A DNA stretch of 64,000 bases from a virus: IMG/VR virus record IMGVR_UViG_3300020182_000007; one strand, 5' to 3'. A model generated the notes under the pieces. The model saw only the letters and a list, made by a program, of their open reading frames with translations. It ran no database searches and was not told the origin of the DNA. This document shows, in pieces, positions 1 through 64,000 of the stretch. How positions within the stretch are numbered: the first letter of the stretch is position 1; the number at the start of each line of letters is the position of its first letter. Position numbers and translations under genes: made by a program.

Positions 1-532
1 TTCCTAAAAATCTCCAAGTAAGATCATTTTTATAAACTACAGTTGCTTTCCATGTAGATAAACCACGGTACATTGTCATCATGTAATAATCAAAACCAGC
101 GTCTTCATTAGTAAAATAAAAATCTTCAGAAACCCGATCATCTGCATCTAGGTGTAAAAGGTATTCAGTTTTATCTTTTACATAAGATAGCATCTTTGTT
201 TTATTAATTGCATAACCATCCCAAGGATCAACATGCCATGAACCAGGCAACCCTGATTCATCAAAGAATTTTCTTACTACATCAAATGTGCCATCGGTAG
301 AACCATTATCAGCTACTACTACATAGTCACAGTGCTTACCGGCATGTGCTAATGTAACACCTATACAATGTTCCTCATTTTTACACATAGTAGCAAAAGC
401 CATACTTGGCCTATCCTTTACATCACTTACTTTTTTAGTTCCTGTAAATATAATTTTAGTAACTTTCTTTTGCTCCTTTTCTGAAAGCTGGTCCCATTCT
501 TCAATATTAATTGTATGCTTATTATTTTTCAT
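1..532 (-). CDS. Glycosyltransferase family 2, N-terminal part (runs off the window)
   Basis: Translated by hand from ATG at 532: MKNNKHTINIEE...FATMCKNEEHCI...VVADNGSTDGT...LLHLDADD...TWRFLG, with the GT-A DNGSTD and DxD motifs. Not in the ORF track. Confidence 0.85.
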   Translation of the reverse strand, partial: MKNNKHTINIEEWDQLSEKEQKKVTKIIFTGTKKVSDVKDRPSMAFATMCKNEEHCIGVTLAHAGKHCDYVVVADNGSTDGTFDVVRKFFDESGLPGSWHVDPWDGYAINKTKMLSYVKDKTEYLLHLDADDRVSEDFYFTNEDAGFDYYMMTMYRGLSTWKATVVYKNDLTWRFLG

Positions 533-1841
533 CTACTATATAATTTAAAATTTGTTCATTATCTCCCATTAAAACACCAGTCATATCATTTTGTAATTTT
601 CCGGCTCTATTTAATTTATCAATCCAGCAGCTATCGTGCTTACCAAGTTCTTCTATTCTTTTATGAATCAATGGATCATAGTAATCCTTAATTAGTCTAG
701 ACCTTCTATTAATATCAGTTGAGTTATTATCAACGGTTGAGTTATGATTATTAAATTGTAAATACAGCATCTTTCGAATATGTATAAACTTCGTTTCAAG
801 AAAGGTCTTTACAATTAATTCATAATCATCGGCTACTGATACTTGTCGATTATGACCTCCAACTTTAGAATACACATCTTTTCTCCAAAGCCGAGCATGA
901 TTTGGCATACCAATATTAAACCTAATTGTTTTTGGATTTATTTCAGGATAGTAATGTGTTAAATATCTTTGTCCATCAGCCTCTACCCAATCATGTCCGC
1001 TATATCCCCAATTAAACATATTGTCAGGATTTCCATACCATTCTCTATTAGGAGCGGTTAACCCATACGTTCTCATCTCTCCATTTTCATAAAGCTCACA
1101 GACATCAGTGTAAATAAATCCTGAATCTGGGTGTTTTTTAATAGCCAATGCGCAATCTTCAAATAGAGTAGAAATTGCCATATCGTCATGATCTAGCTCA
1201 AATAACCAATTTCCGTTACAGATACTCGCTGCCCGATGTTTTACCTCTCCGACATTCCCTCCACTAGATGGAGTAATTCGATATATTTTTACTCGATTAT
1301 CAGATTTTGCAATTTCCGTTGCAATTTCCCATGTCTTATTATGGTCTAAAGGAGAGTCGTCAACTATTATCCATTCCCAGTTTGGATAGGTCTGGTTAAG
1401 CAATCCTTGATATGCCCGCGTTAACCTTTCTTCGGTTTTGTATGTACCAGTGAAAGCGCTAAAATATGGTAAATCTGTATTGCAGAAAACACTCTGATTG
1501 ATTCTGCAACTGCTATTAGTCGATTGACATACTATATCATTTGCTAGTATATTCTGAGGTGGCTCCTCTTGATAGAAAATAGTTGCATTGTTAATTAATG
1601 TATCCCTATAGTCAAGTGTCTGCTGTATTAATCTCTGTGAGTTTTCTCCAATAACTATAATTAAATCAGCATTAACTTTCGATATTTGGTATCTAATATC
1701 AGACTCGTTAGAAAACTCAAGCCTGTGTACATTTACAAGCTCTTGTAAGTTTTCTTCATAATATACGTCCGATTTAATTTGCGAAAACCCACTATTCCCA
1801 GTTCCGTATATTATTGCAGTAGGAAGTAAAGTTTTAATCAT
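522..1841 (-). CDS. Glycosyltransferase family 2
   Basis: NQTYPNWEWIIVDDS, FELDHDD (DxD) and ADDYEL motifs of GT-A fold enzymes. Confidence 0.9.
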   Translation of the reverse strand: MIKTLLPTAIIYGTGNSGFSQIKSDVYYEENLQELVNVHRLEFSNESDIRYQISKVNADLIIVIGENSQRLIQQTLDYRDTLINNATIFYQEEPPQNILANDIVCQSTNSSCRINQSVFCNTDLPYFSAFTGTYKTEERLTRAYQGLLNQTYPNWEWIIVDDSPLDHNKTWEIATEIAKSDNRVKIYRITPSSGGNVGEVKHRAASICNGNWLFELDHDDMAISTLFEDCALAIKKHPDSGFIYTDVCELYENGEMRTYGLTAPNREWYGNPDNMFNWGYSGHDWVEADGQRYLTHYYPEINPKTIRFNIGMPNHARLWRKDVYSKVGGHNRQVSVADDYELIVKTFLETKFIHIRKMLYLQFNNHNSTVDNNSTDINRRSRLIKDYYDPLIHKRIEELGKHDSCWIDKLNRAGKLQNDMTGVLMGDNEQILNYIVDEK

Positions 1842-1888
1842 ACAATAGCTATTTAACTATTATATGTATATTATTAAGAATGTTTCAG

Positions 1889-3844
1889 CTACGTAGTAAA
1901 ACCATGTTTAAAATGGCTTGCTGTAAGATATAGCTCTGAAATTACATAGTTAACACCATCATTTATACCTGTTGCATCTTTCTGAAAGTTCATGTATACT
2001 AGCCAACTACCTACACCAATTGCCCTAAAAATGAATCTGCCATGTCTGATGTCGGAATTTGTGTCAGATGATACAGCGTGTAGATCAGTTGAGAATACAT
2101 TGCCCGCATTAAGTTCCTTTAGCTGCATTGCAGAATTTGTAGGCACTGTTCCACTTGGTGTTTCAATTTTAAATGAATATTCTATCATGTACTCTCCAGC
2201 TTCCATAAGGTTAAGGGCTCTAAAGTTACCACCATTCAGTACGGTTCGGACGTTGTTACCAAGGCTATCATGGTCAATCCATGAATCGAATATTACATCA
2301 GTATCTCCTGTTACCTCAAGCGGCTCCGTAAGTACCATTATAGTTGGAACTCCCGTTAACTTGTTTATGGTAGACCATTGTGTGTTATAGTCAATACTGT
2401 CTATTTTTTCAAGTATTTGTCCACTAGTTCCTCCTGCCGGAGATCCAGATCCTCCGCTAGTTCCGCTAGTTCCAGGTGTTCCTACACCAACAACCTTAAC
2501 TACGTCAAACGAAAAGTTAATAGGAGTAAAATTAACTGCAGCTCCTGGAGATGTTCTTTTAAAGTAAACTCCTAATGTATCACCTACCGCTAAGTCAACT
2601 AGCTCCGTTATACCAAACGAACCAATTTTACCAGAATCAAACTCGCGTCTAACTTCAGTTGAAGCTATCGGAAGACCATTTAATTCAATTACGCACCAAA
2701 CATCTGTATTATTAGTATCTACTTCTAAAGACAATTGAACATTTATCTGATATACTCCTGCATACCTAATATTAGGAGCAAACGTTGAAGCTGCAGATCC
2801 AGTACCTGCAACATGCTTTAATTCACTTACTTCTCCAAGAGTTTCAGTATTCCAACCTTCATACGTGTTAAGGGCAAGAAGTCTTGGTGCTCCATTTATT
2901 TCAAACATCTGACCATATGCTACGCCGCCTGTTAGGATTCCACTTGTTCCATCAACTCCAGAAGTTCCATCAACTCCAGAAGTTCCATCAACTCCAGAAG
3001 TTCCATCAACTCCAGAAGTTCCATCAACTCCAGAAGTTCCATCAATTCCAGAAGTTCCATCAATTCCAGAAGTTCCATCAATTCCAGAAGTTCCATGAGT
3101 ACCTAAAAAAGTTCCATCAACTCCTGAAGTACCTGAAGTACCATCTTTACCTGAAGTACCTGCAACTCCTGTTTTACCACTTGTTCCATTAGCACCGTCG
3201 CTTCCGTCTGTTCCGCTTGTTCCGCTTGTTCCACTTGATCCAAAAAACTCTCCAGGCTTTCCAGGCTCTCCCTGCTCTCCCTGCTCTCCCTGCTCTCCAT
3301 CAGTACCTGAAGTTCCATGAGTACCTAAAAAAGCTCCATCAATTCCCGGTTCTCCTTGTGCACCATCTGTTCCGCTTGTTCCACTTGATCCAAAAAACTC
3401 TCCAGGTAATCCGGGAGCACCGACAGAACCGTCTGTTCCGCTTGTTCCATCAGTACCGTCGTTTCCAGCAGCACCGTCGCTTCCGTCTGTTCCGCTTGTT
3501 CCATGTGTCCCAAAAAAAGTTCCATCAACTCCTGACGTTCCAGAAGTTCCAGAAGTTCCGTCAGCGTTTGGAATATCTAACGTCCATTCATATGTACCAT
3601 TAGTTTCTGTAAATTTTAGATACTTTTCAACCTGTGTAGATTCAATAAAATTAGCTACTTTATAGTTTTTAATTGTCTCGTCTGAAAGTTCTAAATTGTA
3701 GTCCATTTCATCATGCGACAATGGTCTTCCTAATAATCCCGGAAGAAGTGGCATCCATTGTCCATTTATACCAGTATACATAGATGCTGGTATACCCTTT
3801 TGTTGAAATAAGATAGCGTATTGTTGTAATGTCTTTCTTGCCAT
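1889..3844 (-). CDS. Gly/Thr/Ser-repeat, collagen-like virion fibre or surface protein
   Basis: Long GTSGTSG/GxDGTSG and G-X-Y ([10 protein letters not shown]) tract followed by beta-rich C-terminal domains. Confidence 0.6.
2946..3089. repeat. 8 x 18-bp tandem repeat (gttccatcaa[c/t]tccagaa) encoding (V/I)DGTSG
   Basis: Read directly: five c-variant and three t-variant copies. Confidence 0.95.
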
Positions 3845-3845
3845 G

Positions 3846-4403
3846 TTAGCAGTTCTTCTTTTTTATTCCTGGAAAATCAGGTCTTTTGGTTTTTATATAA
3901 TATTTATCAATTAAATCTTCGTATGCCTTATTCTTTGTCTGATCTATATAATCACATGGATTAATATATGTTGAATTCGGATTAATATATGTAAAACAAA
4001 CATATTTGACAAAAATACCATTAAGAGTTGACGTTAATTTAAACAATGTGTTTAACGTATTTGTTGTTATGTCATTTACTCTATTACTTTTTGCAGATTG
4101 AAAATTCTCTCTAATATTATTAATAAAGATCTTTTCTTCTCCATTTGTAATCGTAAAATTTAATAAGCTAGCAACACTTTCATCACATGTATAGCATTCG
4201 CATTCCGGATTGTCTAGTTTTATAAATGGATAGTTATCTACTATGAACTTTTTTAATGAATCAATAGAATCAAACCTAGGTATAGTTTTAGATCCACGCT
4301 TAGATACCATGTTAATTAAAACTGAGCTAACTTTGCTTTCGTTAGCCTCTATTTCCTTTAAGGCATCGTATATATTAATAAGAGTTATACGTTCGAATAC
4401 CAT
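3846..4403 (-). CDS. Hypothetical protein
   Basis: 185-aa ORF abutting its neighbours. Confidence 0.6.
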   Translation of the reverse strand: MVFERITLINIYDALKEIEANESKVSSVLINMVSKRGSKTIPRFDSIDSLKKFIVDNYPFIKLDNPECECYTCDESVASLLNFTITNGEEKIFINNIRENFQSAKSNRVNDITTNTLNTLFKLTSTLNGIFVKYVCFTYINPNSTYINPCDYIDQTKNKAYEDLIDKYYIKTKRPDFPGIKKKNC

Positions 4404-4789
4404 TATTTTTTAGCTAAAATATTAGTTAAGATATACGCAATAAGACCAGCTCCTGTAGTAAATAGAACCCAAAACGCTTTAGAAAAACTACTCTTCCATT
4501 TTACAAGGTCTCTGTGATCTTCTAGTACCTTTTCAATTTCTTTTTGCTTCTTTTCGTGAAATTGTCTAAACTCAGTGTTCTTTCTAATTTCAACAATTGC
4601 ACCATCATACGGGTTTAATAACCTTAACTTAAGATCAGTCATGTTATCTTTCATCTCCTCCTGATTTTTGATTAACTGTTGGATAGAAGTGTCTAGCTGA
4701 ATGTAATTAGGATCTTCCATTCTCTGTTTTAGGCTAGAAAACGATTCGATCAATTCGCTTACTAATTCTTCATTACTTTTAGACGACAT
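4403..4789 (-). CDS. Coiled-coil protein with C-terminal transmembrane helix
   Basis: Hydrophobic FWVLFTTGAGLIAYILTNIL tail; GATATATA motif upstream. Confidence 0.6.
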   Translation of the reverse strand: MSSKSNEELVSELIESFSSLKQRMEDPNYIQLDTSIQQLIKNQEEMKDNMTDLKLRLLNPYDGAIVEIRKNTEFRQFHEKKQKEIEKVLEDHRDLVKWKSSFSKAFWVLFTTGAGLIAYILTNILAKK

Positions 4790-4822
4790 AATAGTATATT
4801 GCTTTTCTTTTATATATCAAAG

Positions 4823-4851
4823 AAAAAGGACAGCATATTCTGCTGTCCTTT
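4823..4851 (-). terminator. Rho-independent terminator
   Basis: Minus strand AAGGACAGCA-GAATA-TGCTGTCCTT followed by a T run. Confidence 0.85.
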
Positions 4852-4878
4852 AAATAATACTACTAAATTTGTTGTAAA

Positions 4879-7029
4879 CTAGTTAATGTACATGTTTAAT
4901 TCATATTTATTTCCCATACCATATATTTGAACGTGTACTGCCTTCTTTTGTTCTTTACCGTTTTTATATAATGCTAGAGTATCTTTCTTAGTCTGTCCAT
5001 CTTTTGGTTTAAAGAATCCATCAACGTATGCATTTCCATACTCTCCATTGTCTAGATCGTAACCCATCTTATTAGCATATTTCTCAACCTCATCAATTGC
5101 AGATGAATATTGATTGTGATAAACTTGAAAATCGCTTTTTGATTCATTCAAGAATTGATCTAGTTTAAGAACATGTTTTAAACTTAATGATTCACTTAAA
5201 CCTTTAGTCCAGCTAGAATCTATTTTATATCCATCTAACCATTCTTGAATTTCAGCAAGAGTACCTCTTTTTATTGTAGTGATTGCATTAGAGTATATGC
5301 TAGCATCTTTCTTCATTACATCAAGTTCCCATCTCTTTTTACCAGAAACATATTGTAAATCATATCCCTTTCCTGTTTTAGGATCTGTATATATTGCTGA
5401 TGTTTTACCTTCAGTAACTACCGATCCATCTACTTTCTGGATAATCCATTCTTTCTTTTTTGCAGCAAATTTCTTAGCTAAATGTATTGGCAAATTATTG
5501 TCTACTACTTTACCTGAATTTTTATTAATAACATTATACCTTTCTATGTCCTGATCAATTGTAGTAACTCCTGATTCACTAAGACCTAATGATTTATTAA
5601 CTAGATCTTCAATAACACTAGAATAATCGTCATTCAAGGCCCATTTAATTGTTTGACCTTCACTTCTTGCTTTTTTGTTTATCCATTTAAGGTGTGCTGC
5701 ATCAGTAAGAAATTCAGAAGCTTCTTTTGCAATTCCTTTTGGATCCTTTTTCCATTCTTCAATCGTAGTACCAAAGTTATTACCTACTGTAGCGCCATTG
5801 GTTCTTTTAAGATTATTGATTCCACCGATCTTAATGTATATGTCATTATTAATAGGCATTGCCTCAAAGAAAACTACATCTCTTTCTTCTGGGTTGTTTT
5901 CACCAGATACTTGATCGATAGCATAAGTACTATGAACTCTCCAAGTAGTTTCGCCTTTTACATTATATGCCGCTGAGAATGTATTTGAACCAAATTCAGA
6001 AGCTTTTAACTTATATGCTTTAGCTTCGGTAACTACAGATTCTGGTAAAGGTTTTGCATCTTCATACTTTAGTTTATTATACCACTGAATTGACAGGATA
6101 TAATTATCTGCAAAACTCTTTAGATCCTTTTCACTCTTAAATGATTGACCACCAAGATTAATATCGTGTCCTTTGTAATATAGGTTATAGTGTGCTCCTC
6201 TTGAATTATCTTTTGTTTTAAGAAAAACTATTTCATCGTTTCCAATGAATTTATTTGGCATTTTACCTTCAGTAACTACTGATTCATCCAGTCCAGCTAG
6301 TTGTTTTATTTTTTTAAGAAACTCACTTGCCTTAGGTCCACCATACTGTTGTAATCTTTGTTGCACTAAATCATAGTTTGATATTACCGCTGATTCATTA
6401 CCTCTTTTAAGTGCATTCTTAATTCCAGTAATTCCGTCTTTTACATCTTTCAAATTTTGACCACTAAGACCGGTTTCTTTATAATTAAATCTAGCTTCAG
6501 TAACTACTGATTCGATTATTACCGATTTAAAATCACCAGGTAATCCTCCGTACCATCCAGACTCTTTATTACTAGGAGTTCCTTCACCATAAATGTTATC
6601 TAGAACTTTAACGTCCATTATAACTTCCCATGACTTAGTCTTAGAATCCCATCCAAAATCTTTTTTAATTGAACCTTTTTCGTCTTTAATAAATTCTACA
6701 AAACCATTATAATCATCTTCGTCTTTAAACGCTAGACCAATAGTATTCTTAGCTTCAGTAACTGCTGATTCGTTTTGAGCATCAGCCCATGCAATTTCCC
6801 AATCATCAATATCAAACTTGTAAAATCCTACTAAATCTGCTATTTTATCATTTGCCGATGGATCGTCTTCTCCTCGTTCCACTTCAGTAACATCATAATA
6901 GTTATTATTAATAAATGTTGCAAGATCTTGTTCAGATGGTCTTCTACCTAATTTAGAAATTACTTTCTTAACAGTGTTGTATTTACCAACATCTTCTCTT
7001 CGTTCCTCTATTGTCTTAATATATTTCAT
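4879..7029 (-). CDS. Predicted internal head polyprotein (about 8 modules separated by ESVVTE[A/G]-like linkers)
   Basis: Linkers ESAVTEA, ESVVTEA, ESVVTEG, ESVVTEA, ESGVTT and GSVVTEG, plus an internal KHVLKLDQFLNES leader-like motif. Confidence 0.7.
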   Translation of the reverse strand: MKYIKTIEERREDVGKYNTVKKVISKLGRRPSEQDLATFINNNYYDVTEVERGEDDPSANDKIADLVGFYKFDIDDWEIAWADAQNESAVTEAKNTIGLAFKDEDDYNGFVEFIKDEKGSIKKDFGWDSKTKSWEVIMDVKVLDNIYGEGTPSNKESGWYGGLPGDFKSVIIESVVTEARFNYKETGLSGQNLKDVKDGITGIKNALKRGNESAVISNYDLVQQRLQQYGGPKASEFLKKIKQLAGLDESVVTEGKMPNKFIGNDEIVFLKTKDNSRGAHYNLYYKGHDINLGGQSFKSEKDLKSFADNYILSIQWYNKLKYEDAKPLPESVVTEAKAYKLKASEFGSNTFSAAYNVKGETTWRVHSTYAIDQVSGENNPEERDVVFFEAMPINNDIYIKIGGINNLKRTNGATVGNNFGTTIEEWKKDPKGIAKEASEFLTDAAHLKWINKKARSEGQTIKWALNDDYSSVIEDLVNKSLGLSESGVTTIDQDIERYNVINKNSGKVVDNNLPIHLAKKFAAKKKEWIIQKVDGSVVTEGKTSAIYTDPKTGKGYDLQYVSGKKRWELDVMKKDASIYSNAITTIKRGTLAEIQEWLDGYKIDSSWTKGLSESLSLKHVLKLDQFLNESKSDFQVYHNQYSSAIDEVEKYANKMGYDLDNGEYGNAYVDGFFKPKDGQTKKDTLALYKNGKEQKKAVHVQIYGMGNKYELNMYIN

Positions 7030-7241
7030 TATATTCCTAATTTTTTATGTAAGACTTCCATAAATCCCTTGTAATTGTGAGACCCGTATTCGTCTTTTAA
7101 TACTTTACCTACTGCTAAAGCAAAATCCTCATATGACATTGAATCGTCGATTTTAATTATTGCTTTATTAATTCCCTTTGCTAATGCGTCTGATTCTTTA
7201 GATTCATTAATAAACTCGTTAAAATCTGTAGTATGTTTCAT
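7029..7241 (-). CDS. Small protein with capsid-targeting-like leader
   Basis: N-terminus MKHTTDFNEFINES. Confidence 0.7.
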   Translation of the reverse strand: MKHTTDFNEFINESKESDALAKGINKAIIKIDDSMSYEDFALAVGKVLKDEYGSHNYKGFMEVLHKKLGI

Positions 7242-7245
7242 ATAT

Positions 7246-7896
7246 TTAGTTATTCATTATGTCTGATAGTGACGCAGCGTTTCCAAATTGATAAGAATCA
7301 TTAGTTAATCCAATAGTGTCGTAATTTGTACCTTCACTATAGTCAAACATTACTCCACCATCTAATGAATTATATTGATCCATCACAAAAAACAACTCAT
7401 ATAATTCTTGGAACATTTTATCTTTAATTTTTGAATCAATCCCACTCCCACATGTTACTGCTATTAAGTAGGTTCTCCTACCACCTGGATTAAAGTTTGC
7501 TCTACCTTGAATTTCTCCGCCAACAGTAGAACTCATTGTACCAGACCATCCACCAGCTGCTCCAGTCGAAGACTGATCAACTTCATATTTTTTATACTTC
7601 TTAATTACTTTAGAAATCTTCTCTGCTAATTTAACAGAATTTCTTCCTCGAAATATATCATAATCGTCTTGTTTGTCATCACCTTGAACCATTAAGGGTT
7701 CTTTATAATTAGGTAATTTACCAGACTTAAGAGCTGCTTCAGCGTTCTTTAAAACCTTTGTATAACTACCGCCCCATTTTTCAACAGCTATTTTGGCAAT
7801 TCTAACCTTGTCTTTTAATTTAGATTTAACACCCGATTTATCAAATGAAATAGATTCTTCGTTGACAAACTCTTCAAATAGTTTTACCTTTTTCAT
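7246..7896 (-). CDS. Protein with capsid-targeting-like leader
   Basis: N-terminus MKKVKLFEEFVNEE. Confidence 0.7.
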   Translation of the reverse strand: MKKVKLFEEFVNEESISFDKSGVKSKLKDKVRIAKIAVEKWGGSYTKVLKNAEAALKSGKLPNYKEPLMVQGDDKQDDYDIFRGRNSVKLAEKISKVIKKYKKYEVDQSSTGAAGGWSGTMSSTVGGEIQGRANFNPGGRRTYLIAVTCGSGIDSKIKDKMFQELYELFFVMDQYNSLDGGVMFDYSEGTNYDTIGLTNDSYQFGNAASLSDIMNN

Positions 7897-7897
7897 A

Positions 7898-8842
7898 CTA
7901 ATTTATTTTCGGGTATTTTTTCTTAAATTCCTTATATATATTTTTATAATTACGGGCGCTCATATGATCTTCAGCAGCTTTAAGTAAATCTTCTAAAGAA
8001 GTCCACTCTGTATTAGCTAATTGGTCCTGAGTTGTTGAAACTTGAGCCATTCTGTCTAGAATTGAATCAATTATTTCAGGAGTTAACTTAGTTTCTTTAC
8101 TCGGTTTATCTATACCATCGGCTCTCTTAAGCGTCCACCAATCAACCTTTTTAGGAATGATATATGTTACAATTCCTTTTTCCTGGTCGTTTCCACTGAT
8201 TCTATTAGGTTGGCCTATATTACTGGTGATATTATCTAAATCTAGATTATCATCAAATCCCTTTAGTACTTTTTTAATTTCTGTAGTTAAATCTTTATTT
8301 GCGTTGTCTGGTTCAGATTTAATAACATACATACCTGAACTATCTGAATCATTATATTGTGCTATACTTTTTAATTTTATAAGTACTTTTTTAATCTCTT
8401 TTCTATATTCTCCTGGTTCTAATCCGTTGTTGTATTCCGGAAACGTTTGAGTTGCTTCCCATACGTTAACAATGTTACTATTAGAAAGAGAATCAGCTTC
8501 TTTTAATTCATGAAAGTTATCATCTACTTGTTTTAAGTATTCATATGCTGATGTTATATGCGATTGAATCCATCCAGGTAAGTCTTTTTCAGTAGTTCCT
8601 ACCTTTTGTTGAATGCTTGATAAAGATTTATACATTGCATTTAATTGACCCTGTGCCATTCCAACTTCGTGGTCTCCATCCTCATTTACTGATTCGCGGA
8701 CTCCATATGTTTGCATGTATTGATCTCGAGTAATTCCAAGACTGTTACAATGGTATTCTATAAAATCCATCGCTCCGTAGTTATCATTTGGTATAAACTG
8801 AGTTATGCCCTTAACAAATTTGTTTCCAAAATATTTTGCCAT
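7898..8842 (-). CDS. Probable head-associated multi-module protein
   Basis: GATATATA motif upstream, internal ESVNE motif, and position within the leader-bearing cluster. Confidence 0.5.
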   Translation of the reverse strand: MAKYFGNKFVKGITQFIPNDNYGAMDFIEYHCNSLGITRDQYMQTYGVRESVNEDGDHEVGMAQGQLNAMYKSLSSIQQKVGTTEKDLPGWIQSHITSAYEYLKQVDDNFHELKEADSLSNSNIVNVWEATQTFPEYNNGLEPGEYRKEIKKVLIKLKSIAQYNDSDSSGMYVIKSEPDNANKDLTTEIKKVLKGFDDNLDLDNITSNIGQPNRISGNDQEKGIVTYIIPKKVDWWTLKRADGIDKPSKETKLTPEIIDSILDRMAQVSTTQDQLANTEWTSLEDLLKAAEDHMSARNYKNIYKEFKKKYPKIN

Positions 8843-8868
8843 CTTATATTTAATATTATTTAATTACT

Positions 8869-9348
8869 TTATATATCTAATTGATTTTGAACCTTAGCCC
8901 AATACTTTTCAGTTCTTTTATTTTTTAAACCTCTTGGACCACCATTCCAACAACGAGCTATTTCTTCAAAACCGCCTTCCGGATGATGGTAGTTTTTCCA
9001 AAATAAAAACATTTCAATTGAGCTCTGTCTATCAAATCTATCTTTTAATTTATATCGTTGAGTTGAACCCATTTTTTTTAAAATACGATTTACTTCTCTA
9101 ACCATAACAGGTCTTATTTGTAATACACCAACTGAGGGTTCACCGAGATGTATATCTCCAACTGCAGAATCATTACCTCTAGATTCTACATATATTAATG
9201 CATTTATTAAATCTTTTTCTAGAAGTGGCTGTATTTGCTCGACAGTATCTATGCATTCTGTTTCATAGATAGGTAAAATATCGTTTAATTCGGTACTATT
9301 CATTAACATAGAAGGAAGAAACAATGTCATCATTACAATTCTTTTCAT
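8869..9348 (-). CDS. Lysozyme-like muramidase/transglycosylase (i-type/destabilase-like)
   Basis: ALIYVES, VGVLQI and IARCWNGGP motifs; hydrophobic N-terminus. Confidence 0.7.
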   Translation of the reverse strand: MKRIVMMTLFLPSMLMNSTELNDILPIYETECIDTVEQIQPLLEKDLINALIYVESRGNDSAVGDIHLGEPSVGVLQIRPVMVREVNRILKKMGSTQRYKLKDRFDRQSSIEMFLFWKNYHHPEGGFEEIARCWNGGPRGLKNKRTEKYWAKVQNQLDI

Positions 9349-9507
9349 AATATTACGTTAGGTTATAATTAATATATTTAAATGTTGATTTTTTACATAG
9401 CTTATATGAGTAATTTAACAGATGTTTCAAATTTGATTGCTTTAACTATAGTACTAATATAAACAAAAAGATTGACATAAAAAAATATAGAGTGATTTAT
9501 TTTGCAA

Positions 9508-9535
9508 AAAAAAATGCAGCTGTTAGGCTGCATTA
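9508..9535 (-). terminator. Rho-independent terminator
   Basis: Minus strand AATGCAGC-CTAACA-GCTGCATT followed by a T run. Confidence 0.8.
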
Positions 9536-9562
9536 AGTTTTATATTAAGTTAAGAATAAGAT

Positions 9563-9964
9563 CTAGTATACCATATTAAAATTAGTCTTTAATTCATCGG
9601 CTTCACTAGATTCGTGGTCTTCAACTCCGAAATCAGTCAGCAGCATAGTATACAAGCTGTTCCAATCTTCGTTATCTGCAAAATTATCTAAATGCTTTTG
9701 ATTAGATTTAATATATTTCTTTAAATCGCTTCTTAAGCCTTCAGCAACTACTGATTCATCAAGCCCTAATGCTTTTATTGCAGATGCATGTTCTTTTGAG
9801 GAAACAAAAACAAATGCCTGTCCTTTTTGATTCCAATCAATTTTAGAATCTCTAAGTACATCCATAGCTTTACTTAAATCCATCATATCTGTTATACCCG
9901 CATCTTTAAATGAGAGCATTTTAGCTTCGTTTATAAATTGTTCAAATAATTTAATATGTTTCAT
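9563..9964 (-). CDS. Two-module protein with capsid-targeting-like leader
   Basis: MKHIKLFEQFINEA leader and internal GLDESVVAEG linker. Confidence 0.75.
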   Translation of the reverse strand: MKHIKLFEQFINEAKMLSFKDAGITDMMDLSKAMDVLRDSKIDWNQKGQAFVFVSSKEHASAIKALGLDESVVAEGLRSDLKKYIKSNQKHLDNFADNEDWNSLYTMLLTDFGVEDHESSEADELKTNFNMVY

Positions 9965-9977
9965 GATTTATCTTTAT

Positions 9978-10253
9978 TTACATTACTTCTTTTACGTCAA
10001 TGTCGTAGATTTTCTTGAGTTGTTTAATAAACTCCATTTCACCTATCTTTTGGAGTAGTTCACGATTTTGCTTTCCGTTAGTCCAAAAAACCTCATGATT
10101 ATCAACTTCGGTAGTTGAACCAAATCTTTTACCACCTTTGTCTATTAACTCAACCTGATCTCCGTCAATAACATCTTTAAAGTCTTGCTTTTTCATACCC
10201 TTTGGTATAGTTGCTTCGTTTAAAAATTGTTCAAATAATTTAATGTATTTCAT
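9978..10253 (-). CDS. Small protein with capsid-targeting-like leader
   Basis: MKYIKLFEQFLNEA. Confidence 0.75.
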   Translation of the reverse strand: MKYIKLFEQFLNEATIPKGMKKQDFKDVIDGDQVELIDKGGKRFGSTTEVDNHEVFWTNGKQNRELLQKIGEMEFIKQLKKIYDIDVKEVM

Positions 10254-10267
10254 TTTATATTCAATAT

Positions 10268-12175
10268 TTATTGAATTTTAGTAACTTTACTTTCATTTAC
10301 TTCTGAAGCAAATTCTTCGTATACAGTACCTTTAACTTCTTCTGCATCTTTAAATGCTTTAGCAGATTGCTTTATTTTCTTAATAAATTCCTCAATAGTT
10401 TTCATATCGGCTGGTTTATAATCATCACCAGCATCGTGCTTACCAACCATATAATCAACTGAGTTTTTCAATTCCCACATTGCATTTAATTGTTTTGGTA
10501 ATCTAAAGAATTTAGCTTCAGTAACTACTGATTCATTTTCTACAGTATCACTAGCCATTCTAGAAAATGCTTCAAAAACAATAGTAACATCCTTTACCTT
10601 TAAATCATCTTTAACTAATTCGCCAATCTTATTGTATAAATCTGTTAATTCATCTTCAGTGTGGTGTTTATAACCTTTCTTTAGGGTAATATTAGTTCCG
10701 GAATGTTTTGCCATAAAATCATCTTTAGCTTCAGTAACTACTGATTCATTTAAGTTTTTCTTTAAGAATGCTGTTAAGTCTTTATGAATTTTTTGTGAAT
10801 CTGATGCCTTTATTACACCGCGTTCTTCTAAAAAATTTAATATCTCATTACTAAGAGTTACCTCTTTAATAGCTTCAGTAACTACTGATTCTTTTAAGTT
10901 TTTAATAGTCTTTATAATAGTCTTAACATCATCATCTATATTACCATAAACTGGTGATACATTCGTTTTACGATTCCATGTTGCCATGTTAACTACTGAA
11001 CCATCATCATTGATATTATATGAACCTCCAGCGTATTCTCCAGTTATTCTAGGATCTACATCGTCTTGATCTTCAATATCTAAATCAAATGAATCTTCTT
11101 CATAATCAGAACTAACAGTATATTTCATACCATCTAATTTCGTAAGAGCATCTGCAAATTTCTGTGCAACTTTTAGAGTTTCCTTTTTAGAAAGACCAGC
11201 AGGTTTAGCTTCATCTAATCCTTGTTCTTTATTTTGTTCTGTAGCATAAGCTTCAGCTTCTTCCTCAGTTTTAAAACATTCTACTCTAACATCTCCTTCC
11301 CAAACAGCCCATGGAGTTCCTTCTTCATCACATGGCTTAACAATATATTTATCGTTCGGGTCATCGGTATGATGTTCGCTAGTTCCTTTAATTTTTTCTA
11401 TTAAAGAATCCCATGATATCTTACCTTCAGCTACTTCTTTAGCTCCATCTTCACCATCAACCAACTCATCTTCAACTTCTTCAGTCTCTTCAGATCTGTC
11501 TTTAGCCTTAACGTATTTTTTACCATCAGCATCTTTAACTTCTGGTGTAGTATCTTCTAGATCGCTTTCTAGCTCTTCAGCTGGAAGGTTAAGATCACCT
11601 TCAGCTACTTCTTTAGCTCCATCTTCACCATCAACTAGATCATCTTCAACTTCTTCAGTCTCTTCAGATCTGTCTTTAGCCTTAACGTATTTTTTACCGT
11701 CAGCGTCAACTACTTCTGGTGTAGTATCTTCTAGATCGCTTTCTAGCTCTTCAGCTGGAAGGTTAAGATCACCTTCAGCTACTTCTTTAGCTCCATCTTC
11801 GCCATCAACCAACTCATCTTCAACTTCTTCAGTCTCTTCAGATCTGTCTTCAGCCTTAACGTATTTTTTACCATCAGCATCTTTAACTTCTGGTGTAGTA
11901 TCTTCTAGATCGCTTTCTAGCTCTTCAGCTGGAAGGTTAAGATCACTTTCGAAAGCGACAGCTGCTGTTGTTAATGCAACCATAGCATTTATTTTACCTG
12001 TTGTAAAAAAAGTAAGTGCTTCATTTAGGGAAAGAGGTGTATTAACACCTTCTAGCATTTTTTCAATCCTGTTAGTGTTCTTAGTCTCTACAAGATTAAG
12101 AGCCTCTTTAATCACATCGGCGCTATACGTCGGCGAAGAATCCTCTTTTCTATTATTAAAATTGATAAAACTCAT
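10268..12175 (-). CDS. Acidic head polyprotein or scaffold-like protein with 3 x 58-aa repeats and ESVVTEA linkers
   Basis: The likely start is MSFINF at 12175, 28 nt downstream of GATATATA; the track start at 12241 overlaps the upstream gene. Confidence 0.65.
   Translation of the reverse strand: MSFINFNNRKEDSSPTYSADVIKEALNLVETKNTNRIEKMLEGVNTPLSLNEALTFFTTGKINAMVALTTAAVAFESDLNLPAEELESDLEDTTPEVKDADGKKYVKAEDRSEETEEVEDELVDGEDGAKEVAEGDLNLPAEELESDLEDTTPEVVDADGKKYVKAKDRSEETEEVEDDLVDGEDGAKEVAEGDLNLPAEELESDLEDTTPEVKDADGKKYVKAKDRSEETEEVEDELVDGEDGAKEVAEGKISWDSLIEKIKGTSEHHTDDPNDKYIVKPCDEEGTPWAVWEGDVRVECFKTEEEAEAYATEQNKEQGLDEAKPAGLSKKETLKVAQKFADALTKLDGMKYTVSSDYEEDSFDLDIEDQDDVDPRITGEYAGGSYNINDDGSVVNMATWNRKTNVSPVYGNIDDDVKTIIKTIKNLKESVVTEAIKEVTLSNEILNFLEERGVIKASDSQKIHKDLTAFLKKNLNESVVTEAKDDFMAKHSGTNITLKKGYKHHTEDELTDLYNKIGELVKDDLKVKDVTIVFEAFSRMASDTVENESVVTEAKFFRLPKQLNAMWELKNSVDYMVGKHDAGDDYKPADMKTIEEFIKKIKQSAKAFKDAEEVKGTVYEEFASEVNESKVTKIQ
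11423..11944. repeat. 3 x 174-bp near-identical tandem repeat
   Basis: Units begin at 11423, 11597 and 11771 and encode DLNLPAEELESDLEDTTPEV...DGEDGAKEVAEG. Confidence 0.95.
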
Positions 12176-12209
12176 TTGTTGTTTGTTTTTTATTATCTTT
12201 ATTATATAT

Positions 12210-12695
12210 CTAGTTAATACCTGTTGTCTTTTTAATTGCATCTATAAATACATCAGCAGGAACTCTATGTCCTCCAGTGTATTTAGAGTACTTAAAGGTA
12301 CCTACTCCTTCAGTTTCTAAGTATTTTTTAACTGCATATCTATCAATAATTTTGTCAGATTTACCAAAATAAACTGAATTTTTTGTTCCTGTTGAACCAA
12401 TAGAGTCATCGGTATTAGGCTCGAATGTTCTACCAACAACTGCTGGATTAAATAAGAGTGTTGGTATTGATAGTTTAGAACCTATTAAATAAGAAATATA
12501 TCCGCCCATTGAAGAACCCACGATGATATCAGGTTTCATTTTACTAATATCATTTAATAATCTACTAAAGGTTGAATTATCCTTGTAATTTATCGAAGGA
12601 GTATATACTTCATCAAAATTATCGTTTAAAAATATTATTTTAGGATCTTTGGGATCAATTGAGGACTCTAGTCCATGTAAATATGCTATCTTCAT
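12210..12695 (-). CDS. Alpha/beta hydrolase (YqiA-like esterase)
   Basis: YLHGLES, GSSMGG nucleophile elbow, LFNPA and GGH. Confidence 0.85.
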   Translation of the reverse strand: MKIAYLHGLESSIDPKDPKIIFLNDNFDEVYTPSINYKDNSTFSRLLNDISKMKPDIIVGSSMGGYISYLIGSKLSIPTLLFNPAVVGRTFEPNTDDSIGSTGTKNSVYFGKSDKIIDRYAVKKYLETEGVGTFKYSKYTGGHRVPADVFIDAIKKTTGIN

Positions 12696-12790
12696 TATCT
12701 GTTATTATTATATAGTATAAATATAAACAATTTAATTGATATAAAAAACTGTTTAGTGATTTAATTTTATAAAGTTGTTAACAATTTACT

Positions 12791-13387
12791 TTATACTTTA
12801 GGTCTTCCTAGTAGTATTTTATCATGTAAAGAACCTCCAAGCTTTCTTGAATACCAGCCAGCACCTGAAGTTCCATCATCTTTTTTACCAATCCATTTAA
12901 CTTTCTTACCCAATACACTTTCAACTACTTCATGTTCTGAAACAACAGGTACGTCATATGAGTCCATTAAGATGTCTGCTAGTTTACCTGAAACTTCAAT
13001 ATAATATCCCAGATTATTTAATTCCTTTCCACGTTCTCCTATGTATTTTCTTTTAGCATCTCGCGTTCCATCATGCCCAACTCCTGAGTATTTAATACCG
13101 AATCTTGTTTTCTTACCAAACATTATAATATCGAAGTCATTATCACCATGTATATCGATGCCCTCCCAGTAATTCCATTCTGGATCAGCGAATACATCTT
13201 CTGGCGATTTAATTTTAGCATGGCCTCCAATTACAGAGTACGCTGTAGATATTAAATCAAAAAATTCACCCGCTAATTCTGGATGTTTCTTATGATCAAA
13301 CTTGACTTTCTTATTACGCTTTGGATTAAATATATCTCCGCTAGATTCTTCACTAATGAAATCTTCAAATAATTTTACTTTTTTCAT
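12791..13387 (-). CDS. Protein with capsid-targeting-like leader
   Basis: MKKVKLFEDFISEE. Confidence 0.7.
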   Translation of the reverse strand: MKKVKLFEDFISEESSGDIFNPKRNKKVKFDHKKHPELAGEFFDLISTAYSVIGGHAKIKSPEDVFADPEWNYWEGIDIHGDNDFDIIMFGKKTRFGIKYSGVGHDGTRDAKRKYIGERGKELNNLGYYIEVSGKLADILMDSYDVPVVSEHEVVESVLGKKVKWIGKKDDGTSGAGWYSRKLGGSLHDKILLGRPKV

Positions 13388-13411
13388 TTTAATTTATTTC
13401 TATTTATTTAT

Positions 13412-13443
13412 AAAAAAAGGGTACCCCATTTGGGATACCCTAA
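13412..13443 (-). terminator. Rho-independent terminator
   Basis: Minus strand AGGGTATCCC-AAAT-GGGGTACCCT followed by a T run. Confidence 0.8.
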
Positions 13444-13451
13444 TACCGCGG

Positions 13452-13637
13452 TTAAGCTGGACCACCTACTCCGAAATACCAATGTGCATCTTCGCCTGTT
13501 GTGTCTAGAAGTTCTTCTAGATTTACGATGTATTGTGCTTTCTTCTCGTAAACTTTCGTTTCTTCTATTCCAATAGGCTCCGTCGCAATTTGCTTTTCTT
13601 CGATTGTGATTTTGCCTTCTGAAATAGGTTCTTTCAT
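13452..13637 (-). CDS. Small hypothetical protein
   Basis: 61-aa ORF followed by a terminator. Confidence 0.5.
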   Translation of the reverse strand: MKEPISEGKITIEEKQIATEPIGIEETKVYEKKAQYIVNLEELLDTTGEDAHWYFGVGGPA

Positions 13638-13704
13638 TGTTTTTAGTTAGCTTTTTTTGAGGTTATGCGTGAACGTACATGATTTCACATACTATATATC
13701 TAAT

Positions 13705-14025
13705 TTAACTAACGTTACCCTGTTTATTTGATAAACTCAGTGTCTTCTTTGTTTTTGGTTTTTTATAAAGAGTTCTTATTTTATCTCCGTTGTCATCTAG
13801 TTCATCGATTAAATCCCATTCGACGCTGTGCATCTTTTCAATCTTTTTAGCCTCTTTTTTTGCATCTGAGAGCAATCCTGCACGGATTAGATATGTCTCA
13901 CTTGATGTACTTATGAATTTATAAGTCTTATGTCCAGGTACTGTGTTTTTTGACATGTTAGACATAGAAGACACTACTAAAATAACAGCAATCGAAGACA
14001 TTATAAGTATTAATACTGCTTCCAT
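13705..14025 (-). CDS. Hypothetical membrane-anchored protein
   Basis: N-terminal hydrophobic helix. Confidence 0.55.
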   Translation of the reverse strand: MEAVLILIMSSIAVILVVSSMSNMSKNTVPGHKTYKFISTSSETYLIRAGLLSDAKKEAKKIEKMHSVEWDLIDELDDNGDKIRTLYKKPKTKKTLSLSNKQGNVS

Positions 14026-14028
14026 TTT

Positions 14029-14238
14029 TTATTCTTTAGAATTATTGTTTGAGCCTTTAAAGAGAATTGAAGACAATACATTAATTCCCAGCGCTTGCCA
14101 GAATCCAATTGGGTTAACTCCATTTACAGCATTCAGTAGAAAATTGTTCCATAACCACTGTGTTGGTAATGCCATTATTAGAGATATTGCAGATAGTGCT
14201 ATTATTGCTAGCAAGAATTTTTTAAATATACTTTCCAT
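14029..14238 (-). CDS. Small membrane protein
   Basis: Two hydrophobic segments with a WLWN...IGFWQA pattern. Confidence 0.6.
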   Translation of the reverse strand: MESIFKKFLLAIIALSAISLIMALPTQWLWNNFLLNAVNGVNPIGFWQALGINVLSSILFKGSNNNSKE

Positions 14239-14278
14239 AATTTATATTGTTTGTATTATAGAACTTATATTTACGTTT

Positions 14279-14446
14279 TTATTTTTGTTTCAATAAAAAT
14301 TCGATGATTCGGGCATGTGAAGAGTATACTGCAATATGTTGGCTATTTAGTTTGCCTCCTTCTTTAATAGTGTTTACCATAGATATAAAGAAATGATATG
14401 GTACTTCTCCAACATCTACATAATGTTTCCATTCCTCTGAATTCAT
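14279..14446 (-). CDS. Small hypothetical protein (55 aa, not in track)
   Basis: Hand translation MNSEEWKHYVDVGEVPYHFF...LLKQK fills the gap between neighbours. Confidence 0.5.
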   Translation of the reverse strand: MNSEEWKHYVDVGEVPYHFFISMVNTIKEGGKLNSQHIAVYSSHARIIEFLLKQK

Positions 14447-14447
14447 G

Positions 14448-16055
14448 CTACTTCATTGATATGCCTAGACCCTTTGTAATCCAAGAATCTACTCCATTTA
14501 ATCCTTTAATTTCAAATTCAGATGTTTTCATAGATTTCATTGTGAATATTAAAGATCCTTTTTTAATGTTCATATCTAGATATAATTGTTTAGCTGAAAA
14601 TGCCATGTTAATTAATCCAGACATAGTTTCACCAAATTCTTTGTTTAATAATGGAACTAACTCTTTAGTTGATCCATAAATTACCGTACCTACTAACACA
14701 TCGTATATTGGAGCTTTATCTATTTTTAATATCTCATCTAATACTTTAACAGCTTCTTCTTCGTTTTTAGTAGACAAAAACTTTGCAGTCATTTTTGCTC
14801 CTGCTGATGATTTTTCTCCAGAGTTACCTTTTAAACCTCCAACCATTTTAGAAAAAGAGTTTAAAGTTGCGTGGAGTTTTTTATCCTTTTTTAATTGAAC
14901 AAACGAATGAATAATATCGTCCCTTCCGATATTTTGAGTTGGCATTCCACTTTGTGAAGCCCAATAGTTCCAAGATTTTATCTTAAAATTATTTAATAGA
15001 GTTACAGTACTACTAAACGTACCTGAACCTCTAGTTCTTTTACAATATCTTGTATTACTAGCTTCGCTCTGTTTAGCTAAAATAACTTTGCTAAAGTTTT
15101 CAATGAAGTTAGCCTCTTTTTTATTAAGCTTCCAGTCTTTCATTTCTATAGCGTCATTCAGTTTATTCAAGTAACCTGACGCTGAGGGAGTTGCTCCTTT
15201 TTTACCAGCCTTTGAAGAAACATCCATTTTATCAAATCTAAAATCGACAACAGCTTCATTAGATGCTTCAGGAAATAACAGACCAGCTCCATGTTTATCA
15301 GTTAGATTAAACATTAATATACCTCCTAGGACTTCTCCAAAATCTTTAGCAATATTTAATACTGATACTCTATCAATAATATCTGTATATTTTGAGAAAT
15401 CATGTGTAATTGTATAAGAAGTGTTTTTGTTTGCTAAATCCTTAGCCTCTTTGACAGTTGTTGTTTTGAAATTATTAACAACATCAATTAATTCATTCAT
15501 GAATGCAACGCAATCCTGATCATTAATTTTAGCCTTTATAGATTGTTTAGTAGCATCTATTGCCTGTAATTTCGTCGGATATTGAATATCGGTAATTTCA
15601 AGTTTATTCGGAGTTGTATCTTTATCGCCGATAGCGGCTACAGTGTCTCCCGAAGTTGTTGATGAAGTTTTTCTTGCGTTAATTATATAGTAAGTTTCTC
15701 CAGATTCTAGGGTTTTTCCAAACCAATTACAATTAGTGTTCATTGTAATTTCCCAAGAATCGAAACTACCAGAAGCATTTGAAGTTTTAAGATATCCACC
15801 ATAATATTCGGCTTTAACTCCGTTTAGTTCTAAGAATTTCTCAATTTCTTCCTCAGGATTATCACCTATAAAATAAGCTCTCATGATTTCTCCAGTTCCG
15901 CTTGGATTAATCCATCTTCCTCCTTTACCTTCAGGATATAGATTAAAATAAGCTTTTTTCATTGTTTCTTTCCAAACCACTTTTTTAGCCTCATTGATGG
16001 CTTTCTTATCCATTGCCATTTCAAATCTAGTTCTGATGTCGTTAAATGTACTCAT
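14448..16055 (-). CDS. Large hypothetical protein, possible PD-(D/E)xK-like nuclease core
   Basis: DFGE...VVDF...VSSKAG pattern and an N-terminal KAINEA motif; the assignment is weak. Confidence 0.35.
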   Translation of the reverse strand: MSTFNDIRTRFEMAMDKKAINEAKKVVWKETMKKAYFNLYPEGKGGRWINPSGTGEIMRAYFIGDNPEEEIEKFLELNGVKAEYYGGYLKTSNASGSFDSWEITMNTNCNWFGKTLESGETYYIINARKTSSTTSGDTVAAIGDKDTTPNKLEITDIQYPTKLQAIDATKQSIKAKINDQDCVAFMNELIDVVNNFKTTTVKEAKDLANKNTSYTITHDFSKYTDIIDRVSVLNIAKDFGEVLGGILMFNLTDKHGAGLLFPEASNEAVVDFRFDKMDVSSKAGKKGATPSASGYLNKLNDAIEMKDWKLNKKEANFIENFSKVILAKQSEASNTRYCKRTRGSGTFSSTVTLLNNFKIKSWNYWASQSGMPTQNIGRDDIIHSFVQLKKDKKLHATLNSFSKMVGGLKGNSGEKSSAGAKMTAKFLSTKNEEEAVKVLDEILKIDKAPIYDVLVGTVIYGSTKELVPLLNKEFGETMSGLINMAFSAKQLYLDMNIKKGSLIFTMKSMKTSEFEIKGLNGVDSWITKGLGISMK

Positions 16056-16059
16056 GTTC

Positions 16060-16623
16060 TTACTTTTTAGCTAGATGGGTCTTCAGATTAACTCCTAATT
16101 CCTTCTCTAGTTGTTTTATTAATTTTATGTTGTTTTTATCATCATCGAAGAAAGTGATATCAGTGTATCCCTGTTCAATGAACCATTTCATTGCATCTTG
16201 TTTTCTTTCTTGTATATTTCCCTTTAGGCCATGTACTGGGTCGTTAACTGCCCAAATTAATTTCTTATCAATATGAAATCCTACATGATACCTTAGCCAT
16301 TCATAAATCATATTTTGATCATCACGTGCTGTTATTACTCCGATAGCAATTCCTTTATTATAATTCTTTTTAAGAATACTAAAATACTTGTCGATTAACT
16401 TTCCAGCCTTCATAATCTCTAAAGATTTGAATTGGTCAAAATTAATTATATGCTTTGGATTTTTCTCATAATCATTAAATTCTTCTGGAGTTAGTGAGAA
16501 AGTTTTACCGGTTTTAGAGTCGGTTACTATGATTTTTGCGCTTCCGATAAAAATAGTGTCATCGATGTCGAAAATTAAGATTTTATCAGTTGTGTATTTT
16601 TCTTTTAGCATGCTCGTAATCAA
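16060..16623 (-). CDS. HAD-superfamily phosphatase
   Basis: FDIDDT motif I, ITAR motif II and FFDD motif IV. Confidence 0.85.
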   Translation of the reverse strand: MITSMLKEKYTTDKILIFDIDDTIFIGSAKIIVTDSKTGKTFSLTPEEFNDYEKNPKHIINFDQFKSLEIMKAGKLIDKYFSILKKNYNKGIAIGVITARDDQNMIYEWLRYHVGFHIDKKLIWAVNDPVHGLKGNIQERKQDAMKWFIEQGYTDITFFDDDKNNIKLIKQLEKELGVNLKTHLAKK

Positions 16624-16653
16624 TATTTTTTACTATTTATTATATATCGAATT

Positions 16654-17457
16654 CTATAATTGTTTATGTTTACATTTTTCAAAGTGATATCTGGTCATTA
16701 ATGTTGCTCCTCCAACTTTACCACAGTGTGGACATGTTACTTTTACCTGAGTACGTCCATGCATACCCTTACTTATGTTGAGTTTATGTTCTTCAGATAA
16801 TTTAACTCCTTTCTTCAAGGCTGATGTTTTAGGCCTCTTTTTACCTTTATTGGCATTAGATATATTCTTAGATGTCTGTGCCTTTAACTTATCTCTCGTA
16901 CCAAATAGCTCAAAGTTCGAGAATAATATCCAACCCTTATATATGTTATAAGATCCTCGTACAACATAACCAAACATCGAAGCTCCAGTACCCCCAACCC
17001 TTTGATTCATCTCATGTTGAGTCGCCTTCCGATATTCTCTAGTATCTATATTGTAGAATTCATATATTGTTTGATTAGCACGTGGATTTTTAAGACCACC
17101 TAATGAGCCCTCTTTAGTTTGTCTATATTCTTTCATAAACTTAGAGTTCTTTACATAGGCTTCATCAGAGATATACCCGCCATTAGCGTTTCGACATACA
17201 TTATATGCAATTGGATCCTGATCTAATTTATAGAGTGATAGAAATCTACCTTCGAATTCGAAAGCATCCTCTCTTGTATTGAATAGCCTTAGAATCTTTC
17301 CTTCGAATGATTCTTTACCATATTTTTTATAAGCTCTTTTGAGTACTTTACCAGAACCTTCATATCCATCAGATATGCCTGAACCATAATAATAGCGTCC
17401 ATTTGCTTTGTTGGTAATTACGTAAAAATAGGGTTGGTTTGTTGGGTTATTGATCAT
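16654..17457 (-). CDS. Free-standing GIY-YIG (Seg-like) homing endonuclease
   Basis: YFYVITNKANGRYYYG...E...YN, NUMOD3-like KLSEEHKLNISKG and a C-terminal CPHC. Confidence 0.85.
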   Translation of the reverse strand: MINNPTNQPYFYVITNKANGRYYYGSGISDGYEGSGKVLKRAYKKYGKESFEGKILRLFNTREDAFEFEGRFLSLYKLDQDPIAYNVCRNANGGYISDEAYVKNSKFMKEYRQTKEGSLGGLKNPRANQTIYEFYNIDTREYRKATQHEMNQRVGGTGASMFGYVVRGSYNIYKGWILFSNFELFGTRDKLKAQTSKNISNANKGKKRPKTSALKKGVKLSEEHKLNISKGMHGRTQVKVTCPHCGKVGGATLMTRYHFEKCKHKQL

Positions 17458-17593
17458 TGTATTTAAGATATATTTGTGGTTATAGTATATATCTTAAAAA
17501 ATCTCCACGCTTTCCAAAGAAAGTTCACCACAAACATATCTTAAATAGGAAAGACGTGAAGATTAGGATTTATATATCGAATTCTATATTTGT

Positions 17594-17875
17594 TTACTTA
17601 CCGAAATATTCCCAAAGAACGGCGTTGCATTTTGCATGTACTACACCTTCGGTCATATTAGTGTCGTGATCATGCTGTAGATGAATAGGATTCTTTAAGA
17701 AACCTGGTGGGAATAATCTATAATTGATCTTAGCTTCCATTATATCTTGTCTAGGTGATCCACTTAATGATTCACCACATGCCCAACATTTATTATCTTG
17801 TTCTTTAATATACAATTCTCTAACTAGCTTTTTCTGCTTAGCATTTAGTTTTGTATAATCGGTTGGTAAATTCAT
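17594..17875 (-). CDS. Endonuclease VII-like His-Me finger protein
   Basis: CWACG...HLQHDHDTNMTEGVVHAKCN. Confidence 0.8.
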   Translation of the reverse strand: MNLPTDYTKLNAKQKKLVRELYIKEQDNKCWACGESLSGSPRQDIMEAKINYRLFPPGFLKNPIHLQHDHDTNMTEGVVHAKCNAVLWEYFGK

Positions 17876-18369
17876 ACTTTGTATTCTTTTAATTGATCCT
17901 CAGTTGGTGCCCATATCATTTCTCCTTCATCAGCTAGACCACTTGCATATATAATTGTTTCTCCTTTAGGAATCTTATAGGCTCTTTCGACTGAATTATC
18001 AACATGTCAATTCAAATAGGCTCCCTTGTCTACTGTATATGAATTTAAACCAGGCAATTCCTTTTCTGAAGTTCTATATACTATTAAGTCCTCTTTCAAA
18101 GGGGACTTCTCTGCAATTTCTTTATAGAACTGAGTAAGGGTCGTCTTATTCCAAAGAGGAACTCCACTTCTAGAACCACCATCAACTAACCAATCAAGTA
18201 TCTCCTCCCATTCATCTCCATTTTCTGGAACACTATCGAGTTCTTCCATATCTAACATTACCTGTTCTCTAGATTGAGTCGCACCCTCTAATGGTAGATC
18301 ATGATACCCTAAATAAAGAGTGTCTCCCCATGCTTTAATAAATCCCCTGTCGCTACTTGAATATCTCAT
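17872..18369 (-). pseudogene. ADP-ribosyltransferase-like ORF interrupted by an in-frame TGA at 18007-18009
   Basis: LIVYRT (catalytic R) and NSYT lie before the TGA; the frame continues HVDNSVERAYKIPKGETIIYASGLADEGEMIW (ExE) to a TGA overlapping the next ATG. Confidence 0.6.
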
Positions 18370-18370
18370 A

Positions 18371-18592
18371 TTAACAACCAATCTCCATTTGGTATTGAGC
18401 CTCATGGTGTTCATGCTCTGAATAGAGTCTAAGATTTAAATAATCTCCGTACTTAGAATAATCTCCAATATATGAAGTATCAATTCTAACCTCATCAGTG
18501 TGAGCGAAACAAAAGTCGTACTCCTCTTTTGTAAGGTACTCCTTCGTGTTCATAATGTTTTCTGCAATTTCTCTATTTAATTCGTGGTTCAT
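18371..18592 (-). CDS. Hypothetical protein
   Basis: 73-aa ORF downstream of a diverged promoter-repeat element. Confidence 0.55.
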   Translation of the reverse strand: MNHELNREIAENIMNTKEYLTKEEYDFCFAHTDEVRIDTSYIGDYSKYGDYLNLRLYSEHEHHEAQYQMEIGC

Positions 18593-18708
18593 GGTGTATG
18601 TTTTAATTTGTTATAAGTAAATATAATCATTTTTTATGAATCGGAAAAACTTTTATTGAAGTATTTTACAGAAAGTTGTATTCTGTTTGCCACTTGGGAT
18701 TTTTATCA

Positions 18709-18924
18709 TCATATCTCTTTTTTTAATTGTTTAAGCGTTTTAATTACTTCTTTATACTCACATACCAAATCCATTTGTTTAGCCGTTAAAGCTACTCCTA
18801 AATCGCTGTGAGCTGTTAATTCTTTTGCTCCTTGCCGTTCTAATTCTTCTTTCACTATCATCCCTTCTGCAATGATAAGTGGAATATTTTGTTTTAGCAT
18901 TTCTTCAGTGTTAATTTTATTCAT
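18709..18924 (-). CDS. Hypothetical protein
   Basis: 71-aa ORF downstream of a diverged promoter-repeat element. Confidence 0.55.
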   Translation of the reverse strand: MNKINTEEMLKQNIPLIIAEGMIVKEELERQGAKELTAHSDLGVALTAKQMDLVCEYKEVIKTLKQLKKEI

Positions 18925-19022
18925 GTTTGATTTGTTTTAGTTACAGTACTAATATAAACAAAAAAAGCCAAACAAAAAAATGTTTGGCCAATTATTTTCA
19001 AAAAAGTTATTAACAATTTCAC

Positions 19023-19050
19023 ATAAAAAAACCTGAACTAGCGTCCAGGT
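19023..19050 (-). terminator. Rho-independent terminator
   Basis: Minus strand AACCTGGAC-GCTA-GTTCAGGTT followed by a T run. Confidence 0.8.
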
Positions 19051-19079
19051 TATAATATTAGTTAATTTTGATAGTTATT

Positions 19080-19376
19080 TTACAATTTTTGTAATTCTTT
19101 TTCTAGATTAAGCCTCCAGACCATATTATTTGGTACTACAAACTTACGTTTATGTCCATATACATAAAAAGTGGTCTTCCAAATACTTTGTCGAACAATT
19201 CTTGCTTTTTTATTACCATTAATATAGACTAAATCATCAATATTAAAGTCGCTTCCCCATAAAAATTGAATTCCTATAAATATATTAGCAACAGTATCTT
19301 TAAATGCAAAAGTAAGAATGGCTAGTATCGTTAGCCATCCCCATTCTCCTATATACGTTGATATAATTTCTTTCAT
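19080..19376 (-). CDS. Minimal MscS-like mechanosensitive channel domain protein
   Basis: TM helix followed by TVANIFIG...FNIDDLVYING...FVVPN. Confidence 0.65.
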   Translation of the reverse strand: MKEIISTYIGEWGWLTILAILTFAFKDTVANIFIGIQFLWGSDFNIDDLVYINGNKKARIVRQSIWKTTFYVYGHKRKFVVPNNMVWRLNLEKELQKL

Positions 19377-19852
19377 TTTAATAGTCCTAATTTTTGTAAA
19401 TTGTCTATTACTGTTACCTGACTCTTCATTATTAAGCTCTTTGCTGACTTTAAATCTAAAAATCTAGCATCGTTAATTTCTTCTAACTGTAGTCTTGAAT
19501 TTGGTACTTTAAGTTCTTTAAGTCCTATTTCTGATAGATCATTAATTTTAACAATAAAATAATGTACTAGTTTTCTGCCCCACTGAGAGTTAACCTCAAA
19601 CTGATATGAATTAGAAGTAATCATTTTTTTTGATACATTTACTCCTACTTCCTCTTTAACTTCTCTAATCGCTGCTTCAATGTTAGTTTCTCCAGTCTCA
19701 ATTCCACCTTTTGGAATACCGTAACCTGTTTTAAAGTTTCTGCCTGTAGTATGTCCTAACAATACCTTTCCATCAAAGATAATTGCTAGACCAGCTGAAG
19801 TTTTTACTATACCTTCATTAGTAAACTGATCTAATGTCTTTAATTTTTTCAT
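19373..19852 (-). CDS. NUDIX hydrolase with capsid-targeting-like leader
   Basis: Nudix box GGIETGETNIEAAIREVKEEVG; leader MKKLKTLDQFTNEG. Confidence 0.9.
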   Translation of the reverse strand: MKKLKTLDQFTNEGIVKTSAGLAIIFDGKVLLGHTTGRNFKTGYGIPKGGIETGETNIEAAIREVKEEVGVNVSKKMITSNSYQFEVNSQWGRKLVHYFIVKINDLSEIGLKELKVPNSRLQLEEINDARFLDLKSAKSLIMKSQVTVIDNLQKLGLLK

Positions 19853-20121
19853 GAATCTCTATTTTTTACTCTTCTAATTTCTTCTTGAATTTCGAATAGC
19901 CTCCATTCGAATTCATAAAGCTCATGTTTTGTAATTTTATTAGCCTTGAATGATTTTACAGCTTGCTTGTACTCTTTTTCTAATCTTTTTAAAGATTTAT
20001 TTAAGTCCGATACTGTTTTATCACTAGTACTAATATTTGCGGTTTGTCTTATTTCCCGAGTAAGAACTACTTCTAAATCAAACTCTGAAAATAATTCTAC
20101 GAATTGTTCAATTTTGCTCAT
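19849..20121 (-). CDS. Hypothetical protein
   Basis: 90-aa ORF with GATATATA upstream. Confidence 0.55.
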   Translation of the reverse strand: MSKIEQFVELFSEFDLEVVLTREIRQTANISTSDKTVSDLNKSLKRLEKEYKQAVKSFKANKITKHELYEFEWRLFEIQEEIRRVKNRDS

Positions 20122-20170
20122 GACGATTTTAGATATGTTGATGCTTTATATATCAAAATAATCTTTTTAG

Positions 20171-20560
20171 TTAATGTTTTTTATATTTGTCTTTTACTCT
20201 ATCACTGATGGGTATTGGTTCACCCTGCTCATCTATTCTAACAAATTTCATATTGGTTGATAATATTATTGCTTGCCTACCATCATATACATTATGGGAC
20301 CTAGCCTCAACCTTTAGCGTTAGCGATGAGTTACCTATGCTTTCTACCTCTCCGTATATTTTAAGAAGATGTCCTTCCTTTGCAGGTTTCTCAAAAGTGC
20401 ATTTGTCAATAGTGACAGTTACCATTCTCGGAGTATCGCATATTTGAGATGCAAATGCTGCACCTGCTGCGTCGGTCCAACTCAAAAGCTTGCCTCCAAA
20501 TAGATTTCCATGAAATCCTAAATCTGATTTTTTTACCGGATGCGTGCTTATTAATTCCAT
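20171..20560 (-). CDS. Acyl-CoA thioesterase (hotdog fold, YciA-like)
   Basis: DLGFHGNLFGGKLLSWTD and FVRIDEQGEPIP. Confidence 0.85.
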   Translation of the reverse strand: MELISTHPVKKSDLGFHGNLFGGKLLSWTDAAGAAFASQICDTPRMVTVTIDKCTFEKPAKEGHLLKIYGEVESIGNSSLTLKVEARSHNVYDGRQAIILSTNMKFVRIDEQGEPIPISDRVKDKYKKH

Positions 20561-20575
20561 TTATTATGTTTTAAA

Positions 20576-21169
20576 TTAATCATTTATTCTAAATGTTTCC
20601 CAATTATCTCCAGAAACATCAGTGTTTGGAAAGTAAAATTTAAGCTCTTCACCATTGCTCAGAATTGTTTTTGTAAATCCAATAGGTACTAGAGCTCCCG
20701 TACTTAACCAGTTTTCTGGAGTATCTTTAAAGTGAATTCTTATCTTGACATGCACAGTTCCATTAGATTCTGATAATTTTCTTTCAAATCTTTCAAGTTC
20801 TTTCCATGGTCCTCTATTTAATGACTGGTGTTGCAGGGCACAGTTTAAATAGCTAAATGTAGTTTTCATCATTTCTCTGCTACAGTTAAATGTACCGGCT
20901 GGAGCCATATGCCCTTTATCCCAAACATTATCTACGTAATCCTTATTGTCTGATGTATGATATTTTTTATCGATCCAAAAATTACCCTTTCTATCAACAG
21001 TTCCACTGTCGCATGTATCTACTTGATATCGAACCTCAATTGGTTGTTCTTTTGTTGCCGAGTATGTTACGGTATAGATTGGTGTTTCCACAACATAAAT
21101 TTTATCGTGTTGTGGGCTGTATATTATTAAACTAAATATTGAAAATATAACTGCAAATGTTAATTTCAT
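20576..21169 (-). CDS. DNA/RNA non-specific endonuclease (NucA-like), probably secreted
   Basis: DKGHMAPA, N..LQ...LNRG.W..LE and an N-terminal signal-like segment. Confidence 0.9.
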   Translation of the reverse strand: MKLTFAVIFSIFSLIIYSPQHDKIYVVETPIYTVTYSATKEQPIEVRYQVDTCDSGTVDRKGNFWIDKKYHTSDNKDYVDNVWDKGHMAPAGTFNCSREMMKTTFSYLNCALQHQSLNRGPWKELERFERKLSESNGTVHVKIRIHFKDTPENWLSTGALVPIGFTKTILSNGEELKFYFPNTDVSGDNWETFRIND

Positions 21170-21309
21170 TTTTTTATATAAATTATGTTGTTGTCCTGTA
21201 TAATCGACAAAATGTCTGGATTTTGAATTGCTTTAATAATAGCATCCTGTGGGTCATCCAACCATAAAGAATCGACATGTGTTGTATATGTTATAATTAA
21301 TAGATGCAT

Positions 21310-22188
21310 TTACCTAATTGTTTCAATCCAGTTTTCTATTGGAAGCGTAGGTTTCCAATTAAGATCTTCATATATCTTAGAAATACAAGCAAGACTTCTT
21401 TTAGGTTCATCTATTTCTGGTAAATATTTTACTTCGCTACCAAAGGATTCAGCTATCTGATTAACACTAGTCTCTTCTCCACTGCCGACATTATATACAT
21501 TGTAAGTTCCTTTTGTATTCGTACTGGCTGAGACGATTGCTCTAACCACGTCTTCTACCCAAATAAAATCTCGAGTCTGTTTACCATCACCATTAATAGT
21601 TAGTGGTTCTCCAGCATCCCATAATTCTCTAAAGATAGGTATCACACTACGATATCCTCCATCCTTTCTCTGTCCTTCGCCGAAAACATTAAAGAATCTT
21701 AATGAAGTACCAGTAGTGTTACTATTTGCAATTGTTATGTCTCTGATAATCATTTCAGCTAGCCATTTAGACCTAGCGTATGGGCTCTCGCAGTTTTGTG
21801 CTCGCATTTCGCCAAATGGTAAATCATCAGATTCTCCGTAGATAGCAGCAGTGCTTGCTAATATAATTTTACTTGCACCAGATGCAATTGACCATCTTGC
21901 TATATTAATAGTACCATCAGCTATTTCTAGATAGTACTTTTCCGGGTTGTCATGACTTTCAGGTACTGATACTGGAGAGGCTAGGTGAAATAATACGTCA
22001 TGCTCTATTACAGGTAAATTATTTGAAGTAACACACGCTTCATGTACTTCACAATCAAGTCCCTCTAAATTGCTCCATTCTCCTGTACTAAAATTATCAA
22101 TTACTGAAACTACCCATCCCCTATTAACCAATTGTTCGACTAATCGGGATCCAATAAATCCAGCTCCTCCTGTTACTACCGCTCTCAT
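21310..22188 (-). CDS. NAD-dependent nucleotide-sugar epimerase/dehydratase
   Basis: GGAGFIG, YARSK (YxxxK), LRFFNVFG and RDFIWVED. Confidence 0.92.
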   Translation of the reverse strand: MRAVVTGGAGFIGSRLVEQLVNRGWVVSVIDNFSTGEWSNLEGLDCEVHEACVTSNNLPVIEHDVLFHLASPVSVPESHDNPEKYYLEIADGTINIARWSIASGASKIILASTAAIYGESDDLPFGEMRAQNCESPYARSKWLAEMIIRDITIANSNTTGTSLRFFNVFGEGQRKDGGYRSVIPIFRELWDAGEPLTINGDGKQTRDFIWVEDVVRAIVSASTNTKGTYNVYNVGSGEETSVNQIAESFGSEVKYLPEIDEPKRSLACISKIYEDLNWKPTLPIENWIETIR

Positions 22189-25064
22189 ATGTTTTTCTTT
22201 ATTATATCTATTACAAACTCAGGTTCAATCTCTTTAGTACATTCAAACTGTCTTTCAGTGCCTTTATGTGCTGGACACCAATTCCAGTCTCCCTTATTAA
22301 ATACGTCCCATGACCAGCAACTATTACAGGAGGTTTTATTAATAATCCTAATACAATTATCCGTAAATTCGCAAACTTCTGGGGTAAATCCACTAATTAA
22401 GAAAACTTTTGCACCAAGCGCCCAAGCAAACCAGCTCAGTCCACTACTAACTCCAACAAACGCGGTAGAAGCATGAATTAATTGTGCAACATTCTCAAGT
22501 TCTGATTCTGCCTGCTCAACCTTTAAGTCAGTTCCCTCCATACTACAATGGATCCAATGATATTCATCCATCCCTTCTACCAATTCTCTCCAACCCGTTG
22601 GATGATTCCAATATTTAGCACCTGCTGTACTTTTAGTAGCAAATGTAATTATGGGGTCCCTTCTACTTGGTAGTTGATCCCATTTCTGGAATTGTGGAGC
22701 CAATTTAGGTCTGACCTCCTTAAATGGTATACCAAGCCTGTCACTTGCTATTTGTGCTAAGTGTATTTTTCGCCAATCCACTCTGTGTTCTGCACGTCTC
22801 CAAGGTTCTTCAGGACTATAAAATACGCCAAGGTTAATTGTGTATATCTCATTAGGAAATTCATTAACAATCTGAATACCGCGACTGGCGTAGTACTCAG
22901 TGTCAAATAACCAACTCTTATGAGTTTTTACAAACACATTCTTCCAGCCCCAATGGGTTTTAAAATCCTCTAGTTGGCCCATCCATGCTAGTGTGTCTCC
23001 AAGGCTCGAACTGTCAAATTGAACACCAATGGTATTATCCATAGTTTCTAGTTGCCACTCCCATACCAATTTATCGTCCTGTAGTATTTCGACTCTCCAA
23101 GGGGTAAACCAATGTTGAGAGGGCTGATACCATCTGTCTGATTCAATTGAGGTTTCATAAACTATTCTGTCAGTAGTAGTGTCAATAAATCTGGCACGGA
23201 AGTTTCCAGGAGGGAGCTCTCCAGCGTGCAGTTTAAAATAACGCTTAAGTGATATTGATATTCTGGCATTGATACTATTATTTACTTCTGGTACTTTATG
23301 AGTTTCTGAGTATAGTTGAAGCATTTCTTTACGAAAGCGTTCAATGTCGTTGCTTGGTAATATAAAATCTCCTAAATTTTCTCCTTGTTCTATGAGCTCT
23401 CTGAATAATATAGCGGCATTTTCTTTTAGATCATTAGTAAATGGAGTAATGTAAGGAGTAAACATGTCCAAATATTGAGGAAGGTTTCTTGTAAATGTTG
23501 GTAAACGATGCGCAATTGCTTCACGTAAAGAGAGTGGATTGCATTCCAATGTAGAATTAAACATAAATGCATCCGATGTTTGGTAAAAAAGTTCAACGTC
23601 CTTTCTCTCTCCCCAAACAGTAACATTAGATGGTAGGTTTTCCATTAGAGGCCTCCAATAACTACCAAAGTTTCCTGCTTGATTTCCTACAAAATGAAAT
23701 TGAAATGTGTTAGGATAGAGTTCTTCTGCAATTCTTGCTATTTCTACTCCTTCGCCTTGATTTTTTCCTGGTGTCCAAAGGCCTACGTTTAAAATATTGA
23801 TCTTATCAGCAGGTATGCCAAGCTCTAATTTAATCTTAGCACGAACCATTGCTTCTTGTTGAAGATCTTCAATAGGGTATTCTACTACCTCTCCATTTGA
23901 AGTAGTGTCCTTGAAATTATTAATTGGATGATATGGTGTACAATACATATAAGAATTAGGATGCCATACCTTCTTGTCATTGTTCATCCATATATTATGA
24001 CAAGTTTCTATAATCTGATATGATCTATCCTTTCTGTATATTTTATTTAAAGTGTTGGTACTCATCTTATTACCACCGTCGAATGATTCAGGACACTCCT
24101 CGATATGTATGATATCTGGTTTAATTGAATCTATTAGATCAAGTATGCGAGATTCTCGTTGTTCTATACTTATTCCTGTGTTGAGTGATATTAGCCTGTC
24201 TCCTAGTAATTCTTCTAACTTATCTTTTTGAACTACAAAATGATCTGAGTAATTATTAAATTCAACAACATATACTTCAAGATCTGAACAATCGATAAGA
24301 GTCTCTACTCTTTTTAGTAAAAATTGCGGCATGCCTCCAGTAGATAGGTGTGGTGCAATATACATCAACCTTTTATTGGAATTATTAAAATTACGTTCTC
24401 TGTTTTCAATAGTGCTTATTCCGTCCCATTGTCCAGTTGGAGAATCAGAAAAAATGCCAATCTTCTTTTTATCCATAAAATTTTGATTAAGAAAGATGTC
24501 AGCACCGTCCCATTTAGAATTAACATAACAGTCTAGAAGATACTTACGAATCCTTTGAGGGAACATAATCATTTGAATACCAATGATCTTGTTAGTAATT
24601 TCTATATCACCATGTTTCTCTAGAGCAATACTCTGTAACACATTTCCTTCTAATGTATATTTACTACCTAGCGAGAAGTAGTCAATACAAAGCTCTTGGG
24701 TGGCTTCGTATGCTCTGTTTATTTTGTCTACTACTTGATCTGGAGATTCAGTTAACCTAACATCTCCTTCACATAATATTAAAGAATCTATGTCCTTTCC
24801 AAAATTATCAATAGCACCGTCGGCGAATGCTCTAAAACAACCGTAATGTGCCTTATTGATAGGTACCTGATCAAACATTTGCGGTCTTGCAAAGTTTTCT
24901 CTAGGAGGATTATCTTTCCACCTTTCATTCCAGACTTGAACATACTCTATTCCTCTTAATTCGAGTTCTTTGAGTTGTTCTATTGATTTTTCCTGTCTAT
25001 GGAGGTCTAAATCGTCTGATAGTAATAAATGTACTAATCTAATCTTGTACTTAGACTTGATCAT
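22185..25064 (-). CDS. Multidomain glycosyltransferase (GT-A-like, GT4-like and TibC/GT9-like heptosyltransferase domains)
   Basis: CEGD, PHLSTGGMPQ, ECNPLSLREA, SSSLGDTLAW and FVGVSSGLSWFAWALG motifs. Confidence 0.8.
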   Translation of the reverse strand: MIKSKYKIRLVHLLLSDDLDLHRQEKSIEQLKELELRGIEYVQVWNERWKDNPPRENFARPQMFDQVPINKAHYGCFRAFADGAIDNFGKDIDSLILCEGDVRLTESPDQVVDKINRAYEATQELCIDYFSLGSKYTLEGNVLQSIALEKHGDIEITNKIIGIQMIMFPQRIRKYLLDCYVNSKWDGADIFLNQNFMDKKKIGIFSDSPTGQWDGISTIENRERNFNNSNKRLMYIAPHLSTGGMPQFLLKRVETLIDCSDLEVYVVEFNNYSDHFVVQKDKLEELLGDRLISLNTGISIEQRESRILDLIDSIKPDIIHIEECPESFDGGNKMSTNTLNKIYRKDRSYQIIETCHNIWMNNDKKVWHPNSYMYCTPYHPINNFKDTTSNGEVVEYPIEDLQQEAMVRAKIKLELGIPADKINILNVGLWTPGKNQGEGVEIARIAEELYPNTFQFHFVGNQAGNFGSYWRPLMENLPSNVTVWGERKDVELFYQTSDAFMFNSTLECNPLSLREAIAHRLPTFTRNLPQYLDMFTPYITPFTNDLKENAAILFRELIEQGENLGDFILPSNDIERFRKEMLQLYSETHKVPEVNNSINARISISLKRYFKLHAGELPPGNFRARFIDTTTDRIVYETSIESDRWYQPSQHWFTPWRVEILQDDKLVWEWQLETMDNTIGVQFDSSSLGDTLAWMGQLEDFKTHWGWKNVFVKTHKSWLFDTEYYASRGIQIVNEFPNEIYTINLGVFYSPEEPWRRAEHRVDWRKIHLAQIASDRLGIPFKEVRPKLAPQFQKWDQLPSRRDPIITFATKSTAGAKYWNHPTGWRELVEGMDEYHWIHCSMEGTDLKVEQAESELENVAQLIHASTAFVGVSSGLSWFAWALGAKVFLISGFTPEVCEFTDNCIRIINKTSCNSCWSWDVFNKGDWNWCPAHKGTERQFECTKEIEPEFVIDIIKKNI

Positions 25065-25453
25065 TAGTATTCAGAATATGACTTCTCCTCAATTAGATTA
25101 GAATTAGTCAATTTATTGATTTCTCTTTTAACTTGAGATCTTTCGTCGTTAAAGTGATATACCGATCTTGCTAGTTCTATAAAATCTTCTCCAAAAGATT
25201 CAGACACCTCACATTTTCTAATTAGATCTTCAACATTCCACAGAGTAATGTTGATGTTATGTAAATCAGAGTATAATGATTTAAGATTTTCTGCATTGGA
25301 GCAGTTTGAATAGATTGTGTCAACTTTCGGGGTCAACACTGAAAATTCATTACGTACGTTTTTTAATTTTGTATCGTTTTTTATTTTTAACATTTTAATG
25401 TCTAAGATAGAATACTTATCTAAGATTTCACCAGCTGATACATTTATTTTCAT
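25064..25453 (-). CDS. Glycosyltransferase-associated protein (DUF6165-like)
   Basis: GEILDKYSILDIK...LWNVED...ARSVY..NDERS.VKREIN. Confidence 0.7.
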   Translation of the reverse strand: MKINVSAGEILDKYSILDIKMLKIKNDTKLKNVRNEFSVLTPKVDTIYSNCSNAENLKSLYSDLHNINITLWNVEDLIRKCEVSESFGEDFIELARSVYHFNDERSQVKREINKLTNSNLIEEKSYSEY

Positions 25454-25458
25454 ATCTA

Positions 25459-25668
25459 TTATTTAGAGGTTTCATTATTTACATAATTACTCAAAAACTC
25501 TCCTGCGGATGCAACTAAAACAGCATCTCTAACTGTTAATGCTCCTGCTCCTTGTGCTGCATTTGCTGCACTTAGTAAAATATTTACTGAACCTGGTAAA
25601 TTCATACCCTTTATGTCATCGAAAGGAGATGTTACTTGTTTTTTGTCTTCTTGTACTACTTCATTCAT
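25459..25668 (-). CDS. Hypothetical protein
   Basis: 69-aa ORF. Confidence 0.55.
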   Translation of the reverse strand: MNEVVQEDKKQVTSPFDDIKGMNLPGSVNILLSAANAAQGAGALTVRDAVLVASAGEFLSNYVNNETSK

Positions 25669-25716
25669 AATTTTATTATTTATATTTAATGATTATATAA
25701 ACATTTTAGTAAAAGT

Positions 25717-26646
25717 TTACAATTTAAAAGAATCTAATAGTGCGTTTAATTCTGGCTGAGGAAAAACATCGCTCTTGTCTTTTCTAACGTTTGTATGTGA
25801 CAGTATTCCAGTTATTCCACCGCTCCATGCCTTTTCATTAAATTCATATCTTTCTTCATAGTTCATTTTCGACATGCCATCATGAATACTAATGTCGTGC
25901 TTATCTTTTAAGTGATATATTAAAGCTTCTAGAGATTCTAATTGAGCTTTAGTATATTTGTGGTAGTATTTATGTCCTCTAAAAGGACGTGCTAATTCAC
26001 AAACTTGGGATGAATGAACTTCCTCATTGAACCATGTATAGAACCTATCTCCTCGTTTTGTTAAATATCCCGCTGCATTGATTTCAATTGACAATGAGTG
26101 CTTCGTCATATAACTCGAACCTGTAGGTCCTAGATGATATCCCCAGTATTTATCGTCGATTGCCTGAACTACCCTACCATTCATTTCAAGATCTTTAGTG
26201 CTTGCTTTATTAATATCAACATTAGTCGGTACTCCACCAATACAATAATTAGTTCCTATTCTACCTCTAGAGTCTTTAGCCCAGTTATCAATTGTCTTAA
26301 ATGGGTTATGTCTTCCTGCAGTATGGTGTATAAATATGTACTTTTTTGATGTTTCTTGTTTAATATATTCTCCTTCTGGTAAATGGTATCTTTCGATCCA
26401 TGTTGCCGATGTTAATTCGTCAGTATCAGCAAATGTTTCTTCTGGGTTATGATTTAAAGATTTCCAAGTTAAAGGACCAACAATACCGTCGGGTGACATG
26501 CTATTTGTTCGTTGATATTTAATTACTGCCTGTCTTGTTGCATTGCCAAATATGCCGTCGGCTGGTTTAACAAACAACAATTCTTGTAAAATCCTAACGT
26601 CATCTCCTTGATGTCCTGTCTTTAGTACTAATCTTTTATTTTCCAT
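25717..26646 (-). CDS. Endolysin: peptidoglycan-binding domain plus N-acetylmuramoyl-L-alanine amidase
   Basis: PG_binding_1 motifs (DGIFG, DGIVGPLTW), IHHTAG, and SHTNVRKDKSD. Confidence 0.9.
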   Translation of the reverse strand: MENKRLVLKTGHQGDDVRILQELLFVKPADGIFGNATRQAVIKYQRTNSMSPDGIVGPLTWKSLNHNPEETFADTDELTSATWIERYHLPEGEYIKQETSKKYIFIHHTAGRHNPFKTIDNWAKDSRGRIGTNYCIGGVPTNVDINKASTKDLEMNGRVVQAIDDKYWGYHLGPTGSSYMTKHSLSIEINAAGYLTKRGDRFYTWFNEEVHSSQVCELARPFRGHKYYHKYTKAQLESLEALIYHLKDKHDISIHDGMSKMNYEERYEFNEKAWSGGITGILSHTNVRKDKSDVFPQPELNALLDSFKL

Positions 26647-27050
26647 AAAGTATTTATTTGTTTTTCTATTAATGGCAATAAATCATAAACTTCGTTTTTA
26701 CTTGAAGTAGTATGTTTAAAATCAAGAACATCATTACCTGATGTTTTAGAAGTTAATATTGCTCTAATTATATAATGTGGGGTTTGTATGGCTTTTTTGG
26801 ATTTACATACACTATATTGTTCTCTAGCCTCTCCTATTAAAAAAGTTTTAGTAGTTATTGTAGCAGAAAGAGAATATTCAATATCGTCTAGTTCTAAGAA
26901 ATCTTGTCTCTCTATTACACTATTTGATATGTTATACATTCTGACAAAAACTGAAGGATGTGAATCCCCCAGCATTTTTAAAAAAGTATCTTTTTCTATT
27001 TTATTAGAGATGTATAATTCGCTAAGCTTTATCGGCAGAGTCTTTACCAT
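26628..27050 (-). CDS. Hypothetical protein
   Basis: 140-aa ORF overlapping its neighbours. Confidence 0.5.
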   Translation of the reverse strand: MVKTLPIKLSELYISNKIEKDTFLKMLGDSHPSVFVRMYNISNSVIERQDFLELDDIEYSLSATITTKTFLIGEAREQYSVCKSKKAIQTPHYIIRAILTSKTSGNDVLDFKHTTSSKNEVYDLLPLIEKQINTLWKIKD

Positions 27051-27996
27051 TTCTTTTTTCTTTTACAAAACGTTGGAGTTGCTCCATTGCTAGCTTTCTC
27101 TTTGCTATTTCCATAAGATCACCTTCTTCTTGATTATCTGTGATGTCTTTAACTACAGCACCAACTGAAGTTGGATTATTTTCATAAGAATCTGGCTCTT
27201 CAGATTTGGTAATATCGGACCATGGTTCAATTATTACAGGATCTATTACATCAATATCTGCTAATCCGTCGTTGAGTGTAACATCTAAGTCATGAAAATC
27301 ATCTTTATTAGATTCTACTAGTTCTTCTTTGTAACTTTCAGCAGCGTTTACTAATGCTGCATTTGGAGGATCTAGGACATCTTCTAATTCATATTCTGGA
27401 AAATCATCCTCACCAAACTCATCAAAATCTGACATGTCATTCATTACCCTGTCTAATTCATGATCTTCGTCCCATTCTTTTTCTGGAATAGGATCAGGTT
27501 CGCTTGTATCTTTCGCACCAATACTAGAAAAACTACTGTCTTCTGGTGTAAATTCGCTGTCATCCTGTGGTTTAATATAGTCTACTAATGATTTTATAAA
27601 TCCTAGAGCTACTAGTGGCAGTATTGCTCCTGATACTAAAGAAAGAATTCTTTTCTGGTATAGAGGCTCTTCTTCAATTAAGTTAAATAATTCCGACCAG
27701 CTTTGAAAGTTTTCTAAGTTCGTAAATGCATGGTACATATTACCTTGCATTTGCATTAGTGTAATTGTAATAAATAGAGCCCATACTAGAGTTTTATTCA
27801 TTTTGTCTAAAATAACAAGCGATGCTAGCGAAGCAGCAGCTCCTACTTCAAATCCGATTGCCAATGTAACTGCCAACCAATACGGGTTTGACAATTCGAA
27901 GAAGTTAATTACATGTATTGTAGATACTATACTAACTAATAAGTACAGAGACACAAACGTTCCTATGACAAAATTCTTTACTAGATTATTATTCAT
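27022..27996 (-). CDS. Multi-pass membrane protein with acidic C-terminal tail
   Basis: About four hydrophobic helices followed by a D/E-rich tail; lies near the endolysin. Confidence 0.6.
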   Translation of the reverse strand: MNNNLVKNFVIGTFVSLYLLVSIVSTIHVINFFELSNPYWLAVTLAIGFEVGAAASLASLVILDKMNKTLVWALFITITLMQMQGNMYHAFTNLENFQSWSELFNLIEEEPLYQKRILSLVSGAILPLVALGFIKSLVDYIKPQDDSEFTPEDSSFSSIGAKDTSEPDPIPEKEWDEDHELDRVMNDMSDFDEFGEDDFPEYELEDVLDPPNAALVNAAESYKEELVESNKDDFHDLDVTLNDGLADIDVIDPVIIEPWSDITKSEEPDSYENNPTSVGAVVKDITDNQEEGDLMEIAKRKLAMEQLQRFVKEKRNGKDSADKA

Positions 27997-28270
27997 CTTT
28001 ATTTTTATTTTTATAAAATACCTTATTGACTAAAAGATCTGGATTGTTTAGATCTTCCTTACGGCCTTTACATCCGCAGTCTTCCTTACCCATAGCGCCT
28101 GCTGCCATTTGTGCAAGTTTATCAAGGCGCATTGCTTTTGCAAGCTTTTCAAAGTCGTCTCCAAATCCTTGAGACTTAGTCTCGCTATTCATTAGTCTTC
28201 TTTTTCTTCTAATGCGTTTATTGAAATACGCTCTTTGTCTGATATTTCTTCTATTCTTAAAGTTTTCCAA
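27989..28270 (-). CDS. Small protein with CGC motif (real start probably MNSETK near 28193)
   Basis: EDCGCKGRKEDLN motif. Confidence 0.5.
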   Translation of the reverse strand: MENFKNRRNIRQRAYFNKRIRRKRRLMNSETKSQGFGDDFEKLAKAMRLDKLAQMAAGAMGKEDCGCKGRKEDLNNPDLLVNKVFYKNKNKDE

Positions 28271-28491
28271 GCTGGAGTCTCTTTAATCAATTCAATCATT
28301 TTACTTTCTGTGATGATTTTAGAACTTAAAGATGTTGTTAATGTGTCGATCTCTGACTCAGTTGCTCTTAAATCTTTTTTGATTCTATCAACATCAGAGT
28401 TAATAGAGCATGACTTGAAATAGGTTAAAATCAAAAGTATTATAATTACTTTTGATCCGTGATCTGCTAAAAATGAGTTTAATTTATTCAT
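28192..28491 (-). CDS. Membrane-anchored coiled-coil protein (spanin-like possible)
   Basis: TM helix ending FKSC, then a coiled coil; GATATATA upstream. Confidence 0.5.
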   Translation of the reverse strand: MNKLNSFLADHGSKVIIILLILTYFKSCSINSDVDRIKKDLRATESEIDTLTTSLSSKIITESKMIELIKETPAWKTLRIEEISDKERISINALEEKED

Positions 28492-28514
28492 AATTGTTTA
28501 TTTGTTTGACTTAT

Positions 28515-29276
28515 TTATATATCAAATTTCTCTCTAAACATCTCTCTACGCTTTAAGAATTGTTTTAGATAGAATTCTAAATCTGTTACAGTTAGTGTAA
28601 ATTTTTGCGGAATATCATCTATTTCGTTTGATACCCAGATTTCCGCTCCGTCTGCCTTAATACCAGTCCTATCCCAATATGCCATCCAATATGCTGATGT
28701 TTGTATGTAATAGTCGGTAATCCAGGATTCTCGCTTAGGTTTGCGGCTGTTTTTATAATCAATGACTTTGATTTTATTGTCGACTAGTTCTGATATATTA
28801 TCAACAGTTCCAGCCCAACCTCCACCTTTAGTGGTCCATAAAAAAGATTCAGATTCGATTACTTTTTTAATAGTTCCAAAATAATCAGAATGGTTATTAT
28901 AGAACTTATAGAACATTTCCCATGCACTATTCAACCATATTTCTCCGTTAGGATCTCCATTAAATTGAATACATTCTTCGTCGGTTTCTGATATTCTTTT
29001 TAAGACTTCAAGCCTTTCACTAGGTTCACCTGAAGTTTCTGACTTATATAATTCAATTAAGCGATGCATGATGGTACCTCGATTCATAGATAGATTTGAG
29101 ATTCTATCCGCTTCCTCTTCTCCAATCTTTTTTCTCCATCTGTCAATACCGGATTTATCCGTAGTATTGCCTAAAATAGTAGTAACAGAAGGTAACTTTG
29201 CAATTACCTTTCCGTCTAATGTTACTTGATAAAATCTATTTCCTAAATCATCATATACTCTCTCGATCTTTTCCAT
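28515..29276 (-). CDS. PD-(D/E)xK exonuclease (Cas4/RecB-like)
   Basis: LPSVTTIL, RGTIMH, E, GTVD, IDYK and QTSAY motifs. Confidence 0.85.
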   Translation of the reverse strand: MEKIERVYDDLGNRFYQVTLDGKVIAKLPSVTTILGNTTDKSGIDRWRKKIGEEEADRISNLSMNRGTIMHRLIELYKSETSGEPSERLEVLKRISETDEECIQFNGDPNGEIWLNSAWEMFYKFYNNHSDYFGTIKKVIESESFLWTTKGGGWAGTVDNISELVDNKIKVIDYKNSRKPKRESWITDYYIQTSAYWMAYWDRTGIKADGAEIWVSNEIDDIPQKFTLTVTDLEFYLKQFLKRREMFREKFDI

Positions 29277-29770
29277 TATAGTATTGATTGTATACTATCC
29301 TTAGTTAAATTAAACAATTCTGTTAAATAACTATAGTTATTAACTATTAGTTTAATTAGGATGTATGTTGTTATTCCAATAATTGAGGTTCTGATCAAAT
29401 TACCTACAATTATCCAAAAGGCAAGTGATTCGTATTCTGGCCAGAGAACAACTAGATACGCAGGACTCCCTTTAATTTTTTCTATCTCTGGAAATACTAT
29501 ATCAGCTAATCCTATCTTAGCCATTACAGCACCGTATTTTGTAATTTGTTGAAGTACATATGCCTGTTGTACTTGATCTGCTGCTCCTTCAACTTCTTGG
29601 GGTATATTAATAACTCCATAAATCCTGCCTAACCAGTCAACCCTAAGACCATGTTCAGTATCTAGCATTTTTTGATTGTCGAATGCTGCCCTTCTAAAGA
29701 TAGACCAGATTCTAATTTCACTATAAAGTTCTAACCAGTATAAAAACGGGGCTTTAATTCTATCTAACAT
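29276..29770 (-). CDS. Membrane protein
   Basis: C-terminal hydrophobic helix. Confidence 0.55.
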   Translation of the reverse strand: MLDRIKAPFLYWLELYSEIRIWSIFRRAAFDNQKMLDTEHGLRVDWLGRIYGVINIPQEVEGAADQVQQAYVLQQITKYGAVMAKIGLADIVFPEIEKIKGSPAYLVVLWPEYESLAFWIIVGNLIRTSIIGITTYILIKLIVNNYSYLTELFNLTKDSIQSIL

Positions 29771-29973
29771 TAATTAGTTTTTTTATATAATAAATCATGA
29801 TTCTTTAGTATTGTGTATTCATTAAGTCCTATGTGTACGCAAATATATCCAACATGACTACTTTGTTTATATCCTACCTCTTCGTATTCATTAATGTCTG
29901 AAAACCACTGTCTAGACATTAAAACCTTTAGGTTTTCTATATCTCCTTCTTTAATCCAAATTTCAATAGTCAT
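29770..29973 (-). CDS. Hypothetical protein
   Basis: 67-aa ORF. Confidence 0.5.
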   Translation of the reverse strand: MTIEIWIKEGDIENLKVLMSRQWFSDINEYEEVGYKQSSHVGYICVHIGLNEYTILKNHDLLYKKTN

Positions 29974-29991
29974 TTTTAATTCTGTAGTTAT

Positions 29992-30017
29992 TAAAATTAG
30001 GGCCCGAAGGCCCTAAT
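29992..30017 (-). terminator. Rho-independent terminator with UUCG loop
   Basis: Minus strand ATTAGGGCC-TTCG-GGCCCTAAT-TTT. Confidence 0.9.
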
Positions 30018-30019
30018 CT

Positions 30020-30199
30020 TTACTTTTTGTTAATTTCAGAAATCTCAGTACGTTGTTCCTGAGCCAATGCTTTTAAAGACTGCATTGCTTTTCTTACTCT
30101 TGTTCCTGCTGATTTGTTTCCACTCTCGTAGAACTTAACAACATCTGCACTTACTTCTTCTAGAAGCTCGACCATTTGGTCATAAATTGAATTTTCCAT
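30020..30199 (-). CDS. Histone H1-like nucleoid protein (Hc1 family), 59 aa, not in track
   Basis: Hand translation MENSIYDQMVELLEEVSADVVKFYESGNKSAGTRVRKAMQSLKALAQEQRTEISEINKK; GNKxAGTRxRK is the Hc1 signature. Confidence 0.85.
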   Translation of the reverse strand: MENSIYDQMVELLEEVSADVVKFYESGNKSAGTRVRKAMQSLKALAQEQRTEISEINKK

Positions 30200-30280
30200 G
30201 TTTAATTATTTATTTGTTTGTTTAATTTATATAAGGATTTAGTAATAAGTTTCAAAAGTATATTAAATATTATACAGGTA

Positions 30281-30592
30281 TTAAGATTTGCCTAGTGCGC
30301 ATTTACATAACGGAACTGACTCCAGATCTTCTTGAACCTCATATTCGCATTCTTCTATTCGTTCATCTAGATCATCACATATGTTTTCGATGCTATCGCA
30401 TCTAGTATTTAGGTCATCCACTAGTGTATCTAGTGTATCGTAGAGGTCATTTTGTTCTGCTTCTAATTCCAACATGTATTGTATTTTTAATTCAAGATCC
30501 GTTACGGTTCGAGACATATTAAACATTTTGTAAATTCCGGCAATTAATAGTGATAGTAGTACACCTGAGATAAAGGCAATTGTTTGTTCCAT
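30281..30592 (-). CDS. Membrane-anchored coiled-coil protein
   Basis: N-terminal TM helix and acidic coiled coil. Confidence 0.55.
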   Translation of the reverse strand: MEQTIAFISGVLLSLLIAGIYKMFNMSRTVTDLELKIQYMLELEAEQNDLYDTLDTLVDDLNTRCDSIENICDDLDERIEECEYEVQEDLESVPLCKCALGKS

Positions 30593-30652
30593 GATATTTG
30601 TTTTTTAAATTTATATGAAGTTATATGATTGTTTGTTTAAAAGTTTCATAAA

Positions 30653-31225
30653 TTACTTTAGGTCTTTTAAAATATCTCTACGTACACTTTCTAAATACTT
30701 TTCTCTTTTTTCTTGAGATATGAAAGGGACTGACCAAAATTGTTTGGTTTTAAACCAACGTGACAATTTCCAACCGAATACAAATGTGAATACGCCCATA
30801 ACCAATCTCAATTTAACTGAGTTTAGATATATCAATTTAACAGGAAGCCCTGGTGCGCCATGTGTGATGTATGTCCTAACTTTCTTATCATTTAATAGAG
30901 GTTTAGGATATGCGTAAGGACCAATAATAGGTATGAAATTGTATGCAAACCCTGGAGTAAAGACCTCATCAAAGAATATTTCCATTCTTGGAGTTAATCT
31001 AAACCACCACACTGGAGATACAAAATAAATCCTATCAGACCAAGTTACAAGTTCTTTATACTTTTTAATTAAGTCCGTCCTTGGTCTAGAGAATTCATCG
31101 CTATAGAGATCTAATACTTCTACATCTTCATTACGATCTTTTAATGTGTTTAAAATTGTTTTGTAAATCCCGTTATAACAGAATGATTTTTGATCGGGAT
31201 GTGATATTACAATTAAGTTTTTCAT
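30653..31225 (-). CDS. NAD(P)H:quinone oxidoreductase, flavodoxin-like fold (KefF/MdaB family)
   Basis: ISHPDQKSF, DLYSDEF, FVSPVWWF and FFDEVFTPGFAY; likely start MKNL at 31225. Confidence 0.88.
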   Translation of the reverse strand: MKNLIVISHPDQKSFCYNGIYKTILNTLKDRNEDVEVLDLYSDEFSRPRTDLIKKYKELVTWSDRIYFVSPVWWFRLTPRMEIFFDEVFTPGFAYNFIPIIGPYAYPKPLLNDKKVRTYITHGAPGLPVKLIYLNSVKLRLVMGVFTFVFGWKLSRWFKTKQFWSVPFISQEKREKYLESVRRDILKDLK

Positions 31226-31458
31226 TTCTCTTCTGTGTTTGGCCATTTAGTATCTGGATATTCAAAAGCCGGTACATTTGATGTTTGAGTAGAGCACCAT
31301 ACGTTTGGAGGGTTTCCAGTAGTATCATGCCGTGATGGATTTTGTACTATATACGGTATACTGATGGGAATTGGGTCATTTGCTAAGAGCAACATAGCCT
31401 CAGAAACTGTAATATTTTTATCTTCTAAAAGCCTTTCTATAATTTTTTCTTTTGTCAT
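31222..31458 (-). CDS. Hypothetical protein
   Basis: 78-aa ORF. Confidence 0.5.
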   Translation of the reverse strand: MTKEKIIERLLEDKNITVSEAMLLLANDPIPISIPYIVQNPSRHDTTGNPPNVWCSTQTSNVPAFEYPDTKWPNTEEK

Positions 31459-31459
31459 A

Positions 31460-31798
31460 TTATTTATGTTTATGATATCCTTGTTTATTAGGATCTCCCC
31501 ATTCTCTATTTCTATTTATAGTCATTTTATATTCAGACGCCTGTAATAATAGATCCGTGTTTAAGTCACTTTTTCTTGCAGCATCTAATATAAGTATTAA
31601 ACAATCTGCAAATTCGCTGGCCATTCTGTGCTGTGCTAGCCCGGTAGGATCTTCTTCATAATTATTTTTTGCCTCAATAACTTCTTCAACCTCTTCCTTC
31701 AAGTGGTTTAAGATTCCAATAGTCCTATCAGTTTTTCCAAATGAAGCATCAGACCATTCTGCAATATTATTCTGTAATCTCTGTATTCTATCCATCAT
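31460..31798 (-). CDS. dATP/dGTP pyrophosphohydrolase (DUF550, MazG-like)
   Basis: HLKEEVEE...EFADCLILILDA...KMTINRNREW. Confidence 0.8.
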   Translation of the reverse strand: MMDRIQRLQNNIAEWSDASFGKTDRTIGILNHLKEEVEEVIEAKNNYEEDPTGLAQHRMASEFADCLILILDAARKSDLNTDLLLQASEYKMTINRNREWGDPNKQGYHKHK

Positions 31799-31964
31799 TG
31801 TTTTGTTTAAGCATTATCAATAGTGCAAGATACACCCAAAGTCCGTAAGGTACTAATATAAATATAATTCTCCATGCAATTGCTGAAGTACCTGACCATT
31901 CTGCAATTCCTGAACATACTCCACCAATATATCCTTTTTCTTCCTTTCTTTTTAAACCTAACAT
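31788..31964 (-). CDS. PspC-domain membrane protein (58 aa, not in track)
   Basis: Hand translation MLGLKRKEEKGYIGGVCSGIAEWSGTSAIAWRIIFILVPYGLWVYLALLIM; GGVCxGIA is the PspC signature. Confidence 0.8.
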   Translation of the reverse strand: MLGLKRKEEKGYIGGVCSGIAEWSGTSAIAWRIIFILVPYGLWVYLALLIMLKQNNDG

Positions 31965-31968
31965 ATTA

Positions 31969-34900
31969 TTAATTACTTGTTTTGTAAAAAATTAACACTG
32001 ATATTATTAAGATAAGCCATGGTATTGTATCTTGCACAAATTTATTTTGTAAAAACCTAATTACCTTAACCTTCAGTGTTCTTTTTGATTTCCTATCTTT
32101 AATTATGTTTCCGAACCTATCTATTGTTGGCATATTTTTAATCTCATAAATTATTCCAATCCACAATATTACAAATACTATTCCTATTATTGTTAATCCC
32201 ACCATCTAGAAATGTTTTCTGCCATTATTTTAAATAATAAAGCGTTTGCTCTTTCGTGGTTTATATGACCAATGTTCATTGCTACTCTTTGTTTAATTTC
32301 TGAGTGGTCTTCCCCATCTAATGGAAATGGACCTTCACTATGTCCAACAACTCTATTGTATATTAATGGATATTTCTTAAAATACTCGTTAAAGTCTTCG
32401 GTAAGTAATTTAGATTCCCATGAACTATAACCTTCTTTCTCGGTTGGTTTAAACCAATGTTTAGTCTTGTGGTAGTCAGAGTATTCTGAACTATAAGTCT
32501 CATCTTGTACAAGTTTCATTAACCTAACACATGTCATCATAACTTCTACATCGCGTTTTGCTCTTGTATGAATATCTCTACTCCCAATGTATTTAGACTG
32601 CGCTTTTAATTTGTGCATCATTATCTCAAAGATGTAATGAGAATCCCAATTACGATCTTTCCAAATGATAGGTAACCAATAAAAGATATTTTTAAATCCT
32701 GTTTTGATATTCTTAAGAGTATATCTTCCTTCATTATCCCACCATAATGGAATCCATTGTATTTTTCTTATTATCCAAGACTTTTTAGATCTCTCTTTAG
32801 ACCACTGATCAAATATGTCTAATTCTGGTTCCATATTAATTTGTTTTAATCTATCCACTTTCCATGTGTTCGTAAATGCCAAAATCTGTGTTTGAGCACT
32901 TCTAGCACTAATTGAAAGAAAGTATCGGTTTCATAAGTACCTGCTTTTGTAATAAGTTTAAATTGTTTCATTATCTATCCGCATATAGTTTATATAGAAT
33001 TATTATCGTAAGTTTCAATCACCATTTTCGAAACTTTCTGTCTAGATACTTCATTTATTAATACTTCTTTAATAAAGTTTTTAGCGTCAAGCATTGAATT
33101 GAAGCTAGTTCTCTCCGTATAAAAATCTTGGTAAACGCCTTGTTCGTGCTTAATATATAACCATCTCTTCCAGAAGAATAAGAATGGCCTAAGTTCTTGA
33201 ACATAAAAGCTAGGAGAGGTACCTTTACCAAATTCATTATAATATTCTTCTCTGGTTATTCTATAACTAATTGGCTTCATATATCTAAATTAATATTATT
33301 TTCATTAAGGAAATTATGTAGCTGCTCTCTACATAATTCAAATGTTTCATAAGAATCATCACTTATATCTTCGGGTGCGTATTTAATCTTACCTCTTAAC
33401 CATTGATCCATACTACAAAGCGTGGAGTGCATATGCTCTCCTTCATTTGCTATTATAAACTCGCGTTTATCTTCGGGTAAACTAAATTCTAATATTGCTT
33501 TCATTTCTTTATACTGGATTACCTTCTAGTTCAGGATATATCTTAGATAGTTCGTAAGTACTGTTTCCTGTTTTAAATTTAATGTAATCATCCCTCTGTT
33601 CCATAATTTCTGTTATCGTTGTGGTTTGCCATGTGAATGATTGATTGAACGGTGACATAAGTAAACTTCTACCAATTGCACCTTCTTCAAATTGTTCTTT
33701 AAAACTACCATTTTCATTCCACTCTAACCATTTAATACCATTAGATTGTTTTGTTAACCCATCACGTTCTCTAACAAGTTTCCAATTCATTTGAGTTTCT
33801 CCAAATAATAGCTTACTCATTTCGTCATCCATCTTTAAATTACCATTCTCTTCTTGAGTTAGTAATACCTTTGGTTGTACTCCTCCTATCATATTTTTAT
33901 CTTTTACTTCAACGAATACATCATAATTTGCCTTTCTTTCTTCAATATCTTTTTGCGATAGCTTTTTTAAATGAACTTTCATATCATTTTGGTTTTGTAT
34001 GCTTCCATCTACTAGTGGTTGCTAGTATCTTTCACTTCCCAATATATGATTTACTACCGCTTCAGGAGAACCTGACTCAACAAAAGGCTCTAATCTTTTC
34101 ATGGCATCTGTTATGTCACGTGCTATTATATACGTTTCACATAGTTTTTTAGCGTGAATATAAACACATTGATAAATTAAGTGATCCTGTATTTTAGAGC
34201 AACCAACTACTTTAACCTCTAAAACAGCAGCATGTCTACCTTCTTTTATAATAGAGTCTAATATATCTATGTCTTCTTTTTTGTATTTCTTTTTAATTTC
34301 GCTCATCTTCTTTGTTTATTTGTATATTTTATCCGCTATTTTATAAAGAATACCTTGGATTCCGGTTGGTTCAGTACCTCCCCATAAAACACGATCACTT
34401 TCATTATCAAACCATTTCCAAAGTGGAGTACTTAGAAATAAGAAATCCCAATTTGTAACATTAAAATATTTAATATCTGCTCCGTTTGGTAACCTAAATT
34501 CAAAAGACAATAATGAATATGGTCTGTAGTCTTTTACTATTTCAAAGAATGTAAATCCCCAACAGTGATCTCCGTCATGTAAGTAAATGTCTAATAGATT
34601 GAACTTAATGTTCCATCTACGAGTTTTCCATGATATTTTGCTTAATAATCCCATTATTTTTCTAATTTATGTAAGTCTCTTAATAATATAGAATACGCTT
34701 CTTCACATGATTCTTTATAAAACACATCAGTGAAATCTTTCATGTTGTCGTATTTAGCACATAAGTGTTGACCAAATCTTTGATCCTCTTTATTTCTACC
34801 ATCACCATGTTCAATGGACCATGTAATGTATTCTGTGTTTAATTTTGAGTAATCTAGTATCATGTTATTTAGTTACGATATGATGCTAATAACATATACT

Positions 34901-37900
34901 CCGATTAGTGTTACAATAACAAACGTTACTGCTAATCCAATTATCTTATAACTAGACTCTACTGATTCCCTTGACCTTCCTTGTTCTTTTTGTCTATTCC
35001 AATTTCCCATATTCTTAATTTATTTCAAATGCATTTTCCCATCCTGTTCTGACCATCATTTTAGTATCTAAAAGATCCTCTAGTGCCTCTCCTCCTGTAG
35101 TTATTTTTTTATAAGTTTCGCTGTATTTTCCTTGAAATATTAATTCATACTTTTTACCGGTGTTGCTGATTAAAAATTTAATTACTATTAGCGACGGAGT
35201 ATACATATTTACAGATGTTATATCAATTACGGTGTTTTCGTGAGCCTTAATTGAAGTTTGCGATTTTTCTAGAAGGTATTTCCATATTCTATGCCTAATA
35301 GGATTTCCTGTTATTTTAATAGTACTCATATTATTTTTTATTTATTATTACAACTTCAGTTTCTTGTGCGGATTCTAGCTCTAACCCAAAATGTTCAAAT
35401 ACTACTTGGAAATATTTGTGGGTTAACCTAAGAGTTAAAAAAAACTCAGTCCAAGTAGGATCTGAAAAATCACAAGGGTCTATGTTTATAAAACCACAAT
35501 AATCTTCATGTTTTGGATTAAGTTGAAAATCGGTAGCTACCCATTCTAAACAATCAATTGCTACTTCTAAGTTACTCATCTTCTCTCCAAATCTTGTATA
35601 TTCTATGCGGCTTCTATCCGTTTGTTTCATTTTTCCTGCTATTTTCCATATTTTCAAGTAGCTCTAGTAAACCTGATAGTTTCTCATCAGACATTTCATA
35701 AAGTAATGTTTTGTCCATGGGTAGCTTGTTATTCATTAGGCTTTCTTCAATTTGAATAATTAACATTGCTCGAATGTTAAGTCCCTTTAAAATTTTAGCT
35801 TCTGCTGATGTTAAGTTCTCTTTATTATTCATTATTGCCTACTTCTTTAATTAATAATTCAATGTCGTTAAACGCTAGTTCACATTCATTAGTTTCTGAT
35901 TCTCCTGATTCTACTTCTTGGATTGCTAAAAAATAAAAATCTCTAATATCATCTTCTAGATGAGCGTGTTTTACTGACATTCCTTCAGCATATGTTTTTA
36001 ATTCTGATAATTGCATATATTTATTTGTTTAGGTGTTTACGATAATTAGATACAGACCTAGAAATAAGTTCTAGTCTATATTTTGGATTGTGTATTAATA
36101 TTCTTTCAGTAACTTCATATTCCGTTTCATTCCAGAATCTTCTTCCTTTTTTCTGAGGATTCAATTGATAAATAGTTCGGTGTAGTCCAGAATAATAGTA
36201 AGCAGGTTTAGTATAAGCTCTTCGAACATATCCACTTGCATAGCTTAAATAATCGCAATCAGCGATTGGATCATAATAGCATACAGTGCCGTTTTTCTTT
36301 TGAGTTTTTGAAGTTGTTTCTACCAGCCCTAGTGCTTTTAATTTTAATGACATAATTTATCTTTCTAGTATTACAAAGTCTCCGAATGCTTCATCAAAAA
36401 CTTTAATTAAATTTTCATAATCTCCACTTTGCATTTGCTTGAGTAACTCTTCGTATGGTTTATCTAAATCCTGTGAGAATTTCTTAGCGTGTGCTAGTAA
36501 TGCGAATGCATTTCCATCTGGACCTGTAAGATCTATAATAATTGGACCCTCTTGGTGTTTGTGTAGTTTTTTTCTAATCATTCTTAGTAATTGGTTTGGT
36601 TGTACGATTTAAAGCCTAAAATTGGCGTGTGTCCAGATATTTCGTCTTTACGCTTAGTTATCATATCTCTTGTGAGCAACAGTGTTTCAACGTCCTTCTC
36701 AGTTTTTACCCAATCTGTAAATAGGTATGTTAGTAATTTTGATTTAATTTTTTTCATATTAATAGTTATTAGATTCTACTCTGTCGTGAACTGAAATTGG
36801 TGCATTGCCAGGAAATCTAGAATCCGAAGTGTAAATCCAATTACCACCGAACATTGAACGTTTGTTACTCTTGTATATTCCAGCAGGAACCGCGTACCAA
36901 GCTTCTTTTCCAAACAATTGTCTTTCTACTAAAACCAATTCATCATCTGGGATTAGTGTTAAATCTGCTAAATCAACGCCATCACCGTGGTGTAGAATAA
37001 TAGAGTCCTCTCTTGAAGTTAGACCATTGTTTGTTGAGTCTCCCATGGAGTTTCTGAGTACGAATGTTAAAATGTTTGACATATTTTTGTTTTTTTAATT
37101 ATAGTTAAATATAATCATTTAAAATGAATCGGAAAAACTTTTAGTGAATTATTTTCAAAAAGTTATTAACAATATTAAAGATATACGTCGCAGCCTCCAT
37201 TTTCATTGTATGTAATGTAATCAAGCAGCTCTTCTATCTGATGCGTCTTGTTACTAAATGTTTTACTTTCCAATTCGGCTCCTTCGAATACTATTGTAGG
37301 TGTGATTTCCATTCCATGTGCGAATTCGATTTTGATTTGTGTTTCAGCGTGTACGTTCATAATTTTTGTTATTTAATTATAGTATAAATATAATCATTTA
37401 AAATGAATCGGGAAAACTTTTGGTGAATTATTTTTAAAAAGTTATTAACAATATTATCTTTGTTTTGTTTTTATTAACTTAATGTGCTTACAGTCTCCTC
37501 GGTTAAACATCTTTGCTGGACAGCTACAGTCCCAAGACCCTCCAATATCGCTAACATTGTAGAAATTACCAGGCTTAGAAGCCTCAACTTTCCATTCCCG
37601 TAGAGGCACTTGCCTTACTTCTGGAACAGTCTCTTGTTTTAATGGTTGTTTACTCATATCAAACTCTATCTGTTCTCTAGTGGTTCCTACTGGCACCTCG
37701 TGCCAACCTGGACATACATATGACTTGCCTGTTAGATTTACTAGTGCAAATACAGTACCATAAAATCGATCTGGTTGTAAAACTATCTTATCCATTGCTT
37801 ATACTAAATTGTTTGCGAAGTTCTAGTACTTCTTCTTTTGTTTCAAATCCAATAATGTTGTATGATTCTTGTACATCTCCAAAGATTGGTGTTGCGTAGC

Positions 37901-38407
37901 CATTTGTGATTAAATCGTTCCATATTTCAGAAAGCCAGTAGTTTTCGAAATATTCTGCGTTCTTTAACATGTCGGCTTTCATATCTTCTAAAACATATCC
38001 TTCTCCATATCCGTAAGGGTTAATTATCTTTGCCAATTTATTTGCTTCTTCTTTTGTTTCTAAAACTTGAATGGCAAGATTAATTTGATCTATCATTAAC
38101 TCTTTAAGGCCATCGTTAAATGAATACATCTCATTTGACCATGGTTTAGTAATTTCTATTCCGTACTTGTATATTTTAGGTATTGCCATAATTATAGTGT
38201 ATATGATTGAATGTTAAGGTGAGAATTAAATTCTTTCATCTCCTGCTCTGCGTATCTATTAGACTGTTCGTCTGCTTTAATAGCTCTCTCCAACTTAGTA
38301 GTAAACCATTCTAGGTTTTTATAATCTGGACTGTCGCTCATTCCTTGAATATCCATCGATTTTAAATCGTACTTAAACTCTTTTAATAATTCTGTTACGC
38401 TTGTCAT
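31969..38407 (-). other. Run of about 20 short, tightly packed hypothetical early-type genes (e.g. 32193-32882, 33509-33982, 34316-34654, 36021-36353, 36357-36581, 36759-37082, 37788-38189)
   Basis: Abutting minus-strand ORFs interspersed with the repeated promoter element; no recognisable motifs except the SWIM finger listed separately. Confidence 0.7.
37454..37795 (-). CDS. SWIM zinc-finger protein
   Basis: WDCSCPA...CKH. Confidence 0.8.
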   Translation of the reverse strand: MDKIVLQPDRFYGTVFALVNLTGKSYVCPGWHEVPVGTTREQIEFDMSKQPLKQETVPEVRQVPLREWKVEASKPGNFYNVSDIGGSWDCSCPAKMFNRGDCKHIKLIKTKQR

Positions 38408-38583
38408 TTAGTGTATTGTTTTTTAATTATAGTTAAATATAATCATTTAAAATGAATCGGAAAAACTTTTAGTGAATTATTTTCAAAAAGTTATTAACAA
38501 TTCTTATTAAAGAGAGTTTCTCTTTGTTTTAATTATAGTATAAATATAAACAAAATAAACGACATAAAAAAATCTGGAGTGAT

Positions 38584-39348
38584 TTATTTTTGATATTTTT
38601 TATCCCAAGCGTTAATTCTTTTTAGAAGCTCTTCTATTGTTATTGAAGATTCAGCATTCTTTGATACATTATCATTATGCCTCATTAATCTGCAGTTAGC
38701 AGGGTGGCCTAAAATCTTAGGATCAATATTATTAATTAGACCCATTTTACAACTGTACATGTGATCTCTACTAATACCATTTAGATTGTTTCCTCTGTTT
38801 GAAGCTGAATAAAACCCATGTTCATTAATTAGATCTAAATTAAATTCTTCTGGATAATCAAATACGTTAAAATTAAAAGAAGCGTCTGCTCTATAATTCT
38901 GTAGCTCAGTTCTGTTTCTTCTTTTAAATTCTTTTATACATTCAGAACTACAATACATTTTATCTCTCGTGTGTTCAAATTCTTTAGAGCAGTTTTTACA
39001 GGTGCAATTGCGTGTGTTATTTCTAGATAGAGATTCTGCTATCTTTTTCTTAGTTTCTTCTGATCTTTTACCTCTATAATTAGCACAAGATCTTGAACAG
39101 AAATTCTTTTCTTTCTTTTTACCAGGTCTGTATTCTATGTCAACTGAATTTGAACATTTTTCACATGAACATTCTACTGTTTCTTTTATATGCTTACCGT
39201 GTTTATCATTATAAGATTTACTAATAGTATTAGACATCTTTTTCTTCCAATCTGACTGATCTCTGTGTTTCCACCTAACATGATTCGCTTTAATCTTCTT
39301 GTTCTCAAAGATTTCTCCGCACTCGTTACATTTTATTACTTCTTCCAT
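38584..39348 (-). CDS. Free-standing HNH homing endonuclease with Cys-rich DNA-binding repeats
   Basis: C2H2-like CNECG...HVRWKH, FCSRSC and YCSSEC fingers, and C-terminal SRDHMYS...NCRLMRHNDNVSKN. Confidence 0.8.
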   Translation of the reverse strand: MEEVIKCNECGEIFENKKIKANHVRWKHRDQSDWKKKMSNTISKSYNDKHGKHIKETVECSCEKCSNSVDIEYRPGKKKEKNFCSRSCANYRGKRSEETKKKIAESLSRNNTRNCTCKNCSKEFEHTRDKMYCSSECIKEFKRRNRTELQNYRADASFNFNVFDYPEEFNLDLINEHGFYSASNRGNNLNGISRDHMYSCKMGLINNIDPKILGHPANCRLMRHNDNVSKNAESSITIEELLKRINAWDKKYQK

Positions 39349-39401
39349 ATTATATATATCTCATCTTTGTGGAGAATCTTCTAATCGAACCATATTTTTT
39401 A

Positions 39402-39438
39402 AACAAAAAAAGACCTACAAATTAATGTAGATCTTTTA
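39402..39438 (-). terminator. Terminator downstream of the tRNA
   Basis: Minus strand AAAGATCTACA-TTAATT-TGTAGGTCTTT-TTTT. Confidence 0.8.
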
Positions 39439-39440
39439 AG

Positions 39441-39742
39441 TGGAGAATATCGGAGTCGACATCTGTAATCTCTGACTTTCGTTAGAGTGTCGGACTATAT
39501 CATCATCTCATAGAGATGTTGGACGCTAATGTGGTTATTAAGAGAACTTTATCTCTCCACTAGTCTCTGAACCTTCTTAAGATGTATCTTAAGCTTGGCT
39601 GCTGATTGTCATATCATTTCTGACTTAGATTTCCAGCAATTCATCCAATTATTCGATAAGTATCACTACTTAAAGCGGCGCGTAATCACCGATGACCTCT
39701 TGCGTGCAAGGCAAGCGCTCTAGCCAGCTGAGCTAATTCCCC
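39441..39742 (-). tRNA. tRNA-Ala (UGC), split by an intron; exons 39742-39688 and 39459-39441; CCA not encoded
   Basis: Spliced sequence GGGGAATTAGCTCAGCTGGCTAGAGCGCTTGCCTTGCACGCAAGAGGTCATCGGT|TCGACTCCGATATTCTCCA forms a full cloverleaf with G3:U70 and anticodon TGC. Confidence 0.93.
39460..39687 (-). ncRNA. Group I self-splicing intron (228 nt) inserted in the tRNA T-loop (54/55)
   Basis: P AATTGCTGGAAA, Q AATCAGCAGCC, R GTTCAGAGACTA and S ATGATATAGTCC in order; exon ends in U, intron ends in G; exon CGGU pairs with intron GCCG (P1 with U.G). Confidence 0.92.
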
Positions 39743-39790
39743 CTGATTATCTTAAAGTCTTAATCTTGACTAGATGTTATATATCCAATT

Positions 39791-39899
39791 AAAACTAAAT
39801 GTGTTATGGGTAGAGTTCGACCTCCTTTTCATAGGTGTAGGGTTGGGAGGAATACTGAACTCGCCATTTCTATACTCTACGCATAACACATTTAGTTTT
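39791..39899. repeat. 109-bp element bounded by 26-bp inverted repeats (25/26 match)
   Basis: aaaactaaatgtgttatgggtagagt (39791-39816) versus actctacgcataacacatttagtttt (39874-39899). Confidence 0.9.
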
Positions 39900-40257
39900 C
39901 TTGTTTATATAAGCTTGCAATATATGCAGTCACTCCATAATCAAGTAGGATATATGTCTTACCATCTATTCCCCAGTTCTCAGGATTATGAAGATCGCAG
40001 TTATTAAAACCAAACTCGGGAATCAATTCCTTGATACGAATAACCACATTATTTGGTATTGATGAGACTGTATTATATCTTTTCTGACAAACGATACCCA
40101 TCCACGCCCATTTTAGCTCCGCCAAAGAGATAGTATCGCGGTACTTATCCCAAATCTTCTTTTCATTAAGTCCTTGTAAATATCCTTTTCTACTTACTGG
40201 AATCTTAATAACTACATTCCTTAGAATGAAAACGAGTCTTGTTGAATATTTAATCAA
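39892..40257 (-). CDS. Minimal protein-kinase-like fold protein
   Basis: VVIKIP (VAIK-like), E, DLHNPENW (catalytic loop-like) and LLDYG (DFG-like). Confidence 0.6.
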   Translation of the reverse strand: MIKYSTRLVFILRNVVIKIPVSRKGYLQGLNEKKIWDKYRDTISLAELKWAWMGIVCQKRYNTVSSIPNNVVIRIKELIPEFGFNNCDLHNPENWGIDGKTYILLDYGVTAYIASLYKQEN

Positions 40258-40265
40258 ATAACTTT

Positions 40266-41021
40266 TTATTTTAAATCTGGTAAATAGTTAGATGCCATTT
40301 CAAAGAAACCATCTGTAAGCATAGATATCATAGCAGATCCCGCAGTAGCAAATGTCTCTTGGTCGATCATGACAATAGGATTTTTATCATCTTTAGTATC
40401 GCCTACTGCCGGCCACATATATTCACCAGACCCATAATCATGTGTTACCCAATCTTCATTTGTAATATCGATCTTTAGTTTCTGTGCAATTGTCTTTACT
40501 AGAATTAGACGAGTAAGAGTAACTCCTACTTCATGAGCAATTTGTTCAATTACAGCGGACATAGAACTTACGTTTTTTGCAGCGCCACTTAATCTTGTAC
40601 CGTTTGTCCAAAAGTACTGATCTTTACCTCCATTCATTATATTAACTAATCCATAAATTATGGCATCGTTTTCAGATTCTTTTCCTGCAGCAACATCCTT
40701 TTTAACTTCTTCTTCTGGGATACCAGAAAACTTTTCAACATCATCTCCTAAAGCAAAAACTCCAGTAGAATCATCTGACATAGACATAACAACGGTTTGT
40801 TTAATTTTCTCGCCAAAAACAGCGGAATCTTCCATTGTCATTTCAAACTCAAAGTCATATTTCTTAGCGAAGATTCCTTCACCTAGGTCTAAATCAGTAG
40901 TAGTCCATTTAATATCATATGTATCGGGTATTGATATGTTTCCCGGTTTATATGATCCAGCTTCTTCATTTATTGATTTAGCTTTGTTTGTAAATTGTTC
41001 AAATAGTTTAATGTGCTTCAT
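40266..41021 (-). CDS. Protein with capsid-targeting-like leader, possible degenerate metallopeptidase
   Basis: MKHIKLFEQFTNKAKSINEE; IAHEVG motif lacking the second His. Confidence 0.55.
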   Translation of the reverse strand: MKHIKLFEQFTNKAKSINEEAGSYKPGNISIPDTYDIKWTTTDLDLGEGIFAKKYDFEFEMTMEDSAVFGEKIKQTVVMSMSDDSTGVFALGDDVEKFSGIPEEEVKKDVAAGKESENDAIIYGLVNIMNGGKDQYFWTNGTRLSGAAKNVSSMSAVIEQIAHEVGVTLTRLILVKTIAQKLKIDITNEDWVTHDYGSGEYMWPAVGDTKDDKNPIVMIDQETFATAGSAMISMLTDGFFEMASNYLPDLK

Positions 41022-41024
41022 GGT

Positions 41025-41237
41025 TTATATATCGTTGTTTTTTCTTGATCGCGTCGATCTTACAGGTGTTGTATTAGTAGGTCTTATATTACTATTTCCA
41101 TTATTGTTTCTAATCACAGGAACTACCAGATTCTCTCTAATAACTCTTCTCGGTTTTGTGGTATTGTTATTAATTGGTGTAGTATTAGTTCTAATAACTC
41201 TTCTCGGTTTTGTAGTTCCTTTAGTAGATTCTATCAT
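41025..41237 (-). CDS. Low-complexity Arg/Thr/Asn-rich ORF, possibly a gene remnant
   Basis: TTKPRRVIR twice; in frame with the stop codon of the upstream CCA gene. Confidence 0.35.
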   Translation of the reverse strand: MIESTKGTTKPRRVIRTNTTPINNNTTKPRRVIRENLVVPVIRNNNGNSNIRPTNTTPVRSTRSRKNNDI

Positions 41238-41300
41238 AGAAGCATGTGCCTTGCCATTTCCTGTAGTTGTTCTAGAATATGCACCTAATAAACTTCCACG

Positions 41301-42455
41301 TCATATTGATTGTTTAAAAATTTTTGTTTCTATTTCTTTAATTTTTTGTGCTATTTGAGGACCTTTTACACCAAACTCTTTTATTACCTTGTTTCCGTCA
41401 GTACTTGGTTTGTATTTTAAGAATGCTCTTATTAGCTTAAGATCTAATCTATTTATCTTTGAGAATACAATAATGTTGTTTTTATCCAATACCGTTCTTT
41501 CGAATTCTTTGTATAAATCAAAAACTCCTTCAGGTTTAAATGTTAATAGACTTTTTAAGAATATGACGCAATTTACTTCATCACTAGAGAAAGTCATTCG
41601 ATTCATCTCTTTTTTAATCAACTCACGGTCGTTGTTACCAAATATTGTTGCTAACTGTACTAACCATAGGCTTGACTCTATAAAATTCTCGCTAACTTGT
41701 AGATTAGGAAACATTACTGGCCAGAGGTTAAACTCGCTTACCATTTTTAGGTAGTCTTTTGTCTTCTTTGCGGATTCAATTGATTTTTTAAACTCATCTC
41801 TAATTCTCTCAGGACTAACACCCTCTAAATTATTATCGGTTAAAATAGCATCTGCAGTTTCTTTCTCAAGCCTTGATCCTGTTTTACCCGCAAATCGAAG
41901 GGCTCTTAACTTTCTTAATGGATCCTCAGCAAATCTTTCTGCGGCGATTCCAACAGTTCTAATCTTTTGATCTTGAATATCTCTTAAACCACCTACTAGA
42001 TCTATAACTTCACCCTTACTAATATCATAGAAAAGAGCATTAATTGTTAGGTCTCTTCTGAGAACGTCTTTATCTATTGTTGAGTAATTTACACCTTCAG
42101 GTCGTCTGCCACTTCCGATATCCTCGCGAAAGGTTGCGATCTCAACTCCATTTCTATCTGAAGGAATCTGTACGATAACGACTCCAAATTGCTGCCCAAC
42201 TTCTCCAATTGTTGAGTATCCAGCAGCTGTTACTATTTTAACAACCTCTTCTGGAAAAGCATCAGTTGCTAAGTCAAAATCCTTTGGCTTTTTACCAAGT
42301 ATCGCATCACGAACTGCACCTCCTACAATATAGAGCTCTTTGCCGTTCTCTTTAAATAGTTTATGTAGGTCAATAACATCAGACGGCACGTTGAGCTTAA
42401 GTGTACTCTGTGCTTCAGTTAGCAACTTAAATTCTGTATATGTTTTTATCTTCAT
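41301..42455 (-). CDS. cca: CCA-adding tRNA nucleotidyltransferase / poly(A) polymerase family
   Basis: VGGAVRD, DFDLAT, RRDLTINAL, EDPLRKLRALRFA and SPERI; leader MKIKTYTEFKLLTEA. Confidence 0.9.
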   Translation of the reverse strand: MKIKTYTEFKLLTEAQSTLKLNVPSDVIDLHKLFKENGKELYIVGGAVRDAILGKKPKDFDLATDAFPEEVVKIVTAAGYSTIGEVGQQFGVVIVQIPSDRNGVEIATFREDIGSGRRPEGVNYSTIDKDVLRRDLTINALFYDISKGEVIDLVGGLRDIQDQKIRTVGIAAERFAEDPLRKLRALRFAGKTGSRLEKETADAILTDNNLEGVSPERIRDEFKKSIESAKKTKDYLKMVSEFNLWPVMFPNLQVSENFIESSLWLVQLATIFGNNDRELIKKEMNRMTFSSDEVNCVIFLKSLLTFKPEGVFDLYKEFERTVLDKNNIIVFSKINRLDLKLIRAFLKYKPSTDGNKVIKEFGVKGPQIAQKIKEIETKIFKQSI

Positions 42456-42486
42456 GTCAATAATGTTATTTAATTATATATTCTGT

Positions 42487-43776
42487 TTAAAATGTCCTTT
42501 CTCCTTCGTAAATTCCTTTCATTACTGGAAATCTTAACGATTCTTCTCCTTTATCGTTCTTTGTGGTTTCGAAGTACTGCACTGTTATTGTTTTTCCTAA
42601 GATTTGATCAGGGTTTTCAAAGAAGTATCTTTTTTGTTCGTGAGAAAATCCAGAGCCAACTTGAACCCTGTTTCCTTTATGTTCAACCACAACATTTTTG
42701 AGCATTAACTCATCAACCTCTTTTCCTTCTACAATAACTCTATTTACTGCGTTTTCAAGATCTACAACAACGTATTCGTCATCAAAGAATTTCTTAACTT
42801 TAAGAATATCATTAGAACGTTTTCCTTGATAGGTATCATCTTTGCGTAACATTAGTCCTTCCCAACCCTCGTTCTTAGAGATCTCCATCATATCTTCTAG
42901 TAGATCATCGCTTCCTATTCTCTGGTCTAATACCTTGATAAATTTATTGTCTAATGATATAGATTTAAGAGATTCTAGTCTTTCACTTAGAAGTGATGTA
43001 GATACTTCTTCGTTAAACTCTGTTAATGTTAATAGATCAAACATAAAATATACAGGATTTTCGATTGTGTGATCTTTTCTCTTGATCTCTTTAATAATTC
43101 CTTGAAAATCTTCGTTTCCATCTTTATCAGTCATACAAATCTCTCCATCAATAACCATATTTGTAAGTCCTAATTTCTGAATAGAAGGCTTTAAAGAATC
43201 TAATGTTAAGAACGGCTTTCCAGCTCTACTAAAGAAATTAACATTTCCAATCTCGTCAATTATTGTTAAACAACGAACACCATCTAATTTGCGGCTAACG
43301 TACCAGTTATCATTCCAATCTACTTTCTTTGAGGTTTTTTCGTTATATGTGTTTGCTAACGCTACGTCAAACGTTGGAATTAACCCTGGAACTACTTTGT
43401 TAATCATAGAAGTCGTAGAACGTGTCTTTAGGTTTCTATCAATAATATTCCAAATAAGATCTGCGTATACATAGTTCTCTTGTACAAATCTATTGACGTT
43501 TGCAATTGCAGCATGTCCTGTACAAACTCTATTATTTAAGTCATCTAATAAACCGAAGAAATCTCCATAAGTATTTGGATGACCCATAAGATCTGAATTC
43601 TTTTTACAGTTCTTAGAAGTTACTCCATATTGCTTATAAGTATCATAAGTATATAGAAGAGCCTTCTTAACGCTATCATACTGGGTGTACGTCTTTAATA
43701 CATCAAGCTTGTCTGTGTTTGAGTTAGTTGTGTTTGATTGTTCAACGAAATCATAAATTAATTGTAAGTCTGTCAT
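42487..43776 (-). CDS. lig: ATP-dependent DNA ligase
   Basis: KLDGVR (KxDG), DGE, YFMFD, EGLMLR and LKVK motifs plus an OB domain. Confidence 0.95.
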   Translation of the reverse strand: MTDLQLIYDFVEQSNTTNSNTDKLDVLKTYTQYDSVKKALLYTYDTYKQYGVTSKNCKKNSDLMGHPNTYGDFFGLLDDLNNRVCTGHAAIANVNRFVQENYVYADLIWNIIDRNLKTRSTTSMINKVVPGLIPTFDVALANTYNEKTSKKVDWNDNWYVSRKLDGVRCLTIIDEIGNVNFFSRAGKPFLTLDSLKPSIQKLGLTNMVIDGEICMTDKDGNEDFQGIIKEIKRKDHTIENPVYFMFDLLTLTEFNEEVSTSLLSERLESLKSISLDNKFIKVLDQRIGSDDLLEDMMEISKNEGWEGLMLRKDDTYQGKRSNDILKVKKFFDDEYVVVDLENAVNRVIVEGKEVDELMLKNVVVEHKGNRVQVGSGFSHEQKRYFFENPDQILGKTITVQYFETTKNDKGEESLRFPVMKGIYEGERTF

Positions 43777-43874
43777 TTTGTTTTATTTTTAATTATAGTA
43801 TAAATATAATCATTTAAAATGAATCGGGAAAACTTTCGGTGATTTATTTTCAAAAAGTTATTAACAATTTCACA

Positions 43875-43901
43875 TAAAAAAACCCGAATCTAGTTCGGGT
43901 T
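43875..43901 (-). terminator. Rho-independent terminator
   Basis: Minus strand AACCCGAA-CTAGA-TTCGGGTT followed by a T run. Confidence 0.8.
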
Positions 43902-43922
43902 TAAATATTTAATGTATATAAT

Positions 43923-45407
43923 TTAATCCTTTTCAAATATTATGCCTCCATGATTATCTCCCTTTGATTCAACTGGTAGATACTCGCTGTCAAATGAAGT
44001 TGCCATAAATGTTTTAAATGGATTAACCGAACATCCTATTCTTTCCATAAATTTACGATTTATTAGGATAGGAGTTGATTTATCAGTCCTATCTCCTAGA
44101 CAAACATAGACGTCGTTATAAGTTTTACCAGAAAATGTAATATCTAATTCAATAATAGGTCTTCTATGGGTATCTTCTCCAACCTCTGGTTCAGAGAATC
44201 CAATAATATCATTTTCGAATTTCTTATCTCCAAGTTCCCATTTGACTGATTTTTTATCTTTGGATATATCGATCTTATCATAAGTTAGAGTGTTTGCTGC
44301 TCCTCCATTACCAGTATCGAATTTTGCTACTATATCTCCGATACCCTTAATACCTACGGCTTCTCTAAATCCTACAGTTTTTCTAGATCTTATCCAATTT
44401 TCTTTATCTGCAAGAAAATCAATAACATCCTTTACTACATCTACTCCGGTAGCTTTTTTAAGACCTTCCGTTCCAGGAGATGCATTAACCTCAAGCACGT
44501 AGTTTTTACCAGTCTTTGCGTCTACTATAATATCAACGCCACACCAGTTACATCCAATAGCTTTAGCGCTTTCAATTGCAATTTGTTTTTGTTCGGGTGT
44601 TAGCTCAGTTTTTTCAACAGTTCCTCCTAGTGTATAATTAGTTCTAAAATCATCTCCAACTTTATTTCTTCTCATGTAACCTAATAGAACTGAATCAGTT
44701 TCTGACGGAACTGGAGAGTTAAATCTACGAGTCAATACATGAATTCTTAGATCGTATTCTGTTTCTATTTTTTCTTGAATAAGTAGTTCAACACTAGGAT
44801 TAGCTTTCCATATTGTCTGAATTACCGATTTTAAAGATGTTGATGAATCAACAATAGAAACACCAATACCTTGGGATCCTGATAGCATTTTAAGAACTAG
44901 TGGGAATTTACCACCTATTGCAGCAACTGCACTATCTAAAGATTCTTCGTTATCTATGAGTGACATTTTAGGAATTGGAATTCCAGCGTCTGCTAATATT
45001 TTAGAAGTGGTGTACTTGTTTTCACATGTCATTACTGAATCAAGAGTGTTGACAACAAAGAAATTAGCCAACTCTAATTGTTCAACAATATCTCTAGTAT
45101 ACGTACTTTTAACTATTCCTCTCCTTGTTAAAATAACAGTATCTTCAGAAGATATTTTCATTTTAGATTTATCATCAGAAATAGTAAATGACTCTTTGTC
45201 TTTGTTAAGATCTAATTGAACTGAATCGACGCTAATTACGGCAATCTGAATTCCTTGCTTTTTACATTCAGCAATAATACCAGGAACCGATTTTGACTCT
45301 GTATTTATATTTGAAAGTAAAACTACTTTGGGCTTGTCTTGAGATTTACTTGCTTTTTTAGCTTCGTTAATCACAAAATCTTGATATGATAATATTCTAG
45401 TCGACAT
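43923..45407 (-). CDS. rimK: RimK-family ATP-grasp ligase fused to a retropepsin-like (DTG) protease domain
   Basis: ENKY, FPLVLK..GSQG.GV, QEKI, DLRI, FRTNY.LGG, GVDII and EVNASPG; C-terminal AKFDTGNG and ILINRKFM; leader MSTRILSYQDFVINEA. Confidence 0.88.
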   Translation of the reverse strand: MSTRILSYQDFVINEAKKASKSQDKPKVVLLSNINTESKSVPGIIAECKKQGIQIAVISVDSVQLDLNKDKESFTISDDKSKMKISSEDTVILTRRGIVKSTYTRDIVEQLELANFFVVNTLDSVMTCENKYTTSKILADAGIPIPKMSLIDNEESLDSAVAAIGGKFPLVLKMLSGSQGIGVSIVDSSTSLKSVIQTIWKANPSVELLIQEKIETEYDLRIHVLTRRFNSPVPSETDSVLLGYMRRNKVGDDFRTNYTLGGTVEKTELTPEQKQIAIESAKAIGCNWCGVDIIVDAKTGKNYVLEVNASPGTEGLKKATGVDVVKDVIDFLADKENWIRSRKTVGFREAVGIKGIGDIVAKFDTGNGGAANTLTYDKIDISKDKKSVKWELGDKKFENDIIGFSEPEVGEDTHRRPIIELDITFSGKTYNDVYVCLGDRTDKSTPILINRKFMERIGCSVNPFKTFMATSFDSEYLPVESKGDNHGGIIFEKD

Positions 45408-45439
45408 TGCTTTAATTATTTTTTATAGTCTATATATTT

Positions 45440-45479
45440 AAAAAAGGGAGAGCTAACCTACCGAAGCTATACTCTCCCT
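45440..45479 (-). terminator. Terminator-like hairpin
   Basis: Minus strand AGGGAGAG...CTCTCCCT-TTTT. Confidence 0.7.
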
Positions 45480-45759
45480 GACATCTCTCCGTCAAGAGAC
45501 CACTTTAGTTTTTTTCTCATAGGAAACCATTTTAAAATATTTTAAAATCTGGCTAGCCTTAAAGCATTTTTTTTGGTAAAATCGATAGTAATTCTCACTC
45601 TATCTAGTAACCAAGCATATACGAATTTTGTTTTTAGGAACAACTCTTGCGCTCTGCTCTGGAGCCATATTAAACCCTCGGTATAAAATTCTATTATTAT
45701 ATTTTATTGTATTGCTAATTCTAGAACTGTTAGTTATATATCATCGTAATGTTTTTAAT

Positions 45760-46110
45760 ATACATAAAGCAACTGGGAATCGAACCCATCTCAAACGCTT
45801 TGCAGCGATCTTGGAAACCAATCCTCGTTTGTTTAATTGTCGAGATTAGTCGCGATATGCATAATTTGCCCAGATAAAACGGTCTGTGCTGGATTTTAAC
45901 GGTTTGATTTCATATTGAAACAATCACATTAGTGTCTTACCACATAAAACAAAGTCAAACTACTTGGAGGGTGTGTTGTGTCCCATAGATCCAAGACCTC
46001 ACTCATTGATTATATAGGCTTCGCGAGGTTGTTGCCTGTAGGGTTTAAGGACTACCTACAAGTCCCGGAGTGTTTTAAGTTCCGCGTTACTATCGATAAA
46101 TGTAAGAACT
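45760..46110 (-). ncRNA. Candidate structured non-coding RNA with H-type pseudoknot and 3' T-arm-like hairpin
   Basis: No credible minus-strand ORF; GGACT/AGTCC plus TGTAGG/CCTACA pseudoknot; stems ACCTCGC/GTGAGGT, CTTGGA/TCCAAG, GTTTGA/TCAAAC and CAAACG/CGTTTG; TGGG-TTCGATT-CCCA. Confidence 0.5.
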
Positions 46111-46357
46111 TTTAATTTAATAGTTATATACAGAATTTAAAAAGGGTTTCAAAATTAATTGCATAAAAAAAGACATACGTTGATTGTATGCCTTTTTATA
46201 ATAAAGAAAGGTTTCGGGTATTTCAAGGTTACAGGTTTGCAATCGTAATACTAACCTTTGTTCTTTGTGTGTTTTGCCTAACTGCTTCACTACCTCTCTT
46301 TCAAAAGACTTATCATGGGACGCTGTTCTTACGGGTAGCGTGATAAGTACAGTACTA

Positions 46358-46783
46358 TTAAGAATATTCTGGTGTATCGATAATCTTTTTCTTAATAAGG
46401 ATATCGATAAAATCTCTAAACGGCATGCCAACTTTAGTTCCTGCTATGTTTTTATCTCCTTCAACAAATGCGCCATCGAAATAATAGTCATTTCCGTTGT
46501 CAGCAGCAACCGTAATTAGAGTGCCTAGCATAAAACTACCAGGAACTCTTACTTTTGAACCATGCAATACCTTTACGCTGTTTTTATTAAATCCGCTTAA
46601 ATACATTTCTTCACGAGCAGTATCTGGTCCTCCTGGGTTTCCTCCTGCGTTCTGTAGTGCTTCACCTTCTGGAGTGTCTATTTCGGCGTATAGCACTGCG
46701 ATAATTTCGTTTGCTAAATCTTGATCTCTTCCTACCTTCAATCCTTCATTTAAGAATTGTTCAAATAATTGTATGTGTTTCAT
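46358..46783 (-). CDS. Protein with capsid-targeting-like leader
   Basis: Real start MKHIQLFEQFLNEG at 46783. Confidence 0.75.
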   Translation of the reverse strand: MKHIQLFEQFLNEGLKVGRDQDLANEIIAVLYAEIDTPEGEALQNAGGNPGGPDTAREEMYLSGFNKNSVKVLHGSKVRVPGSFMLGTLITVAADNGNDYYFDGAFVEGDKNIAGTKVGMPFRDFIDILIKKKIIDTPEYS

Positions 46784-46796
46784 TTTGTTTTGTTTT

Positions 46797-47084
46797 TTAT
46801 TTAATTTTCCAGCTAGCAAAAGCGTCATTGACATTTATTTGATTAGCATATATTGTTTCTTTTTTCCAAGATTTAGATGAAGTAATACCAGAATCACCTT
46901 TATGTTCTACTTCAATTGTACTATCTTCTGGCTTGGATTTATCTAATTTAATTGATTTTATTACACCAGAAATAACATCACCTTTTAATCTGAAATAAAT
47001 CTCTTGCTTAGGTTTAAACGTTTGGCCATCATGTGCTAATACGCCTTCGTTTAAGAATTGTTCGTATAATTTAATGTGTTTCAT
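46797..47084 (-). CDS. Protein with capsid-targeting-like leader
   Basis: MKHIKLYEQFLNEG. Confidence 0.75.
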   Translation of the reverse strand: MKHIKLYEQFLNEGVLAHDGQTFKPKQEIYFRLKGDVISGVIKSIKLDKSKPEDSTIEVEHKGDSGITSSKSWKKETIYANQINVNDAFASWKIK

Positions 47085-47090
47085 TTTATT

Positions 47091-47408
47091 TTATTTTTGT
47101 TTTATTACATGTGGTAATAGGTGTAAGTATAATGAGTGTACGTCTTCCCAGAATGCATTTCTAGAAAAATCTGCAACACTATCGTATCTTGAAATATTAT
47201 TCCACCAATCATCAAATATATCTTCAAATTCACTTTCCGTAAATTTAAACATTTTAGGATCCAGCATGTTCCAAATATCTGCAACTTCTTCAGCATTATT
47301 AATTGCCTGAGATACTTCTTTATATTCTTTAGTTTTACTGTCTTTTTTCATTTGAGAAAAGCTAGTTTTCTCGCTAACGAATTGTTCGAATAATCTAACG
47401 TGTTTCAT
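47091..47408 (-). CDS. Protein with capsid-targeting-like leader
   Basis: MKHVRLFEQFVSEK; GATATATA upstream. Confidence 0.75.
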   Translation of the reverse strand: MKHVRLFEQFVSEKTSFSQMKKDSKTKEYKEVSQAINNAEEVADIWNMLDPKMFKFTESEFEDIFDDWWNNISRYDSVADFSRNAFWEDVHSLYLHLLPHVIKQK

Positions 47409-47499
47409 ATTTCTTGTATTTTGTGCTTTTACTATATATCTTATTTTAGCTTGATAAATTTAGCTTGCTAAATATGTTTCATCCTATTAGTATTTATCA

Positions 47500-47540
47500 A
47501 AATATGGCAGACTAGAATATGATTCCAAACTGCCATATTA
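47500..47540 (-). terminator. Rho-independent terminator
   Basis: Minus strand AATATGGCAG...CTGCCATATT-TT. Confidence 0.7.
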
Positions 47541-47557
47541 AATAGATTGTGTAATTT

Positions 47558-48166
47558 TTAAGACATTGCGTCAATTACTAATGATTTACCTCTACGTATG
47601 CGATTTTTAACTGTTTGTAATGGTACTCCATATTTATTAGCAATATCTTCGTATTTCATCTTTGCAATTAATCTGTCTGCGAGAATATCACGATACATTG
47701 GTTTAAGATTGTTAATACACTCTAGCGCATTTCCATATCTTTCCATTAGTTCATTTTCTTCGTCCCAGAATTCAGCTTCAGATTTATCTGTGTGATCTTC
47801 CATAGCCATGCTTAGAGTTTCATTCAGTCTACTGTTACCATTAACTTCTATACCGAACTCTTTCATTCCATCTAAACTATACTTTTTATTACGTTCTCTA
47901 ATATACCCTAAGCTCTCGTTAAACGCAATACGATAAAGCCATGTAGTAATTTGATATTGTGGCTTATATTGTTCAATTTTAGTCCAGAGTTTAATAAGAG
48001 TATTTGCCATAACGTCTTCTACAGCTTCTTGATCTTTAAGAATTTTCCAAATATAACTCTTTAATCCTGGCCTAACTCTATTGTAAAGCTCGTTATATGT
48101 TTTTTCATCACGATGCTCGAAGAATGCTTCTCCTAATTCTCTGTACGTTTTTTTTGTTTTACTCAT
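47558..48166 (-). CDS. ECF-type sigma-70 factor
   Basis: Region 2 AVEDVMANTLIKLW...TWLYRIAFN and region 4 MKYEDIANKYGVPLQTVKNRIRRGK. Confidence 0.88.
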   Translation of the reverse strand: MSKTKKTYRELGEAFFEHRDEKTYNELYNRVRPGLKSYIWKILKDQEAVEDVMANTLIKLWTKIEQYKPQYQITTWLYRIAFNESLGYIRERNKKYSLDGMKEFGIEVNGNSRLNETLSMAMEDHTDKSEAEFWDEENELMERYGNALECINNLKPMYRDILADRLIAKMKYEDIANKYGVPLQTVKNRIRRGKSLVIDAMS

Positions 48167-48262
48167 AAGTATATGTTTGTTTTTTAATTATAGTATAAAT
48201 ATAATCATTTAAAATGAATCGGGAAAACTTTTGGTGAATTATTTTCAAAAAGTTATTAACAA

Positions 48263-48484
48263 TTAAAGTTCAAAGTTTTCTTGAAGTTCTTTGATTAACT
48301 TTTTAATCTCTTTTTTATTAAGAGCAATAGTTGTAAAAAAGGTTCCATTATTTCTCATTGTTAATTGAAGTTTCATACCTTCTTTACCTCCACTGAATCT
48401 TGTCAATGACATTTCAGTGTTTTCAAATTCAGAAGCTTCTTCGTTCCAATTCTTACCTTTAAGTGATTTTAATTCTGTTGACAT
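48263..48484 (-). CDS. Hypothetical protein
   Basis: 73-aa ORF flanked on both sides by promoter-repeat elements. Confidence 0.6.
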   Translation of the reverse strand: MSTELKSLKGKNWNEEASEFENTEMSLTRFSGGKEGMKLQLTMRNNGTFFTTIALNKKEIKKLIKELQENFEL

Positions 48485-48578
48485 ATCTTGTACGTTTTTT
48501 AATTATAGTATAAATATAATCATTTAAAATGAATCCTGAAAACTTTTGGTGAATTATTTTCAAAAAGTTATTAACAAT

Positions 48579-49094
48579 TTACAAATCTTGAAATATACCA
48601 ACCACTTTCTGTAGTTCCTGTGGCTTAAACTTCCATAAATCGGCAGAAACATTAATTCTTCTTTCTTTAGGATCTGACCTATGTTTAGGATCTGGGTTTC
48701 CAATAATAGACCAATACCCATTATTCTTTTCAGGCCAATCTAAAAGAGGCCAATAAGATATAGTAACTTCCATTTTATGAAGCGGCATAATTGGTGGGTT
48801 TAGTTTGCTATTATCCGTTAACATGTTTTTTGTCGCTAGCTCCAATATGGGCTTATCATGTTCTCCAGCAATAAACCAAATCGTACCATTAAGCTTGCTT
48901 ATGGCATCTTGTGCTGTTTTAGGATCCCATGCAAAATTACCAAGATGATATACAAGGTCATCTTTTCCGACAATACTATTCCATGTTTGAATAATCTTTT
49001 TATCCATTTCGTCAACATTCTTAAATGGACGGTTATACTTTTTAATAGCAGATGGCCTACCTATCTGTAGGTTAGAAATTACAAATCTTTTCAT
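48579..49094 (-). CDS. Calcineurin-like metallophosphoesterase fold with substituted metal ligands
   Basis: ISNLQIG, YHLGNF and AGEHD in place of SDxH, GD and GNHD. Confidence 0.7.
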   Translation of the reverse strand: MKRFVISNLQIGRPSAIKKYNRPFKNVDEMDKKIIQTWNSIVGKDDLVYHLGNFAWDPKTAQDAISKLNGTIWFIAGEHDKPILELATKNMLTDNSKLNPPIMPLHKMEVTISYWPLLDWPEKNNGYWSIIGNPDPKHRSDPKERRINVSADLWKFKPQELQKVVGIFQDL

Positions 49095-49188
49095 TATTTA
49101 ATTGCTGTCTTTATTATCGACAAGGCAAGGTGATATATCACCTTGCCTTTAATTGTCAATACTGTTTTGAATATTAAAATCTATGCTA

Positions 49189-49713
49189 CTATAAATTTGT
49201 TGATGATTCTTCTAATTCTGCGTCAACGCTTTCGGTTTGATCAGCAGCTGCCTCAAGTTCTTTAATCTCTTCGTCTAATTGAGAAAGCTCCATATGAACA
49301 TTTTGAATTTCGGTGTTCATTTCGCCTAGAGATTTCATAGCATCAGTTACTGCTTCACCTACTAGTGTTAACATTCTGATAAAGCGTCTAGCGCTTTCTA
49401 CTCCAGTACCTTCTACTGCAAGAAGTGCTTGATAAAGACCATTTAATTCATATGCCTTTAAAGAAACAACAGCGTCTTCAGAATCTGAAAGATCTTTGTA
49501 TTGTTGTTTTAATCTGTCGTGGAGTGTTACAACTACTGCAGCATTTTGGGTTTTCCAAGTGTACCCTTTATCAAGGTGCTCAATAATTGTTTTAATAACT
49601 TTACGATCTTCTAGATCTAATTGAAATTGGTGTTCGGCATTGTGTAATTGTAATTCTTCTGCCTTCTTTTCTAGCTCAGTTCTTTTAGAGCTTAGTGTTT
49701 TGATGTTACTCAT
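49189..49713 (-). CDS. Coiled-coil hypothetical protein
   Basis: 174-aa helical, acidic ORF. Confidence 0.55.
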   Translation of the reverse strand: MSNIKTLSSKRTELEKKAEELQLHNAEHQFQLDLEDRKVIKTIIEHLDKGYTWKTQNAAVVVTLHDRLKQQYKDLSDSEDAVVSLKAYELNGLYQALLAVEGTGVESARRFIRMLTLVGEAVTDAMKSLGEMNTEIQNVHMELSQLDEEIKELEAAADQTESVDAELEESSTNL

Positions 49714-49748
49714 ATTTGTTAATTTAAATGTTACTGTTTATATATTTG

Positions 49749-50222
49749 TTAAAAATTATTGTTCGTTACTCTAAAATCAAAGTCTTCAAATTTTTCAAAT
49801 TGAAGATCATCAGCATCTAATCTCCTTAATAGCGTGTCATTTGTATCATTCCTGTTGTTTAATCTTTCTATTCTAGATTTTCGATCAATGTCTAAATAAA
49901 TTACCATAGCCTGGTCTCTGTATTCTTTTGGTAAAATATCTAAACCGTCCTTAGACATAATCATTACGTCTGCATTATCGAAATCTTCTTTAGTTTGTCC
50001 ATAAAATCCTCCATTAAAGTCCATGTGCTCGATAAATTTATCGTTTCCTACCATTTCAATGAATTCAAACTCAGATATAAAATGATAATCAACACCATCT
50101 ACTTCACCATTTCTTGGTTTCCTAGTCGTATGACTAATTCCTGCCTTAAATCCGCGTTCACGTAATCTATTTTTTAAATGGTCTTTACCAGATGCCGCTT
50201 TTCCTACTAGTATTATTTTCAT
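49749..50222 (-). CDS. gmk: Guanylate kinase
   Basis: GKAASGKD P-loop and SHTTRKPRNGEVDGVDYHFIS. Confidence 0.92.
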   Translation of the reverse strand: MKIILVGKAASGKDHLKNRLRERGFKAGISHTTRKPRNGEVDGVDYHFISEFEFIEMVGNDKFIEHMDFNGGFYGQTKEDFDNADVMIMSKDGLDILPKEYRDQAMVIYLDIDRKSRIERLNNRNDTNDTLLRRLDADDLQFEKFEDFDFRVTNNNF

Positions 50223-50256
50223 TGATTAGTTATATGTTTAGTTTTTAAAAAGTTTA

Positions 50257-51117
50257 TTAATTAGTATATGCATTTGGATTCGGTAGTCCTGAGTAGTGGT
50301 CCCATTCAGATTCTACATCTAATATATCCCATTTTGGATCATACCAAAAACGTCTACCTGTTTTATCAACAACATTGGACATTGTTTCATTTCCATAGCA
50401 TAAAAAGAAATCTGATTTTGTTTTTATATAATCAGTATCGTTTTTAAATGGGTTAACCCAATCTTTTATTTGACCACCTCCTAATACATAAGCAAGGTCA
50501 GGTACTGCTTTACAAAGCATGAATAATTCTTCACCTGACTGTTCAATGACATCCCTTGCCTTTGTGAAAGGATTTAAAGTTTCCATTCTGTATAATATCT
50601 CAGCCCGTAAATAGTTGCCAATTCCGTTAAAGTATTTTTGGTTCATTAATACCTCATTAATAGGCTTATCAAACTCTTTCTTATTAATATTATCAAGTAT
50701 ATTCTTTTTAAATTCTTCAAATTCAAAAGTTGGATCTGGTCCTCTATTGTCAGACCATTCAAATCCTGGTTTCCATTTGCCAAACCTCCTGACGTCAACA
50801 AAAGACAGCGTGTGGTCGTCAGTTGACTTAAACATTAAATGTGCATGTTTATTTTCATTTCCAGATTGTGATAACCTGAAGTGTCCTGACATTCCCATCG
50901 TCATTCGAACCGGTATTACCTCATTAGTATCTGCTTCTCGTATATAAACAATAAGTTCTTTCCCTCTGCTTTTTGCCATCATCCAAAACTTTTTAAAGGG
51001 TACATCAAAGAGTGTTCCCTTATGCGCTGGATTCTTTTTAATACTTTCAAAGGTACGCCCAGAAGCTGCTTTGTTAATATAGTCGGCTGTTAATTTAAGT
51101 TCTGCTAATTCAGGCAT
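50257..51117 (-). CDS. nei: Fpg/Nei-family DNA glycosylase/AP lyase, NEIL1-like (zincless finger)
   Basis: MPE N-terminus, RGKEL, GMSG, FVDVRRFG, H2TH FNGIGNYLRAEILYR, and C-terminal CYG...MS...D..GR..W. Confidence 0.93.
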   Translation of the reverse strand: MPELAELKLTADYINKAASGRTFESIKKNPAHKGTLFDVPFKKFWMMAKSRGKELIVYIREADTNEVIPVRMTMGMSGHFRLSQSGNENKHAHLMFKSTDDHTLSFVDVRRFGKWKPGFEWSDNRGPDPTFEFEEFKKNILDNINKKEFDKPINEVLMNQKYFNGIGNYLRAEILYRMETLNPFTKARDVIEQSGEELFMLCKAVPDLAYVLGGGQIKDWVNPFKNDTDYIKTKSDFFLCYGNETMSNVVDKTGRRFWYDPKWDILDVESEWDHYSGLPNPNAYTN

Positions 51118-51454
51118 CTTGTATTTTTTTAGATTTGATTCTTAATATTGATTCTACACAGTCAGAGAAATCTCCATAATATACTCTACTGCCAATACTC
51201 CATGATGTTAATTCATTCTTTGTATATTCTGCATCCCAAGTTTTCCAATCATAAATGGTAAATGTATCTCCATTAAAATCAAATACCCATTCAAAATTTA
51301 CTTTACCATCTCCAGATTCTTGATCAAATGTTGGTTGGCCGAACGCTTCGATTAAATCAACGTATTTTGTATTAAAAAGATTCCCTGATTTAGAAGTTCC
51401 ATGCATCATATCAAATGCTTGATTTTTATCTGTTATTTTTTCTAATTTTATCAT
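51110..51454 (-). CDS. Hypothetical protein
   Basis: 114-aa ORF with FGQP...EW...TIYDWK pattern. Confidence 0.6.
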   Translation of the reverse strand: MIKLEKITDKNQAFDMMHGTSKSGNLFNTKYVDLIEAFGQPTFDQESGDGKVNFEWVFDFNGDTFTIYDWKTWDAEYTKNELTSWSIGSRVYYGDFSDCVESILRIKSKKIQDA

Positions 51455-51455
51455 A

Positions 51456-51698
51456 TTATAGTTTGCGTAAAATATTATAAATCGATACAGGATATCTCAT
51501 TGTTCTTCTTTTTTTGTTTTTCCATTTTGATTCTACAGTAAACGTGAACCATGGTTCTCCATAATGCGCCTCTAGTTTTTCACATCTTTCTTCTATCTTA
51601 CCAGACATTGTAGAACCTGCAAATGAAAAAACATAATTCTGTCCTATTTTAGGTTTCTTAACTGATATTACCTTTAGCTCTTCTTTCTTCTTTGTCAT
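51456..51698 (-). CDS. Hypothetical protein
   Basis: 80-aa ORF downstream of a promoter repeat. Confidence 0.55.
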   Translation of the reverse strand: MTKKKEELKVISVKKPKIGQNYVFSFAGSTMSGKIEERCEKLEAHYGEPWFTFTVESKWKNKKRRTMRYPVSIYNILRKL

Positions 51699-51787
51699 TG
51701 TTTGTTTTTTAATTATAGTATAAATATAATCATTTAAAATGAATCGGTAAAACTTTTAGTGATTTATTTTCAAAAAGTTATTAACAA

Positions 51788-52465
51788 TTAAGGATTACAG
51801 TATTCTTTTCTTAGTAACATTATTACATCCTTCGCATCTTCTAGTGCATCATGTGCAACATCTCCTGGTAAATTAGCACGTTGCTTGCATGTTGAAAGGC
51901 TAGGTAAACTTTCATCATCTACCCAATTAGTATATAAAATGCTAGGATCTAAGATTCTTTGGCGTACTCTTACTAATTGCTTCCATCTTGGGAGTTGCTC
52001 TAAGAATTTGAGATCGAATGTTCCAAAGTTTTTACCAGCGGCTGTGATATTTACTGGCTTTGTCTTATTTGTAATCATTGGTGCTGGAAGTCCATCTCGA
52101 CTTGTTGTAGTATACTGAGATTTTCCAAGTTCTGTAAAACCATTAGCGGCTAGCCAATAATAAAATTCTTCTACAATCTCGTGATTATTGTAGAATTTCA
52201 TGCCAGTTGTTTTTTCCAGATTAGACCTATCTCCATAATTATTAATGCCTTGATATTCTACAATATTAGATATTAAGTCTCGATTCATATCAATTGCGTA
52301 TGCATCTCCACTAATATTTATTTGACTAATCACTCCATGGAATTTTGGCAAATCTTCAATATGTTCTATATTATTCGTATCTTCTATTACTGCTCCAATG
52401 CTAAGCACTTGGCATGTTTTAGGATCTAGACCTGTCGTCTCGATATCTATACTTAAATAACGCAT
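51788..52465 (-). CDS. DEDDh 3'-5' exonuclease (DnaQ-like)
   Basis: SIDIETTG, GKNFGTFD, LDP and HDALEDA. Confidence 0.88.
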   Translation of the reverse strand: MRYLSIDIETTGLDPKTCQVLSIGAVIEDTNNIEHIEDLPKFHGVISQINISGDAYAIDMNRDLISNIVEYQGINNYGDRSNLEKTTGMKFYNNHEIVEEFYYWLAANGFTELGKSQYTTTSRDGLPAPMITNKTKPVNITAAGKNFGTFDLKFLEQLPRWKQLVRVRQRILDPSILYTNWVDDESLPSLSTCKQRANLPGDVAHDALEDAKDVIMLLRKEYCNP

Positions 52466-52656
52466 ATTTATAATCTATCTTTATAATTAATCATCTTTGT
52501 TTTGGTTTATATGATAATGAGACTCCTATATTAAACCATCCAACTATCAATTCATATTCTTCCGGAAGAAGTATATCATGAGTTATCTTAATGAATGGTA
52601 ATACATGGAATTGACCTACTATTATGTGTTTACTTATCTTCATCTTCTAGTTTGTT

Positions 52657-53301
52657 TCAAATGTTATTAGTTGTTCTTTCATTTTCTAATTCCTCTAATT
52701 CTTTTTCCAATCTAGAAATACTACCAATACTACCCCACATTGGATTTGCTTTTGGATTTATTGCTTTAATTTGCTCAACTAATTCAGTTTGTCTACCTTT
52801 ACTATAAAATCTATTTTCAATAGCACTTGCCAATTCTTGTAAGTGTTCCGGTCCATAAATACTAATTCTTAAATCATAATCAGACCATTTTGTTTTCCAA
52901 TCAACAAACATAATACCATTAGTTAATTTCTTTTCTAGATTATGTAGTCTACGATTTCTAACTCTAACTATTGAATTATCTGAACCAAAAAGGTGTAAAA
53001 ATCTTAAGAACCATCTTGGACACCATTTTGGTTTGGCTTCATAATCTAATGCAAGAACTAATGGAAATAACGCCCTGTAGTGTATAGTGTTCTCGTTCCA
53101 AACTAAAGTTCCTAAATATCTGTATTTCTCAGCGAAATCCTTTGGAAAGAAAACAGCACGAATATCTTTGAATCCAATATTCATTGTGTGAATAATTCCT
53201 TTCTTTCGTCCCATCCAGAATAATATACTTTGCCCGAATGATTTAGCCTTCTCGCTAAACGTTCTCGTATCTTTTATTTCAAATCTACTTTTGACTATCA
53301 T
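52657..53301 (-). CDS. Hypothetical protein
   Basis: 214-aa ORF. Confidence 0.6.
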   Translation of the reverse strand: MIVKSRFEIKDTRTFSEKAKSFGQSILFWMGRKKGIIHTMNIGFKDIRAVFFPKDFAEKYRYLGTLVWNENTIHYRALFPLVLALDYEAKPKWCPRWFLRFLHLFGSDNSIVRVRNRRLHNLEKKLTNGIMFVDWKTKWSDYDLRISIYGPEHLQELASAIENRFYSKGRQTELVEQIKAINPKANPMWGSIGSISRLEKELEELENERTTNNI

Positions 53302-53313
53302 AACTTTTATTTT

Positions 53314-53994
53314 TTAGAATAATATATTTGATTCAGGATCCCAATCTATAGTTATTGGCTTATTTACTTGGTCATATCTTTCGTTTAATACTGATGCATT
53401 AATGAAATGTGTACCATTGTGGAATTTATAACCGTAACTTCCGTGAATATGCCCAAATACATGAACCTTTGGTGGTTGATTATCTACCTTAACTCTTAAC
53501 AATTCACAACCAAGATTTCCTTCATTATATGGAGGACCACTAATATCTAAATGACCTTGTGGTGGTCCATGTGTAATAAGAATATCTGTATCTTTTGGGA
53601 TTGCATTCCACTTTTCTTCAAGTTCTTTACCATTTCTAGGAAGATTAAATGCCCAATTACAAAATTCAGGTTGCCAAGGAGTTCCATAAATAACTAATTG
53701 TTGGTCCTCCTCATCCCATAAATCTAATTGCTCATCTTGTAAATAAGTAACATCATAGTCGTTTACAATTGTATTTGCTTCTAATGGATGATTTTCAAAC
53801 ATTCGGTCATGATTACCTGCAATAAAGATTTTATGTTTGTAATCTTGTGCTCCAAACCATTCACAGAATGCATGGATATCTGATTTGCTATAACCACTAT
53901 TCATTATATCCCCAGCATGAATTAGTAAATCTCCACCAGGCAAATCTAATTGCTTATGCTTAGTGTGAGTATCTGATATACATGTTATCTTCAT
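53314..53994 (-). CDS. Metallophosphoesterase (intact motifs)
   Basis: SDTH, HAGD, AGNHD, THGPP and GHIH. Confidence 0.92.
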   Translation of the reverse strand: MKITCISDTHTKHKQLDLPGGDLLIHAGDIMNSGYSKSDIHAFCEWFGAQDYKHKIFIAGNHDRMFENHPLEANTIVNDYDVTYLQDEQLDLWDEEDQQLVIYGTPWQPEFCNWAFNLPRNGKELEEKWNAIPKDTDILITHGPPQGHLDISGPPYNEGNLGCELLRVKVDNQPPKVHVFGHIHGSYGYKFHNGTHFINASVLNERYDQVNKPITIDWDPESNILF

Positions 53995-54028
53995 GTTTCT
54001 TTTTAATTAGATCTATTGTTTTAATTCT

Positions 54029-54352
54029 TTAATGTATTACAGTTATACTTCCACTTTTAATGATAGCTTCATTATATCCTCTACATTTCATATAAAATCT
54101 ATAAACATATATTGTATCAAAAGGTAAACCATCCCACCAAACATTTGGATTACTTGACTGAAATACTTGAATACCTGACCTATCATAGATTTCTAAATTG
54201 TAATCTTTAACATTAAGGGTATCTCCAAACTCTGGTTTCCATGTATCATTAATGCCATCACCATTAGGTGTAAATGCATTTGGAATGTAAACTTCTTGAG
54301 ACATTGCATTCATACTAAATACTAATGCTGCTATTGTAATTATCTTTTTCAT
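54029..54352 (-). CDS. Signal peptide plus T9SS type-B sorting (gliding-motility C-terminal, CHU_C) domain
   Basis: YIPNAFTPNGDGINDTWKP...IYDRSG..VF...WWDG...YVY...G.IT. Confidence 0.88.
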   Translation of the reverse strand: MKKIITIAALVFSMNAMSQEVYIPNAFTPNGDGINDTWKPEFGDTLNVKDYNLEIYDRSGIQVFQSSNPNVWWDGLPFDTIYVYRFYMKCRGYNEAIIKSGSITVIH

Positions 54353-54498
54353 ATTTTTTAATTATAGTTAAATATAATCAATTTTATTGATATAAAAAAC
54401 TTTTGTTGAAATGATTTTAAAAAGTTATTAACAATTAGCAGCAGTTGGTTGGGAGTCAACATTCCATTGATCGTCCCAAAATATAATTTCATCTTCCA

Positions 54499-55083
54499 TT
54501 ATTTTTCAGTACTAAAAAAGAAAGTTTGAAAAAGACGGCCATCTTTTATGTCTTGTCCAAAGTAGTCAAGTGACATGTGAAATAAATCTCCTCTATATAA
54601 TATAAGACGATTGTATTTGTTTCCTATTCTATCAACTAATTCCCATTTCGTCATATCTTGAGAATCTTTATTAATTTCATCTAATAGCTTAGTATTAATG
54701 GATCCGTCAGGGTTAATAGGTGCCCTCTCATGTCCTGTTTCTTTATGTTTATATAAACCAGTTCCTGCAGATAATGGTGCATCTGGTGTAAGATATAAAA
54801 CACCTGCCCAAGTTGTACCAGAATCTGCATGAATCCAACTTCTATCTCGAGATGTCGTATATTGGAATGCTCCGGTATAAGTATCTGGCCAGTATGTAAT
54901 TTTTCCAGCTATTGGTCTAATAATATCCTGTATTAACTTTTTAGTAGATTCTGTCCATACAGGATCTGTTCTTCTACCTGGATAATTACCAGGTACTCCA
55001 AATTCTAATTTCATTGCCATCTCTCGAACAGCATCTATATCATCGTAGAAGTCATCTACTATTATGGCGCTTAAGTCTGCCAT
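54499..55083 (-). CDS. 2OG-Fe(II) oxygenase-like protein (DUF6445-like)
   Basis: WIHAD...GVLYL...FH...RLFQTFF. Confidence 0.75.
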   Translation of the reverse strand: MADLSAIIVDDFYDDIDAVREMAMKLEFGVPGNYPGRRTDPVWTESTKKLIQDIIRPIAGKITYWPDTYTGAFQYTTSRDRSWIHADSGTTWAGVLYLTPDAPLSAGTGLYKHKETGHERAPINPDGSINTKLLDEINKDSQDMTKWELVDRIGNKYNRLILYRGDLFHMSLDYFGQDIKDGRLFQTFFFSTEK

Positions 55084-55084
55084 A

Positions 55085-55339
55085 TTATTGGGTTTTTTCT
55101 TTAATTGCTATATCAGAATCTTCATTGATCTTTTTAAATTCATACTTACCTTTAATATATTGGTTAAGCGCAATGCCTTGAGAATCTGCAAGGTTAAATT
55201 TGTTCCAATCTTCTAAATTAACCCCACTGTATAAATAAGATGCTCCGTTAAATTGAACTAATAGAGTATGCTTATCATAATTATATGACGCAGATTTTAG
55301 AGTAGAGCTATTGTATTGTGAAATTGTTGATGTGATCAT
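55085..55339 (-). CDS. KTSC-domain protein
   Basis: SSTLKSASY...L.VQF.G..YLYSGV...A.SQG...NQYIK. Confidence 0.85.
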   Translation of the reverse strand: MITSTISQYNSSTLKSASYNYDKHTLLVQFNGASYLYSGVNLEDWNKFNLADSQGIALNQYIKGKYEFKKINEDSDIAIKEKTQ

Positions 55340-55370
55340 AATTCTTAGTTTAGAATTTATATGACCAATC

Positions 55371-56078
55371 CTATCTTAGTTTCATTTTAGGAAAAGAAAT
55401 CTTTGGAGCGCGAACATTAGGCCTGTTAGGAGTAGGTCCCTTTGAAGGTCTTGGGCCTGTTTTAACGTTAATATTTCCAGGGCTAGGATAACTTGGCGTT
55501 GGTTTCTTTGAATCAATTGCTGGTATATTACCAACTCCATTGCCTTTTTTAGCTGGCTTATTTACAGATTTTTGGTCTTGTTGTTTTTCACCAGTTTCAG
55601 GCTGACCTACTTTAGAGAATGACTCCATTGTATAATTCATCATATCGCCTCTTGCCTCATCTTTCTTACTGTTTAGCTCAGTATGCTCGGCAGCTGGTGT
55701 CTTATTTATTACTTCTGATGTAATGTTTCCATTTCCATCGTCCTTTGATATAACGTCCTGATTTTTAATTTCTAGCTTTTGATTAGGAATTGGTTTTTTG
55801 GATTCACTTTCCATTTTATTCCTAGAAATATCTTTATTCTTGCCAGGATTCTCTCTTTCATTAACGCTTCTATCACCCTTGTCAATCTCAGTAGACATTG
55901 AAGAATTATTTTCAGTAACCTTTGAATTTGAATTAGATATTCCAGATTCTCCAGAATTCAGTTGCTTTCCAGATGGAACATTACTATTTGAACTAACAGA
56001 TTCACCATTACTAATACCATTGATTTTACTCAATACGCTAGACTCGAATGTAAATGATTGTTTAAGTTGTTCGCTCAT
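55371..56078 (-). CDS. Low-complexity Ser/Asn/Lys/Pro-rich protein downstream of the tape measure gene
   Basis: Likely start MSEQLK at 56078, right after the tape-measure stop. Confidence 0.55.
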   Translation of the reverse strand: MSEQLKQSFTFESSVLSKINGISNGESVSSNSNVPSGKQLNSGESGISNSNSKVTENNSSMSTEIDKGDRSVNERENPGKNKDISRNKMESESKKPIPNQKLEIKNQDVISKDDGNGNITSEVINKTPAAEHTELNSKKDEARGDMMNYTMESFSKVGQPETGEKQQDQKSVNKPAKKGNGVGNIPAIDSKKPTPSYPSPGNINVKTGPRPSKGPTPNRPNVRAPKISFPKMKLR

Positions 56079-56079
56079 A

Positions 56080-58635
56080 TTATTGTATCTTAACTCCCTT
56101 AACAGTAAGAGCTTTTTGTAATTTCTTAATTTCGCTAACGATTTCACTAGTATCGAAATTCTGTTGAGGTGCAGATCCTCCAGCTCCGGAAGATTGAGAT
56201 GAATTATTTGATCCTCCTGTGTCTGATCCTACTCCTAAGAATGATTTTCCGCTATCGACTGCTCTTTCAAGAGTACTTTTAGAGCCTCCATTATCAGAGG
56301 CTGTAGCGCTCTTAGTATTTTCATTAGCGTCAGATACTGTACCTTCAAAGTTTGCTATCATTTCAGCTAGTTTTTCAACAGCTCCTATTAACTTGTCTCC
56401 TAATTTTTCTAGAGCAGACTCGCTTCCATTTGCTGCTAGATAGGCAAGAGCATTAAATAGTTCAGTACTAGCCTTAATTGCGTCGACATTAAAATTATTA
56501 GAATGCTTTGCTATTTTACCGTATGAATCAGCAACGCTTCTCATAGTAGCTGCGTACTTATCGTAGTATGCATCAATATCACTTATTCCCAAAGCAGCAA
56601 TAGTTTCCAAGTCAAATGGCATAACTACAGCGTTTACTAATTTCGCGATCTTTTCTACTGCGCCTCCTGCAACAAGAACGCTGAATTTGCCAAAAGCTTC
56701 TGCAACCATATTTAATGGATCTGCTAGAGTTTGTATCTGTGGACCTAGCATTGCTAGTTTTTCTAAAATCTCCAATGGAGAAGGTGCGTCACTGCCAAAT
56801 AGACCAGCAATGCCATCAAGTAGTCCTCCTATTACATTTCCTACTCCTCCAACAACACTTGCACCTGCTGTTGCTCCAACGAATACCAACCATGCAATAC
56901 CAAGTGCTGCTATTCCGAGTGCCATTGGTAAAAGATTATCGACTCCGATTTCATCTTTAAGCCTAGCGAATGCGTCAATCATTGCGTTTATTGGTGTCAT
57001 TAATGCATTTGTAAAGTTTGTTGCAATTGAACCAAGATCTGGCATAAAGCTAAATATCCATGCGACTGCTAACATTCCAACCGCTAATACAATTAGACCT
57101 ACTACTCCAAGCAAGAATCCAACAGCACCAACCGCTGGTATTTTTATAATTGCGGCAATAAGTCCTACTGGGATTGCCATTATACCAAGAGCTATTGCAG
57201 CTCCTATTACCCAGTCTTGTGGTGGAAATAACCAAGATGATGGTAAATAAGCAAACAGATACGAAACTGCAAGAACTGAAATAGCTACTGCTGCGATTCC
57301 TAGCACTCCCATAAATAAATCCTTTACACCTACTCCCATTTTCTTAAATATTACAGTTATCAGTACGAATGGAACTGCGAATGCAAGCATTGCTAGTCCA
57401 GATAATAGTGACCACTCGACCGGAGGCGCTTTATATTCTTCTGCCAAATAGCTAAATATCCATCCAGCTGCTACTATACCTACTGCGATTGCTGCGATTG
57501 CTGCAGTTCCAAAAATTAATTGTTTTACTGAAGCTCCCTTGACAGCTTTCATTATAAAATAAAATGAAAGTGCAAATGCTAACATTGATATACCAGCAAG
57601 AAGTGACCATCCTAGTGGAGGTGCCTTGTAATCATCAGGTAATGTAGAATTCCATATCCATGCAACTCCTGCGATTCCAATTGCGATTAATGGTAAAGCC
57701 AAAGAAGCAAAAATAACCTCTTTGATAGAAGTTTTCTTAATACTCTTAAGAATTAATGAGAATGCGAAAGATACTGGTATTAATGCAAGTCCTATTAAAA
57801 ATGCAGCAGATAACTTTTCAAAAGGAACAGGCATTATTAATTGAAAAGCCCATGAAGCTACAACAATTGCCCCTATCATTACCCCAATTGCAATTGCTGC
57901 ATTTTTAAGATGCTTTGTCTTTATTTTTTTAATAGCTTTCATTATTTTAGTAAAAGCCATTCCCATTAGGTATAAAGCACCTGATATTACAATAGCAGTC
58001 ATTAATTTATCTCCTGTTACTGGCATTACTAATTGAAACAGCATAGAAGTTATTACAACTATTCCTGCCATTCCAATAAGAGAAAGTGCGGTAGCACCAA
58101 TCAATCCTAATATTCCTGCAGCGCTGCCGCCGCCTTTCCCAAGTTTACCCTTCCTATTAGCAATACCCTTTCCTGTTTTTGATAATGTTTTAAATATTTT
58201 TAAGAAAGTTGGAGTCATTAATGCAAGAGCTGCGGTAACTGCAAGTATCGTAATTACTTGCCTCATTTCTACATTAGGTGTCAGTCCTATAAGAGCAGCT
58301 GCCCCAACTATTGCTGCAGTCATTCCGACAACCATGAACGCTGTCATGCCTGTATCTTTCATTGACATTGGTTTAAAGGATGATCCACCACCTTTCTTAC
58401 CCTTCTTGTCTTTAGATTCAGTCTTAGATTTCTTAGACTCTGCCTTAATTAAGTCTCTTAATTCAGTAAGAAGCACCGTTTGCTTCTTTAATTCCTTTGC
58501 AGTTAACACAGCAGCGATAACTAATCGAAAATTAGTTTGTTTAATCGAACTTAGTAAAGGTACCGTTTCCTTCTCAGCTAATAAAGTTAGCTTTTGAATA
58601 GGACTTAATATATTTGAATACTGTTTATCAGTCAC
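56080..58635 (-). CDS. Tail tape measure protein (probable)
   Basis: 851 aa with repeated Ala/Gly-rich hydrophobic helices and periodic W; follows the tube and chaperone genes; GTG start. Confidence 0.75.
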   Translation of the reverse strand: MTDKQYSNILSPIQKLTLLAEKETVPLLSSIKQTNFRLVIAAVLTAKELKKQTVLLTELRDLIKAESKKSKTESKDKKGKKGGGSSFKPMSMKDTGMTAFMVVGMTAAIVGAAALIGLTPNVEMRQVITILAVTAALALMTPTFLKIFKTLSKTGKGIANRKGKLGKGGGSAAGILGLIGATALSLIGMAGIVVITSMLFQLVMPVTGDKLMTAIVISGALYLMGMAFTKIMKAIKKIKTKHLKNAAIAIGVMIGAIVVASWAFQLIMPVPFEKLSAAFLIGLALIPVSFAFSLILKSIKKTSIKEVIFASLALPLIAIGIAGVAWIWNSTLPDDYKAPPLGWSLLAGISMLAFALSFYFIMKAVKGASVKQLIFGTAAIAAIAVGIVAAGWIFSYLAEEYKAPPVEWSLLSGLAMLAFAVPFVLITVIFKKMGVGVKDLFMGVLGIAAVAISVLAVSYLFAYLPSSWLFPPQDWVIGAAIALGIMAIPVGLIAAIIKIPAVGAVGFLLGVVGLIVLAVGMLAVAWIFSFMPDLGSIATNFTNALMTPINAMIDAFARLKDEIGVDNLLPMALGIAALGIAWLVFVGATAGASVVGGVGNVIGGLLDGIAGLFGSDAPSPLEILEKLAMLGPQIQTLADPLNMVAEAFGKFSVLVAGGAVEKIAKLVNAVVMPFDLETIAALGISDIDAYYDKYAATMRSVADSYGKIAKHSNNFNVDAIKASTELFNALAYLAANGSESALEKLGDKLIGAVEKLAEMIANFEGTVSDANENTKSATASDNGGSKSTLERAVDSGKSFLGVGSDTGGSNNSSQSSGAGGSAPQQNFDTSEIVSEIKKLQKALTVKGVKIQ

Positions 58636-58689
58636 TTGTGTTATCTATTATTTTAACGGCACGAGAACATGCTCTTATGTTATATATCA

Positions 58690-58722
58690 AAAAAATAGGG
58701 AGGTATATATACCTCCCCATTA
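58690..58722 (-). terminator. Rho-independent terminator
   Basis: Minus strand ATGGGGAGGTATA-TATACCTCCCTAT-TTTT. Confidence 0.8.
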
Positions 58723-58728
58723 GTCACA

Positions 58729-58980
58729 TTAAGACATTTTAGGCATTTTCATACTTGGTATACTCATGTTAGGCATTTTCATACCTCCCATCATATTACC
58801 CATACCTTCTTGCTGTCCTTTATTTGCTTCGTTTTCTTTCTTAACGTCCTCTACTAAATCTTTGACAATATAATGAAATTCATAATATTCTAACTTGTCT
58901 AATTCAGAAGGCTGTATCGATAGGTTTTTATATATGTAAAACCGTACCTTAAAGAAGTTCTCCAGAGAGATCTTGAACAA
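58729..58980 (-). CDS. Tail assembly chaperone C-terminal extension (probably reached by a +1 frameshift)
   Basis: No ATG start; overlaps the upstream gene end in the +1 frame; IQPSELDKLEYYEF resembles chaperone GT tails. Confidence 0.65.
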   Translation of the reverse strand: MFKISLENFFKVRFYIYKNLSIQPSELDKLEYYEFHYIVKDLVEDVKKENEANKGQQEGMGNMMGGMKMPNMSIPSMKMPKMS

Positions 58981-59938
58981 TGAAAAGAGATTTGATCCCG
59001 TCGCGAAAGTTTATAGGGATCGAGGCCTCCTCTTCCTCGATCATAACTTTCATTTCTGGTTGAATACCTATTTTTAATTTTTCAGCTAGCTTATATAGTA
59101 ACAAATATTTTTTATTGTCCCATCCATTCATTTCAACTTCAAGTTCCCATAATCTTTTTTGACTAAATGTTCTCCAATCAGAAGCAACAAACGGCGCTAT
59201 TTGAAGAAGAGACTGATCTATTTCTTGACCTTTATCTCTACGTTCTTTAATATATGTTGTAATTTCGCGCATTACTCCAATTGATGGTGGCTTCATTATG
59301 ATATCACCATATGTCTTTGTTTTAACTAAGTACGCTCTATGCTCTTCGTCATAGTATTTTTCAATATCCGCAGGAACGTCAAAATACTGAAAATGCTCTC
59401 TCTTTATTTCAACTTCGTGGTTTTTACCTTTACTATTAGACCAATCAACTTTTAGCTTATTTTCAGGTTCAGGAAATGTAAGATCTCTGATTGCTAAAAT
59501 AAGTATAAATCTATCTTCTTCACATAAATCTTTGTAAGAAACTCTAGATGTTTTAGCAGTAACTCTAGTGCAAGACTCTACAATTGCATTTAGCTTATCA
59601 TCTATGTCGAGCAAGTTGTTCTCATCCATTGTTGAAAAGTGTCTAATTTCAGCAACTTTAGCAGATCTAATTTTGATAATGGTATCTGTTGGATAAAACC
59701 TACCATATGATGGTAAACTATCTAGTGGTACATCGTGCCATCCGAGTGCAAGGTCTGGTGCAACTGCAGTGTCTGGCTTGAACCTATCCATGTTGATAGA
59801 ACCTAACCCTTCTTTATCAAGTGCCTCTTCCATTTTACTAGTTTGATCTTCCGTAGCTTCTGTAGTCTGATTAGACATTTCTCTAGATTCTAGATCTCTT
59901 GCCAACTCTTCGCTATTTTTGTTTAAATCTTTATTCAT
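58949..59938 (-). CDS. Baseplate hub / tail assembly chaperone (T4 gp26-like)
   Basis: LPSYGRFYP, IRSAKVAE, DRFILILAIRDLTF and MKPPSIG; lies between tube and tape measure. Confidence 0.7.
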   Translation of the reverse strand: MNKDLNKNSEELARDLESREMSNQTTEATEDQTSKMEEALDKEGLGSINMDRFKPDTAVAPDLALGWHDVPLDSLPSYGRFYPTDTIIKIRSAKVAEIRHFSTMDENNLLDIDDKLNAIVESCTRVTAKTSRVSYKDLCEEDRFILILAIRDLTFPEPENKLKVDWSNSKGKNHEVEIKREHFQYFDVPADIEKYYDEEHRAYLVKTKTYGDIIMKPPSIGVMREITTYIKERRDKGQEIDQSLLQIAPFVASDWRTFSQKRLWELEVEMNGWDNKKYLLLYKLAEKLKIGIQPEMKVMIEEEEASIPINFRDGIKSLFIVQDLSGELL

Positions 59939-60162
59939 TTTTTGTATATTTTTGTAATTTGATCTTTAGTTATTTTTTTAGTTTCTGGTATCTGGGTTTT
60001 TAATTCTGTTTGAATCAGGCCTCTAATAAATGCACTAATAGAAATGGGTCGGGCCTGATGTTCAACTGCTTCTATTAGTATTAGTCTATTTACCATGTCA
60101 ACCTCATCTTCAGTCAATAAAACTTGAAGCTTTTTGGTTAATTTGTGGTTGTGTATTGACAT
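59935..60162 (-). CDS. Ribbon-helix-helix-like small DNA-binding protein
   Basis: KLQVLLTEDE...SISAFIRGLI. Confidence 0.55.
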   Translation of the reverse strand: MSIHNHKLTKKLQVLLTEDEVDMVNRLILIEAVEHQARPISISAFIRGLIQTELKTQIPETKKITKDQITKIYKK

Positions 60163-60207
60163 AAATATAGTATTTTAATATGTTTATATTTTAATATGTT
60201 TTCGGTG

Positions 60208-60243
60208 GTAAAAAAAAGGGAAGGATGAAAGTCCTTCCCCTAT
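60208..60243 (-). terminator. Rho-independent terminator
   Basis: Minus strand AGGGGAAGGAC-TTTC-ATCCTTCCCTT-TTTTT. Confidence 0.85.
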
Positions 60244-60252
60244 TTAAGTTAT

Positions 60253-60813
60253 TTAGTTAATTTCTTCTGAAAACGTATCACATCTCCAAACTATTTCTAA
60301 AGCAGCAGGTTCAGCTCCTGATTCGTAGTTTAGCTCTCCAGTAAATCCTATAGCTGAAGTAATGAAACAATCTTCTAAAGTAATCTTTCTATAAATGTCT
60401 CCAGCTCTATTAAACTGTACGACAACTAATGTACCAACATAATCCTTCTTTAGTCCCATTTCACCGGTTTCAGGATTGTATTGTTTTCTATACCATTCTC
60501 TCATCGTTTTGTAAACGTAAGCTTGGTTAGAATCGTTTAAGTTTAAAGAAAAGTTAATAGTAATGTTATGCGCAGAACCGTCTGGCATTCCAGCATAAGA
60601 ACGCGTTGCGAACTTATATTTTTGTTCTACTGCAGCAACTTCTCTGCTAAGAGTGTCTAATCCTGCAATTGAATTAATATGCTGTAGTAATAGGTCGGCT
60701 CCTGCAACTCCATCTGGAGGCAAAATACTAACTTCGAACAGGTTAGTCTGTACTGGTTCGAAGTGTTTACCTTTCTTACTTGTTTGATCTTCTCTATAAT
60801 GTGGTAAGGCCAT
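60253..60813 (-). CDS. Tail tube protein (T4 gp19-like)
   Basis: Follows the sheath; TNLFEV, INFSLN, WYRKQYNPETG and VVQFNRAGD patterns. Confidence 0.85.
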   Translation of the reverse strand: MALPHYREDQTSKKGKHFEPVQTNLFEVSILPPDGVAGADLLLQHINSIAGLDTLSREVAAVEQKYKFATRSYAGMPDGSAHNITINFSLNLNDSNQAYVYKTMREWYRKQYNPETGEMGLKKDYVGTLVVVQFNRAGDIYRKITLEDCFITSAIGFTGELNYESGAEPAALEIVWRCDTFSEEIN

Positions 60814-60846
60814 ATCTTTATGTTTCTTTTATTTTATATATCTTTA

Positions 60847-63747
60847 TTATGCAAAGTTTCCTGTTGCTATTTCTCCAGTGTTTAGTACTGTTACTCTAGA
60901 AACTAGAATTTCTAATCCTTTAACTGGTTCAACATAAGTGTCTATGACTCCCATATTGTTATCTATAACTTCAGAAGTATTATTAGTTCCATCCATTATG
61001 TTTCTGTAATCGTAAACACCTTGATCTTTTTTAACAGATTCCATAAAGCTGTCCGCAAGAGTTTTAATTTCAAGTCTTGTTTGAGCAGTGTTGAATTCAA
61101 ATAAATAGTTTTTCAAGATTTCAGCTAGACCATCTTCAATGTAGATTAATACTTCTCTTACGTGAGCAGTAGAAAGCGCCGATTGAATTGATTGTTGTGC
61201 TGTTTTATTACCTTTGATTACAATACCAGCTCCTCTTTCGAAGATAATTGGGTTAATTCCAAATGGCTCTAAGTAATCTCTATCGTCTTTATCATATGCG
61301 TATTCTATTCCTTGTACTCCAGTACCTCCAACAACTCCTCTTCTAGGACCTGCTACAATTGACCATGGTAATGAATCAGTATACTTATCAACAAAGTTGT
61401 TTGATACAAACGCCGCTGGTGGAACAACTTTAACTCTTCCGTTTTCTATAACGTTTAATCCAGGTGAAAAGAAGAATCCATAACTTGCTCCTTCATTAAT
61501 TGAAGGTAAAGTATATAGAGCCTGAGGATTTAAGTTTAAGTTACCTCCAGTTGGAATGTATCTTGTTTGGAAAGATCCTGTGTTTTCATCAATGAAAGAA
61601 GGATTAGTCGAAGCCTTAAATTCTTTTACCATAGGTGCGTTAAGAATTGCAGAAACGTTTTGTCTTGCTTTTGCCAACTGTGTGTATTGTTCTTTATTAA
61701 GAAGTCCACTAGCACCCTCAAATGATCCAAAGGTATCTACTAAGTATCTATAAGTAATAGCGTCCTTATCAATTAGAGTGTTAGAAACACCATTTCCAGG
61801 GATTAGAACATCAATTAATTCTTTGATTGTCTTTTCGCTATTTTGCGCAGCTTCTAATACAAATGGCTTATATGCATCTGATGCAGAATCAAAAGATCCT
61901 AATGCGTATGCCGGAGCGGTTGGTACATCTCTGTGGCAGATAAAAGTATAAGTATATCTGTCATCCTTTCCACCGTTAACGCCAGCTTCGAATTTTCTTC
62001 TAATTTCAAGAATTCTTGCTAGTTTATCGCTTCCTTGTATTGGAAGATACATACCAACTTTAATGTTATCTGTTAACGAAGTATCTTCGTCAGTTGCAGC
62101 AGGCACTGTGTAAACGTACTTAAACTCTCCTGCTGTTGCAGCATTTGCAAAAGTCCATCCAGCTCCAGTTGGGAAGAAGAATGTTCTTTCGTTAACTCCA
62201 ATTTCAAATAGATCAAACACTGTATTGTTTGATTGAGCGTATGTTGTTAGGTTACCAGCAGTTCCGCTAGCTAATCCAGAACTAAATCCAGCATTTCCAG
62301 CAGGAACGATAGTTACAATACCACCACTTCCACTTGTACCAGCTCCTCCTAGATCATCTGTTACTGAAAGAATTTTTGTATATTCTCCGCTATTTGAGCT
62401 TGGAAGATATTTTCCAGCAGTAAGATCTCCAGGTGAAAAAGTACCAGCATATGATATTACTAAGTTTTGTCCAACAAAACCAGCCTGTGCAAATGATGCT
62501 GCATTTAAATCAGCTGCAAATTTTTCATAGTATGCCTTATTGATTGCCTCTTCAGCAACAACAGTAACATCTCCAGTTATTGCGTTTCTTGAAGTTGTAA
62601 GAATCTTAGTATATTCTCCAGTAACATTAGCTACTAGGAAGTTATCAGATAAAAGACCAGTAGATACCATTGTATTGTAATCTGATACTGATACATTTTT
62701 TATTAACATTTCAGTTCCAGTAACTTCGCATATTTTATCAAACGCTGAGTTTCTTGGGTCATTTAATTGACTAGGTTGTTGTTGAACAACAACATGCGAT
62801 AATAATTCATAGTCTTGAAAGATTTCAAAAGCTTCACCAACAAAATCAATTTTGTCTAGAGCATCTTCATTAACTGCTGCAAATAAACCAGTTCTTCTAG
62901 CTTCTGCGTTAATTAATGTTTCAATATAGTATTGTTTTCCTTCATTATCTTGAAAATCTGGAATTAATGAACCGGTATATTTTGCAAGAAGAGAAACTTC
63001 TCTTAAGTTTGCAAAATTTCCAAACTGTGCTGGAATTATACCGTTTGAATTAAAGTAGTTTCCATAAGTTGGATCGTTGTTTAAATCAGCAGTTACAAAT
63101 CTTCCTTTAAATACATAAACGTCAACCATATAATCTGAAATATAATCTAGATCATCTACTCCTTCTGGTGTATTTCCTTCGCCATACCATTCTCTAGCAG
63201 TAACATCAAATCCTCTAGTATCTCCAGATTGAGTAACTATTATAGTTATTGGATCTTGTTTAATGTTAGTAAATGTTAGTGCGTTGTTTGAAGTTTCTGC
63301 AGTATTTCCAGCTACTGTTAATAACTTTTGATCTTCCGGTGTCCAGAACTTATCTCTATTAAAGATGTTCTTATATAGGGTAGATCCGCTAGCTGCAGGG
63401 TTTCCTTGAATTGAACCATTAGTAGTTGGAGAATTCCACCATACTTTATCAACGTCATTTGAAGAAGTAAGGTTTAATGCTATAATTGGACCTCTAGATA
63501 GAGTCTCAAGAGCAGATCTGTGGAAATACATTCCTTTTCTTTCTAGGTTCTTATCGATAGAACCAAAGATTTGTACAAAAGTTTCAGTATCTTCGACAAA
63601 AACTGGAGTGTTGTATGGTCCTTTTTTAGAGTGACCTACAACTAATCTAATAGTTTCTGCAGGGATATTGACAGTTTGTGATTTATCGAATTCTAATCGA
63701 TAAACACCTGAACTCTTGAATTGTTGTAATTGAGGACTTAGTGCCAT
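60847..63747 (-). CDS. Contractile tail sheath protein (T4 gp18-like)
   Basis: SSGVYRLEFD, KKGPYN, AGPRRG, DRDYLEPFGINPI, VREVLIYIE, LFEFN and DTYVEPVK. Confidence 0.93.
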   Translation of the reverse strand: MALSPQLQQFKSSGVYRLEFDKSQTVNIPAETIRLVVGHSKKGPYNTPVFVEDTETFVQIFGSIDKNLERKGMYFHRSALETLSRGPIIALNLTSSNDVDKVWWNSPTTNGSIQGNPAASGSTLYKNIFNRDKFWTPEDQKLLTVAGNTAETSNNALTFTNIKQDPITIIVTQSGDTRGFDVTAREWYGEGNTPEGVDDLDYISDYMVDVYVFKGRFVTADLNNDPTYGNYFNSNGIIPAQFGNFANLREVSLLAKYTGSLIPDFQDNEGKQYYIETLINAEARRTGLFAAVNEDALDKIDFVGEAFEIFQDYELLSHVVVQQQPSQLNDPRNSAFDKICEVTGTEMLIKNVSVSDYNTMVSTGLLSDNFLVANVTGEYTKILTTSRNAITGDVTVVAEEAINKAYYEKFAADLNAASFAQAGFVGQNLVISYAGTFSPGDLTAGKYLPSSNSGEYTKILSVTDDLGGAGTSGSGGIVTIVPAGNAGFSSGLASGTAGNLTTYAQSNNTVFDLFEIGVNERTFFFPTGAGWTFANAATAGEFKYVYTVPAATDEDTSLTDNIKVGMYLPIQGSDKLARILEIRRKFEAGVNGGKDDRYTYTFICHRDVPTAPAYALGSFDSASDAYKPFVLEAAQNSEKTIKELIDVLIPGNGVSNTLIDKDAITYRYLVDTFGSFEGASGLLNKEQYTQLAKARQNVSAILNAPMVKEFKASTNPSFIDENTGSFQTRYIPTGGNLNLNPQALYTLPSINEGASYGFFFSPGLNVIENGRVKVVPPAAFVSNNFVDKYTDSLPWSIVAGPRRGVVGGTGVQGIEYAYDKDDRDYLEPFGINPIIFERGAGIVIKGNKTAQQSIQSALSTAHVREVLIYIEDGLAEILKNYLFEFNTAQTRLEIKTLADSFMESVKKDQGVYDYRNIMDGTNNTSEVIDNNMGVIDTYVEPVKGLEILVSRVTVLNTGEIATGNFA

Positions 63748-63821
63748 AGTTTTATATTTTTATTTTTTTATATGTTATATATCTAATTAATCTTGCTTGT
63801 TTTAACAAGGTTGCCTAATAA

Positions 63822-64000
63822 TTAATCTAATAGCGAATAAATGTCAAATTGAAGATCGCCTTGATCTTCAGAATCCTTATATAATGTCTGTTCCATCTTA
63901 ATATGTATTTCAGGATCTACAAAGTCTAAAAGTTCTTCGACGTAATCTGCGTAGTCGGTTGTGTTAAAAAATTCAGTAGCAGTTATACATGACATTATAA
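63822..64000 (-). CDS. C-terminus of the upstream gene, probably terminase large subunit (T4 gp17-like)
   Basis: Hand translation ...IMSCITATEFFNTTDYADYVEELLDFVDP...DIYSLLD*; assigned mainly from T4-type gp17-gp18-gp19 synteny. Confidence 0.45.
   Translation of the reverse strand, partial: IMSCITATEFFNTTDYADYVEELLDFVDPEIHIKMEQTLYKDSEDQGDLQFDIYSLLD

Follow-up and report, generated by a model that had tools for sequence, protein, structure and literature searches.

A candidate capsid-cargo polyprotein of a giant T4-type phage, with in-frame linkers that may act as protease sites and recombination joints

Results

We analyzed a polyprotein gene within a 64,000-nt window (the whole stretch of DNA under study) of the IMG/VR record IMGVR_UViG_3300020182_000007, which is 148.8 kb long and approximately 49% complete. 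The gene encodes a 9-aa leader followed by eight dissimilar modules (Table 1). Comparison of the eight modules with each other detected no significant mutual similarity, in agreement with a preliminary description of this DNA, which had read the ORF as about eight unrelated modules. The approximate positions that it had given for in-frame linkers also held up, while the set of junctions had to be revised to five linkers of the ES(V/A)VTE type, a further linker that has decayed to ESGVTT, and the internal leader KHVLKLDQFLNE. Since ESGVTT lacks the P1 Glu, M5 and M6 probably stay joined. The polyprotein's own N-terminus, MKYIKTIEE, reads as a short, atypical leader: it has the length of the T4 capsid targeting sequence (CTS) and ends in I-E-E, but lacks the paired aromatic residues (F..F) that the consensus of local leaders contains.

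Table 1. Coordinates of the polyprotein gene, its parts and associated genes in the window
Feature	Position	Strand	Remarks
Terminator-like hairpin and T run	4825..4851	-	directly 3' of the polyprotein ORF
Polyprotein ORF, 716 aa	4879..7029	-	stop codon 4879-4881; final gene of its transcription unit
Module M8, aa 630-716	4882..5142	-	predicted small alpha/beta domain
Internal leader KHVLKLDQFLNE, aa 618-629	5143..5178	-	ends L-N-E; footprint of a fused free-standing gene
Module M7, aa 541-617	5179..5409	-	GKTSAIY... to ...WTKGLSESLSL
Linker 6, GSVVTE	5410..5427	-	in frame
Module M6, aa 491-534	5428..5559	-	rare, one homolog found
Decayed linker, ESGVTT	5560..5577	-	P1 Glu lost; intact linkers here in relatives
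Module M5, aa 336-484	5578..6024	-	AKAYKLKASEF...; most widespread module; predicted compact alpha/beta domain
Linker 4, ESVVTE	6025..6042	-	codons TCT and ACC deviate from canonical copy
Module M4, aa 255-329	6043..6267	-	GKMPNKF...
Linker 3, ESVVTE	6268..6285	-	in frame
Module M3, aa 179-248	6286..6495	-	homologs
Linker 2, ESVVTE	6496..6513	-	in frame
Module M2, aa 93-172	6514..6753	-	AKNTIGLAF...
Linker 1, ESAVTE	6754..6771	-	in frame
Module M1, aa 10-86	6772..7002	-	core RREDVGKYNTV...; 53 distinct upstream contexts in relatives
N-terminal 9-aa leader, MKYIKTIEE	7003..7029	-	ends I-E-E; cf. T4 IpIII MKTYQEFIAE
Three upstream genes	7029..8842	-	314 aa; 216 aa, leader MKKVKLFEEFVNE; 70 aa, leader MKHTTDFNEFINE
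133-aa protein	9563..9964	-	leader MKHIKLFEQFINE, module, linker ESVVAE (9740-9757), second module
657-aa protein	10268..12241	-	three acidic tandem repeats and canonical ESVVTE linkers (10517-10534, 10730-10747, 10874-10891)

The three upstream genes are probably co-transcribed with the polyprotein gene; the stop codon of the 70-aa gene overlaps the polyprotein start (TAATG). Within the window, the polyprotein gene adjoins leader-bearing genes and a gene with an SLT domain. The leaders on neighboring genes are canonical, and leader MKHIKLFEQFINE is followed by A. The linker recurs in the genes for the 133-aa and 657-aa proteins, as had been noted before. Neither the T4 late promoter TATAAATA (18 copies versus 14.5 expected) nor the motif AGATATATAG (12 copies versus 12.7 expected overall) is enriched in the window. 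Of the AGATATATAG copies, 11 are found in the coding strand, and about nine precede a start codon by roughly 20-30 nt.

The source is an uncultured giant T4 relative. The record encodes an S77 prohead protease (genome positions 24337-26184), a 615-aa ORF that matches PF03420 with 52.6 bits (cut-off, 27) and phrog_207, head maturation protease, with an E value of 3e-41. It also carries genes for a portal protein and a Gp23-family capsid protein; the latter is T4-like and is nearest to those of uncultured huge phages and Lak phages. The portal, protease and capsid genes are located about 70 kb away from the polyprotein gene. A 582-aa gene with three linker copies belongs to the head module and lies some 800 bp downstream from the gene for the capsid protein. 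We considered this gene as a gp24-like capsid paralog and rejected the assignment on the grounds that it has no similarity to the capsid protein. A gene for a RecA/UvsX-family recombinase is present, and the roughly half-complete record yielded no match to PF00589 or PF00239 (tyrosine and serine recombinases; integrase/resolvase). A tblastn search with the polyprotein for a cultured relative returned no match among 50,697 GenBank phage records.

The linker is repeated at the level of DNA. The whole record holds 13 linker copies spread over four genes, and the linker 19-mer is counted 12 times in its 148.8 kb, always on the same strand; when up to three mismatches were allowed, nine matches were detected in the window, compared with 0.02 expected. 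Same-codon pairwise identity among the 13 linkers is 0.92, versus 0.456 expected from codon usage, and not one of 20,000 codon-usage simulations reached this value (largest, 0.66). The leaders provide an internal control: N-terminal leaders are as conserved as the linkers, yet show no excess codon identity (0.63-0.67 versus 0.57 expected, not significant). In loci fetched via M5 alone, linker codons are likewise strongly biased, with GTT for the second Val in 25 of 25, GTA for the first in 16 of 19, ACT for Thr in 13 of 14 and TCA for Ser in 20 of 29. The preliminary description, which had proposed a 21-bp linker conserved as DNA and not only as protein, was therefore right about the conservation; the conserved unit itself measures 18-24 bp. 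Exact copies of the 19-mer occur in 106 IMG/VR stretches, and all matches examined are in frame as ESVVTE. A search of 596 Gb of prokaryote genomes returned only four unrelated chance matches and provided no clue to the host. The linker also contains a 6-bp inverted repeat (TCAGTA-GT-TACTGA), which was considered as a protein-binding site and dropped: it is not significant, given that by chance 11.5% of synonymous encodings would contain such a repeat.

Relatives of the polyprotein differ widely in module order and number. We found 25 different module orders among 120 homologs, and the best homolog covers at most 53% of the polyprotein. Stretches of nucleotide homology have their ends at the linker, as exemplified by M5, on both sides of which homology breaks. 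M5 is 91% identical in amino acids and 92% in nucleotides between phages with capsid identities of 71% (amino acids) and 73% (nucleotides), and the 4-kb flanks around near-identical M5 copies are otherwise unrelated. These comparisons indicate that modules circulate between phages. Some relatives carry other linkers (ESVNE, GSTNE) before the same module, which means that junctions did not always form within identical DNA. Recombination in T4 requires just small patches of homology of less than 50 bp, according to a statement quoted in PMC2839356.

Free-standing relatives are informative about the last junction. At least 17 free-standing proteins of about 100 aa in relatives comprise an N-terminal leader and then M8, and internal leaders also mark gene fusions in other relatives as they do 5' of M8 here; the leader remnant previously proposed at this site is thus confirmed. 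The proposal that modules recombine at the linker receives good support from the varying orders, the homology breaks and the free-standing M8. An invariant module order and linker codons that drift like the rest of the gene were two of three outcomes named beforehand as contradicting the proposal; in both cases the opposite was found, since order and number vary among relatives and the linker codons lack background-like drift.

We next scored the module boundaries in 220 distinct upstream contexts of seven modules, 57 of which are N-terminal leaders and 163 internal. Glu occupies P1 in 217 of the 220 contexts, and P3 holds V, I, L or M in 215; P1' is mainly A, K or G, and P2, P4 and P5 are variable. 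A boundary thus reads [V/I/L/M]-x-E, which at the sequence level fits the rule for T4 gp21. That protease cleaves C-terminal to L/I-x-E, and the capsid targeting sequence of IpIII comprises its first 10 residues (PMC9026906). The T4 leaders, as read from sequence, are MKTYQEFIAE followed by A in IpIII and IpII, and ...STITE followed by A in IpI; the phage linker, SVVTE before A, closely matches the IpI site, ...TITE before A. The motif [V/I/L]-x-E is short. Conservation of the boundary could come from any Glu-specific process.

Leader and linker replace each other in front of the same module in the case of M1, M4, M5 and M8. The 53 upstream contexts of M1 comprise 24 of leader type and 29 internal ones, and M1 homologs carry full leaders, e.g., MKKVKLFEQFIAE. 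M4 stands directly behind an N-terminal leader in P0236, and M2 directly behind a leader-like N-terminus in L088. The encoded S77 protease, the [V/I/L]-x-E boundaries and the interchange of leader and linker are all consistent with the earlier suggestion that modules are released by cleavage, which we retain as a putative step.

Searches for module function were largely negative. Pfam and PHROGs assigned no family to the polyprotein. Among 39 distinct linker-bearing IMG/VR polyproteins, Pfam detected only DUF5824, in two of them, and PHROGs a partial "cytidyltransferase" match and a few nameless PHROGs. The ESM Atlas model of the polyprotein is of low confidence (pLDDT 0.52, pTM 0.23) and gave no usable neighbors. 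M5 and M8 are both predicted to form compact alpha/beta domains with coil termini (pLDDT 87.8 and 87.3, respectively), that of M8 being small. For the M5 fold, the best E value of Foldseek against PDB was 0.04 and the best Z in a wide VIA-align search was 4.8; for the M8 fold, Foldseek reached 0.02 against PDB and 0.016 against BFVD. All of these values are below noise. The modules had been called effectors, a name that finds no support here, as none of the modules could be matched to a known family or fold. From the precedent of T4 Ip1-3, an anti-defense or host-takeover role of the modules may be guessed at.

Discussion

Our findings suggest that the gene product is probably a cargo polyprotein that is loaded into the capsid of a giant T4-type phage and cut at its linkers, the DNA of which would act as a joint for recombination. 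That the polyprotein is packaged, cleaved and injected, and what its modules do, is what we infer. The polyprotein would be synthesized late and brought into the prohead core by its leader-type sequences, where the S77 prohead protease would cleave every intact linker, and likewise the internal leader, behind its Glu. About seven small proteins would be freed (M1, M2, M3, M4, M5+M6, M7 and M8); these would remain with the DNA and probably be ejected into the host like the T4 internal proteins. At the DNA level, the 18-24 bp of identical linker sequence would provide a homology patch for the general recombination machinery (RecA/UvsX-type), and recombination there would join, delete or swap modules in frame, with each product of exchange automatically retaining a cleavable junction.

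The codon identity of the linkers may have another origin. It is conceivable, albeit unlikely, that the codons are held by selection on the nucleic acid, for instance because the linker binds a protein, gives a signal in the mRNA or makes translation pause between domains, and that modules are shuffled in some other way and filtered by function. All 38 copies examined use GTT for the second Val even where the neighboring codons vary, an inverted repeat lies in the linker, and linkers at some junctions in relatives are non-identical, all of which would fit such selection. The inverted repeat, however, is no more than what a fair share of synonymous encodings would produce, and it is broken in the common ESVVNE variants; moreover, homology breakpoints fall at the linker itself, and the half-complete record yielded no tyrosine or serine recombinase. 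Selection of this kind is compatible with recombination at the linker, and both may coexist.

Given that T4 core proteins are cut by gp21 into multiple fragments (PMC9026906), the polyprotein might instead be a scaffold or core filler like T4 gp22, gp67 and gp68, which is loaded into the prohead and cut many times, and whose fragments size or fill the core and are expelled or inert. The position of the 582-aa linker-bearing gene so near the capsid gene and the lack of an enzymatic or anti-defense signature in any module would agree with this role. We nevertheless consider it improbable: the pieces are predicted to be folded domains of 76-205 aa and not short peptides, and the same modules also occur as free-standing, leader-bearing genes. 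In addition, core scaffolds are highly conserved (PMC9026906), whereas the modules are hypervariable, mobile between phages and dispensable in relatives, which is how T-even internal proteins behave. Very unlikely is an intact virion or accessory protein in which ESVVTE is a structural inter-domain spacer and its Glu not a cleavage site, for although the beta-prone SVVT could act as a short rigid connector and some polyvalent proteins are packaged unprocessed (PMC5512222), a mere spacer before a module is not expected to be replaceable, at precisely that residue, by an N-terminal leader. In addition, P1 Glu and P3 V/I/L are nearly invariant while P2, P4 and P5 vary, and the linker closely resembles the T4 IpI site.

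For the cargo polyprotein that we favor, a further and more tentative possibility is that the linker has been selected as a dual element, at once a protease site and a fixed homology patch, whose invariance is kept for evolvability and does not simply reflect recent copying. As part of the same tentative proposal, marine T4-type phages of different lineages may exchange capsid-delivered proteins by means of such in-frame cassettes, and any recombinant could be translated and cleaved without further change.

The T4 internal proteins are the classic phage proteins that are injected before gene expression to disarm host defenses. How the repertoires of injected proteins diversify is only partly understood, and the arrangement described here points to an economical way: a single translation product would carry many cargo domains, each freed by the head protease, while the junction DNA would permit in-frame domain exchange within and between phage lineages. 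If true, this would reveal a large pool of candidate injected proteins with predictable mature N-termini in abundant marine phages, a natural design rule for loading T4-type capsids with multiple cargos, and a coding-sequence counterpart of PeSL-type cassette shuffling.

We found no published description of such an arrangement, a polyprotein with DNA-identical linkers, in the literature; its nearest known counterparts are the internal proteins of T4, PeSL cassette shuffling and polyvalent proteins. Integron arrays resemble it in that exchangeable units are bounded by a repeated recombination site; they differ in that here no integrase and no attC-like structure was found and the units are in-frame domains, not ORFs. 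In phiKZ, 201phi2-1 and SPN3US, gp21 homologues process head, inner-body and ejection proteins (PMC9026906, PMC5694885, PMC10052503). These giant phages likewise have many head proteins that are cleaved behind Glu in short motifs, in some cases more than once per protein. Most of the cuts, however, take off propeptides, the sites are not one repeated linker with identical DNA, and there are no reports of cassette shuffling. Polyvalent proteins (Iyer et al., 2017, PMC5512222) are also long, mosaic and multi-domain, encoded near virion genes and predicted to be delivered together with the DNA, and some are processed by peptidases (PMC5512222). The present locus shares several distinct domains, in the form of eight dissimilar modules, and a record with T4-type virion genes. 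Polyvalent proteins, however, contain recognizable enzymatic or binding domains, are processed, where this is known, by embedded zincin-like or other peptidases, and have no described repeated linker, whereas no Pfam family of their repertoire (MuF, zincin-like peptidase, ART, nucleases and others) was detected in our polyprotein, which has a single recurring linker and is presumably cut by a separate prohead protease.

PeSL shuffling in T4-type phages (PMC2839356, PMC4122927) offers a parallel at the DNA level. There, as is proposed here, cassettes of ORFans in hyperplastic regions are bordered by short conserved motifs that the phage's own recombination system uses as patches of homology, so that cassettes are inserted, deleted and replaced; PeSL-like elements have been described at T-even Ip loci (Repoila et al., 1994, as cited in PMC2839356 and PMC12373910). 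A PeSL measures about 100 bp, lies between genes and combines a promoter with a stem-loop and thus transcription signals, while the linker is 18-24 bp long, coding and in frame. It is not accompanied by a PeSL-type intergenic early promoter and stem-loop, the repeat being inside the reading frame, and, unlike a PeSL, it doubles as a putative protease site.

T4, with its internal proteins (IpI-III, Alt), and the phage studied here have in common an S77 protease and a short leader that ends in I/V/L-x-E before A, which here reads MKHIKLFEQFINE. T4 Ip1-3 are proven GmrSD inhibitors; in contrast to this proven function, packaging, cleavage and injection of the phage polyprotein are putative. The bodies of T-even internal proteins are small, mutually unrelated and hypervariable, with only the leader in common (PMC3012670, PMC12373910), and the modules described here are small, unrelated and hypervariable as well. 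Each T4 protein has a gene of its own and a single site; here, as many as eight bodies are fused in frame, and the site is repeated internally and identical in DNA.

Genomic setting of the polyprotein gene

The window corresponds to the minus strand of positions 39850-103849 of a 148,784-bp IMG/VR record that has 33% G+C and is about 49% complete (CheckV). The record encodes a portal, a Peptidase_S77 (T4 gp21-type) prohead protease and a T4-like, Gp23-family major capsid protein whose nearest GenBank relatives belong to an uncultured 462-kb phage (50% identity) and then to Prevotella Lak megaphages (41%). This Lak-like capsid protein and the Polaribacter-MAG label on a module homolog are the only hints of a Bacteroidota host. 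The 615-aa protease ORF has its protease domain only at about residues 25-160, and its long C-terminal extension could be a fused scaffold-like region.

The 716-aa polyprotein consists of a short leader and eight modules (M1-M8). Three genes lie directly upstream, two of which start with leaders (MKKVKLFEEFVNE and MKHTTDFNEFINE), and the polyprotein start codon overlaps the stop of the adjoining gene (TAATG). About 1 kb downstream, beyond two small genes, a 651-aa protein combines long collagen-like stretches of G-T-S-G / G-x-D-G repeats with a globular C-terminus and is probably a fibre or decoration protein. Just upstream of the operon is a 159-aa protein that has a hydrophobic N-terminus and an SLT lytic transglycosylase domain (Pfam E 1.7e-05). 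It may be a muralytic enzyme, either carried by the virion or used in lysis, and two related loci (L131 and L132) have a 53%-identical copy close to M5. Farther away, a 267-aa ORF starting ...YFYVITNKANGRYYYGSG resembles, by eye, a GIY-YIG homing-endonuclease-type N-terminus. The motif AGATATATA(G/A), possibly a promoter element of the phage, stands about 20-30 nt ahead of some nine start codons of the coding strand, among them those of the first gene of the polyprotein operon and of a 966-aa gene (60847-63747). Its overall frequency shows no enrichment (12 copies versus 12.7 expected), yet 11 of the 12 lie on the coding strand.

Features of the polyprotein locus and of other genes discussed (window coordinates unless marked; aa, polyprotein residues)
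Feature	Position	Strand	Basis
Polyprotein ORF, 716 aa	4879..7029	-	ORF call
Terminator-like hairpin, 3′ of polyprotein ORF	4851-4825	-	sequence
Linker ESAVTE	6754-6771	-	in frame in 716-aa ORF
Linkers ESVVTE	6496-6513, 6268-6285, 6025-6042	-	in frame in 716-aa ORF
Decayed linker ESGVTT	5560-5577	-	in frame in 716-aa ORF
Linker GSVVTE	5410-5427	-	in frame in 716-aa ORF
Linker copy in 133-aa gene	9740-9757	-	
Linker copies in 657-aa gene	10517, 10730, 10874	-	
Predicted product M1	aa 10-92		
Predicted product M2	aa 93-178		
Predicted product M3	aa 179-254		
Predicted product M4	aa 255-335		
Predicted product M5+M6	aa 336-540		
Predicted product M7	aa 541-629		
Predicted product M8	aa 630-716		
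Motif AGATATATA(G/A)	8869-8878, 12202-12211, 13692-13701, 45430-45439, 47432-47441, 60834-60843, 63775-63784	-	
Collagen-like protein, 651 aa	1889-3844	-	
SLT-domain protein, 159 aa	8869-9348	-	
657-aa protein	10268-12241	-	
UPF0227 hydrolase	12210-12695	-	
267-aa ORF	16654-17457	-	
S77 protease ORF, 615 aa	genome 24337-26184 (L010:8337-10184)		
Gp23-family capsid protein, 461 aa	genome 26879-28264 (L010:10879-12264)		

The linker is conserved as DNA

The preliminary description had placed in-frame linkers between unrelated modules of the polyprotein and the same sequence in two other genes of the window. Both sets of copies are present, and no similarity was detectable among the eight modules. 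Allowing up to three mismatches, the linker 19-mer occurs nine times in the window versus 0.02 expected, and the whole record holds 13 copies of the linker peptide across four genes, one of which (582 aa) follows the capsid gene at a distance of about 800 bp. In the 657-aa protein, three tandem acidic units of about 62 aa (DLNLPAEELESDLEDTTPEV...) precede three ESVVTE-bounded modules; the ORF as listed extends into the UPF0227 gene upstream of it, and a later methionine (MSFINF...) may be the true start. The exact 19-mer was found in 106 IMG/VR stretches, with ESVVTE in frame in every match examined, in ORFs of up to 1,337 aa with up to nine linkers; one ORF found with M5 as seed has 12. Searching 596 Gb of prokaryote genomes returned four matches, each a lone chance hit in an unrelated protein. 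The linker phenomenon is widespread and phage-specific.

Conservation of the linker as DNA, and not only as protein, had also been proposed, and the codons bear this out. With almost no exceptions the copies read GAA TCA GTA GTT ACT GAA GCT, against background synonymous usage of 0.31 for TCA, 0.47 for GTA, 0.44 for GTT, 0.46 for ACT and 0.37 for GCT. Pairwise same-codon identity is 0.92 versus 0.456 expected, and none of 20,000 simulations exceeded 0.66; linker codons do not vary as background codons do. About a dozen N-terminal leaders of the same genome served as internal control, since they are as conserved at the peptide level as the linkers, and showed no significant excess (0.63-0.67 versus 0.57 expected). 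The bias was kept in a second sample chosen without reference to the linker, 29 distinct linker contexts in loci fetched by M5 alone: GTT 25/25, GTA 16/19, ACT 13/14 and TCA 20/29.

Modules are shuffled between phages

The suggested gain, loss and shuffling of modules is reflected in relatives, whose module order and number vary. A protein search with the polyprotein gave 290 matches of similar length and 229 shorter ones, each spanning 11-53% of the query with identity up to 95%. Mapping the eight modules on the best 120 matches yielded 25 different orders (e.g., M5-M4, M1-M7-M2, M5-M1, M4-M2-M5 and M4-M3-M2), and no matched protein reproduced the full architecture. Around M5, a small family with 31 matching representative clusters among 1.84 billion, nucleotide homology starts within or at the upstream linker and stops at the downstream linker, with unrelated flanks; M5 apart, its 4-kb neighbourhoods in 16 further contigs have almost nothing in common with the window. 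Three contigs also contain a capsid gene, and there M5 matches ours at 91% identity in amino acids and 92% in nucleotides, with a same-codon identity of 0.85 at conserved four- and six-fold residues, whereas the corresponding values for the capsid proteins, compared across these pairs, are 71%, 73% and 0.63. Modules therefore move between phage lineages faster than core genes diverge.

Leaders and linkers are interchangeable

The main argument for putative cleavage at linkers is that leaders take their place. Relatives encode free-standing one-module proteins in which the module directly follows an N-terminal leader (slash, putative cut): about 17 for M8 (e.g., MKHLLTNEQFLNE/AK... and MLKFNEFLNE/SK...) and several for M5 (e.g., MKNVNTFQEFLNE/AKAYKL...). 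Such proteins also exist for M4 and M1, and the M1 core (K/R)REDVGKYNTV... has 53 distinct upstream contexts that mix leaders (MKKVKLFEQFIAE/) with linkers (...ESVVTE/, ...ESQVTE/ and ...ESTVSE/). The seven testable modules gave 220 distinct upstream contexts (57 leader-type, 163 internal). Glu precedes the boundary (P1) in 217 of them, and in two of the other three the register is shifted by one residue; position P3 holds V/I/L/M in 215, and A, K and G predominate at P1′. In T4, cleavage follows L/I-x-E, and residues 1-10 of IpIII form the capsid targeting sequence (PMC9026906). The sequences of T4 IpIII and IpII start MKTYQEFIAE/A and IpI has ...STITE/A, close to FINE/A and SVVTE/A of the present phage. 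The capsid protein starts MATLINE/AEIR, and therefore any propeptide would have only seven residues, unlike that of T4 gp23, and end in the leaders' I-N-E/A motif.

Internal leaders in relatives' polyproteins, such as ...NNKIMNRFEEFMNE/KRED behind a UPF0227 hydrolase, are traces of fusions between once separate genes. The leader remnant noted earlier before the last module of our polyprotein, KHVLKLDQFLNE/S, is indeed present and is a trace of the same kind; the protein's own N-terminus, MKYIKTIEE/RRED, is a short leader version ending I-E-E. The UPF0227 (YqiA-like alpha/beta) hydrolase is free-standing in our leader-gene cluster and is the first domain of 670-904-aa polyproteins in the relatives P0030 and P0120, in the latter followed by the internal leader MNRFEEFMNE and M1; genes at this locus thus fuse and split.

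Predicted products

Cutting at every intact site would release the products listed in the table, with M5 and M6 predicted to stay joined because their junction lacks Glu. AlphaFold models M5 (pLDDT 87.8, pTM 0.86) and M8 (pLDDT 87.3) as compact alpha/beta domains whose ends are coil, as would fit a beads-on-a-string arrangement. Structure searches turned up no convincing relative for either (M5, best Foldseek E 0.04, VIA Z 4.8; M8, best E 0.02 in PDB and 0.016 in BFVD). For the polyprotein, Pfam and PHROGs showed no family and ESM Atlas no usable neighbours, and 39 related polyproteins gave almost nothing in family searches. At rank 40, BFVD A0A6J5LTH6, a 1,134-aa uncultured Caudovirales phage protein named Anti-CBASS protein Acb1, matched M8 too weakly to use (E 0.18, 21% identity over 86 columns); this protein, too, may be a long mosaic polyprotein, one that includes a known anti-defence domain. 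An anti-defence role of the modules would follow solely by analogy with T4 Ip1-3 (PMC12373910); whatever is said here of when the polyprotein is made, of its packaging, cutting and ejection, and of what it does is inferred.

Origin of linker identity

Homology-driven exchange is the most economical reading of linker DNA identity. The record, about 49% complete, encodes a RecA/UvsX-family recombinase, and no tyrosine or serine recombinase was found in it; small homology patches (<50 bp) are reported to suffice for T4-type recombination (PMC2839356). Fresh junctions formed at linkers would have canonical sequence and older ones would decay, as in ESGVTT, GSVVTE and ESAVTE, which fits the observed mix of perfect and degenerate linkers. 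In relatives, one module sometimes stands behind different linkers (ESVNE, GSTNE) or a leader, and therefore selection for a cleavable boundary also acts; not every junction need have originated inside identical DNA. Some room is left for direct selection on the nucleic acid, to which GTT as second Val codon in 38 of 38 copies examined would point. The linker also contains a 6-bp inverted repeat, which falls short of significance (P = 0.115).

Comparison with known systems

The individual parts of this arrangement are already known. Cutting at several sites is known for T4 core proteins and for head proteins of phiKZ and SPN3US. T-even internal proteins bear a CTS and are processed by gp21 (PMC9026906), polyvalent proteins are virion-delivered (PMC5512222), and in the hyperplastic regions of T4-type phages, Ip loci among them, conserved PeSL motifs between genes are sites of cassette shuffling (PMC2839356, PMC4122927). 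Their combination was not found described in the literature, within partial journal coverage. In it, many unrelated putative cargo domains are fused in frame, share one repeated junction and are exchanged combinatorially between lineages, and the junction serves at once as a homology patch of identical DNA and as a putative site for the protease.

Follow-up and report, generated by a model that had tools for sequence, protein, structure and literature searches.

The locus studied here raises the question of why many phage genes that are otherwise unrelated begin with nearly the same short peptide, and why enzymes are among their products. The window, the whole stretch of 64,000 nucleotides that was analyzed, belongs to a contig of 148.8 kb from an uncultured marine T4-related phage, with a completeness of only 49% (CheckV). 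The lineage is abundant in marine samples, Tara samples among them; it is uncultured, its kinship with T4 is only distant, and a search for a cultured relative with the leader found none. The original prediction had described T4-like capsid-targeting leaders on about 14 proteins, a number close to our count of 12 leader ORFs and one internal copy (5143-5181) in the window, and at least 18 leader ORFs and the same internal copy on the contig. From sequence comparison we conclude, with a probability of about three in four, that this shared N-terminus is a T4-type capsid-targeting propeptide (CTS), part of a system that is enlarged and enzyme-bearing.

The strong form of the leader follows the consensus MK(H/K/Y)(I/V)(K/R/Q)L(F/Y)E(Q/E/D)F(I/L/V/T)(N/S/T)E and is found on 12 ORFs of the contig, eight of them inside the window, always exactly at Met1. 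A position matrix was derived from these strong copies, with scores given in bits; in composition-matched random sequence of genome size no score exceeded 12 bits, and the 12 strong copies found at Met1 in the genome-wide motif scan compare with a chance expectation of none. The seven starts cited originally (7896, 9964, 10253, 13387, 46783, 47084 and 47408, all on the minus strand) carry the leader as described and reach 38-48 bits. Two further starts had been called looser, which is correct for 7241 (20.9 bits) but not for 41021, a strong copy with 43.1 bits. Looser leaders occur on w7241, on three enzymes (a NUDIX hydrolase, a CCA-adding enzyme and a RimK-type ATP-grasp ligase) and on two contig genes beyond the window. 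The NUDIX leader (start 19852) scores 16.9 bits. For the CCA-adding enzyme and the RimK-type ligase (starts 42455 and 45407), the N-termini are those quoted originally; both contain gaps but conform to the core pattern aromatic-x-[polar]-[FW]-x(0-3)-[ILVMT]-x-E, for which there are 13 matches among the 183 called N-termini, where its internal frequency would predict 0.67. A strict DNA version of the leader pattern has 11 copies on the coding strand of the contig and 0 in the reversed control, and it recurs 4-12 times per genome across five related partial genomes.

The leader is 13 residues long (10-17 in variants), and the similarity among leader genes begins at the ATG and ends sharply at codon 13: between pairs of leader genes, DNA identity reaches 0.77 within the leader but only 0.40 upstream of it and 0.33 downstream of it. 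Synonymous codons within the leader differ at a rate of 0.34, compared with 0.44 expected. Because the similarity is confined to 13 codons within which synonymous codons vary almost freely, the peptide is the conserved entity. Its most conserved positions are F/Y7, F10, [ILV]11 and E13, and the P1' residue after the leader Glu is often K, E or N instead of A, G or S. The bodies behind the leader are mutually unrelated (best E = 0.01 in an all-against-all BLASTP), and the leader is thus a portable tag on diverse genes, as had been proposed. In AF2 models the leader is of low confidence and separate from the folded body.

All tagged genes and polyproteins given with coordinates below lie on the minus strand, and an arrow marks the position of the cleavage-type site. 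Among the leader genes of unassigned function, w47408 (47091-47408, 105 aa; leader codons 1-13 at 47370-47408, MKHVRLFEQFVSE, 44.0 bits) leads a cluster of three that is preceded by a GATATATAG box, followed by w47084 (46797-47084, 95 aa; MKHIKLYEQFLNE↓G, 44.5 bits) and w46783 (46358-46783, 141 aa; MKHIQLFEQFLNE↓G, 45.8 bits). The longest ORF of w46783, from 46834, would overlap the gene upstream, and translation likely begins at the leader Met (46783). The product of w41021 (40266-41021, 251 aa) starts with MKHIKLFEQFTNK, a strong copy despite T11 and K13, which leave Glu13 absent; an INE↓E site lies seven residues on, ending at residue 19, and a GATATATAA box stands 12 nt upstream of the gene. 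The leader of w13387 (12791-13387, 198 aa; MKKVKLFEDFISE↓E, 38.1 bits) is present in its IMG/VR homologues too. Further along are w10253 (9978-10253, 91 aa; MKYIKLFEQFLNE↓A, 44.5 bits), w9964 (9563-9964, 133 aa; MKHIKLFEQFINE↓A, 48.5 bits), which has an internal LDE↓SVVAE↓G linker, and w7241 (7029-7241, 70 aa), with the looser leader MKHTTDFNEFINE↓S. The body of w7896 (7246-7896, 216 aa; MKKVKLFEEFVNE↓E, 40.1 bits) is found at 71-86% identity across many marine samples; it matches no known fold, and no match to w7896 was found among GenBank phages.

The tagged enzymes have recognizable domains behind their leaders. The RimK-type ATP-grasp ligase (43923-45407, 494 aa) has the gapped leader MSTRILSYQDFVINE↓A (45363-45407) and a Pfam domain from residue 28, and among its relatives a leader variant occurs in all eight with a readable N-terminus, for example MKAPKFREFISE at 35% body identity. 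In the CCA-adding enzyme, a member of the CCA-adding enzyme/poly(A) polymerase family (41301-42455, 384 aa), the gapped leader MKIKTYTEFKLLTE↓A (42414-42455) precedes a Pfam head domain that begins at residue 41; nearly all of 120 cluster representatives begin with M..[KR][TS][FY]T.F..[ILV][NT]E↓A. The NUDIX hydrolase (19373-19852, 159 aa) bears the leader MKKLKTLDQFTNE↓G (19814-19852) at low pLDDT, with the folded domain starting at about residue 17. A comparison with untagged homologues, which the original prediction had suggested, shows that this enzyme exists both ways, with 41 tagged homologues and 79 untagged ones. In relatives, the tagged cargo includes ATP-grasp proteins, Acb1-like 2H phosphoesterases, cytidylyltransferase-like proteins (nucleotidyltransferases) and GNAT proteins.

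The sites at which these leaders end recur in the structural proteins. The N-terminus of the major capsid protein (MCP) in the phage and 32 relatives reads MA[NT]L[IL]NE↓[AS]E[IV] and aligns with T4 gp23 LTE65↓AEI, such that the leader end [ILV]-N-E↓A is found again in the N-terminal sequence of the capsid protein; among IMG/VR proteins chosen by residues 1-10 alone, [ILVMFT]-x-E stands at positions 11-13 in 94 of 120. Two polyproteins are rich in similar sites. In w7029 (4879-7029, 716 aa), modules are linked by E↓S(V/A)VTE↓(A/G), and the final module lies behind the internal leader copy, LKHVLKLDQFLNE↓S (13.5 bits), directly after a linker. The polyprotein w12241 (10268-12175), whose likely start is Met23 at 12175 with a GATATATAA box ahead, is the first gene of the operon containing w10253 and w9964; it has three ESVVTE↓A linkers and three copies of an acidic repeat of about 60 aa that is also found in the protease-scaffold protein.

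The head module of the contig has the order portal (PF07230), leader ORF, S77 protease with an extension (PF03420), second leader ORF and gp23-type MCP (PF07068). The prohead protease matches PF03420 (Peptidase_S77, the gp21 family) at 52.6 bits, with a cut-off of 27, aligns with T4 gp21 and 5JBL, and has kept its catalytic His and Ser, the residues that carry mutations in 5JBL, the T4 gp21 structure. Together with the correspondence of leader positions to T4 Y4, F7, I8 and E10 and the [ILV]-x-E↓A-type end, this gp21-family protease in a T4-ordered module supports the predicted likeness to the T4 CTS, and each part of the prediction that is accessible to sequence analysis was supported. The scaffold and the protease appear to form one fusion protein (615 aa), an arrangement also annotated for Tenacibaculum phage PTm1. 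The core heptad aromatic-x-x-aromatic-[ILV]-x-E is present in six tandem copies at residues 261-372 of this protein, where about 0.03 are expected, and 4-10 copies occur in 76 of 76 relatives. This tandem repetition within the scaffold portion of the fusion is why the leader would likely bind the prohead core through its resemblance to the scaffold repeat. The heptad is absent from T4 gp21, gp22, gp67 and gp68, and in PTm1, the single negative control phage for this association, the protease has 0 copies and the leader pattern gave no match either. The head-module leader copies, the copy within the polyprotein and the scaffold motif repeats are observations that the original prediction did not contain. 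A box, (G/A)ATATATA(A/G), precedes most leader transcription units as well as portal, protease, MCP, sheath and tube; it also stands upstream of a putative ribonucleotide-reductase small subunit, identified from its N-terminus alone, and the box therefore does not fix a "late" timing.

Among MCP-related loci from the lineage, 68 of 80 have a match to the leader matrix, mostly on an ORF of 110-134 aa about 2.5 kb upstream of the MCP, a position that corresponds to the portal-protease gap of the contig. The tagged bodies are highly diverse, with a mean column identity of 6% among the tagged IMG/VR proteins (n = 106), and turn over from relative to relative in the manner of T4 internal proteins.

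We infer from these patterns that the tagged proteins are packaged, cleaved and injected. The tagged genes would be transcribed together with structural genes, and the first ~10 residues of the leader would bind the scaffolding core of the prohead, likely by mimicry of the scaffold's own repeat. The S77 (gp21-type) protease would then cut behind the Glu of [ILV]-x-E, at a type of site also present at the capsid protein N-terminus and within the ESVVTE↓A linkers that join modules of the head polyproteins, and the freed protein would be retained in the head and enter the cell along with the DNA. Besides roughly a dozen proteins of unassigned function, the predicted cargo comprises the CCA-adding enzyme, the RimK-type ATP-grasp ligase and the NUDIX hydrolase, and the injected protein cargo is probably readable from sequence. 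A bolder version, which we offer tentatively and consider somewhat more apt to fail than to hold, takes the tag to be one copy of the scaffold repeat, such that any protein acquiring these 13 residues would be co-assembled in the head core and released by the protease; the lineage would thereby pre-load enzymes that act on DNA entry, before phage gene expression, and their identity would be predictable from sequence across thousands of uncultured phages. The pre-loaded enzymes would then serve tRNA 3'-end repair (CCA) and NUDIX and ATP-grasp ligase functions, with Acb1-like cyclic-nucleotide phosphodiesterases in relatives.

The same observations can be read in other ways. The T4 core proteins gp22, gp67 and gp68 are cut up and then expelled, and the tag could likewise mark only core or scaffold parts of the prohead, with the tagged proteins destroyed and not delivered as effectors. 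Two tagged ORFs do lie within the head module, one of which (g23948, the small ORF that follows the portal) carries an acidic tail reminiscent of T4 gp67; several tagged proteins are small and acidic, and the polyproteins, rich in cleavage-type linkers, look destined for fragmentation. However, the tag is also found on intact folded enzymes (CCA, RimK-type and NUDIX here; Acb1-like and GNAT in relatives), the three enzymes of the phage have no internal runs of such linkers, and, like T4 internal proteins, the bodies are highly diverse and are replaced from one relative to the next. We therefore consider this explanation unlikely, though degradation in place of delivery may be the fate of some tagged proteins, as components of the core. 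Less probable still is a leader that serves only as a protease-recognition propeptide, holding proteins inactive until late or timing their activation, with no role in capsid sorting. An S77 protease is encoded and the cleavage-type end [ILV]-N-E is the most constant part of the leader, but three residues suffice for cleavage, whereas conservation extends further upstream to the aromatic pair and to the basic start, in agreement with the targeting and not the processing positions of T4, and the motif is repeated in the scaffold; moreover, T4 gp21 works within the prohead (PMC9026906).

Two further explanations seem to us very improbable. If the similarity were a feature of the nucleic acid, either an A/U-rich translation start for a host without Shine-Dalgarno sequences or a cassette through which gene starts spread by recombination, one could account for the A/T-rich leader codons, the A-rich upstream regions and the lack of visible Shine-Dalgarno sequences, but not for synonymous sites that vary nearly as random codons do, for similarity that stops abruptly on either side of the 13 codons, for a copy internal to an ORF right behind a linker, or for an amino-acid pattern that is kept in variants with insertions. 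Plotted as a helix, the leader comes out amphipathic, with a hydrophobic moment of 0.63 (top 2% of shuffles), as might be expected of a tag that directs proteins to another destination (membrane, compartment or secretion route, for example), or of a degradation signal; against such a role, which we rate equally low, stand the lack of a hydrophobic signal-peptide stretch, the presence of the leader among head-module genes and within a head-type polyprotein, and its match to the maturation site of the MCP as well as to the scaffold repeats.

The T4 tag has so far been known on a few small proteins of a few coliphages, and a distant marine lineage keeps a recognizably equivalent tag on many genes, some of which encode enzymes of clear activity. 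Should the capsid-targeting reading be correct, CTS/gp21 loading is ancient and general across the T4 superfamily, and motif searches can list the proteins that uncultured phages inject; a CCA-adding enzyme or an Acb1-like phosphodiesterase may then arrive ready-made, as a first strike against tRNA-targeting or cyclic-nucleotide defences. In the T4 literature searched we found no explanation of how the tag is recognized, and the match between tag and scaffold repeat offers a testable model for this recognition.

Among known systems, giant phages offer one parallel. In phiKZ, 201phi2-1 and SPN3US, a gp21-related protease cleaves many of the proteins packaged in the head on the C-terminal side of Glu, paralogues may share conserved N-termini, and propeptides are thought to direct proteins to the prohead (PMC5694885, PMC7411985). 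These propeptides mostly exceed 100 residues, have A/S/G-x-E sites and do not share a short tag, whereas here a single 13-residue tag is common to unrelated proteins. T4 Alt, an ADP-ribosyltransferase, is packed in the head, trimmed by gp21 and injected (PMC9026906), and would be a precedent for head-loaded enzymes processed by the prohead protease, as predicted for the phage enzymes; however, its N-terminus (MELITELFDE...) is not an IP-type tag, while the phage enzymes bear the common tag itself. With the T4 core proteins gp67, gp68 and gp22, the phage shares the gene order portal, small core gene, protease, scaffold and MCP, multiple [ILV]-x-E sites, and an acidic tail on the small post-portal ORF that resembles gp67, but no sequence similarity to the phage proteins was detected, and the scaffold is apparently fused to the protease, a feature to be compared with PTm1.

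The closest counterpart is the CTS on the T4 internal proteins IPI, IPII and IPIII (Mullaney & Black 1996, reviewed in PMC9026906 and PMC3012670), in which residues 4 and 7 are reported to act in targeting and residues 8 and 10 in processing (PMC9026906). The N-terminus of IPII and IPIII is MKTYQEFIAE↓A. In both systems an N-terminal tag right behind the Met stands on otherwise unrelated proteins, with the core aromatic-x-x-F-[ILV]-x-E↓A, in which F/Y7, F10, [ILV]11 and E13 of the phage align at the sequence level with Y4, F7, I8 and E10 of T4; both encode a gp21-family protease in a T4-ordered head module, and the tag ends in an [L/I]-x-E-type site. The phage leader differs in being three residues longer at the front (MKHIKL...), in its presence on at least 18 genes of half a genome compared with three in T4, in a copy inside a polyprotein and in the repetition of its core in the scaffold, and the phage system is known from sequence alone. 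T4 internal proteins are small, basic and DNA-associated; the mature phage bodies (57-601 aa, pI 4.1-9.4) include several recognizable enzymes, are not uniformly small and basic, and fall outside that class. The tagged proteins would resemble IP-type cargo in their mode of working, without membership in the IP families.

Each N-terminus that the original prediction had quoted as belonging to a family of T4-like capsid-targeting leaders is present in the window at the start assigned to it. The shared leader spans 13 residues, MK(H/K/Y)(I/V)(K/R/Q)L(F/Y)E(Q/E/D)F..E, and with a position matrix built from its strong copies 12 contig ORFs score 38-48 bits, eight of them in the window (starts 47408, 47084, 46783, 41021, 13387, 10253, 9964 and 7896). 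On random sequence matched in composition and size the matrix yields nothing above 12 bits. Weaker leaders stand at start 7241 (21 bits) and on the NUDIX gene (start 19852, 17 bits), and a further copy (13.5 bits) lies inside w7029, a 716-aa protein, at 5143-5181, where it precedes the last module of that protein. Gapped leaders on the CCA enzyme (42455), the RimK-type ligase (45407) and g2812, a contig gene outside the window, all match the core pattern, which is found in 13 of the 183 called N-termini compared with 0.67 expected. At the DNA level, a strict pattern has 11 sites, every one of them on the coding strand; its reversed control has 0. The weakest of the 18 tagged ORFs, g29066 (MKFKKVLLFEELQNQE), has a looser variant that was picked by eye and falls outside the core pattern. 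In a 179-aa ORF at contig 4676-5215 (L003), KYVSTFESFNLSE↓S (the arrow marks a cleavage-type site) comes after an internal Met at about residue 70; this is a second internal copy of leader type, unless the start of the ORF was called wrongly.

Similarity of this kind could be that of a repeat propagated as DNA, or that of a family of paralogous genes. Among the 12 strong copies, pairwise DNA identity is 0.77 in the 39 leader bases, compared with 0.40 and 0.33 in the flanking 39 bases on the upstream and downstream sides, respectively, so that the similarity has sharp edges. At positions where the leaders have the same amino acid, 34% of pairs use different codons, where the codon usage of the genome predicts 44%, and this synonymous-site test rules out a DNA-level repeat; because the codons vary where the amino acid is the same, selection acts on the peptide. 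A paralogous family is ruled out by the bodies, i.e. the proteins minus their leaders, which are unrelated: 19 of them show no significant mutual similarity (best E 0.01).

Three of the bodies on which this peptide is carried are recognizable enzymes, namely a RimK-type ATP-grasp ligase (start 45407, Pfam E 1.7e-36), a member of the CCA-adding/poly(A) polymerase family (start 42455, Pfam E 2.4e-34) and a NUDIX hydrolase (start 19852, Pfam E 3.3e-14), and in each the Pfam domain begins 15-40 residues past the Met. In the AlphaFold models of w7896 (pLDDT 80.7) and the NUDIX protein (pLDDT 90.6), the leader has low confidence and stands apart from the folded body. In contrast to the internal proteins of T4, the tagged bodies are not uniformly basic. 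PHROGs and Pfam searches of the bodies without assignment returned nothing useful, with only a weak Peptidase_C25 match for w7896 (E 0.0026), and searches of the protein atlas with w41021 and w13387 yielded nothing of use. The w7896 model has no fold match (best Foldseek E 0.08; best VIA-align Z 6.3 over 77 residues, which is within the noise range stated for that tool), and tblastn with w7896 as query detected no counterpart among GenBank phages. An ATP-dependent DNA ligase without the tag is encoded at window 42487-43776, with the tagged RimK gene on one side and the tagged CCA gene on the other.

The window covers bases 39850-103849, read on the reverse strand, of an IMG/VR virus contig of 148,784 bp that has a G+C content of 33.6% and a completeness of 49% (CheckV). 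Nearly all window genes are on the minus strand, the regions upstream of genes are A-rich, and no Shine-Dalgarno sequences were seen in the window. Judged from its sequence, the contig is related to T4: a T4-type portal (PF07230), a small ORF, a prohead protease of the Peptidase_S77 (gp21) family that forms the front of a 615-aa protein, another ORF and a gp23-type major capsid protein (MCP) follow one another in the T4 order. By MCP, the nearest GenBank phages are uncultured huge phages, Prevotella Lak phages and Tenacibaculum phage PTm1, at no more than 50% identity, and megablast of the window region produced no match to any GenBank phage. In IMG/VR there are at least 587 relatives, of which the best 80 show 67-88% MCP identity. 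A collagen-repeat protein of 651 aa is encoded near the window start (1889-3844).

Among these relatives the leader is widespread. A match to the leader matrix occurs in 68 of 80 MCP-related loci, mostly in an ORF of 110-134 aa about 2.5 kb upstream of the MCP, a position that corresponds to the portal-protease gap of this contig, and strict matches number 4-12 in each of five related partial genomes (controls, 0). A strict pattern for residues 1-10 retrieves at least 118 IMG/VR stretches; among the matches listed are 120 distinct complete proteins, 94 of which have [ILVMFT]-x-E at residues 11-13, which the search had left unconstrained. Pfam domains in 106 of these proteins include ATP-grasp (5), Acb1/2H phosphoesterase (4, two of them above the Acb1 cut-off), cytidylyltransferase-like (3), LRR (3) and GNAT (2). 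Of the top 120 CCA homologues (identity at least 70%), nearly all have the CCA-type leader, the few without it having a downstream Met start or being fragments, and of the nine RimK homologues the eight with a readable N-terminus all have a leader variant, including MKAPKFREFISE on a homologue whose body is only 35% identical. The NUDIX family is split in the homologue search between 41 tagged and 79 untagged forms; in the latter the body directly follows MKTK…, and this split is a natural comparison for gain or loss; a pattern search of IMG/VR found no NUDIX relatives. Variation within the w7896 family is greatest in the leader, which nevertheless retains the aromatic pair and [ILV]-N-E, even where 4 residues are inserted.

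In the protease-MCP gap this contig has g26203, a tagged gene of 192 aa, which varies among relatives and is thereby ruled out as a conserved scaffold. The same gap in L009, L011, L012, L013 and L040 has a 15-codon ORF, MLRLKLEEQFLREAL, apparently a relic of a tagged gene that was lost; L013 has a full 192-aa tagged copy beside it. A tag that differs from the leader but resembles it, M(I/K)I.KY..FLE↓S, stands on the CCA enzymes of two uncultured huge phages of 630-640 kb (L221 and L222; LR745206.1 and LR756502.1), and in LR745206 also on the gene next to CCA and on a gene about 2 kb from the MCP.

The protease is fused to an extension of about 450 residues, and the resulting 615-aa protein (contig 24337-26184, outside the window; L004:4337-6184) is probably a protease-scaffold fusion. 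A count of the heptad aromatic-x-x-[FYWH]-[ILVM]-x-E over all ORFs gave 29 occurrences in 43,949 residues, 12 of them leaders. Six lie in residues 261-372 of the protease-scaffold protein (YTEHVAE type, about 0.03 expected), mostly at 14-residue spacing, and the protease-scaffold proteins of relatives have 4-10 heptads in 76/76. None occurs in T4 gp21, gp22, gp67 or gp68 or in the PTm1 protease, and the leader pattern that was tried has no match in the genome of PTm1, a cultured Tenacibaculum phage with an MCP about 35% identical; a search among cultured relatives turned up none that bears the tag. These counts suggest, with a single negative control, that the leader resembles one scaffold repeat and may join the core that way.

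In-frame linkers of the form S(V/A)V(T/N/A)E↓(A/G), 12 in number, are confined to g29066, the second gene downstream of the MCP, and to w12241, w9964 and w7029 (contig 29066-30814; window 10268-12175, 9563-9964 and 4879-7029). They often have a second Glu site just before them (LDE↓SVVTE↓A), and the modules that they join are unrelated. The products of the four genes resemble head polyproteins that the prohead protease would cleave. An acidic repeat of about 60 residues, present in three copies in w12241, is shared with the C-terminal extension of the protease protein and ties w12241 to the predicted head core.

A promoter-like box, (G/A)ATATATA(A/G), lies 12-60 nt upstream of the portal, protease, MCP, sheath and tube genes and also upstream of most leader transcription units, with 41 matches on the coding strand versus 7 on the opposite strand; examples of GATATATA(A/G) are at window 47440, 41033, 12210 and 8877. 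Since the box also precedes a putative ribonucleotide-reductase small-subunit gene, identified from its N-terminus alone, it does not fix the timing of expression. Directly upstream of the three-gene leader cluster, on the minus strand, is a sigma-70 family protein of 202 aa with regions 2 and 4 (window 47558-48166), which may read these boxes.

In T4, internal proteins IPII and IPIII begin with MKTYQEFIAE↓A (read from the T4 record), a capsid targeting sequence (CTS) in which residues 4 and 7 are the main determinants of targeting and residues 8 and 10 those of processing, with the prohead protease gp21 cutting after L/I-x-E (PMC9026906). The most conserved leader positions, F/Y7, F10, [ILV]11 and E13, align with CTS residues 4, 7, 8 and 10, and K, E or N frequently comes directly after the leader Glu. 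The protease aligns with T4 gp21 at E 5e-12 and retains the His and Ser that are Ala in the inactive crystal form 5JBL. Here and in 32 relatives the MCP begins MA[NT]L[IL]NE↓[AS]E[IV], a start that aligns with the T4 gp23 maturation site ...FLTE65↓AEIGG; because of this alignment, the leader end [ILV]-N-E↓A is of the same kind as the predicted capsid-maturation site. Only 7 residues of the MCP (contig 26879-28264; L004:6879-8264) precede the site aligned with gp23 E65↓A, and the protein seems to be without the long N-terminal propeptide of T4 gp23, which has 65 residues (PMC5694885). A full-text literature search for the leader string KLFEQF found no paper. The concept of a capsid-targeting tag is already established for T4, and the CTS has been proposed as a means for T4-like phages to load varied proteins (PMC9026906); what is new here is the lineage, the scale, the predicted enzyme cargo, the tag copy embedded in a polyprotein and the core repeats in the scaffold. 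The N-terminal sequence of T4 gp22 (…EQLIAE↓A) is likewise similar to the CTS (…QEFIAE↓A).

Follow-up and report, generated by a model that had tools for sequence, protein, structure and literature searches.

How a tRNA gene can carry a 228-nt insertion in its T-loop and still yield a tRNA, and how such an insertion can spread, are the questions raised by this locus. It lies in a 64,000-nucleotide stretch of DNA (the window) that forms part of a 148,784-bp IMG/VR virus record, IMGVR_UViG_3300020182_000007, which is about 49% complete and comes from a large aquatic phage. A preliminary description had read the insertion as a group I intron between U54 and U55 of a tRNA-Ala, an observation confirmed by the analysis presented here. 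It is very probable that the phage transcribes and splices the gene, circularizes the intron and obtains a normal tRNA-Ala. Collaborative homing through an adjacent zinc-finger/HNH-like protein, with an autorepression operator at its gene, is favored on balance, and the explanation as a whole, splicing and homing together, is considered probable. The parts of the split gene, all on the minus strand, are as follows.

39778..39785, minus: GATATATA motif upstream of the tRNA gene, a candidate phage (late) promoter judged from copy counts
39688..39742, minus: 5' exon of tRNA-Ala(UGC), G1 to U54, 55 nt with one extra D-loop base
39460..39687, minus: group I intron, 228 nt, ORF-less, terminal (omega) G at 39460; placed by RF00028, splice reconstruction, circle junction and covariation
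39674..39682, minus: internal guide sequence, from sequence and compensatory changes at tRNA position 51
39561..39565, minus: 5' strand of P7, the guanosine-binding helix, invariant in 10 alleles
39531..39560, minus: P7.1-type peripheral hairpin between P7 and P3', a single extended hairpin
39493..39497, minus: 3' strand of P7, from RF00028 and the alleles
39441..39459, minus: 3' exon, U55 to discriminator A73, 19 nt, from splice reconstruction
39405..39437, minus: intrinsic terminator-like hairpin (12 pairs) and U-tract directly after the tRNA

The class of the insertion is given by a profile search, in which the whole RF00028 (group I intron) model matched 39470-39697 on the minus strand with 103.2 bits (E 1.1e-25; gathering score 50), and Rfam also reported a partial tRNA beside the intron. 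The preliminary description had held that tRNA scanners would miss such a gene. This proved correct, as ARAGORN calls no tRNA in the raw window and, when anticodon-loop introns are allowed, returns pseudogene-grade false calls only. Removal of 39460-39687 brings back a tRNA-Ala(UGC) at 39742-39441 with the T-loop UUCGACU, G3:U70 and A73. Eleven 228-nt deletions were tried; five (starts 39457-39461) gave an ARAGORN call, and 39460-39687 was the only one with a canonical T-loop. The host gene is thus a 74-nt tRNA-Ala(UGC), a cloverleaf with a UGC anticodon, whose anticodon arm lies intact within the 5' exon and whose insertion falls at 54/55. CCA is not encoded, with CUU following A73. The 5' exon has 95-98% identity to Bacteroidota tRNA-Ala across exactly its 55 nt, the spliced window tRNA and two Bacteroidota tRNA-Ala genes are 2 nt apart, and the sister allele L256, once spliced, matches one such gene exactly; this similarity supports the intron boundaries. 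The likeness, drawn from a comparison with Bacteroidota tRNA genes only, also suggests a Bacteroidota host. The tail sheath of the phage is closest to those of uncultured huge phages and of Tenacibaculum and Flavobacterium phages. Its commonest alanine codon is GCA (1090 of 2200), and Arg(UCU) is the sole other tRNA called in the whole record. Upstream of the gene, GATATATA is a motif found 33 times on the coding strand and once on the other, with an ATG within 30 nt downstream of 23 copies, and we infer that it is a promoter. The terminator-like hairpin occupies the same position in sister loci.

The architecture of the intron also agrees with the preliminary description, which had noted the ordered P/Q/R/S elements, a U.G pair at the 5' splice site and a terminal G. 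The core consists of P2-P9 plus the extra hairpin between P7 and P3', and P7.1-type hairpins of this kind are common to the phage tmRNA, anticodon-loop and protein-gene introns of the same lineage. In P1, G9 (39679) pairs with U54 and C10-C11-G12 pair with G53-G52-C51, joining exon CGGU to intron GCCG. A P10 of 2 bp only can form in the window between C6-G7 and G57-C56 of the 3' exon.

Scanning viral and metagenome contigs for the pattern, and looking up loci through the neighboring protein, revealed 11 distinct alleles at 54/55, all in tRNA-Ala(UGC) genes of phage and metagenome contigs and 218-231 nt long. Most of these contigs come from IMG/VR or have proteins in common with the window phage; L160 has none in common. 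In an alignment of 10 alleles, 98.9% of 610 cells pair and both sides have changed in 28 of the 61 pairs, against at most 6 in slid controls. The U.G at the 5' splice site is present in all 10 and P1 covaries; for instance, C51-G is replaced by G51-C, a compensatory change between exon position 51 and the guide, in three of them. P3, P4 and P6a covary, P7 and P8 are invariant, and the exon helices covary fully around an invariant G3:U70. Every allele has a G preceding U55. Possible P10 pairs are C56-G in all 10, U55-A in 8 and G57-C in 5.

Directly beyond the terminator lies a second set of features, which bears on how the intron may spread.

39369..39391, minus: degenerate copy of the intron-less target (18/23 match), a candidate operator
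39353..39360, minus: GATATATA motif, 8 nt after the operator-like copy and just before the ATG of the nuclease-like gene
38584..39348, minus: free-standing ORF of 254 aa, candidate HNH-type homing endonuclease, from its zinc fingers and C-terminal residues

The ORF starts 92 bases past the tRNA. In its product, an array of zinc fingers at the N-terminus precedes a C-terminal domain in which D195-H196, N218, N227 and K230 are invariant; the protein belongs to an unannotated family (phrog_23051) of which 461 relatives were found. Identity as an HNH nuclease is suggested but weak. The protein falls in an ESM cluster of which 52% is PF01844 at 0.92, and its C-terminal domain gives a weak match to that of BrxU (VIA Z 4.4, rmsd 3.4, 84 aligned). 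Among 104 members no Pfam HNH match was obtained in this domain, a Foldseek search of the PDB returned nothing significant, and the domain folded alone gives a poor model (pLDDT 42).

Comparison of loci is more informative about the association of this gene with the tRNA. The ORF follows 7 of the 11 intron alleles. Among eight intron-less loci with full-length homologues of 46-68% identity, seven have an intact tRNA-Ala(UGC) directly adjoining the ORF and the eighth has a tRNA 5' fragment only. Five of the seven intact tRNAs have an altered T-arm: A54 and U58 replace U54 and A58 in two (L169:2837-2910 and L356:52-125), one carries U56 and two have a changed T-stem. The remaining two, L352 and L354, keep a canonical T-loop beside the ORF. 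In the cultured phage GAP32, a more distant homologue is one tRNA removed from a tRNA-Ala; others adjoin different tRNAs. In 80 loci around relatives of the DNA ligase gene no tRNA-Ala was found, so a close relative with a plainly susceptible intron-less allele was not among them.

The target-like copy sits between the terminator and the ORF and corresponds to the T-loop plus the 3' strand of the acceptor at the same spacing. At 18/23 it is the best non-self match in the 148.8-kb genome, where the next best is 15/23, and a copy (12-19/23) precedes all 13 close homologues examined. In L293, which has a 55/56-type intron end, the target copy is again present and the N-terminal zinc-finger module is the same, but it is joined to another nuclease-like C-terminus; this suggests that the zinc fingers are what reads the site. 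By eye, the downstream ORF of L293 and another at L161:1049-1849 are cysteine-rich and nuclease-like with PD-(D/E)xK-like C-termini; both adjoin T-loop introns, and a target-like copy lies before each.

Collaborative homing with putative cleavage is a likely reading of these loci. The nuclease-like protein would bind and cut the T-loop/acceptor end of intron-less tRNA-Ala genes in co-infecting phages; the intron would make its own allele immune, and repair would copy both intron and nuclease gene. The target-like copy at the nuclease promoter would serve as an autorepression operator. Alternatively, the intron may splice while the ORF has nothing to do with its spread, which would have been vertical, by reverse splicing or by recombination, and the target copy would be a remnant, a piece of the tRNA 3' end duplicated when the ORF inserted. 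Two intron alleles, L151 and L155, have no nuclease gene alongside and fit this account, as does the further tRNA 3' fragment behind the ORF in L169, which resembles an insertion scar; the nuclease activity itself is only putative. A leftover duplication, however, sits poorly with a copy that keeps both ends and the spacing of the target but not the T-stem pairing, and that stays by the promoter motif in homologues as distant as about 46-48% identity. Moreover, the copy in L169 and L356 is closer to the canonical target than the phage's own altered tRNA, and the intron occurs almost only in alanine-accepting RNAs. We therefore hold an unrelated ORF to be possible, if rather doubtful. Collaborative homing explains the pattern of the loci best, and also the bias to alanine-accepting RNAs.

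The preliminary description had further argued that GGUUCGA, being shared by almost all tRNAs, could in principle let the intron move between tRNA species, and had suggested a search for other T-loop insertions. Besides the 11 alleles, that search returned two introns at 55/56, each on one contig. One interrupts a tRNA-Pro(UGG) at L322:3060-3286 (+), matches at 121 bits and is 79% identical to the window intron over its full length; the other is in a tRNA-Ala(UGC) at L296:484-706 (+), with a tRNA-Ala 5' fragment just upstream. Movement between tRNA species thus seems to occur, but it looks rare, as 11 of 11 introns at 54/55 are in tRNA-Ala. The alanine bias suggests that the target is picked by a nuclease reading the tRNA-Ala 3' end rather than by the shared motif. 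The same lineage also occurs in viral tmRNA T-loops (three subsites), in tRNA-Met anticodon loops and in protein genes. In the viral tmRNA of L009/L152, the intron follows a U at the same T-loop position as in the window. Subsites 2, 3 and 7 of the T-loop are occupied by group I introns in many viral tmRNA genes, those of L009/L152/L154, L039, L061, L073, L120, L125, L126, L140 and L280-L315; in L152/L154 a terminator, a GATATATA motif and a cysteine-rich nuclease-like ORF lie downstream of the tmRNA intron locus. The anticodon loop of tRNA-Met(CAU) carries related introns in L025, L026, L028, L368 (phage TH47) and L373 (phage Muenster). Those of the uncultured phages contain ORF-sized inserts and measure about 710-770 nt; those of the two cultured phages are unannotated.

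Other searches were less productive. Among cultured phages, the best relatives examined lie in nrd, terminase and psbA genes or tRNA-Met anticodon loops, none in a T-loop. A pattern scan of GTDB genomes gave one match, which was spurious, and 401 Bacteroidota genomes held one relative only, in an anticodon loop. A search by pattern for introns with a shorter core at 54/55 turned up no split tRNA, and one for a 59/60 site found tmRNA-like and protein-gene loci only. Three intron trees of about 160-190 columns were poorly resolved and left transfer direction and origins unsettled. A single origin of the 54/55 introns, with p-AU values of 0.042 and 0.059, was neither established nor plainly rejected, and a clade of tRNA-Ala 54/55 and tmRNA position-2 introns was rejected (p-AU 5e-5). 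Tentatively, large Bacteroidota phages may hold a mobile pool of T-loop introns that moves among tmRNA, tRNA-Ala and occasionally other tRNAs, and among adjacent subsites, by a change of 4-6 nt in the guide, with a modular family of zinc-finger nucleases as the driving force, recognizing the T-loop and acceptor end that genes for alanine-accepting RNAs have in common. As host tRNA-Ala genes carry the same intact site, the nuclease could then also cut the host chromosome and ferry introns into bacteria.

Evidence for activity comes from public RNA data. Part of the window sequence is present in 16 RNA runs. In one marine metatranscriptome, X8, a 255-nt contig (depth 31.7) has ends that overlap by 30 nt, as expected for a circular 225-nt molecule assembled with 31-mers. 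It runs through the intron to 39460, continues with three bases and resumes at 39681. It has two listed substitutions, and L164 departs from the window over this span by exactly these two; the three junction bases are nt 3-5 of the 227-nt L164 intron, which places the terminal G next to intron base 3. Excision at the predicted 3' site, 39460, followed by circularization is thereby shown for a near-identical relative of the window phage, in one contig from one run, and the 3' boundary drawn in the preliminary description maps there and not elsewhere. The junction may instead reflect a strain with a variant 5' end. End-to-end ligation during library preparation was considered and rejected, as bases 1-2 would then remain. 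The Azoarcus intron likewise forms an L-3 circle after splicing, with release of the added G plus two bases, and 5'-truncated circles of this type are a normal post-splicing product (PMC13168695). We infer that, on the guide, the released G-G-A stands in for the G-G-U at the exon end. In summary of activity, the intron family is conserved and active in natural samples.

In the proposed splicing mechanism, the split pre-tRNA-Ala would be transcribed from the GATATATA promoter to the terminator, as these motifs suggest, and the guide sequence would capture the T-stem 5' strand and U54 as P1. With P1 holding that strand, the T-arm could not fold until splicing. Free guanosine would attack after U54, which would then attack after the terminal G, and the exons would presumably be joined into a normal T-loop. 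The released intron would circularize with loss of G and the first two bases. RNase P, 3' trimming, CCA addition, possibly by a phage nucleotidyltransferase-family gene (41301-42455), and T-loop modification would probably complete the tRNA.

A different outcome would be a ribozyme that excises and circularizes but ligates its exons inefficiently or out of register, for example with a 3' site at G57, leaving little or no working tRNA. No ligated exon junction was seen in the RNA runs, where the 3' exon offers 19 nt and the product differs hardly at all from the host tRNA; uninterrupted tRNA-Ala contigs in these runs were considered as splicing evidence and set aside, as their flanks are foreign. 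No canonical P9.0 pairing before the terminal G was found in the window intron, and the bases after P7 could pair instead so that G57 enters the site. P1 and the T-stem also compete at similar predicted energies (-4.1 vs -4.6 kcal/mol). Nevertheless, the same post-P7 bases recur in unrelated protein-gene introns, no 5' site restores the T-loop if the 3' site is set at G57, and the circle ends at 39460. Truncated circles are what normal splicing leaves, and the full covariation of the exon helices with G3:U70 kept invariant argues for a tRNA that works. Failed or misplaced ligation is thus improbable, and accurate splicing is preferred. An assembly chimera or a chance juxtaposition of tRNA and intron can be dismissed, as nothing beyond the metagenomic and incomplete nature of the source contig speaks for it, and it is already refuted by 11 distinct alleles from separate samples with guides tracking their own exons and by an RNA-library contig (X1 record 1) that holds exon, intron and exon together.

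Several known systems resemble this locus in part. Group I introns have been described in the T-psi-C loop of tmRNA at four subsites, of which position 2, which follows the first loop U, is occupied in Anaerolineae and position 3 in Bacteroidia (PMC11915505). They interrupt the same loop as the window intron, position 2 being the same internucleotide position by our numbering, follow the same U-1 and terminal G rules, are mostly ORF-less and likewise interrupt an RNA that accepts alanine. The core and P7.1 are also found in phage tmRNA introns (L073, 87% over 183 core columns; position-2 L009, 68% over full length). Unlike these, the window intron is in a phage and in a true tRNA with D-arm and anticodon arm. 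The preliminary description had called the T-loop site unusual, which holds for a tRNA, although the tmRNA equivalents mean that it is not unprecedented.

With anticodon-loop group I introns the window intron shares a ribozyme, here predicted to be self-splicing, a tRNA host gene and a length of about 200-230 nt, as well as the L-3 circle of the Azoarcus tRNA intron (PMC13168695). It differs in its T-loop site and its P7.1 hairpin. The four classical bacterial tRNA intron types are of subgroup IC3, published surveys place bacterial tRNA group I introns in the anticodon loop, where the one systematic search tested only eight positions, and a 2014 review located every phage intron known at that time in a protein gene. 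Class IA introns have P7.1/P7.2 hairpins, where the window has one extended hairpin at 39531-39560 between P7 and P3'. BHB introns at D- and T-loop positions of archaeal and red algal tRNAs are removed by a protein splicing endonuclease (PMC13578239); they too occupy a non-canonical tRNA position, whereas the window intron is a ribozyme. For the homing component, T4 mobE with the nrdB intron (PMC3984707) also combines an ORF-less intron with a free-standing nuclease-like gene, and T4 SegB is another nuclease gene tied to a tRNA locus, within a tRNA cluster. I-TevI has an operator at its own promoter (15/20 nt) through which it is autorepressed (PMC2988022), comparable to the 18/23 target-like sequence at the nuclease promoter in the window. 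Here, in contrast to known collaborative homing systems, the putative target is in the T-loop/acceptor of a tRNA and the candidate nuclease belongs to an unannotated family.

Our search, largely of openly accessible papers, found no published report of a group I intron in a tRNA T-loop. The locus places a known ribozyme class at a new site, probably alongside a partner nuclease, and links tmRNA T-loop introns to tRNA introns. Since such split tRNAs are invisible to ARAGORN, phage tRNA inventories are undercounted. Competition of the splice-site helix and the T-stem for one strand means that splicing should gate RNase P recognition and modification of U54/U55. In addition, the unannotated protein has a predicted 23-bp target, a putative operator and apparent naturally resistant alleles, making a direct nuclease assay straightforward.

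Other features of the region can be described briefly. A 118-nt hairpin (39783-39900) with a near-perfect 26-bp outer stem lies directly upstream of the tRNA promoter motif; it is present once in the genome and was not seen in other fetched loci. Genes for a poly(A) polymerase/CCA-adding family protein (41301-42455), an ATP-dependent DNA ligase (42487-43776) and a RimK-like ligase (43923-45407) are found just upstream of the tRNA, which has no encoded CCA. A lone T-loop-like motif at G000:58064 (window about 45786), where ARAGORN calls no tRNA, is possibly a decayed tRNA. Lastly, an intergenic repeat of about 70-80 bp is present at 38435-38545 and at about 20 other places in G000; it is probably an early promoter repeat, and its relatives lie upstream of DNA ligase genes in other phages.

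What the first reader, a model, noticed from the sequence alone, without database searches (positions are those of the whole stretch)
50257..51117. Phage DNA glycosylase that resembles animal NEIL1 more than bacterial Fpg/Nei
Seen, compared from memory with human NEIL1: SRGKEL (ARGKEL), GMSGHF (GMSGSF), HAHL, FVDVRRFGKW (FVDIRRFGRW), FDKPINEVLMNQKYFNGIGNYLRAEILYR (FDRPICEALLDQRFFNGIGNYLRAEILYR), PFTKARDV (PFEKARSV), and CYG..MS...DKTGRRFW (CYG..MS...DRHGRTIW). It lacks the bacterial four-Cys zinc finger. This collinear similarity suggests a phage lineage linked to the origin of eukaryotic NEIL1 by horizontal transfer.
Basis: partly seen in the sequence, partly recalled or inferred. Interest (0 to 1): 0.75.

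Follow-up and report, generated by a model that had tools for sequence, protein, structure and literature searches.

The report
NEIL1-type DNA repair glycosylase in phage
A large uncultured tailed phage carries an intact DNA-repair enzyme as similar to animal NEIL1 as an amoeba's NEIL1 is; it belongs to a big, mostly phage-borne family that is the closest known kin of eukaryotic NEIL1, but who gave the gene to whom cannot be resolved.

Summary
Observation confirmed. The ORF at 50257..51117 (-) encodes a 286-aa Fpg/Nei-superfamily glycosylase. It matches human NEIL1 at E=3e-41, against about 1e-8 for bacterial Fpg and mimivirus Nei1 and 0.03 for E. coli Nei. The AlphaFold model (pLDDT 90) has human NEIL1 as all of its top 50 PDB matches (TM 0.79-0.86). 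All catalytic and DNA-binding residues are present, and the finger has no zinc ligands.

The host genome is a contractile-tailed, T4-like large phage, kin to Tenacibaculum and Flavobacterium jumbo phages.

The protein belongs to a family with 142 or more IMG/VR viral contigs, and its nearest Atlas clusters are about 90% Uroviricota. Among 185,579 prokaryote species genomes, only Poribacteria and one Neomarinimicrobiota MAG carry it in cells.

In a careful ML tree this family plus eukaryotic NEIL1 separate cleanly from Fpg/Nei (97/96). Eukaryotes form one clade (90/77), which includes amoebozoans, a euglenozoan, a rhizarian and a choanoflagellate, so NEIL1 is not animal-only. The ML tree makes the short (phage plus bacterial) sequences and the eukaryotes sisters, but only weakly (43/68), and an AU test leaves alternatives open.

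This scan has noted the same family on 20 or more other phage genomes.

The parts
50257..51117 (-). NEIL1-type DNA glycosylase/AP lyase gene (286 aa, P0001). Its ATG overlaps the stop of the upstream ORF by 8 nt.
   Evidence: Pfam Fapy_DNA_glyco 5e-14, H2TH 3e-8, Neil1-DNA_bind 1e-4. Human NEIL1 E=3e-41. Model pLDDT 90.3. The overlap is seen.
51109..51114 (-). Codons for Pro2 and Glu3, the N-terminal nucleophile and the general acid. Glu6 follows.
   Evidence: E3 and E6 are invariant and P2 is at least 90% conserved in 40 family members. They align to NEIL1 P2/E3/E6.
50959..50961 (-). Lys53 in the RGKEL block, equivalent to NEIL1 Lys54.
   Evidence: Invariant in A1 and A2. Alignment to NEIL1.
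50782..50892 (-). Void-filling / intercalation residues Met76 (GMSG), Arg110 and Phe112 (FVDVRRFGKW).
   Evidence: R110 and F112 are invariant and M76 is at least 90% conserved. They align to the NEIL1 GMSG and FVDIRRFGRW blocks. Equivalence to NEIL1 M81/R118/F120 rests on my knowledge of NEIL1 numbering.
50605..50628 (-). H2TH phosphate-binding motif N164-GIGNYLR-171, including Asn168.
   Evidence: N164, G165, G167 and Y169 are invariant; N168 and R171 are at least 90% conserved. The motif is identical to NEIL1 NGIGNYLRAEILYR.
50332..50412 (-). Zincless finger: beta-hairpin residues ~236-262 with Tyr241 and Arg255, and no Cys4/Cys3His ligands.
   Evidence: Pfam PF09292 Neil1-DNA_bind covers 240-260, E=1.2e-4, 22.2 bits (below the GA of 25). 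Strands 247-250 and 256-259 in the model. Y241 invariant, R255 and W258 at least 90% conserved. The CxxC..CxxC of E. coli Fpg/Nei is absent.
50266..50304 (-). Conserved C-terminal peptide W272-Y284 (WDHYSGLPNPNAY) beyond the catalytic core. Candidate docking motif.
   Evidence: Kept in relatives down to about 57% identity. pLDDT about 50, so probably disordered. Function inferred only.
51697..51807 (-). Promoter-like repeat copy heading the transcription unit that contains the glycosylase.
   Evidence: Repeat families D1 (7 copies of 109 nt) and D2 (8 copies of 74 nt), both with a copy here. The next copy downstream is at 48487-48597. Sequence read. Promoter function is inferred.
51110..51698 (-). 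Two small upstream co-oriented ORFs (80 aa and 114 aa) of unknown function in the same unit.
   Evidence: No Pfam or PHROG hit. Homologs of the 114-aa ORF occur in 23 of 80 related loci.
49749..50222 (-). Guanylate kinase, immediately downstream.
   Evidence: Pfam Guanylate_kin 3e-22 and phrog_1815 8e-40. Found in the flanks of the glycosylase gene in 48 of 80 related viral loci, and directly downstream in the loci examined. Also present in L090.
48579..49713 (-). A 174-aa protein of unknown function, read here as coiled-coil from its sequence, and a 171-aa phosphoesterase. These are the last genes of the unit. The phosphoesterase is a candidate 3'-end-cleaning partner.
   Evidence: phrog_547 phosphoesterase 7e-23. 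Both are conserved next to the glycosylase in 44-48 of 80 loci. A 3'-phosphatase role is inference only; there is no PDB sequence match.
42487..43776 (-). ATP-dependent DNA ligase, the likely sealing step of phage-encoded base excision repair.
   Evidence: Pfam DNA_ligase_A_M 6.5e-21 plus OB_2; phrog_114 7e-78. Its pathway role is inferred.

Best explanation
The gene encodes an active, bifunctional DNA glycosylase/AP lyase of the NEIL1 type, in minimal form: the NEIL1 catalytic core without the animal inserts and disordered tail.

Inferred mechanism, by homology with NEIL1. After removal of Met1, the Pro2 amine attacks C1' of an everted oxidised base (thymine glycol, 5-hydroxyuracil, Fapy purines, hydantoins). 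Glu3 and Lys53 assist. Met76, Arg110 and Phe112 fill the gap left in the helix. Asn168 of the H2TH motif and Arg255 of the zincless finger hold the lesion-strand phosphates. Beta,delta-elimination then leaves a one-nucleotide gap with a 3'-phosphate.

A phosphatase would then clean that end (possibly the co-transcribed phosphoesterase, or a host enzyme). A polymerase and the phage ATP-dependent ligase would finish the repair. The enzyme thereby protects replicating phage DNA from oxidative and photo-oxidative damage.

The gene is a vertically inherited part of a conserved block in a lineage of large T4-like phages, probably infecting Bacteroidota. Its family, mostly phage-borne, is the closest known relative of eukaryotic NEIL1.
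For: Family and fold:
- Human NEIL1 scores E=3e-41 against about 1e-8 for any Fpg.
- Pfam finds the three Fpg/Nei/NEIL1 domains.
- The AF2 model has pLDDT 90.3 and pTM 0.86. All top-50 Foldseek PDB hits are human NEIL1, TM 0.79-0.86, 34-36% identity.

Functional residues across 40 diverse family members:
- Invariant: E3, E6, K53, R110, F112, N164, G165, G167, Y169, Y241.
- At least 90% conserved: P2, M76, N168, R255.
- The same columns hold in the alignment with named eukaryotic NEIL1s.

Phage setting:
- IMG/VR virus record with tail sheath, tail fibre, ligase and sigma factor.
- Nearest tail sheaths are metagenomic huge phages and Tenacibaculum/Flavobacterium jumbo phages.

Stable inheritance:
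- 142 IMG/VR contigs carry homologs at 52-77% identity.
- The block glycosylase > gmk > 174-aa protein > phosphoesterase > sigma factor is kept in 44-48 of 80 loci.

Repair context elsewhere: UvdE lies next to the gene in two other lineages.

Phylogeny: the NEIL1-type superclade separates from 8 Fpg/Nei outgroups at 97/96*, and eukaryotes form one clade at 90/77.
Against: - No biochemical data exist for any member of the phage clade.
- H2TH (34.0 bits against a cut-off of 34.7) and Neil1-DNA_bind (22.2 against 25) fall just under Pfam's gathering scores for this protein.
- The lesion-capping loop (about residues 215-235, pLDDT 66-76) differs from NEIL1's loop. The phage clade has a conserved GGGQ(L/I)KDWxNP instead, so substrate range may differ.
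- No AP endonuclease, PNK 3'-phosphatase, UvdE or HhH glycosylase was found in the 148.8-kb record. That record is only about 49% complete.
- The phosphoesterase's role is pure inference.
- The sister relation of the short (phage plus bacterial) sequences to eukaryotes has weak support, 43/68.
Confidence: 0.8

Rival explanations
1. Modified-base maintenance. The enzyme's main job is to remove decay or oxidation products of a modified pyrimidine in the phage's own DNA (for example products of 5-hydroxymethylcytosine), rather than general oxidative lesions.
For: The phage record has, beside a canonical thymidylate synthase, a divergent paralog. Its best solved relative is T4 dCMP hydroxymethylase (E=1.4e-17), ahead of true thymidylate synthases at 1e-10 or weaker. 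A 959-aa double glycosyltransferase lies in the window. The lesion-capping loop differs from NEIL1. An earlier scan note on another phage proposed the same idea.
Against: The hydroxymethylase-like gene lies about 76 kb from the glycosylase in the record, so there is no linkage. No TET/JBP hit was found, although that search had no positive control. The glycosylase's conserved neighbours are a kinase, a phosphoesterase and a sigma factor, not modification genes. The modification itself is unproven.
Confidence: 0.15
2. Evolutionary reading A. Eukaryotic NEIL1 descends from this phage-borne lineage, or from a bacterium that shared it with phages, by ancient horizontal transfer into an early eukaryote.
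For: The Fpg/Nei superfamily is overwhelmingly bacterial (established knowledge). The only close non-eukaryotic kin of NEIL1 found are phage-borne, plus two small bacterial groups: 11 loci in 185,579 species genomes, of which at least 2 are mis-binned phage contigs. The short, phage-type clade holds 92 of the 151 NEIL1-type rows in the overview tree against 58 in the eukaryote-rich clade, drawn from the best 150 clusters at 50% identity. The ML tree has eukaryotes as one clade arising beside the short (phage plus bacterial) radiation.
Against: A sister relation gives no direction. The backbone is unresolved: 23 forks under 80, short-sequence monophyly 43/68, AU p=0.395 for eukaryote+bacteria. 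The outgroups are distant (20-27% identity), so the root is fragile. The wide eukaryotic spread would put any transfer very deep, where signal is weakest.
Confidence: 0.35
3. Evolutionary reading B. The gene went the other way, from a eukaryote into symbiotic bacteria such as sponge-associated Poribacteria and from there into phages, where it radiated.
For: Poribacteria, which include sponge symbionts (established knowledge), carry the gene in true bacterial context as their only Fpg/Nei member. A eukaryote+bacteria clade is not rejected (AU p=0.395).
Against: In both trees the bacterial clade sits among the short, phage-type sequences and not with sponges or other animals. Eukaryote monophyly excluding them has 90/77 support. 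The diversity and sequence spread of the phage clade would have to post-date the transfer. Other genomes of the same bacterial phylum have ordinary Fpg instead, which suggests replacement in a subgroup.
Confidence: 0.1
4. Non-repair role. The protein is used offensively or in conflict, for example nicking host DNA or countering host glycosylase-based defences.
For: Phages do repurpose DNA enzymes. The conserved disordered C-terminal peptide suggests a specific partner.
Against: Complete conservation of the NEIL1 lesion-processing residues fits a damage-specific enzyme. Fpg/Nei enzymes do not cut undamaged DNA (established knowledge). Co-location with UvdE in other lineages points to repair.
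Confidence: 0.04

Closest known systems
Eukaryotic NEIL1 (endonuclease VIII-like 1; human structures 1TDH, 4NRV, 5ITQ-5ITY, 6LWA-6LWR, 8FTJ)
   Same: Collinear over the whole catalytic core: E=3e-41, 34-36% identity to human and 41-42% to cnidarian and mollusc cores. Same fold (TM 0.79-0.86). Shared features are P2/E3/E6, K53, GMSG, FVDxRRFGxW, RGP, NGIGNYLRAEILYR, the CY...GRxxW zincless finger, and no zinc ligands.
   Different: It lacks the animal insert in the beta-sandwich, the 25-35-residue insert after the H2TH, and the roughly 100-residue disordered C-terminal tail. The lesion-capping loop is different (GGGQIKDWVNPF...). It has its own short conserved C-terminal peptide. The N-terminus reads MPELAE rather than MPEGPE. 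It is encoded by a phage. In the tree it lies outside the eukaryotic clade.
Mimivirus Nei1 (MvNei1, 'viral NEIL1 ortholog'; 3A42/3A45/3A46, 3VK7)
   Same: A virus-encoded Fpg/Nei enzyme with a zincless finger (PMC3188539).
   Different: It is much more distant: E about 1e-8 and 38 bits, no better than bacterial Fpg. It comes from a giant virus of amoebae, not a tailed phage. The phage protein is a far better NEIL1 look-alike than the one virus enzyme so far called a NEIL1 ortholog.
Bacterial Fpg/MutM and Nei (E. coli 1K82, 1K3W; L. lactis, Thermus, Geobacillus)
   Same: Same superfamily and chemistry: N-terminal Pro nucleophile, H2TH, and a finger Arg.
   Different: 20-27% identity. They have a Cys4 zinc finger that is absent here. 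They are separated by the best-supported deep branch of the tree, 97/96*. Fpg-like genes of cultured phages (Bacillus phage G gp292; 'Acinetobacter phage' MutM) group with these, not with the query.
NEIL1-type gene of Candidatus Poribacteria / Neomarinimicrobiota MAGs
   Same: 42-43% identity, the same short architecture, and the same superclade.
   Different: It is chromosomal, sitting among sulfatases, an RlmL-type methyltransferase and an L,D-transpeptidase. It is the only Fpg/Nei gene in those genomes.

Membership tests
Fpg/Nei (H2TH) DNA glycosylase superfamily | N-terminal beta-sandwich domain with Pro2 nucleophile and Glu3 | tested here: met
   PF01149 at 5.3e-14, 53 bits against a cut-off of 25.5, covering residues 1-115. 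MPELAE N-terminus; E3 and E6 invariant, P2 at least 90% conserved.
Fpg/Nei (H2TH) DNA glycosylase superfamily | Helix-two-turn-helix domain with the phosphate-binding Asn | tested here: met
   PF06831 at 3e-8, 34.0 bits, just below the cut-off of 34.7. The motif NGIGNYLRAEILYR is identical to NEIL1. Helices are present in the model.
Fpg/Nei (H2TH) DNA glycosylase superfamily | C-terminal finger (zinc or zincless) presenting a conserved Arg | tested here: met
   Beta-hairpin at 247-250 and 256-259. R255 is at least 90% conserved.
NEIL1 subfamily | Zincless finger: no Cys4/Cys3His, PF09292 type | tested here: met
   One Cys in the last 60 residues. PF09292 hit at 240-260, E=1.2e-4, 22.2 bits against GA 25. 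The same family is recorded in the precomputed Pfam column for many close homologs.
NEIL1 subfamily | Closer in sequence and fold to NEIL1 than to any other Fpg/Nei subfamily | tested here: met
   145 bits against 38 bits or less for all others in PDB. The top 50 structural hits are all NEIL1.
NEIL1 subfamily | Falls inside the clade of eukaryotic NEIL1 orthologs | tested here: not met
   Eukaryotes form their own clade (90/77) that excludes the query. The query lies in the short, phage-type group. It is therefore a sister-group homolog, not an ortholog nested in NEIL1.
NEIL1 subfamily | NEIL1-type lesion-recognition loop (edited Lys/Arg242, Tyr244) and long disordered C-terminal interaction tail | tested here: not met
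   The loop sequence differs and the tail is absent. The residue numbering comes from PDB entry titles and my knowledge.
NEIL1 subfamily | Glycosylase plus beta,delta-lyase activity on oxidised pyrimidines, Fapy and hydantoins | not testable with these tools
   Needs enzyme assays.

The most novel reading that the evidence does not exclude
Eukaryotic NEIL1, a core base-excision-repair enzyme of animals and several protist groups, descends from a glycosylase lineage that lives mainly in large tailed phages. It would have been acquired by an early eukaryote from a phage, or from a phage-infected bacterium. The phage clade would then preserve the ancestral, minimal form of the enzyme.
Probability: 0.3. 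Interest if true: 0.8.

Novelty: new member of a known kind. Interest (0 to 1): 0.6.

Why it matters
NEIL1 is treated in the repair literature as a metazoan subfamily whose only viral 'ortholog' is mimivirus Nei1 (PMC3188539). My literature searches found no paper on a phage NEIL1-type enzyme, and a survey of 224 jumbo phages lists only T4 endonuclease V and UvdE among the backbone-cleaving repair enzymes (PMC7824862).

Three things follow from the results here.
- The nearest kin of NEIL1 form a large, diverse family that is almost exclusively phage-borne, with a small bacterial offshoot.
- NEIL1 itself reaches well beyond animals.
- Many environmental large phages appear to invest in their own oxidative base excision repair.

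This gives a concrete, testable handle on the origin of a human repair enzyme. It also offers a compact natural NEIL1 core, 265-286 aa without disordered regions, for structural and biochemical work. Automatic JGI annotation already calls these proteins 'endonuclease VIII-like 1', so the resemblance is latent in databases although I found it discussed nowhere.

Tried and rejected
- Cultured and GenBank phages (INPHARED, 50,697 records). tblastn found no NEIL1-type homolog, only Fpg-like hits at 31% identity or less. The family therefore seems confined to uncultured phages.
- Look-ups of Poribacteria and Saprospirales proteins by exact sequence failed, because I gave match ranges and not whole ORFs. 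I read the contexts from ORFs plus Pfam/PHROGs instead.
- The 'Flavobacteriaceae' and 'Saprospirales' MAG hits are not cellular carriers. One has a phage gene context. The other is probably the contig that IMG/VR lists as viral: same length of 41,865 b and same range.
- Viral scans seeded with the deep lineages P0147 and P0136 returned only 34-44% identical loci. Those two lineages could not be shown to be viral in this way. Contig contexts were used instead.
- In the 148.8-kb record I searched for UvdE, PNK 3'-phosphatase, Xth-type and Nfo-type AP endonucleases, HhH-GPD glycosylases and TET/JBP. None was found, but the record is about 49% complete and the TET search had no positive control.
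- A PDB sequence search with the co-transcribed 171-aa phosphoesterase gave nothing significant.
- Phylogenetic direction. In the ML tree the short (phage plus bacterial) sequences are already one side of a branch, but weakly (43/68). The AU test of a eukaryote+bacteria clade does not reject it (p=0.395). No direction can be claimed.
- Literature searches for phage NEIL1-type enzymes found nothing relevant.
Full report
**The observation.** The window has an uninterrupted minus-strand ORF at 50257..51117 encoding 286 residues.
- Pfam finds the Fpg/Nei N-terminal domain (5.3e-14), the H2TH domain (3e-8, 34.0 bits against a cut-off of 34.7) and the NEIL1 zincless-finger domain PF09292 (1.2e-4, 22.2 bits against 25).
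- Against all PDB sequences the best hits are 15 distinct human NEIL1 constructs at E=3e-41 to 1e-39, aligned over residues 1-260.
- The next best hits are L. lactis and Thermus Fpg and mimivirus Nei1, at about 1e-8. E. coli Nei reaches 0.03, NEIL2 0.05 and NEIL3 0.5.
- Only one cysteine lies in the C-terminal 60 residues. The CxxC...CxxC finger of E. coli Fpg and Nei has no counterpart.

**What genome this is.** The window is part of a 148,784-base IMG/VR virus record that CheckV rates at about 49% complete.
- It encodes a 966-aa tail sheath, a collagen-repeat tail fibre, an ATP-dependent DNA ligase, a CCA-adding enzyme, a RimK-like ATP-grasp enzyme and a sigma factor.
- All large ORFs lie on one strand and G+C is about 32%.
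- The sheath's nearest relatives are metagenomic 'huge phages' (51% identity to LR756500). Among cultured phages they are the T4-like jumbo phages of Tenacibaculum and Flavobacterium, at 34-35%.
- Related contigs were binned with Flavobacteriaceae and Saprospirales MAGs, and another lineage's contig carries a Por_Secre_tail gene.

A Bacteroidota host is therefore likely. This is an inference.

**Anatomy and structure.** A 40-sequence alignment of diverse family members (36% mean column identity) keeps E3, E6, G52, K53, D108, R110, F112, Q160, N164, G165, G167, Y169, P183 and Y241 invariant. P2, M76, N168, R171, R255 and W258 are at least 90% conserved.
- These are the positions that, in NEIL1, supply the Pro nucleophile and Glu acid, the catalytic Lys, the void-filling Met/Arg/Phe, the H2TH phosphate-binding Asn and the finger Arg. 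The equivalences come from the HMMER alignment. Residue roles are established knowledge of NEIL1.
- AlphaFold2 on this alignment gives pLDDT 90.3 and pTM 0.86.
- All top-50 Foldseek hits in PDB are human NEIL1: TM 0.79-0.86, rmsd 2.3-3.4 Å, 34-36% identity.
- Aligned with named NEIL1s from a coral, Hydra, a whelk, an amoebozoan and a euglenozoan, the phage enzyme is a minimal core. It lacks the animal insert in the beta-sandwich, the insert after the H2TH domain and the long disordered C-tail.
- Its lesion-capping loop differs (GGGQIKDWVNPF..., moderately confident in the model).
- A 13-residue C-terminal peptide, WDHYSGLPNPNAY, is conserved down to about 57% identity but predicted disordered. 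It looks like a docking motif with an unknown partner.

**Genomic setting.** The gene's ATG overlaps the stop of the preceding 114-aa ORF. It lies between two copies of a repeat of about 75-110 nt that occurs eight times in 20 kb, always just upstream of a gene start.
- The unit is an 80-aa ORF, a 114-aa ORF, the glycosylase, guanylate kinase, a 174-aa protein of unknown function that I read as coiled-coil, and a 171-aa phosphoesterase. A sigma-factor gene follows.
- The order glycosylase > gmk > 174-aa protein > phosphoesterase > sigma factor recurs in 44-48 of 80 related viral loci with 54-77% glycosylase identity.
- The gene is therefore a long-standing resident of this phage lineage, not a recent pickup.
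- In two other lineages of the family, a UvdE UV-damage endonuclease sits next to it.
- In the available half-genome I found no AP endonuclease, PNK-type 3'-phosphatase, UvdE or HhH glycosylase.

**Who else has it.**
- A word-indexed search found 2,386 homologs. The best 120 listed have 53-99% identity, with no name or an automatic JGI name of 'endonuclease VIII-like 1' or, for one, 'formamidopyrimidine-DNA glycosylase'. Their contigs range up to 523 kb.
- An exhaustive HMMER scan of 1.84 billion cluster representatives found 161 clusters at E<=1e-30 and 459 at E<=1e-10.
- IMG/VR holds 142 contigs with close relatives of the query.
- The nearest ESM-Atlas clusters are 89-95% viral, with Uroviricota commonest.
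- None of 50,697 GenBank phage records has a close homolog.
- Among 185,579 prokaryote species genomes, a profile-guided scan found only 11 loci. Two are phage contigs binned into MAGs. Seven lie in MAGs titled Candidatus Poribacteria, one in an unnamed 'uncultured bacterium' MAG whose protein groups with them in the overview tree, and one in a Neomarinimicrobiota MAG.
- The Poribacteria copy examined sits among sulfatases, an rRNA methyltransferase, an L,D-transpeptidase and oxidoreductases. It is the only Fpg/Nei-family gene in those genomes. Other genomes of that phylum carry ordinary Fpg instead.
- The long representatives are eukaryotic NEIL1. They come from corals, Hydra, a mollusc, a tardigrade, a ctenophore and a sponge. 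They also come from the choanoflagellate Mylnosiga, the amoebozoans Planoprotostelium and Mastigella, the euglenozoan Ploeotia, the rhizarian Paulinella and an MMETSP protist.

**Phylogeny.** An overview FastTree of 155 sequences and a careful IQ-TREE of 91 sequences agree. The careful tree used LG+C20+F+G4 by PMSF on 264 columns, with eight Fpg/Nei outgroups.
- The NEIL1-type sequences are separated from all Fpg/Nei outgroups by the strongest deep branch (97/96*).
- Eukaryotes form one clade (90/77, in 90% of bootstrap trees).
- Poribacteria plus Neomarinimicrobiota form one clade (99/99*).
- The query sits with IMG/VR and phage contigs.
- The backbone among the short, phage-type lineages is unresolved.
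- In the ML tree the short (phage plus bacterial) sequences are one side of a branch, so they are sister to eukaryotes. Support is only 43/68.
- An AU test does not reject joining the bacterial clade to eukaryotes (delta lnL 6.7, p=0.395).
- Core identities tell the same story. Phage against animal NEIL1 is 41-42%, amoebozoan against animal 37-41%, and any of them against E. coli Fpg/Nei 20-27%.

**Interpretation.** The enzyme is most likely a working NEIL1-type glycosylase/beta,delta-lyase that repairs oxidised bases in phage DNA. The downstream steps are inferred: 3'-phosphate removal, perhaps by the co-transcribed phosphoesterase, then gap filling and sealing by the phage ligase.

A rival worth testing is maintenance of modified bases. 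The record encodes, besides a true thymidylate synthase, a paralog closest to T4 dCMP hydroxymethylase. The window also holds a large double glycosyltransferase.

But the comparison partner is eukaryotic NEIL1, not animal NEIL1, and the direction of transfer cannot be read from a weakly supported sister relation with distant outgroups.

**Known or new.** I found no paper describing NEIL1-type glycosylases in tailed phages.
- The Fpg/Nei phylogeny paper I could read lists NEIL1 as a metazoan subfamily and mimivirus Nei1 as the viral case (PMC3188539).
- A 224-genome jumbo-phage survey mentions only T4 endonuclease V and UvdE (PMC7824862).
- JGI's pipeline does already label these proteins 'endonuclease VIII-like 1'.
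- Within this scan the same family has been noted on at least 20 other phage genomes, with follow-ups reaching the same conclusion. I re-derived the conclusion independently here.

The enzyme itself is a new member of a known kind. The interest lies in its distribution and in what it says about the origin of NEIL1.

Noticed in passing
window 53314..53994 (-): The 226-aa metallophosphoesterase has mammalian MPPED2 as its best solved relative (E=2e-42, aligned over almost its whole length). It is a second strikingly 'eukaryote-like' enzyme, 2 kb from the NEIL1-type gene.
   Followed up: no
L248:1489-2328 (+) = G000:C1 about 129.3-130.2 kb, outside the window: A divergent thymidylate-synthase-family paralog is closest to T4 dCMP hydroxymethylase (1B49, E=1.4e-17) and MilA CMP hydroxymethylase, ahead of true thymidylate synthases. 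A canonical ThyA lies 5 kb away. The phage DNA may carry 5-hydroxymethylcytosine.
   Followed up: partly
window 37082..54418, copies at 37082, 37361, 38517, 43777, 48172, 48487, 51697, 54345: An AT-rich element of about 75-110 nt occurs eight times, each copy directly upstream of a minus-strand gene start. It contains TCATTT(T)AAATGA and TATATTTATAC, so it looks like a phage promoter family that delimits short operons. The phage also encodes its own sigma factor at 47558..48166.
   Followed up: partly
window 50266..50304 (-), residues 272-284 of the glycosylase: The C-terminal peptide WDHYSGLPNPNAY is conserved across relatives down to about 57% identity yet predicted disordered. It is absent from the shorter (259-272 aa) family members. 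It is probably a docking motif.
   Followed up: partly
L092, L094-L098 (Candidatus Poribacteria MAGs); L105-L110: A subgroup of Poribacteria uses the NEIL1-type enzyme as its only Fpg/Nei-family gene, in an ordinary chromosomal context. In a sample of 61 genomes of that phylum, 2 had the NEIL1-type gene and 10 others had a Fpg-family (PF01149) match, of which 8 resemble E. coli Fpg by BLAST and 2 look broken (in-frame stops). This looks like a replacement.
   Followed up: partly
L245:7040-7954 and the unnamed contig of P0144: A UvdE UV-damage endonuclease lies within 0.5-1 kb of the NEIL1-type gene in two separate lineages of the family, suggesting small phage repair islands.
   Followed up: no
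window 22185..25064 (-): A 959-aa protein combines GT1-type and GT9 (heptosyltransferase-like) glycosyltransferase domains. Its target, DNA or cell surface, is unknown.
   Followed up: no
window 40981..47428: A repeat family of five 61-nt copies (40981, 43736, 46743, 47044, 47368) spans the starts of minus-strand genes. It may mark paralogous N-termini or shared translation-initiation regions.
   Followed up: no
eukaryotic representatives P0217, P0268, P0192, P0249, P0248, P0208: NEIL1 homologs occur in Amoebozoa, Euglenozoa, Rhizaria, a choanoflagellate and a marine protist transcriptome. This is at odds with the 'metazoan subfamily' label in the literature I read.
   Followed up: partly
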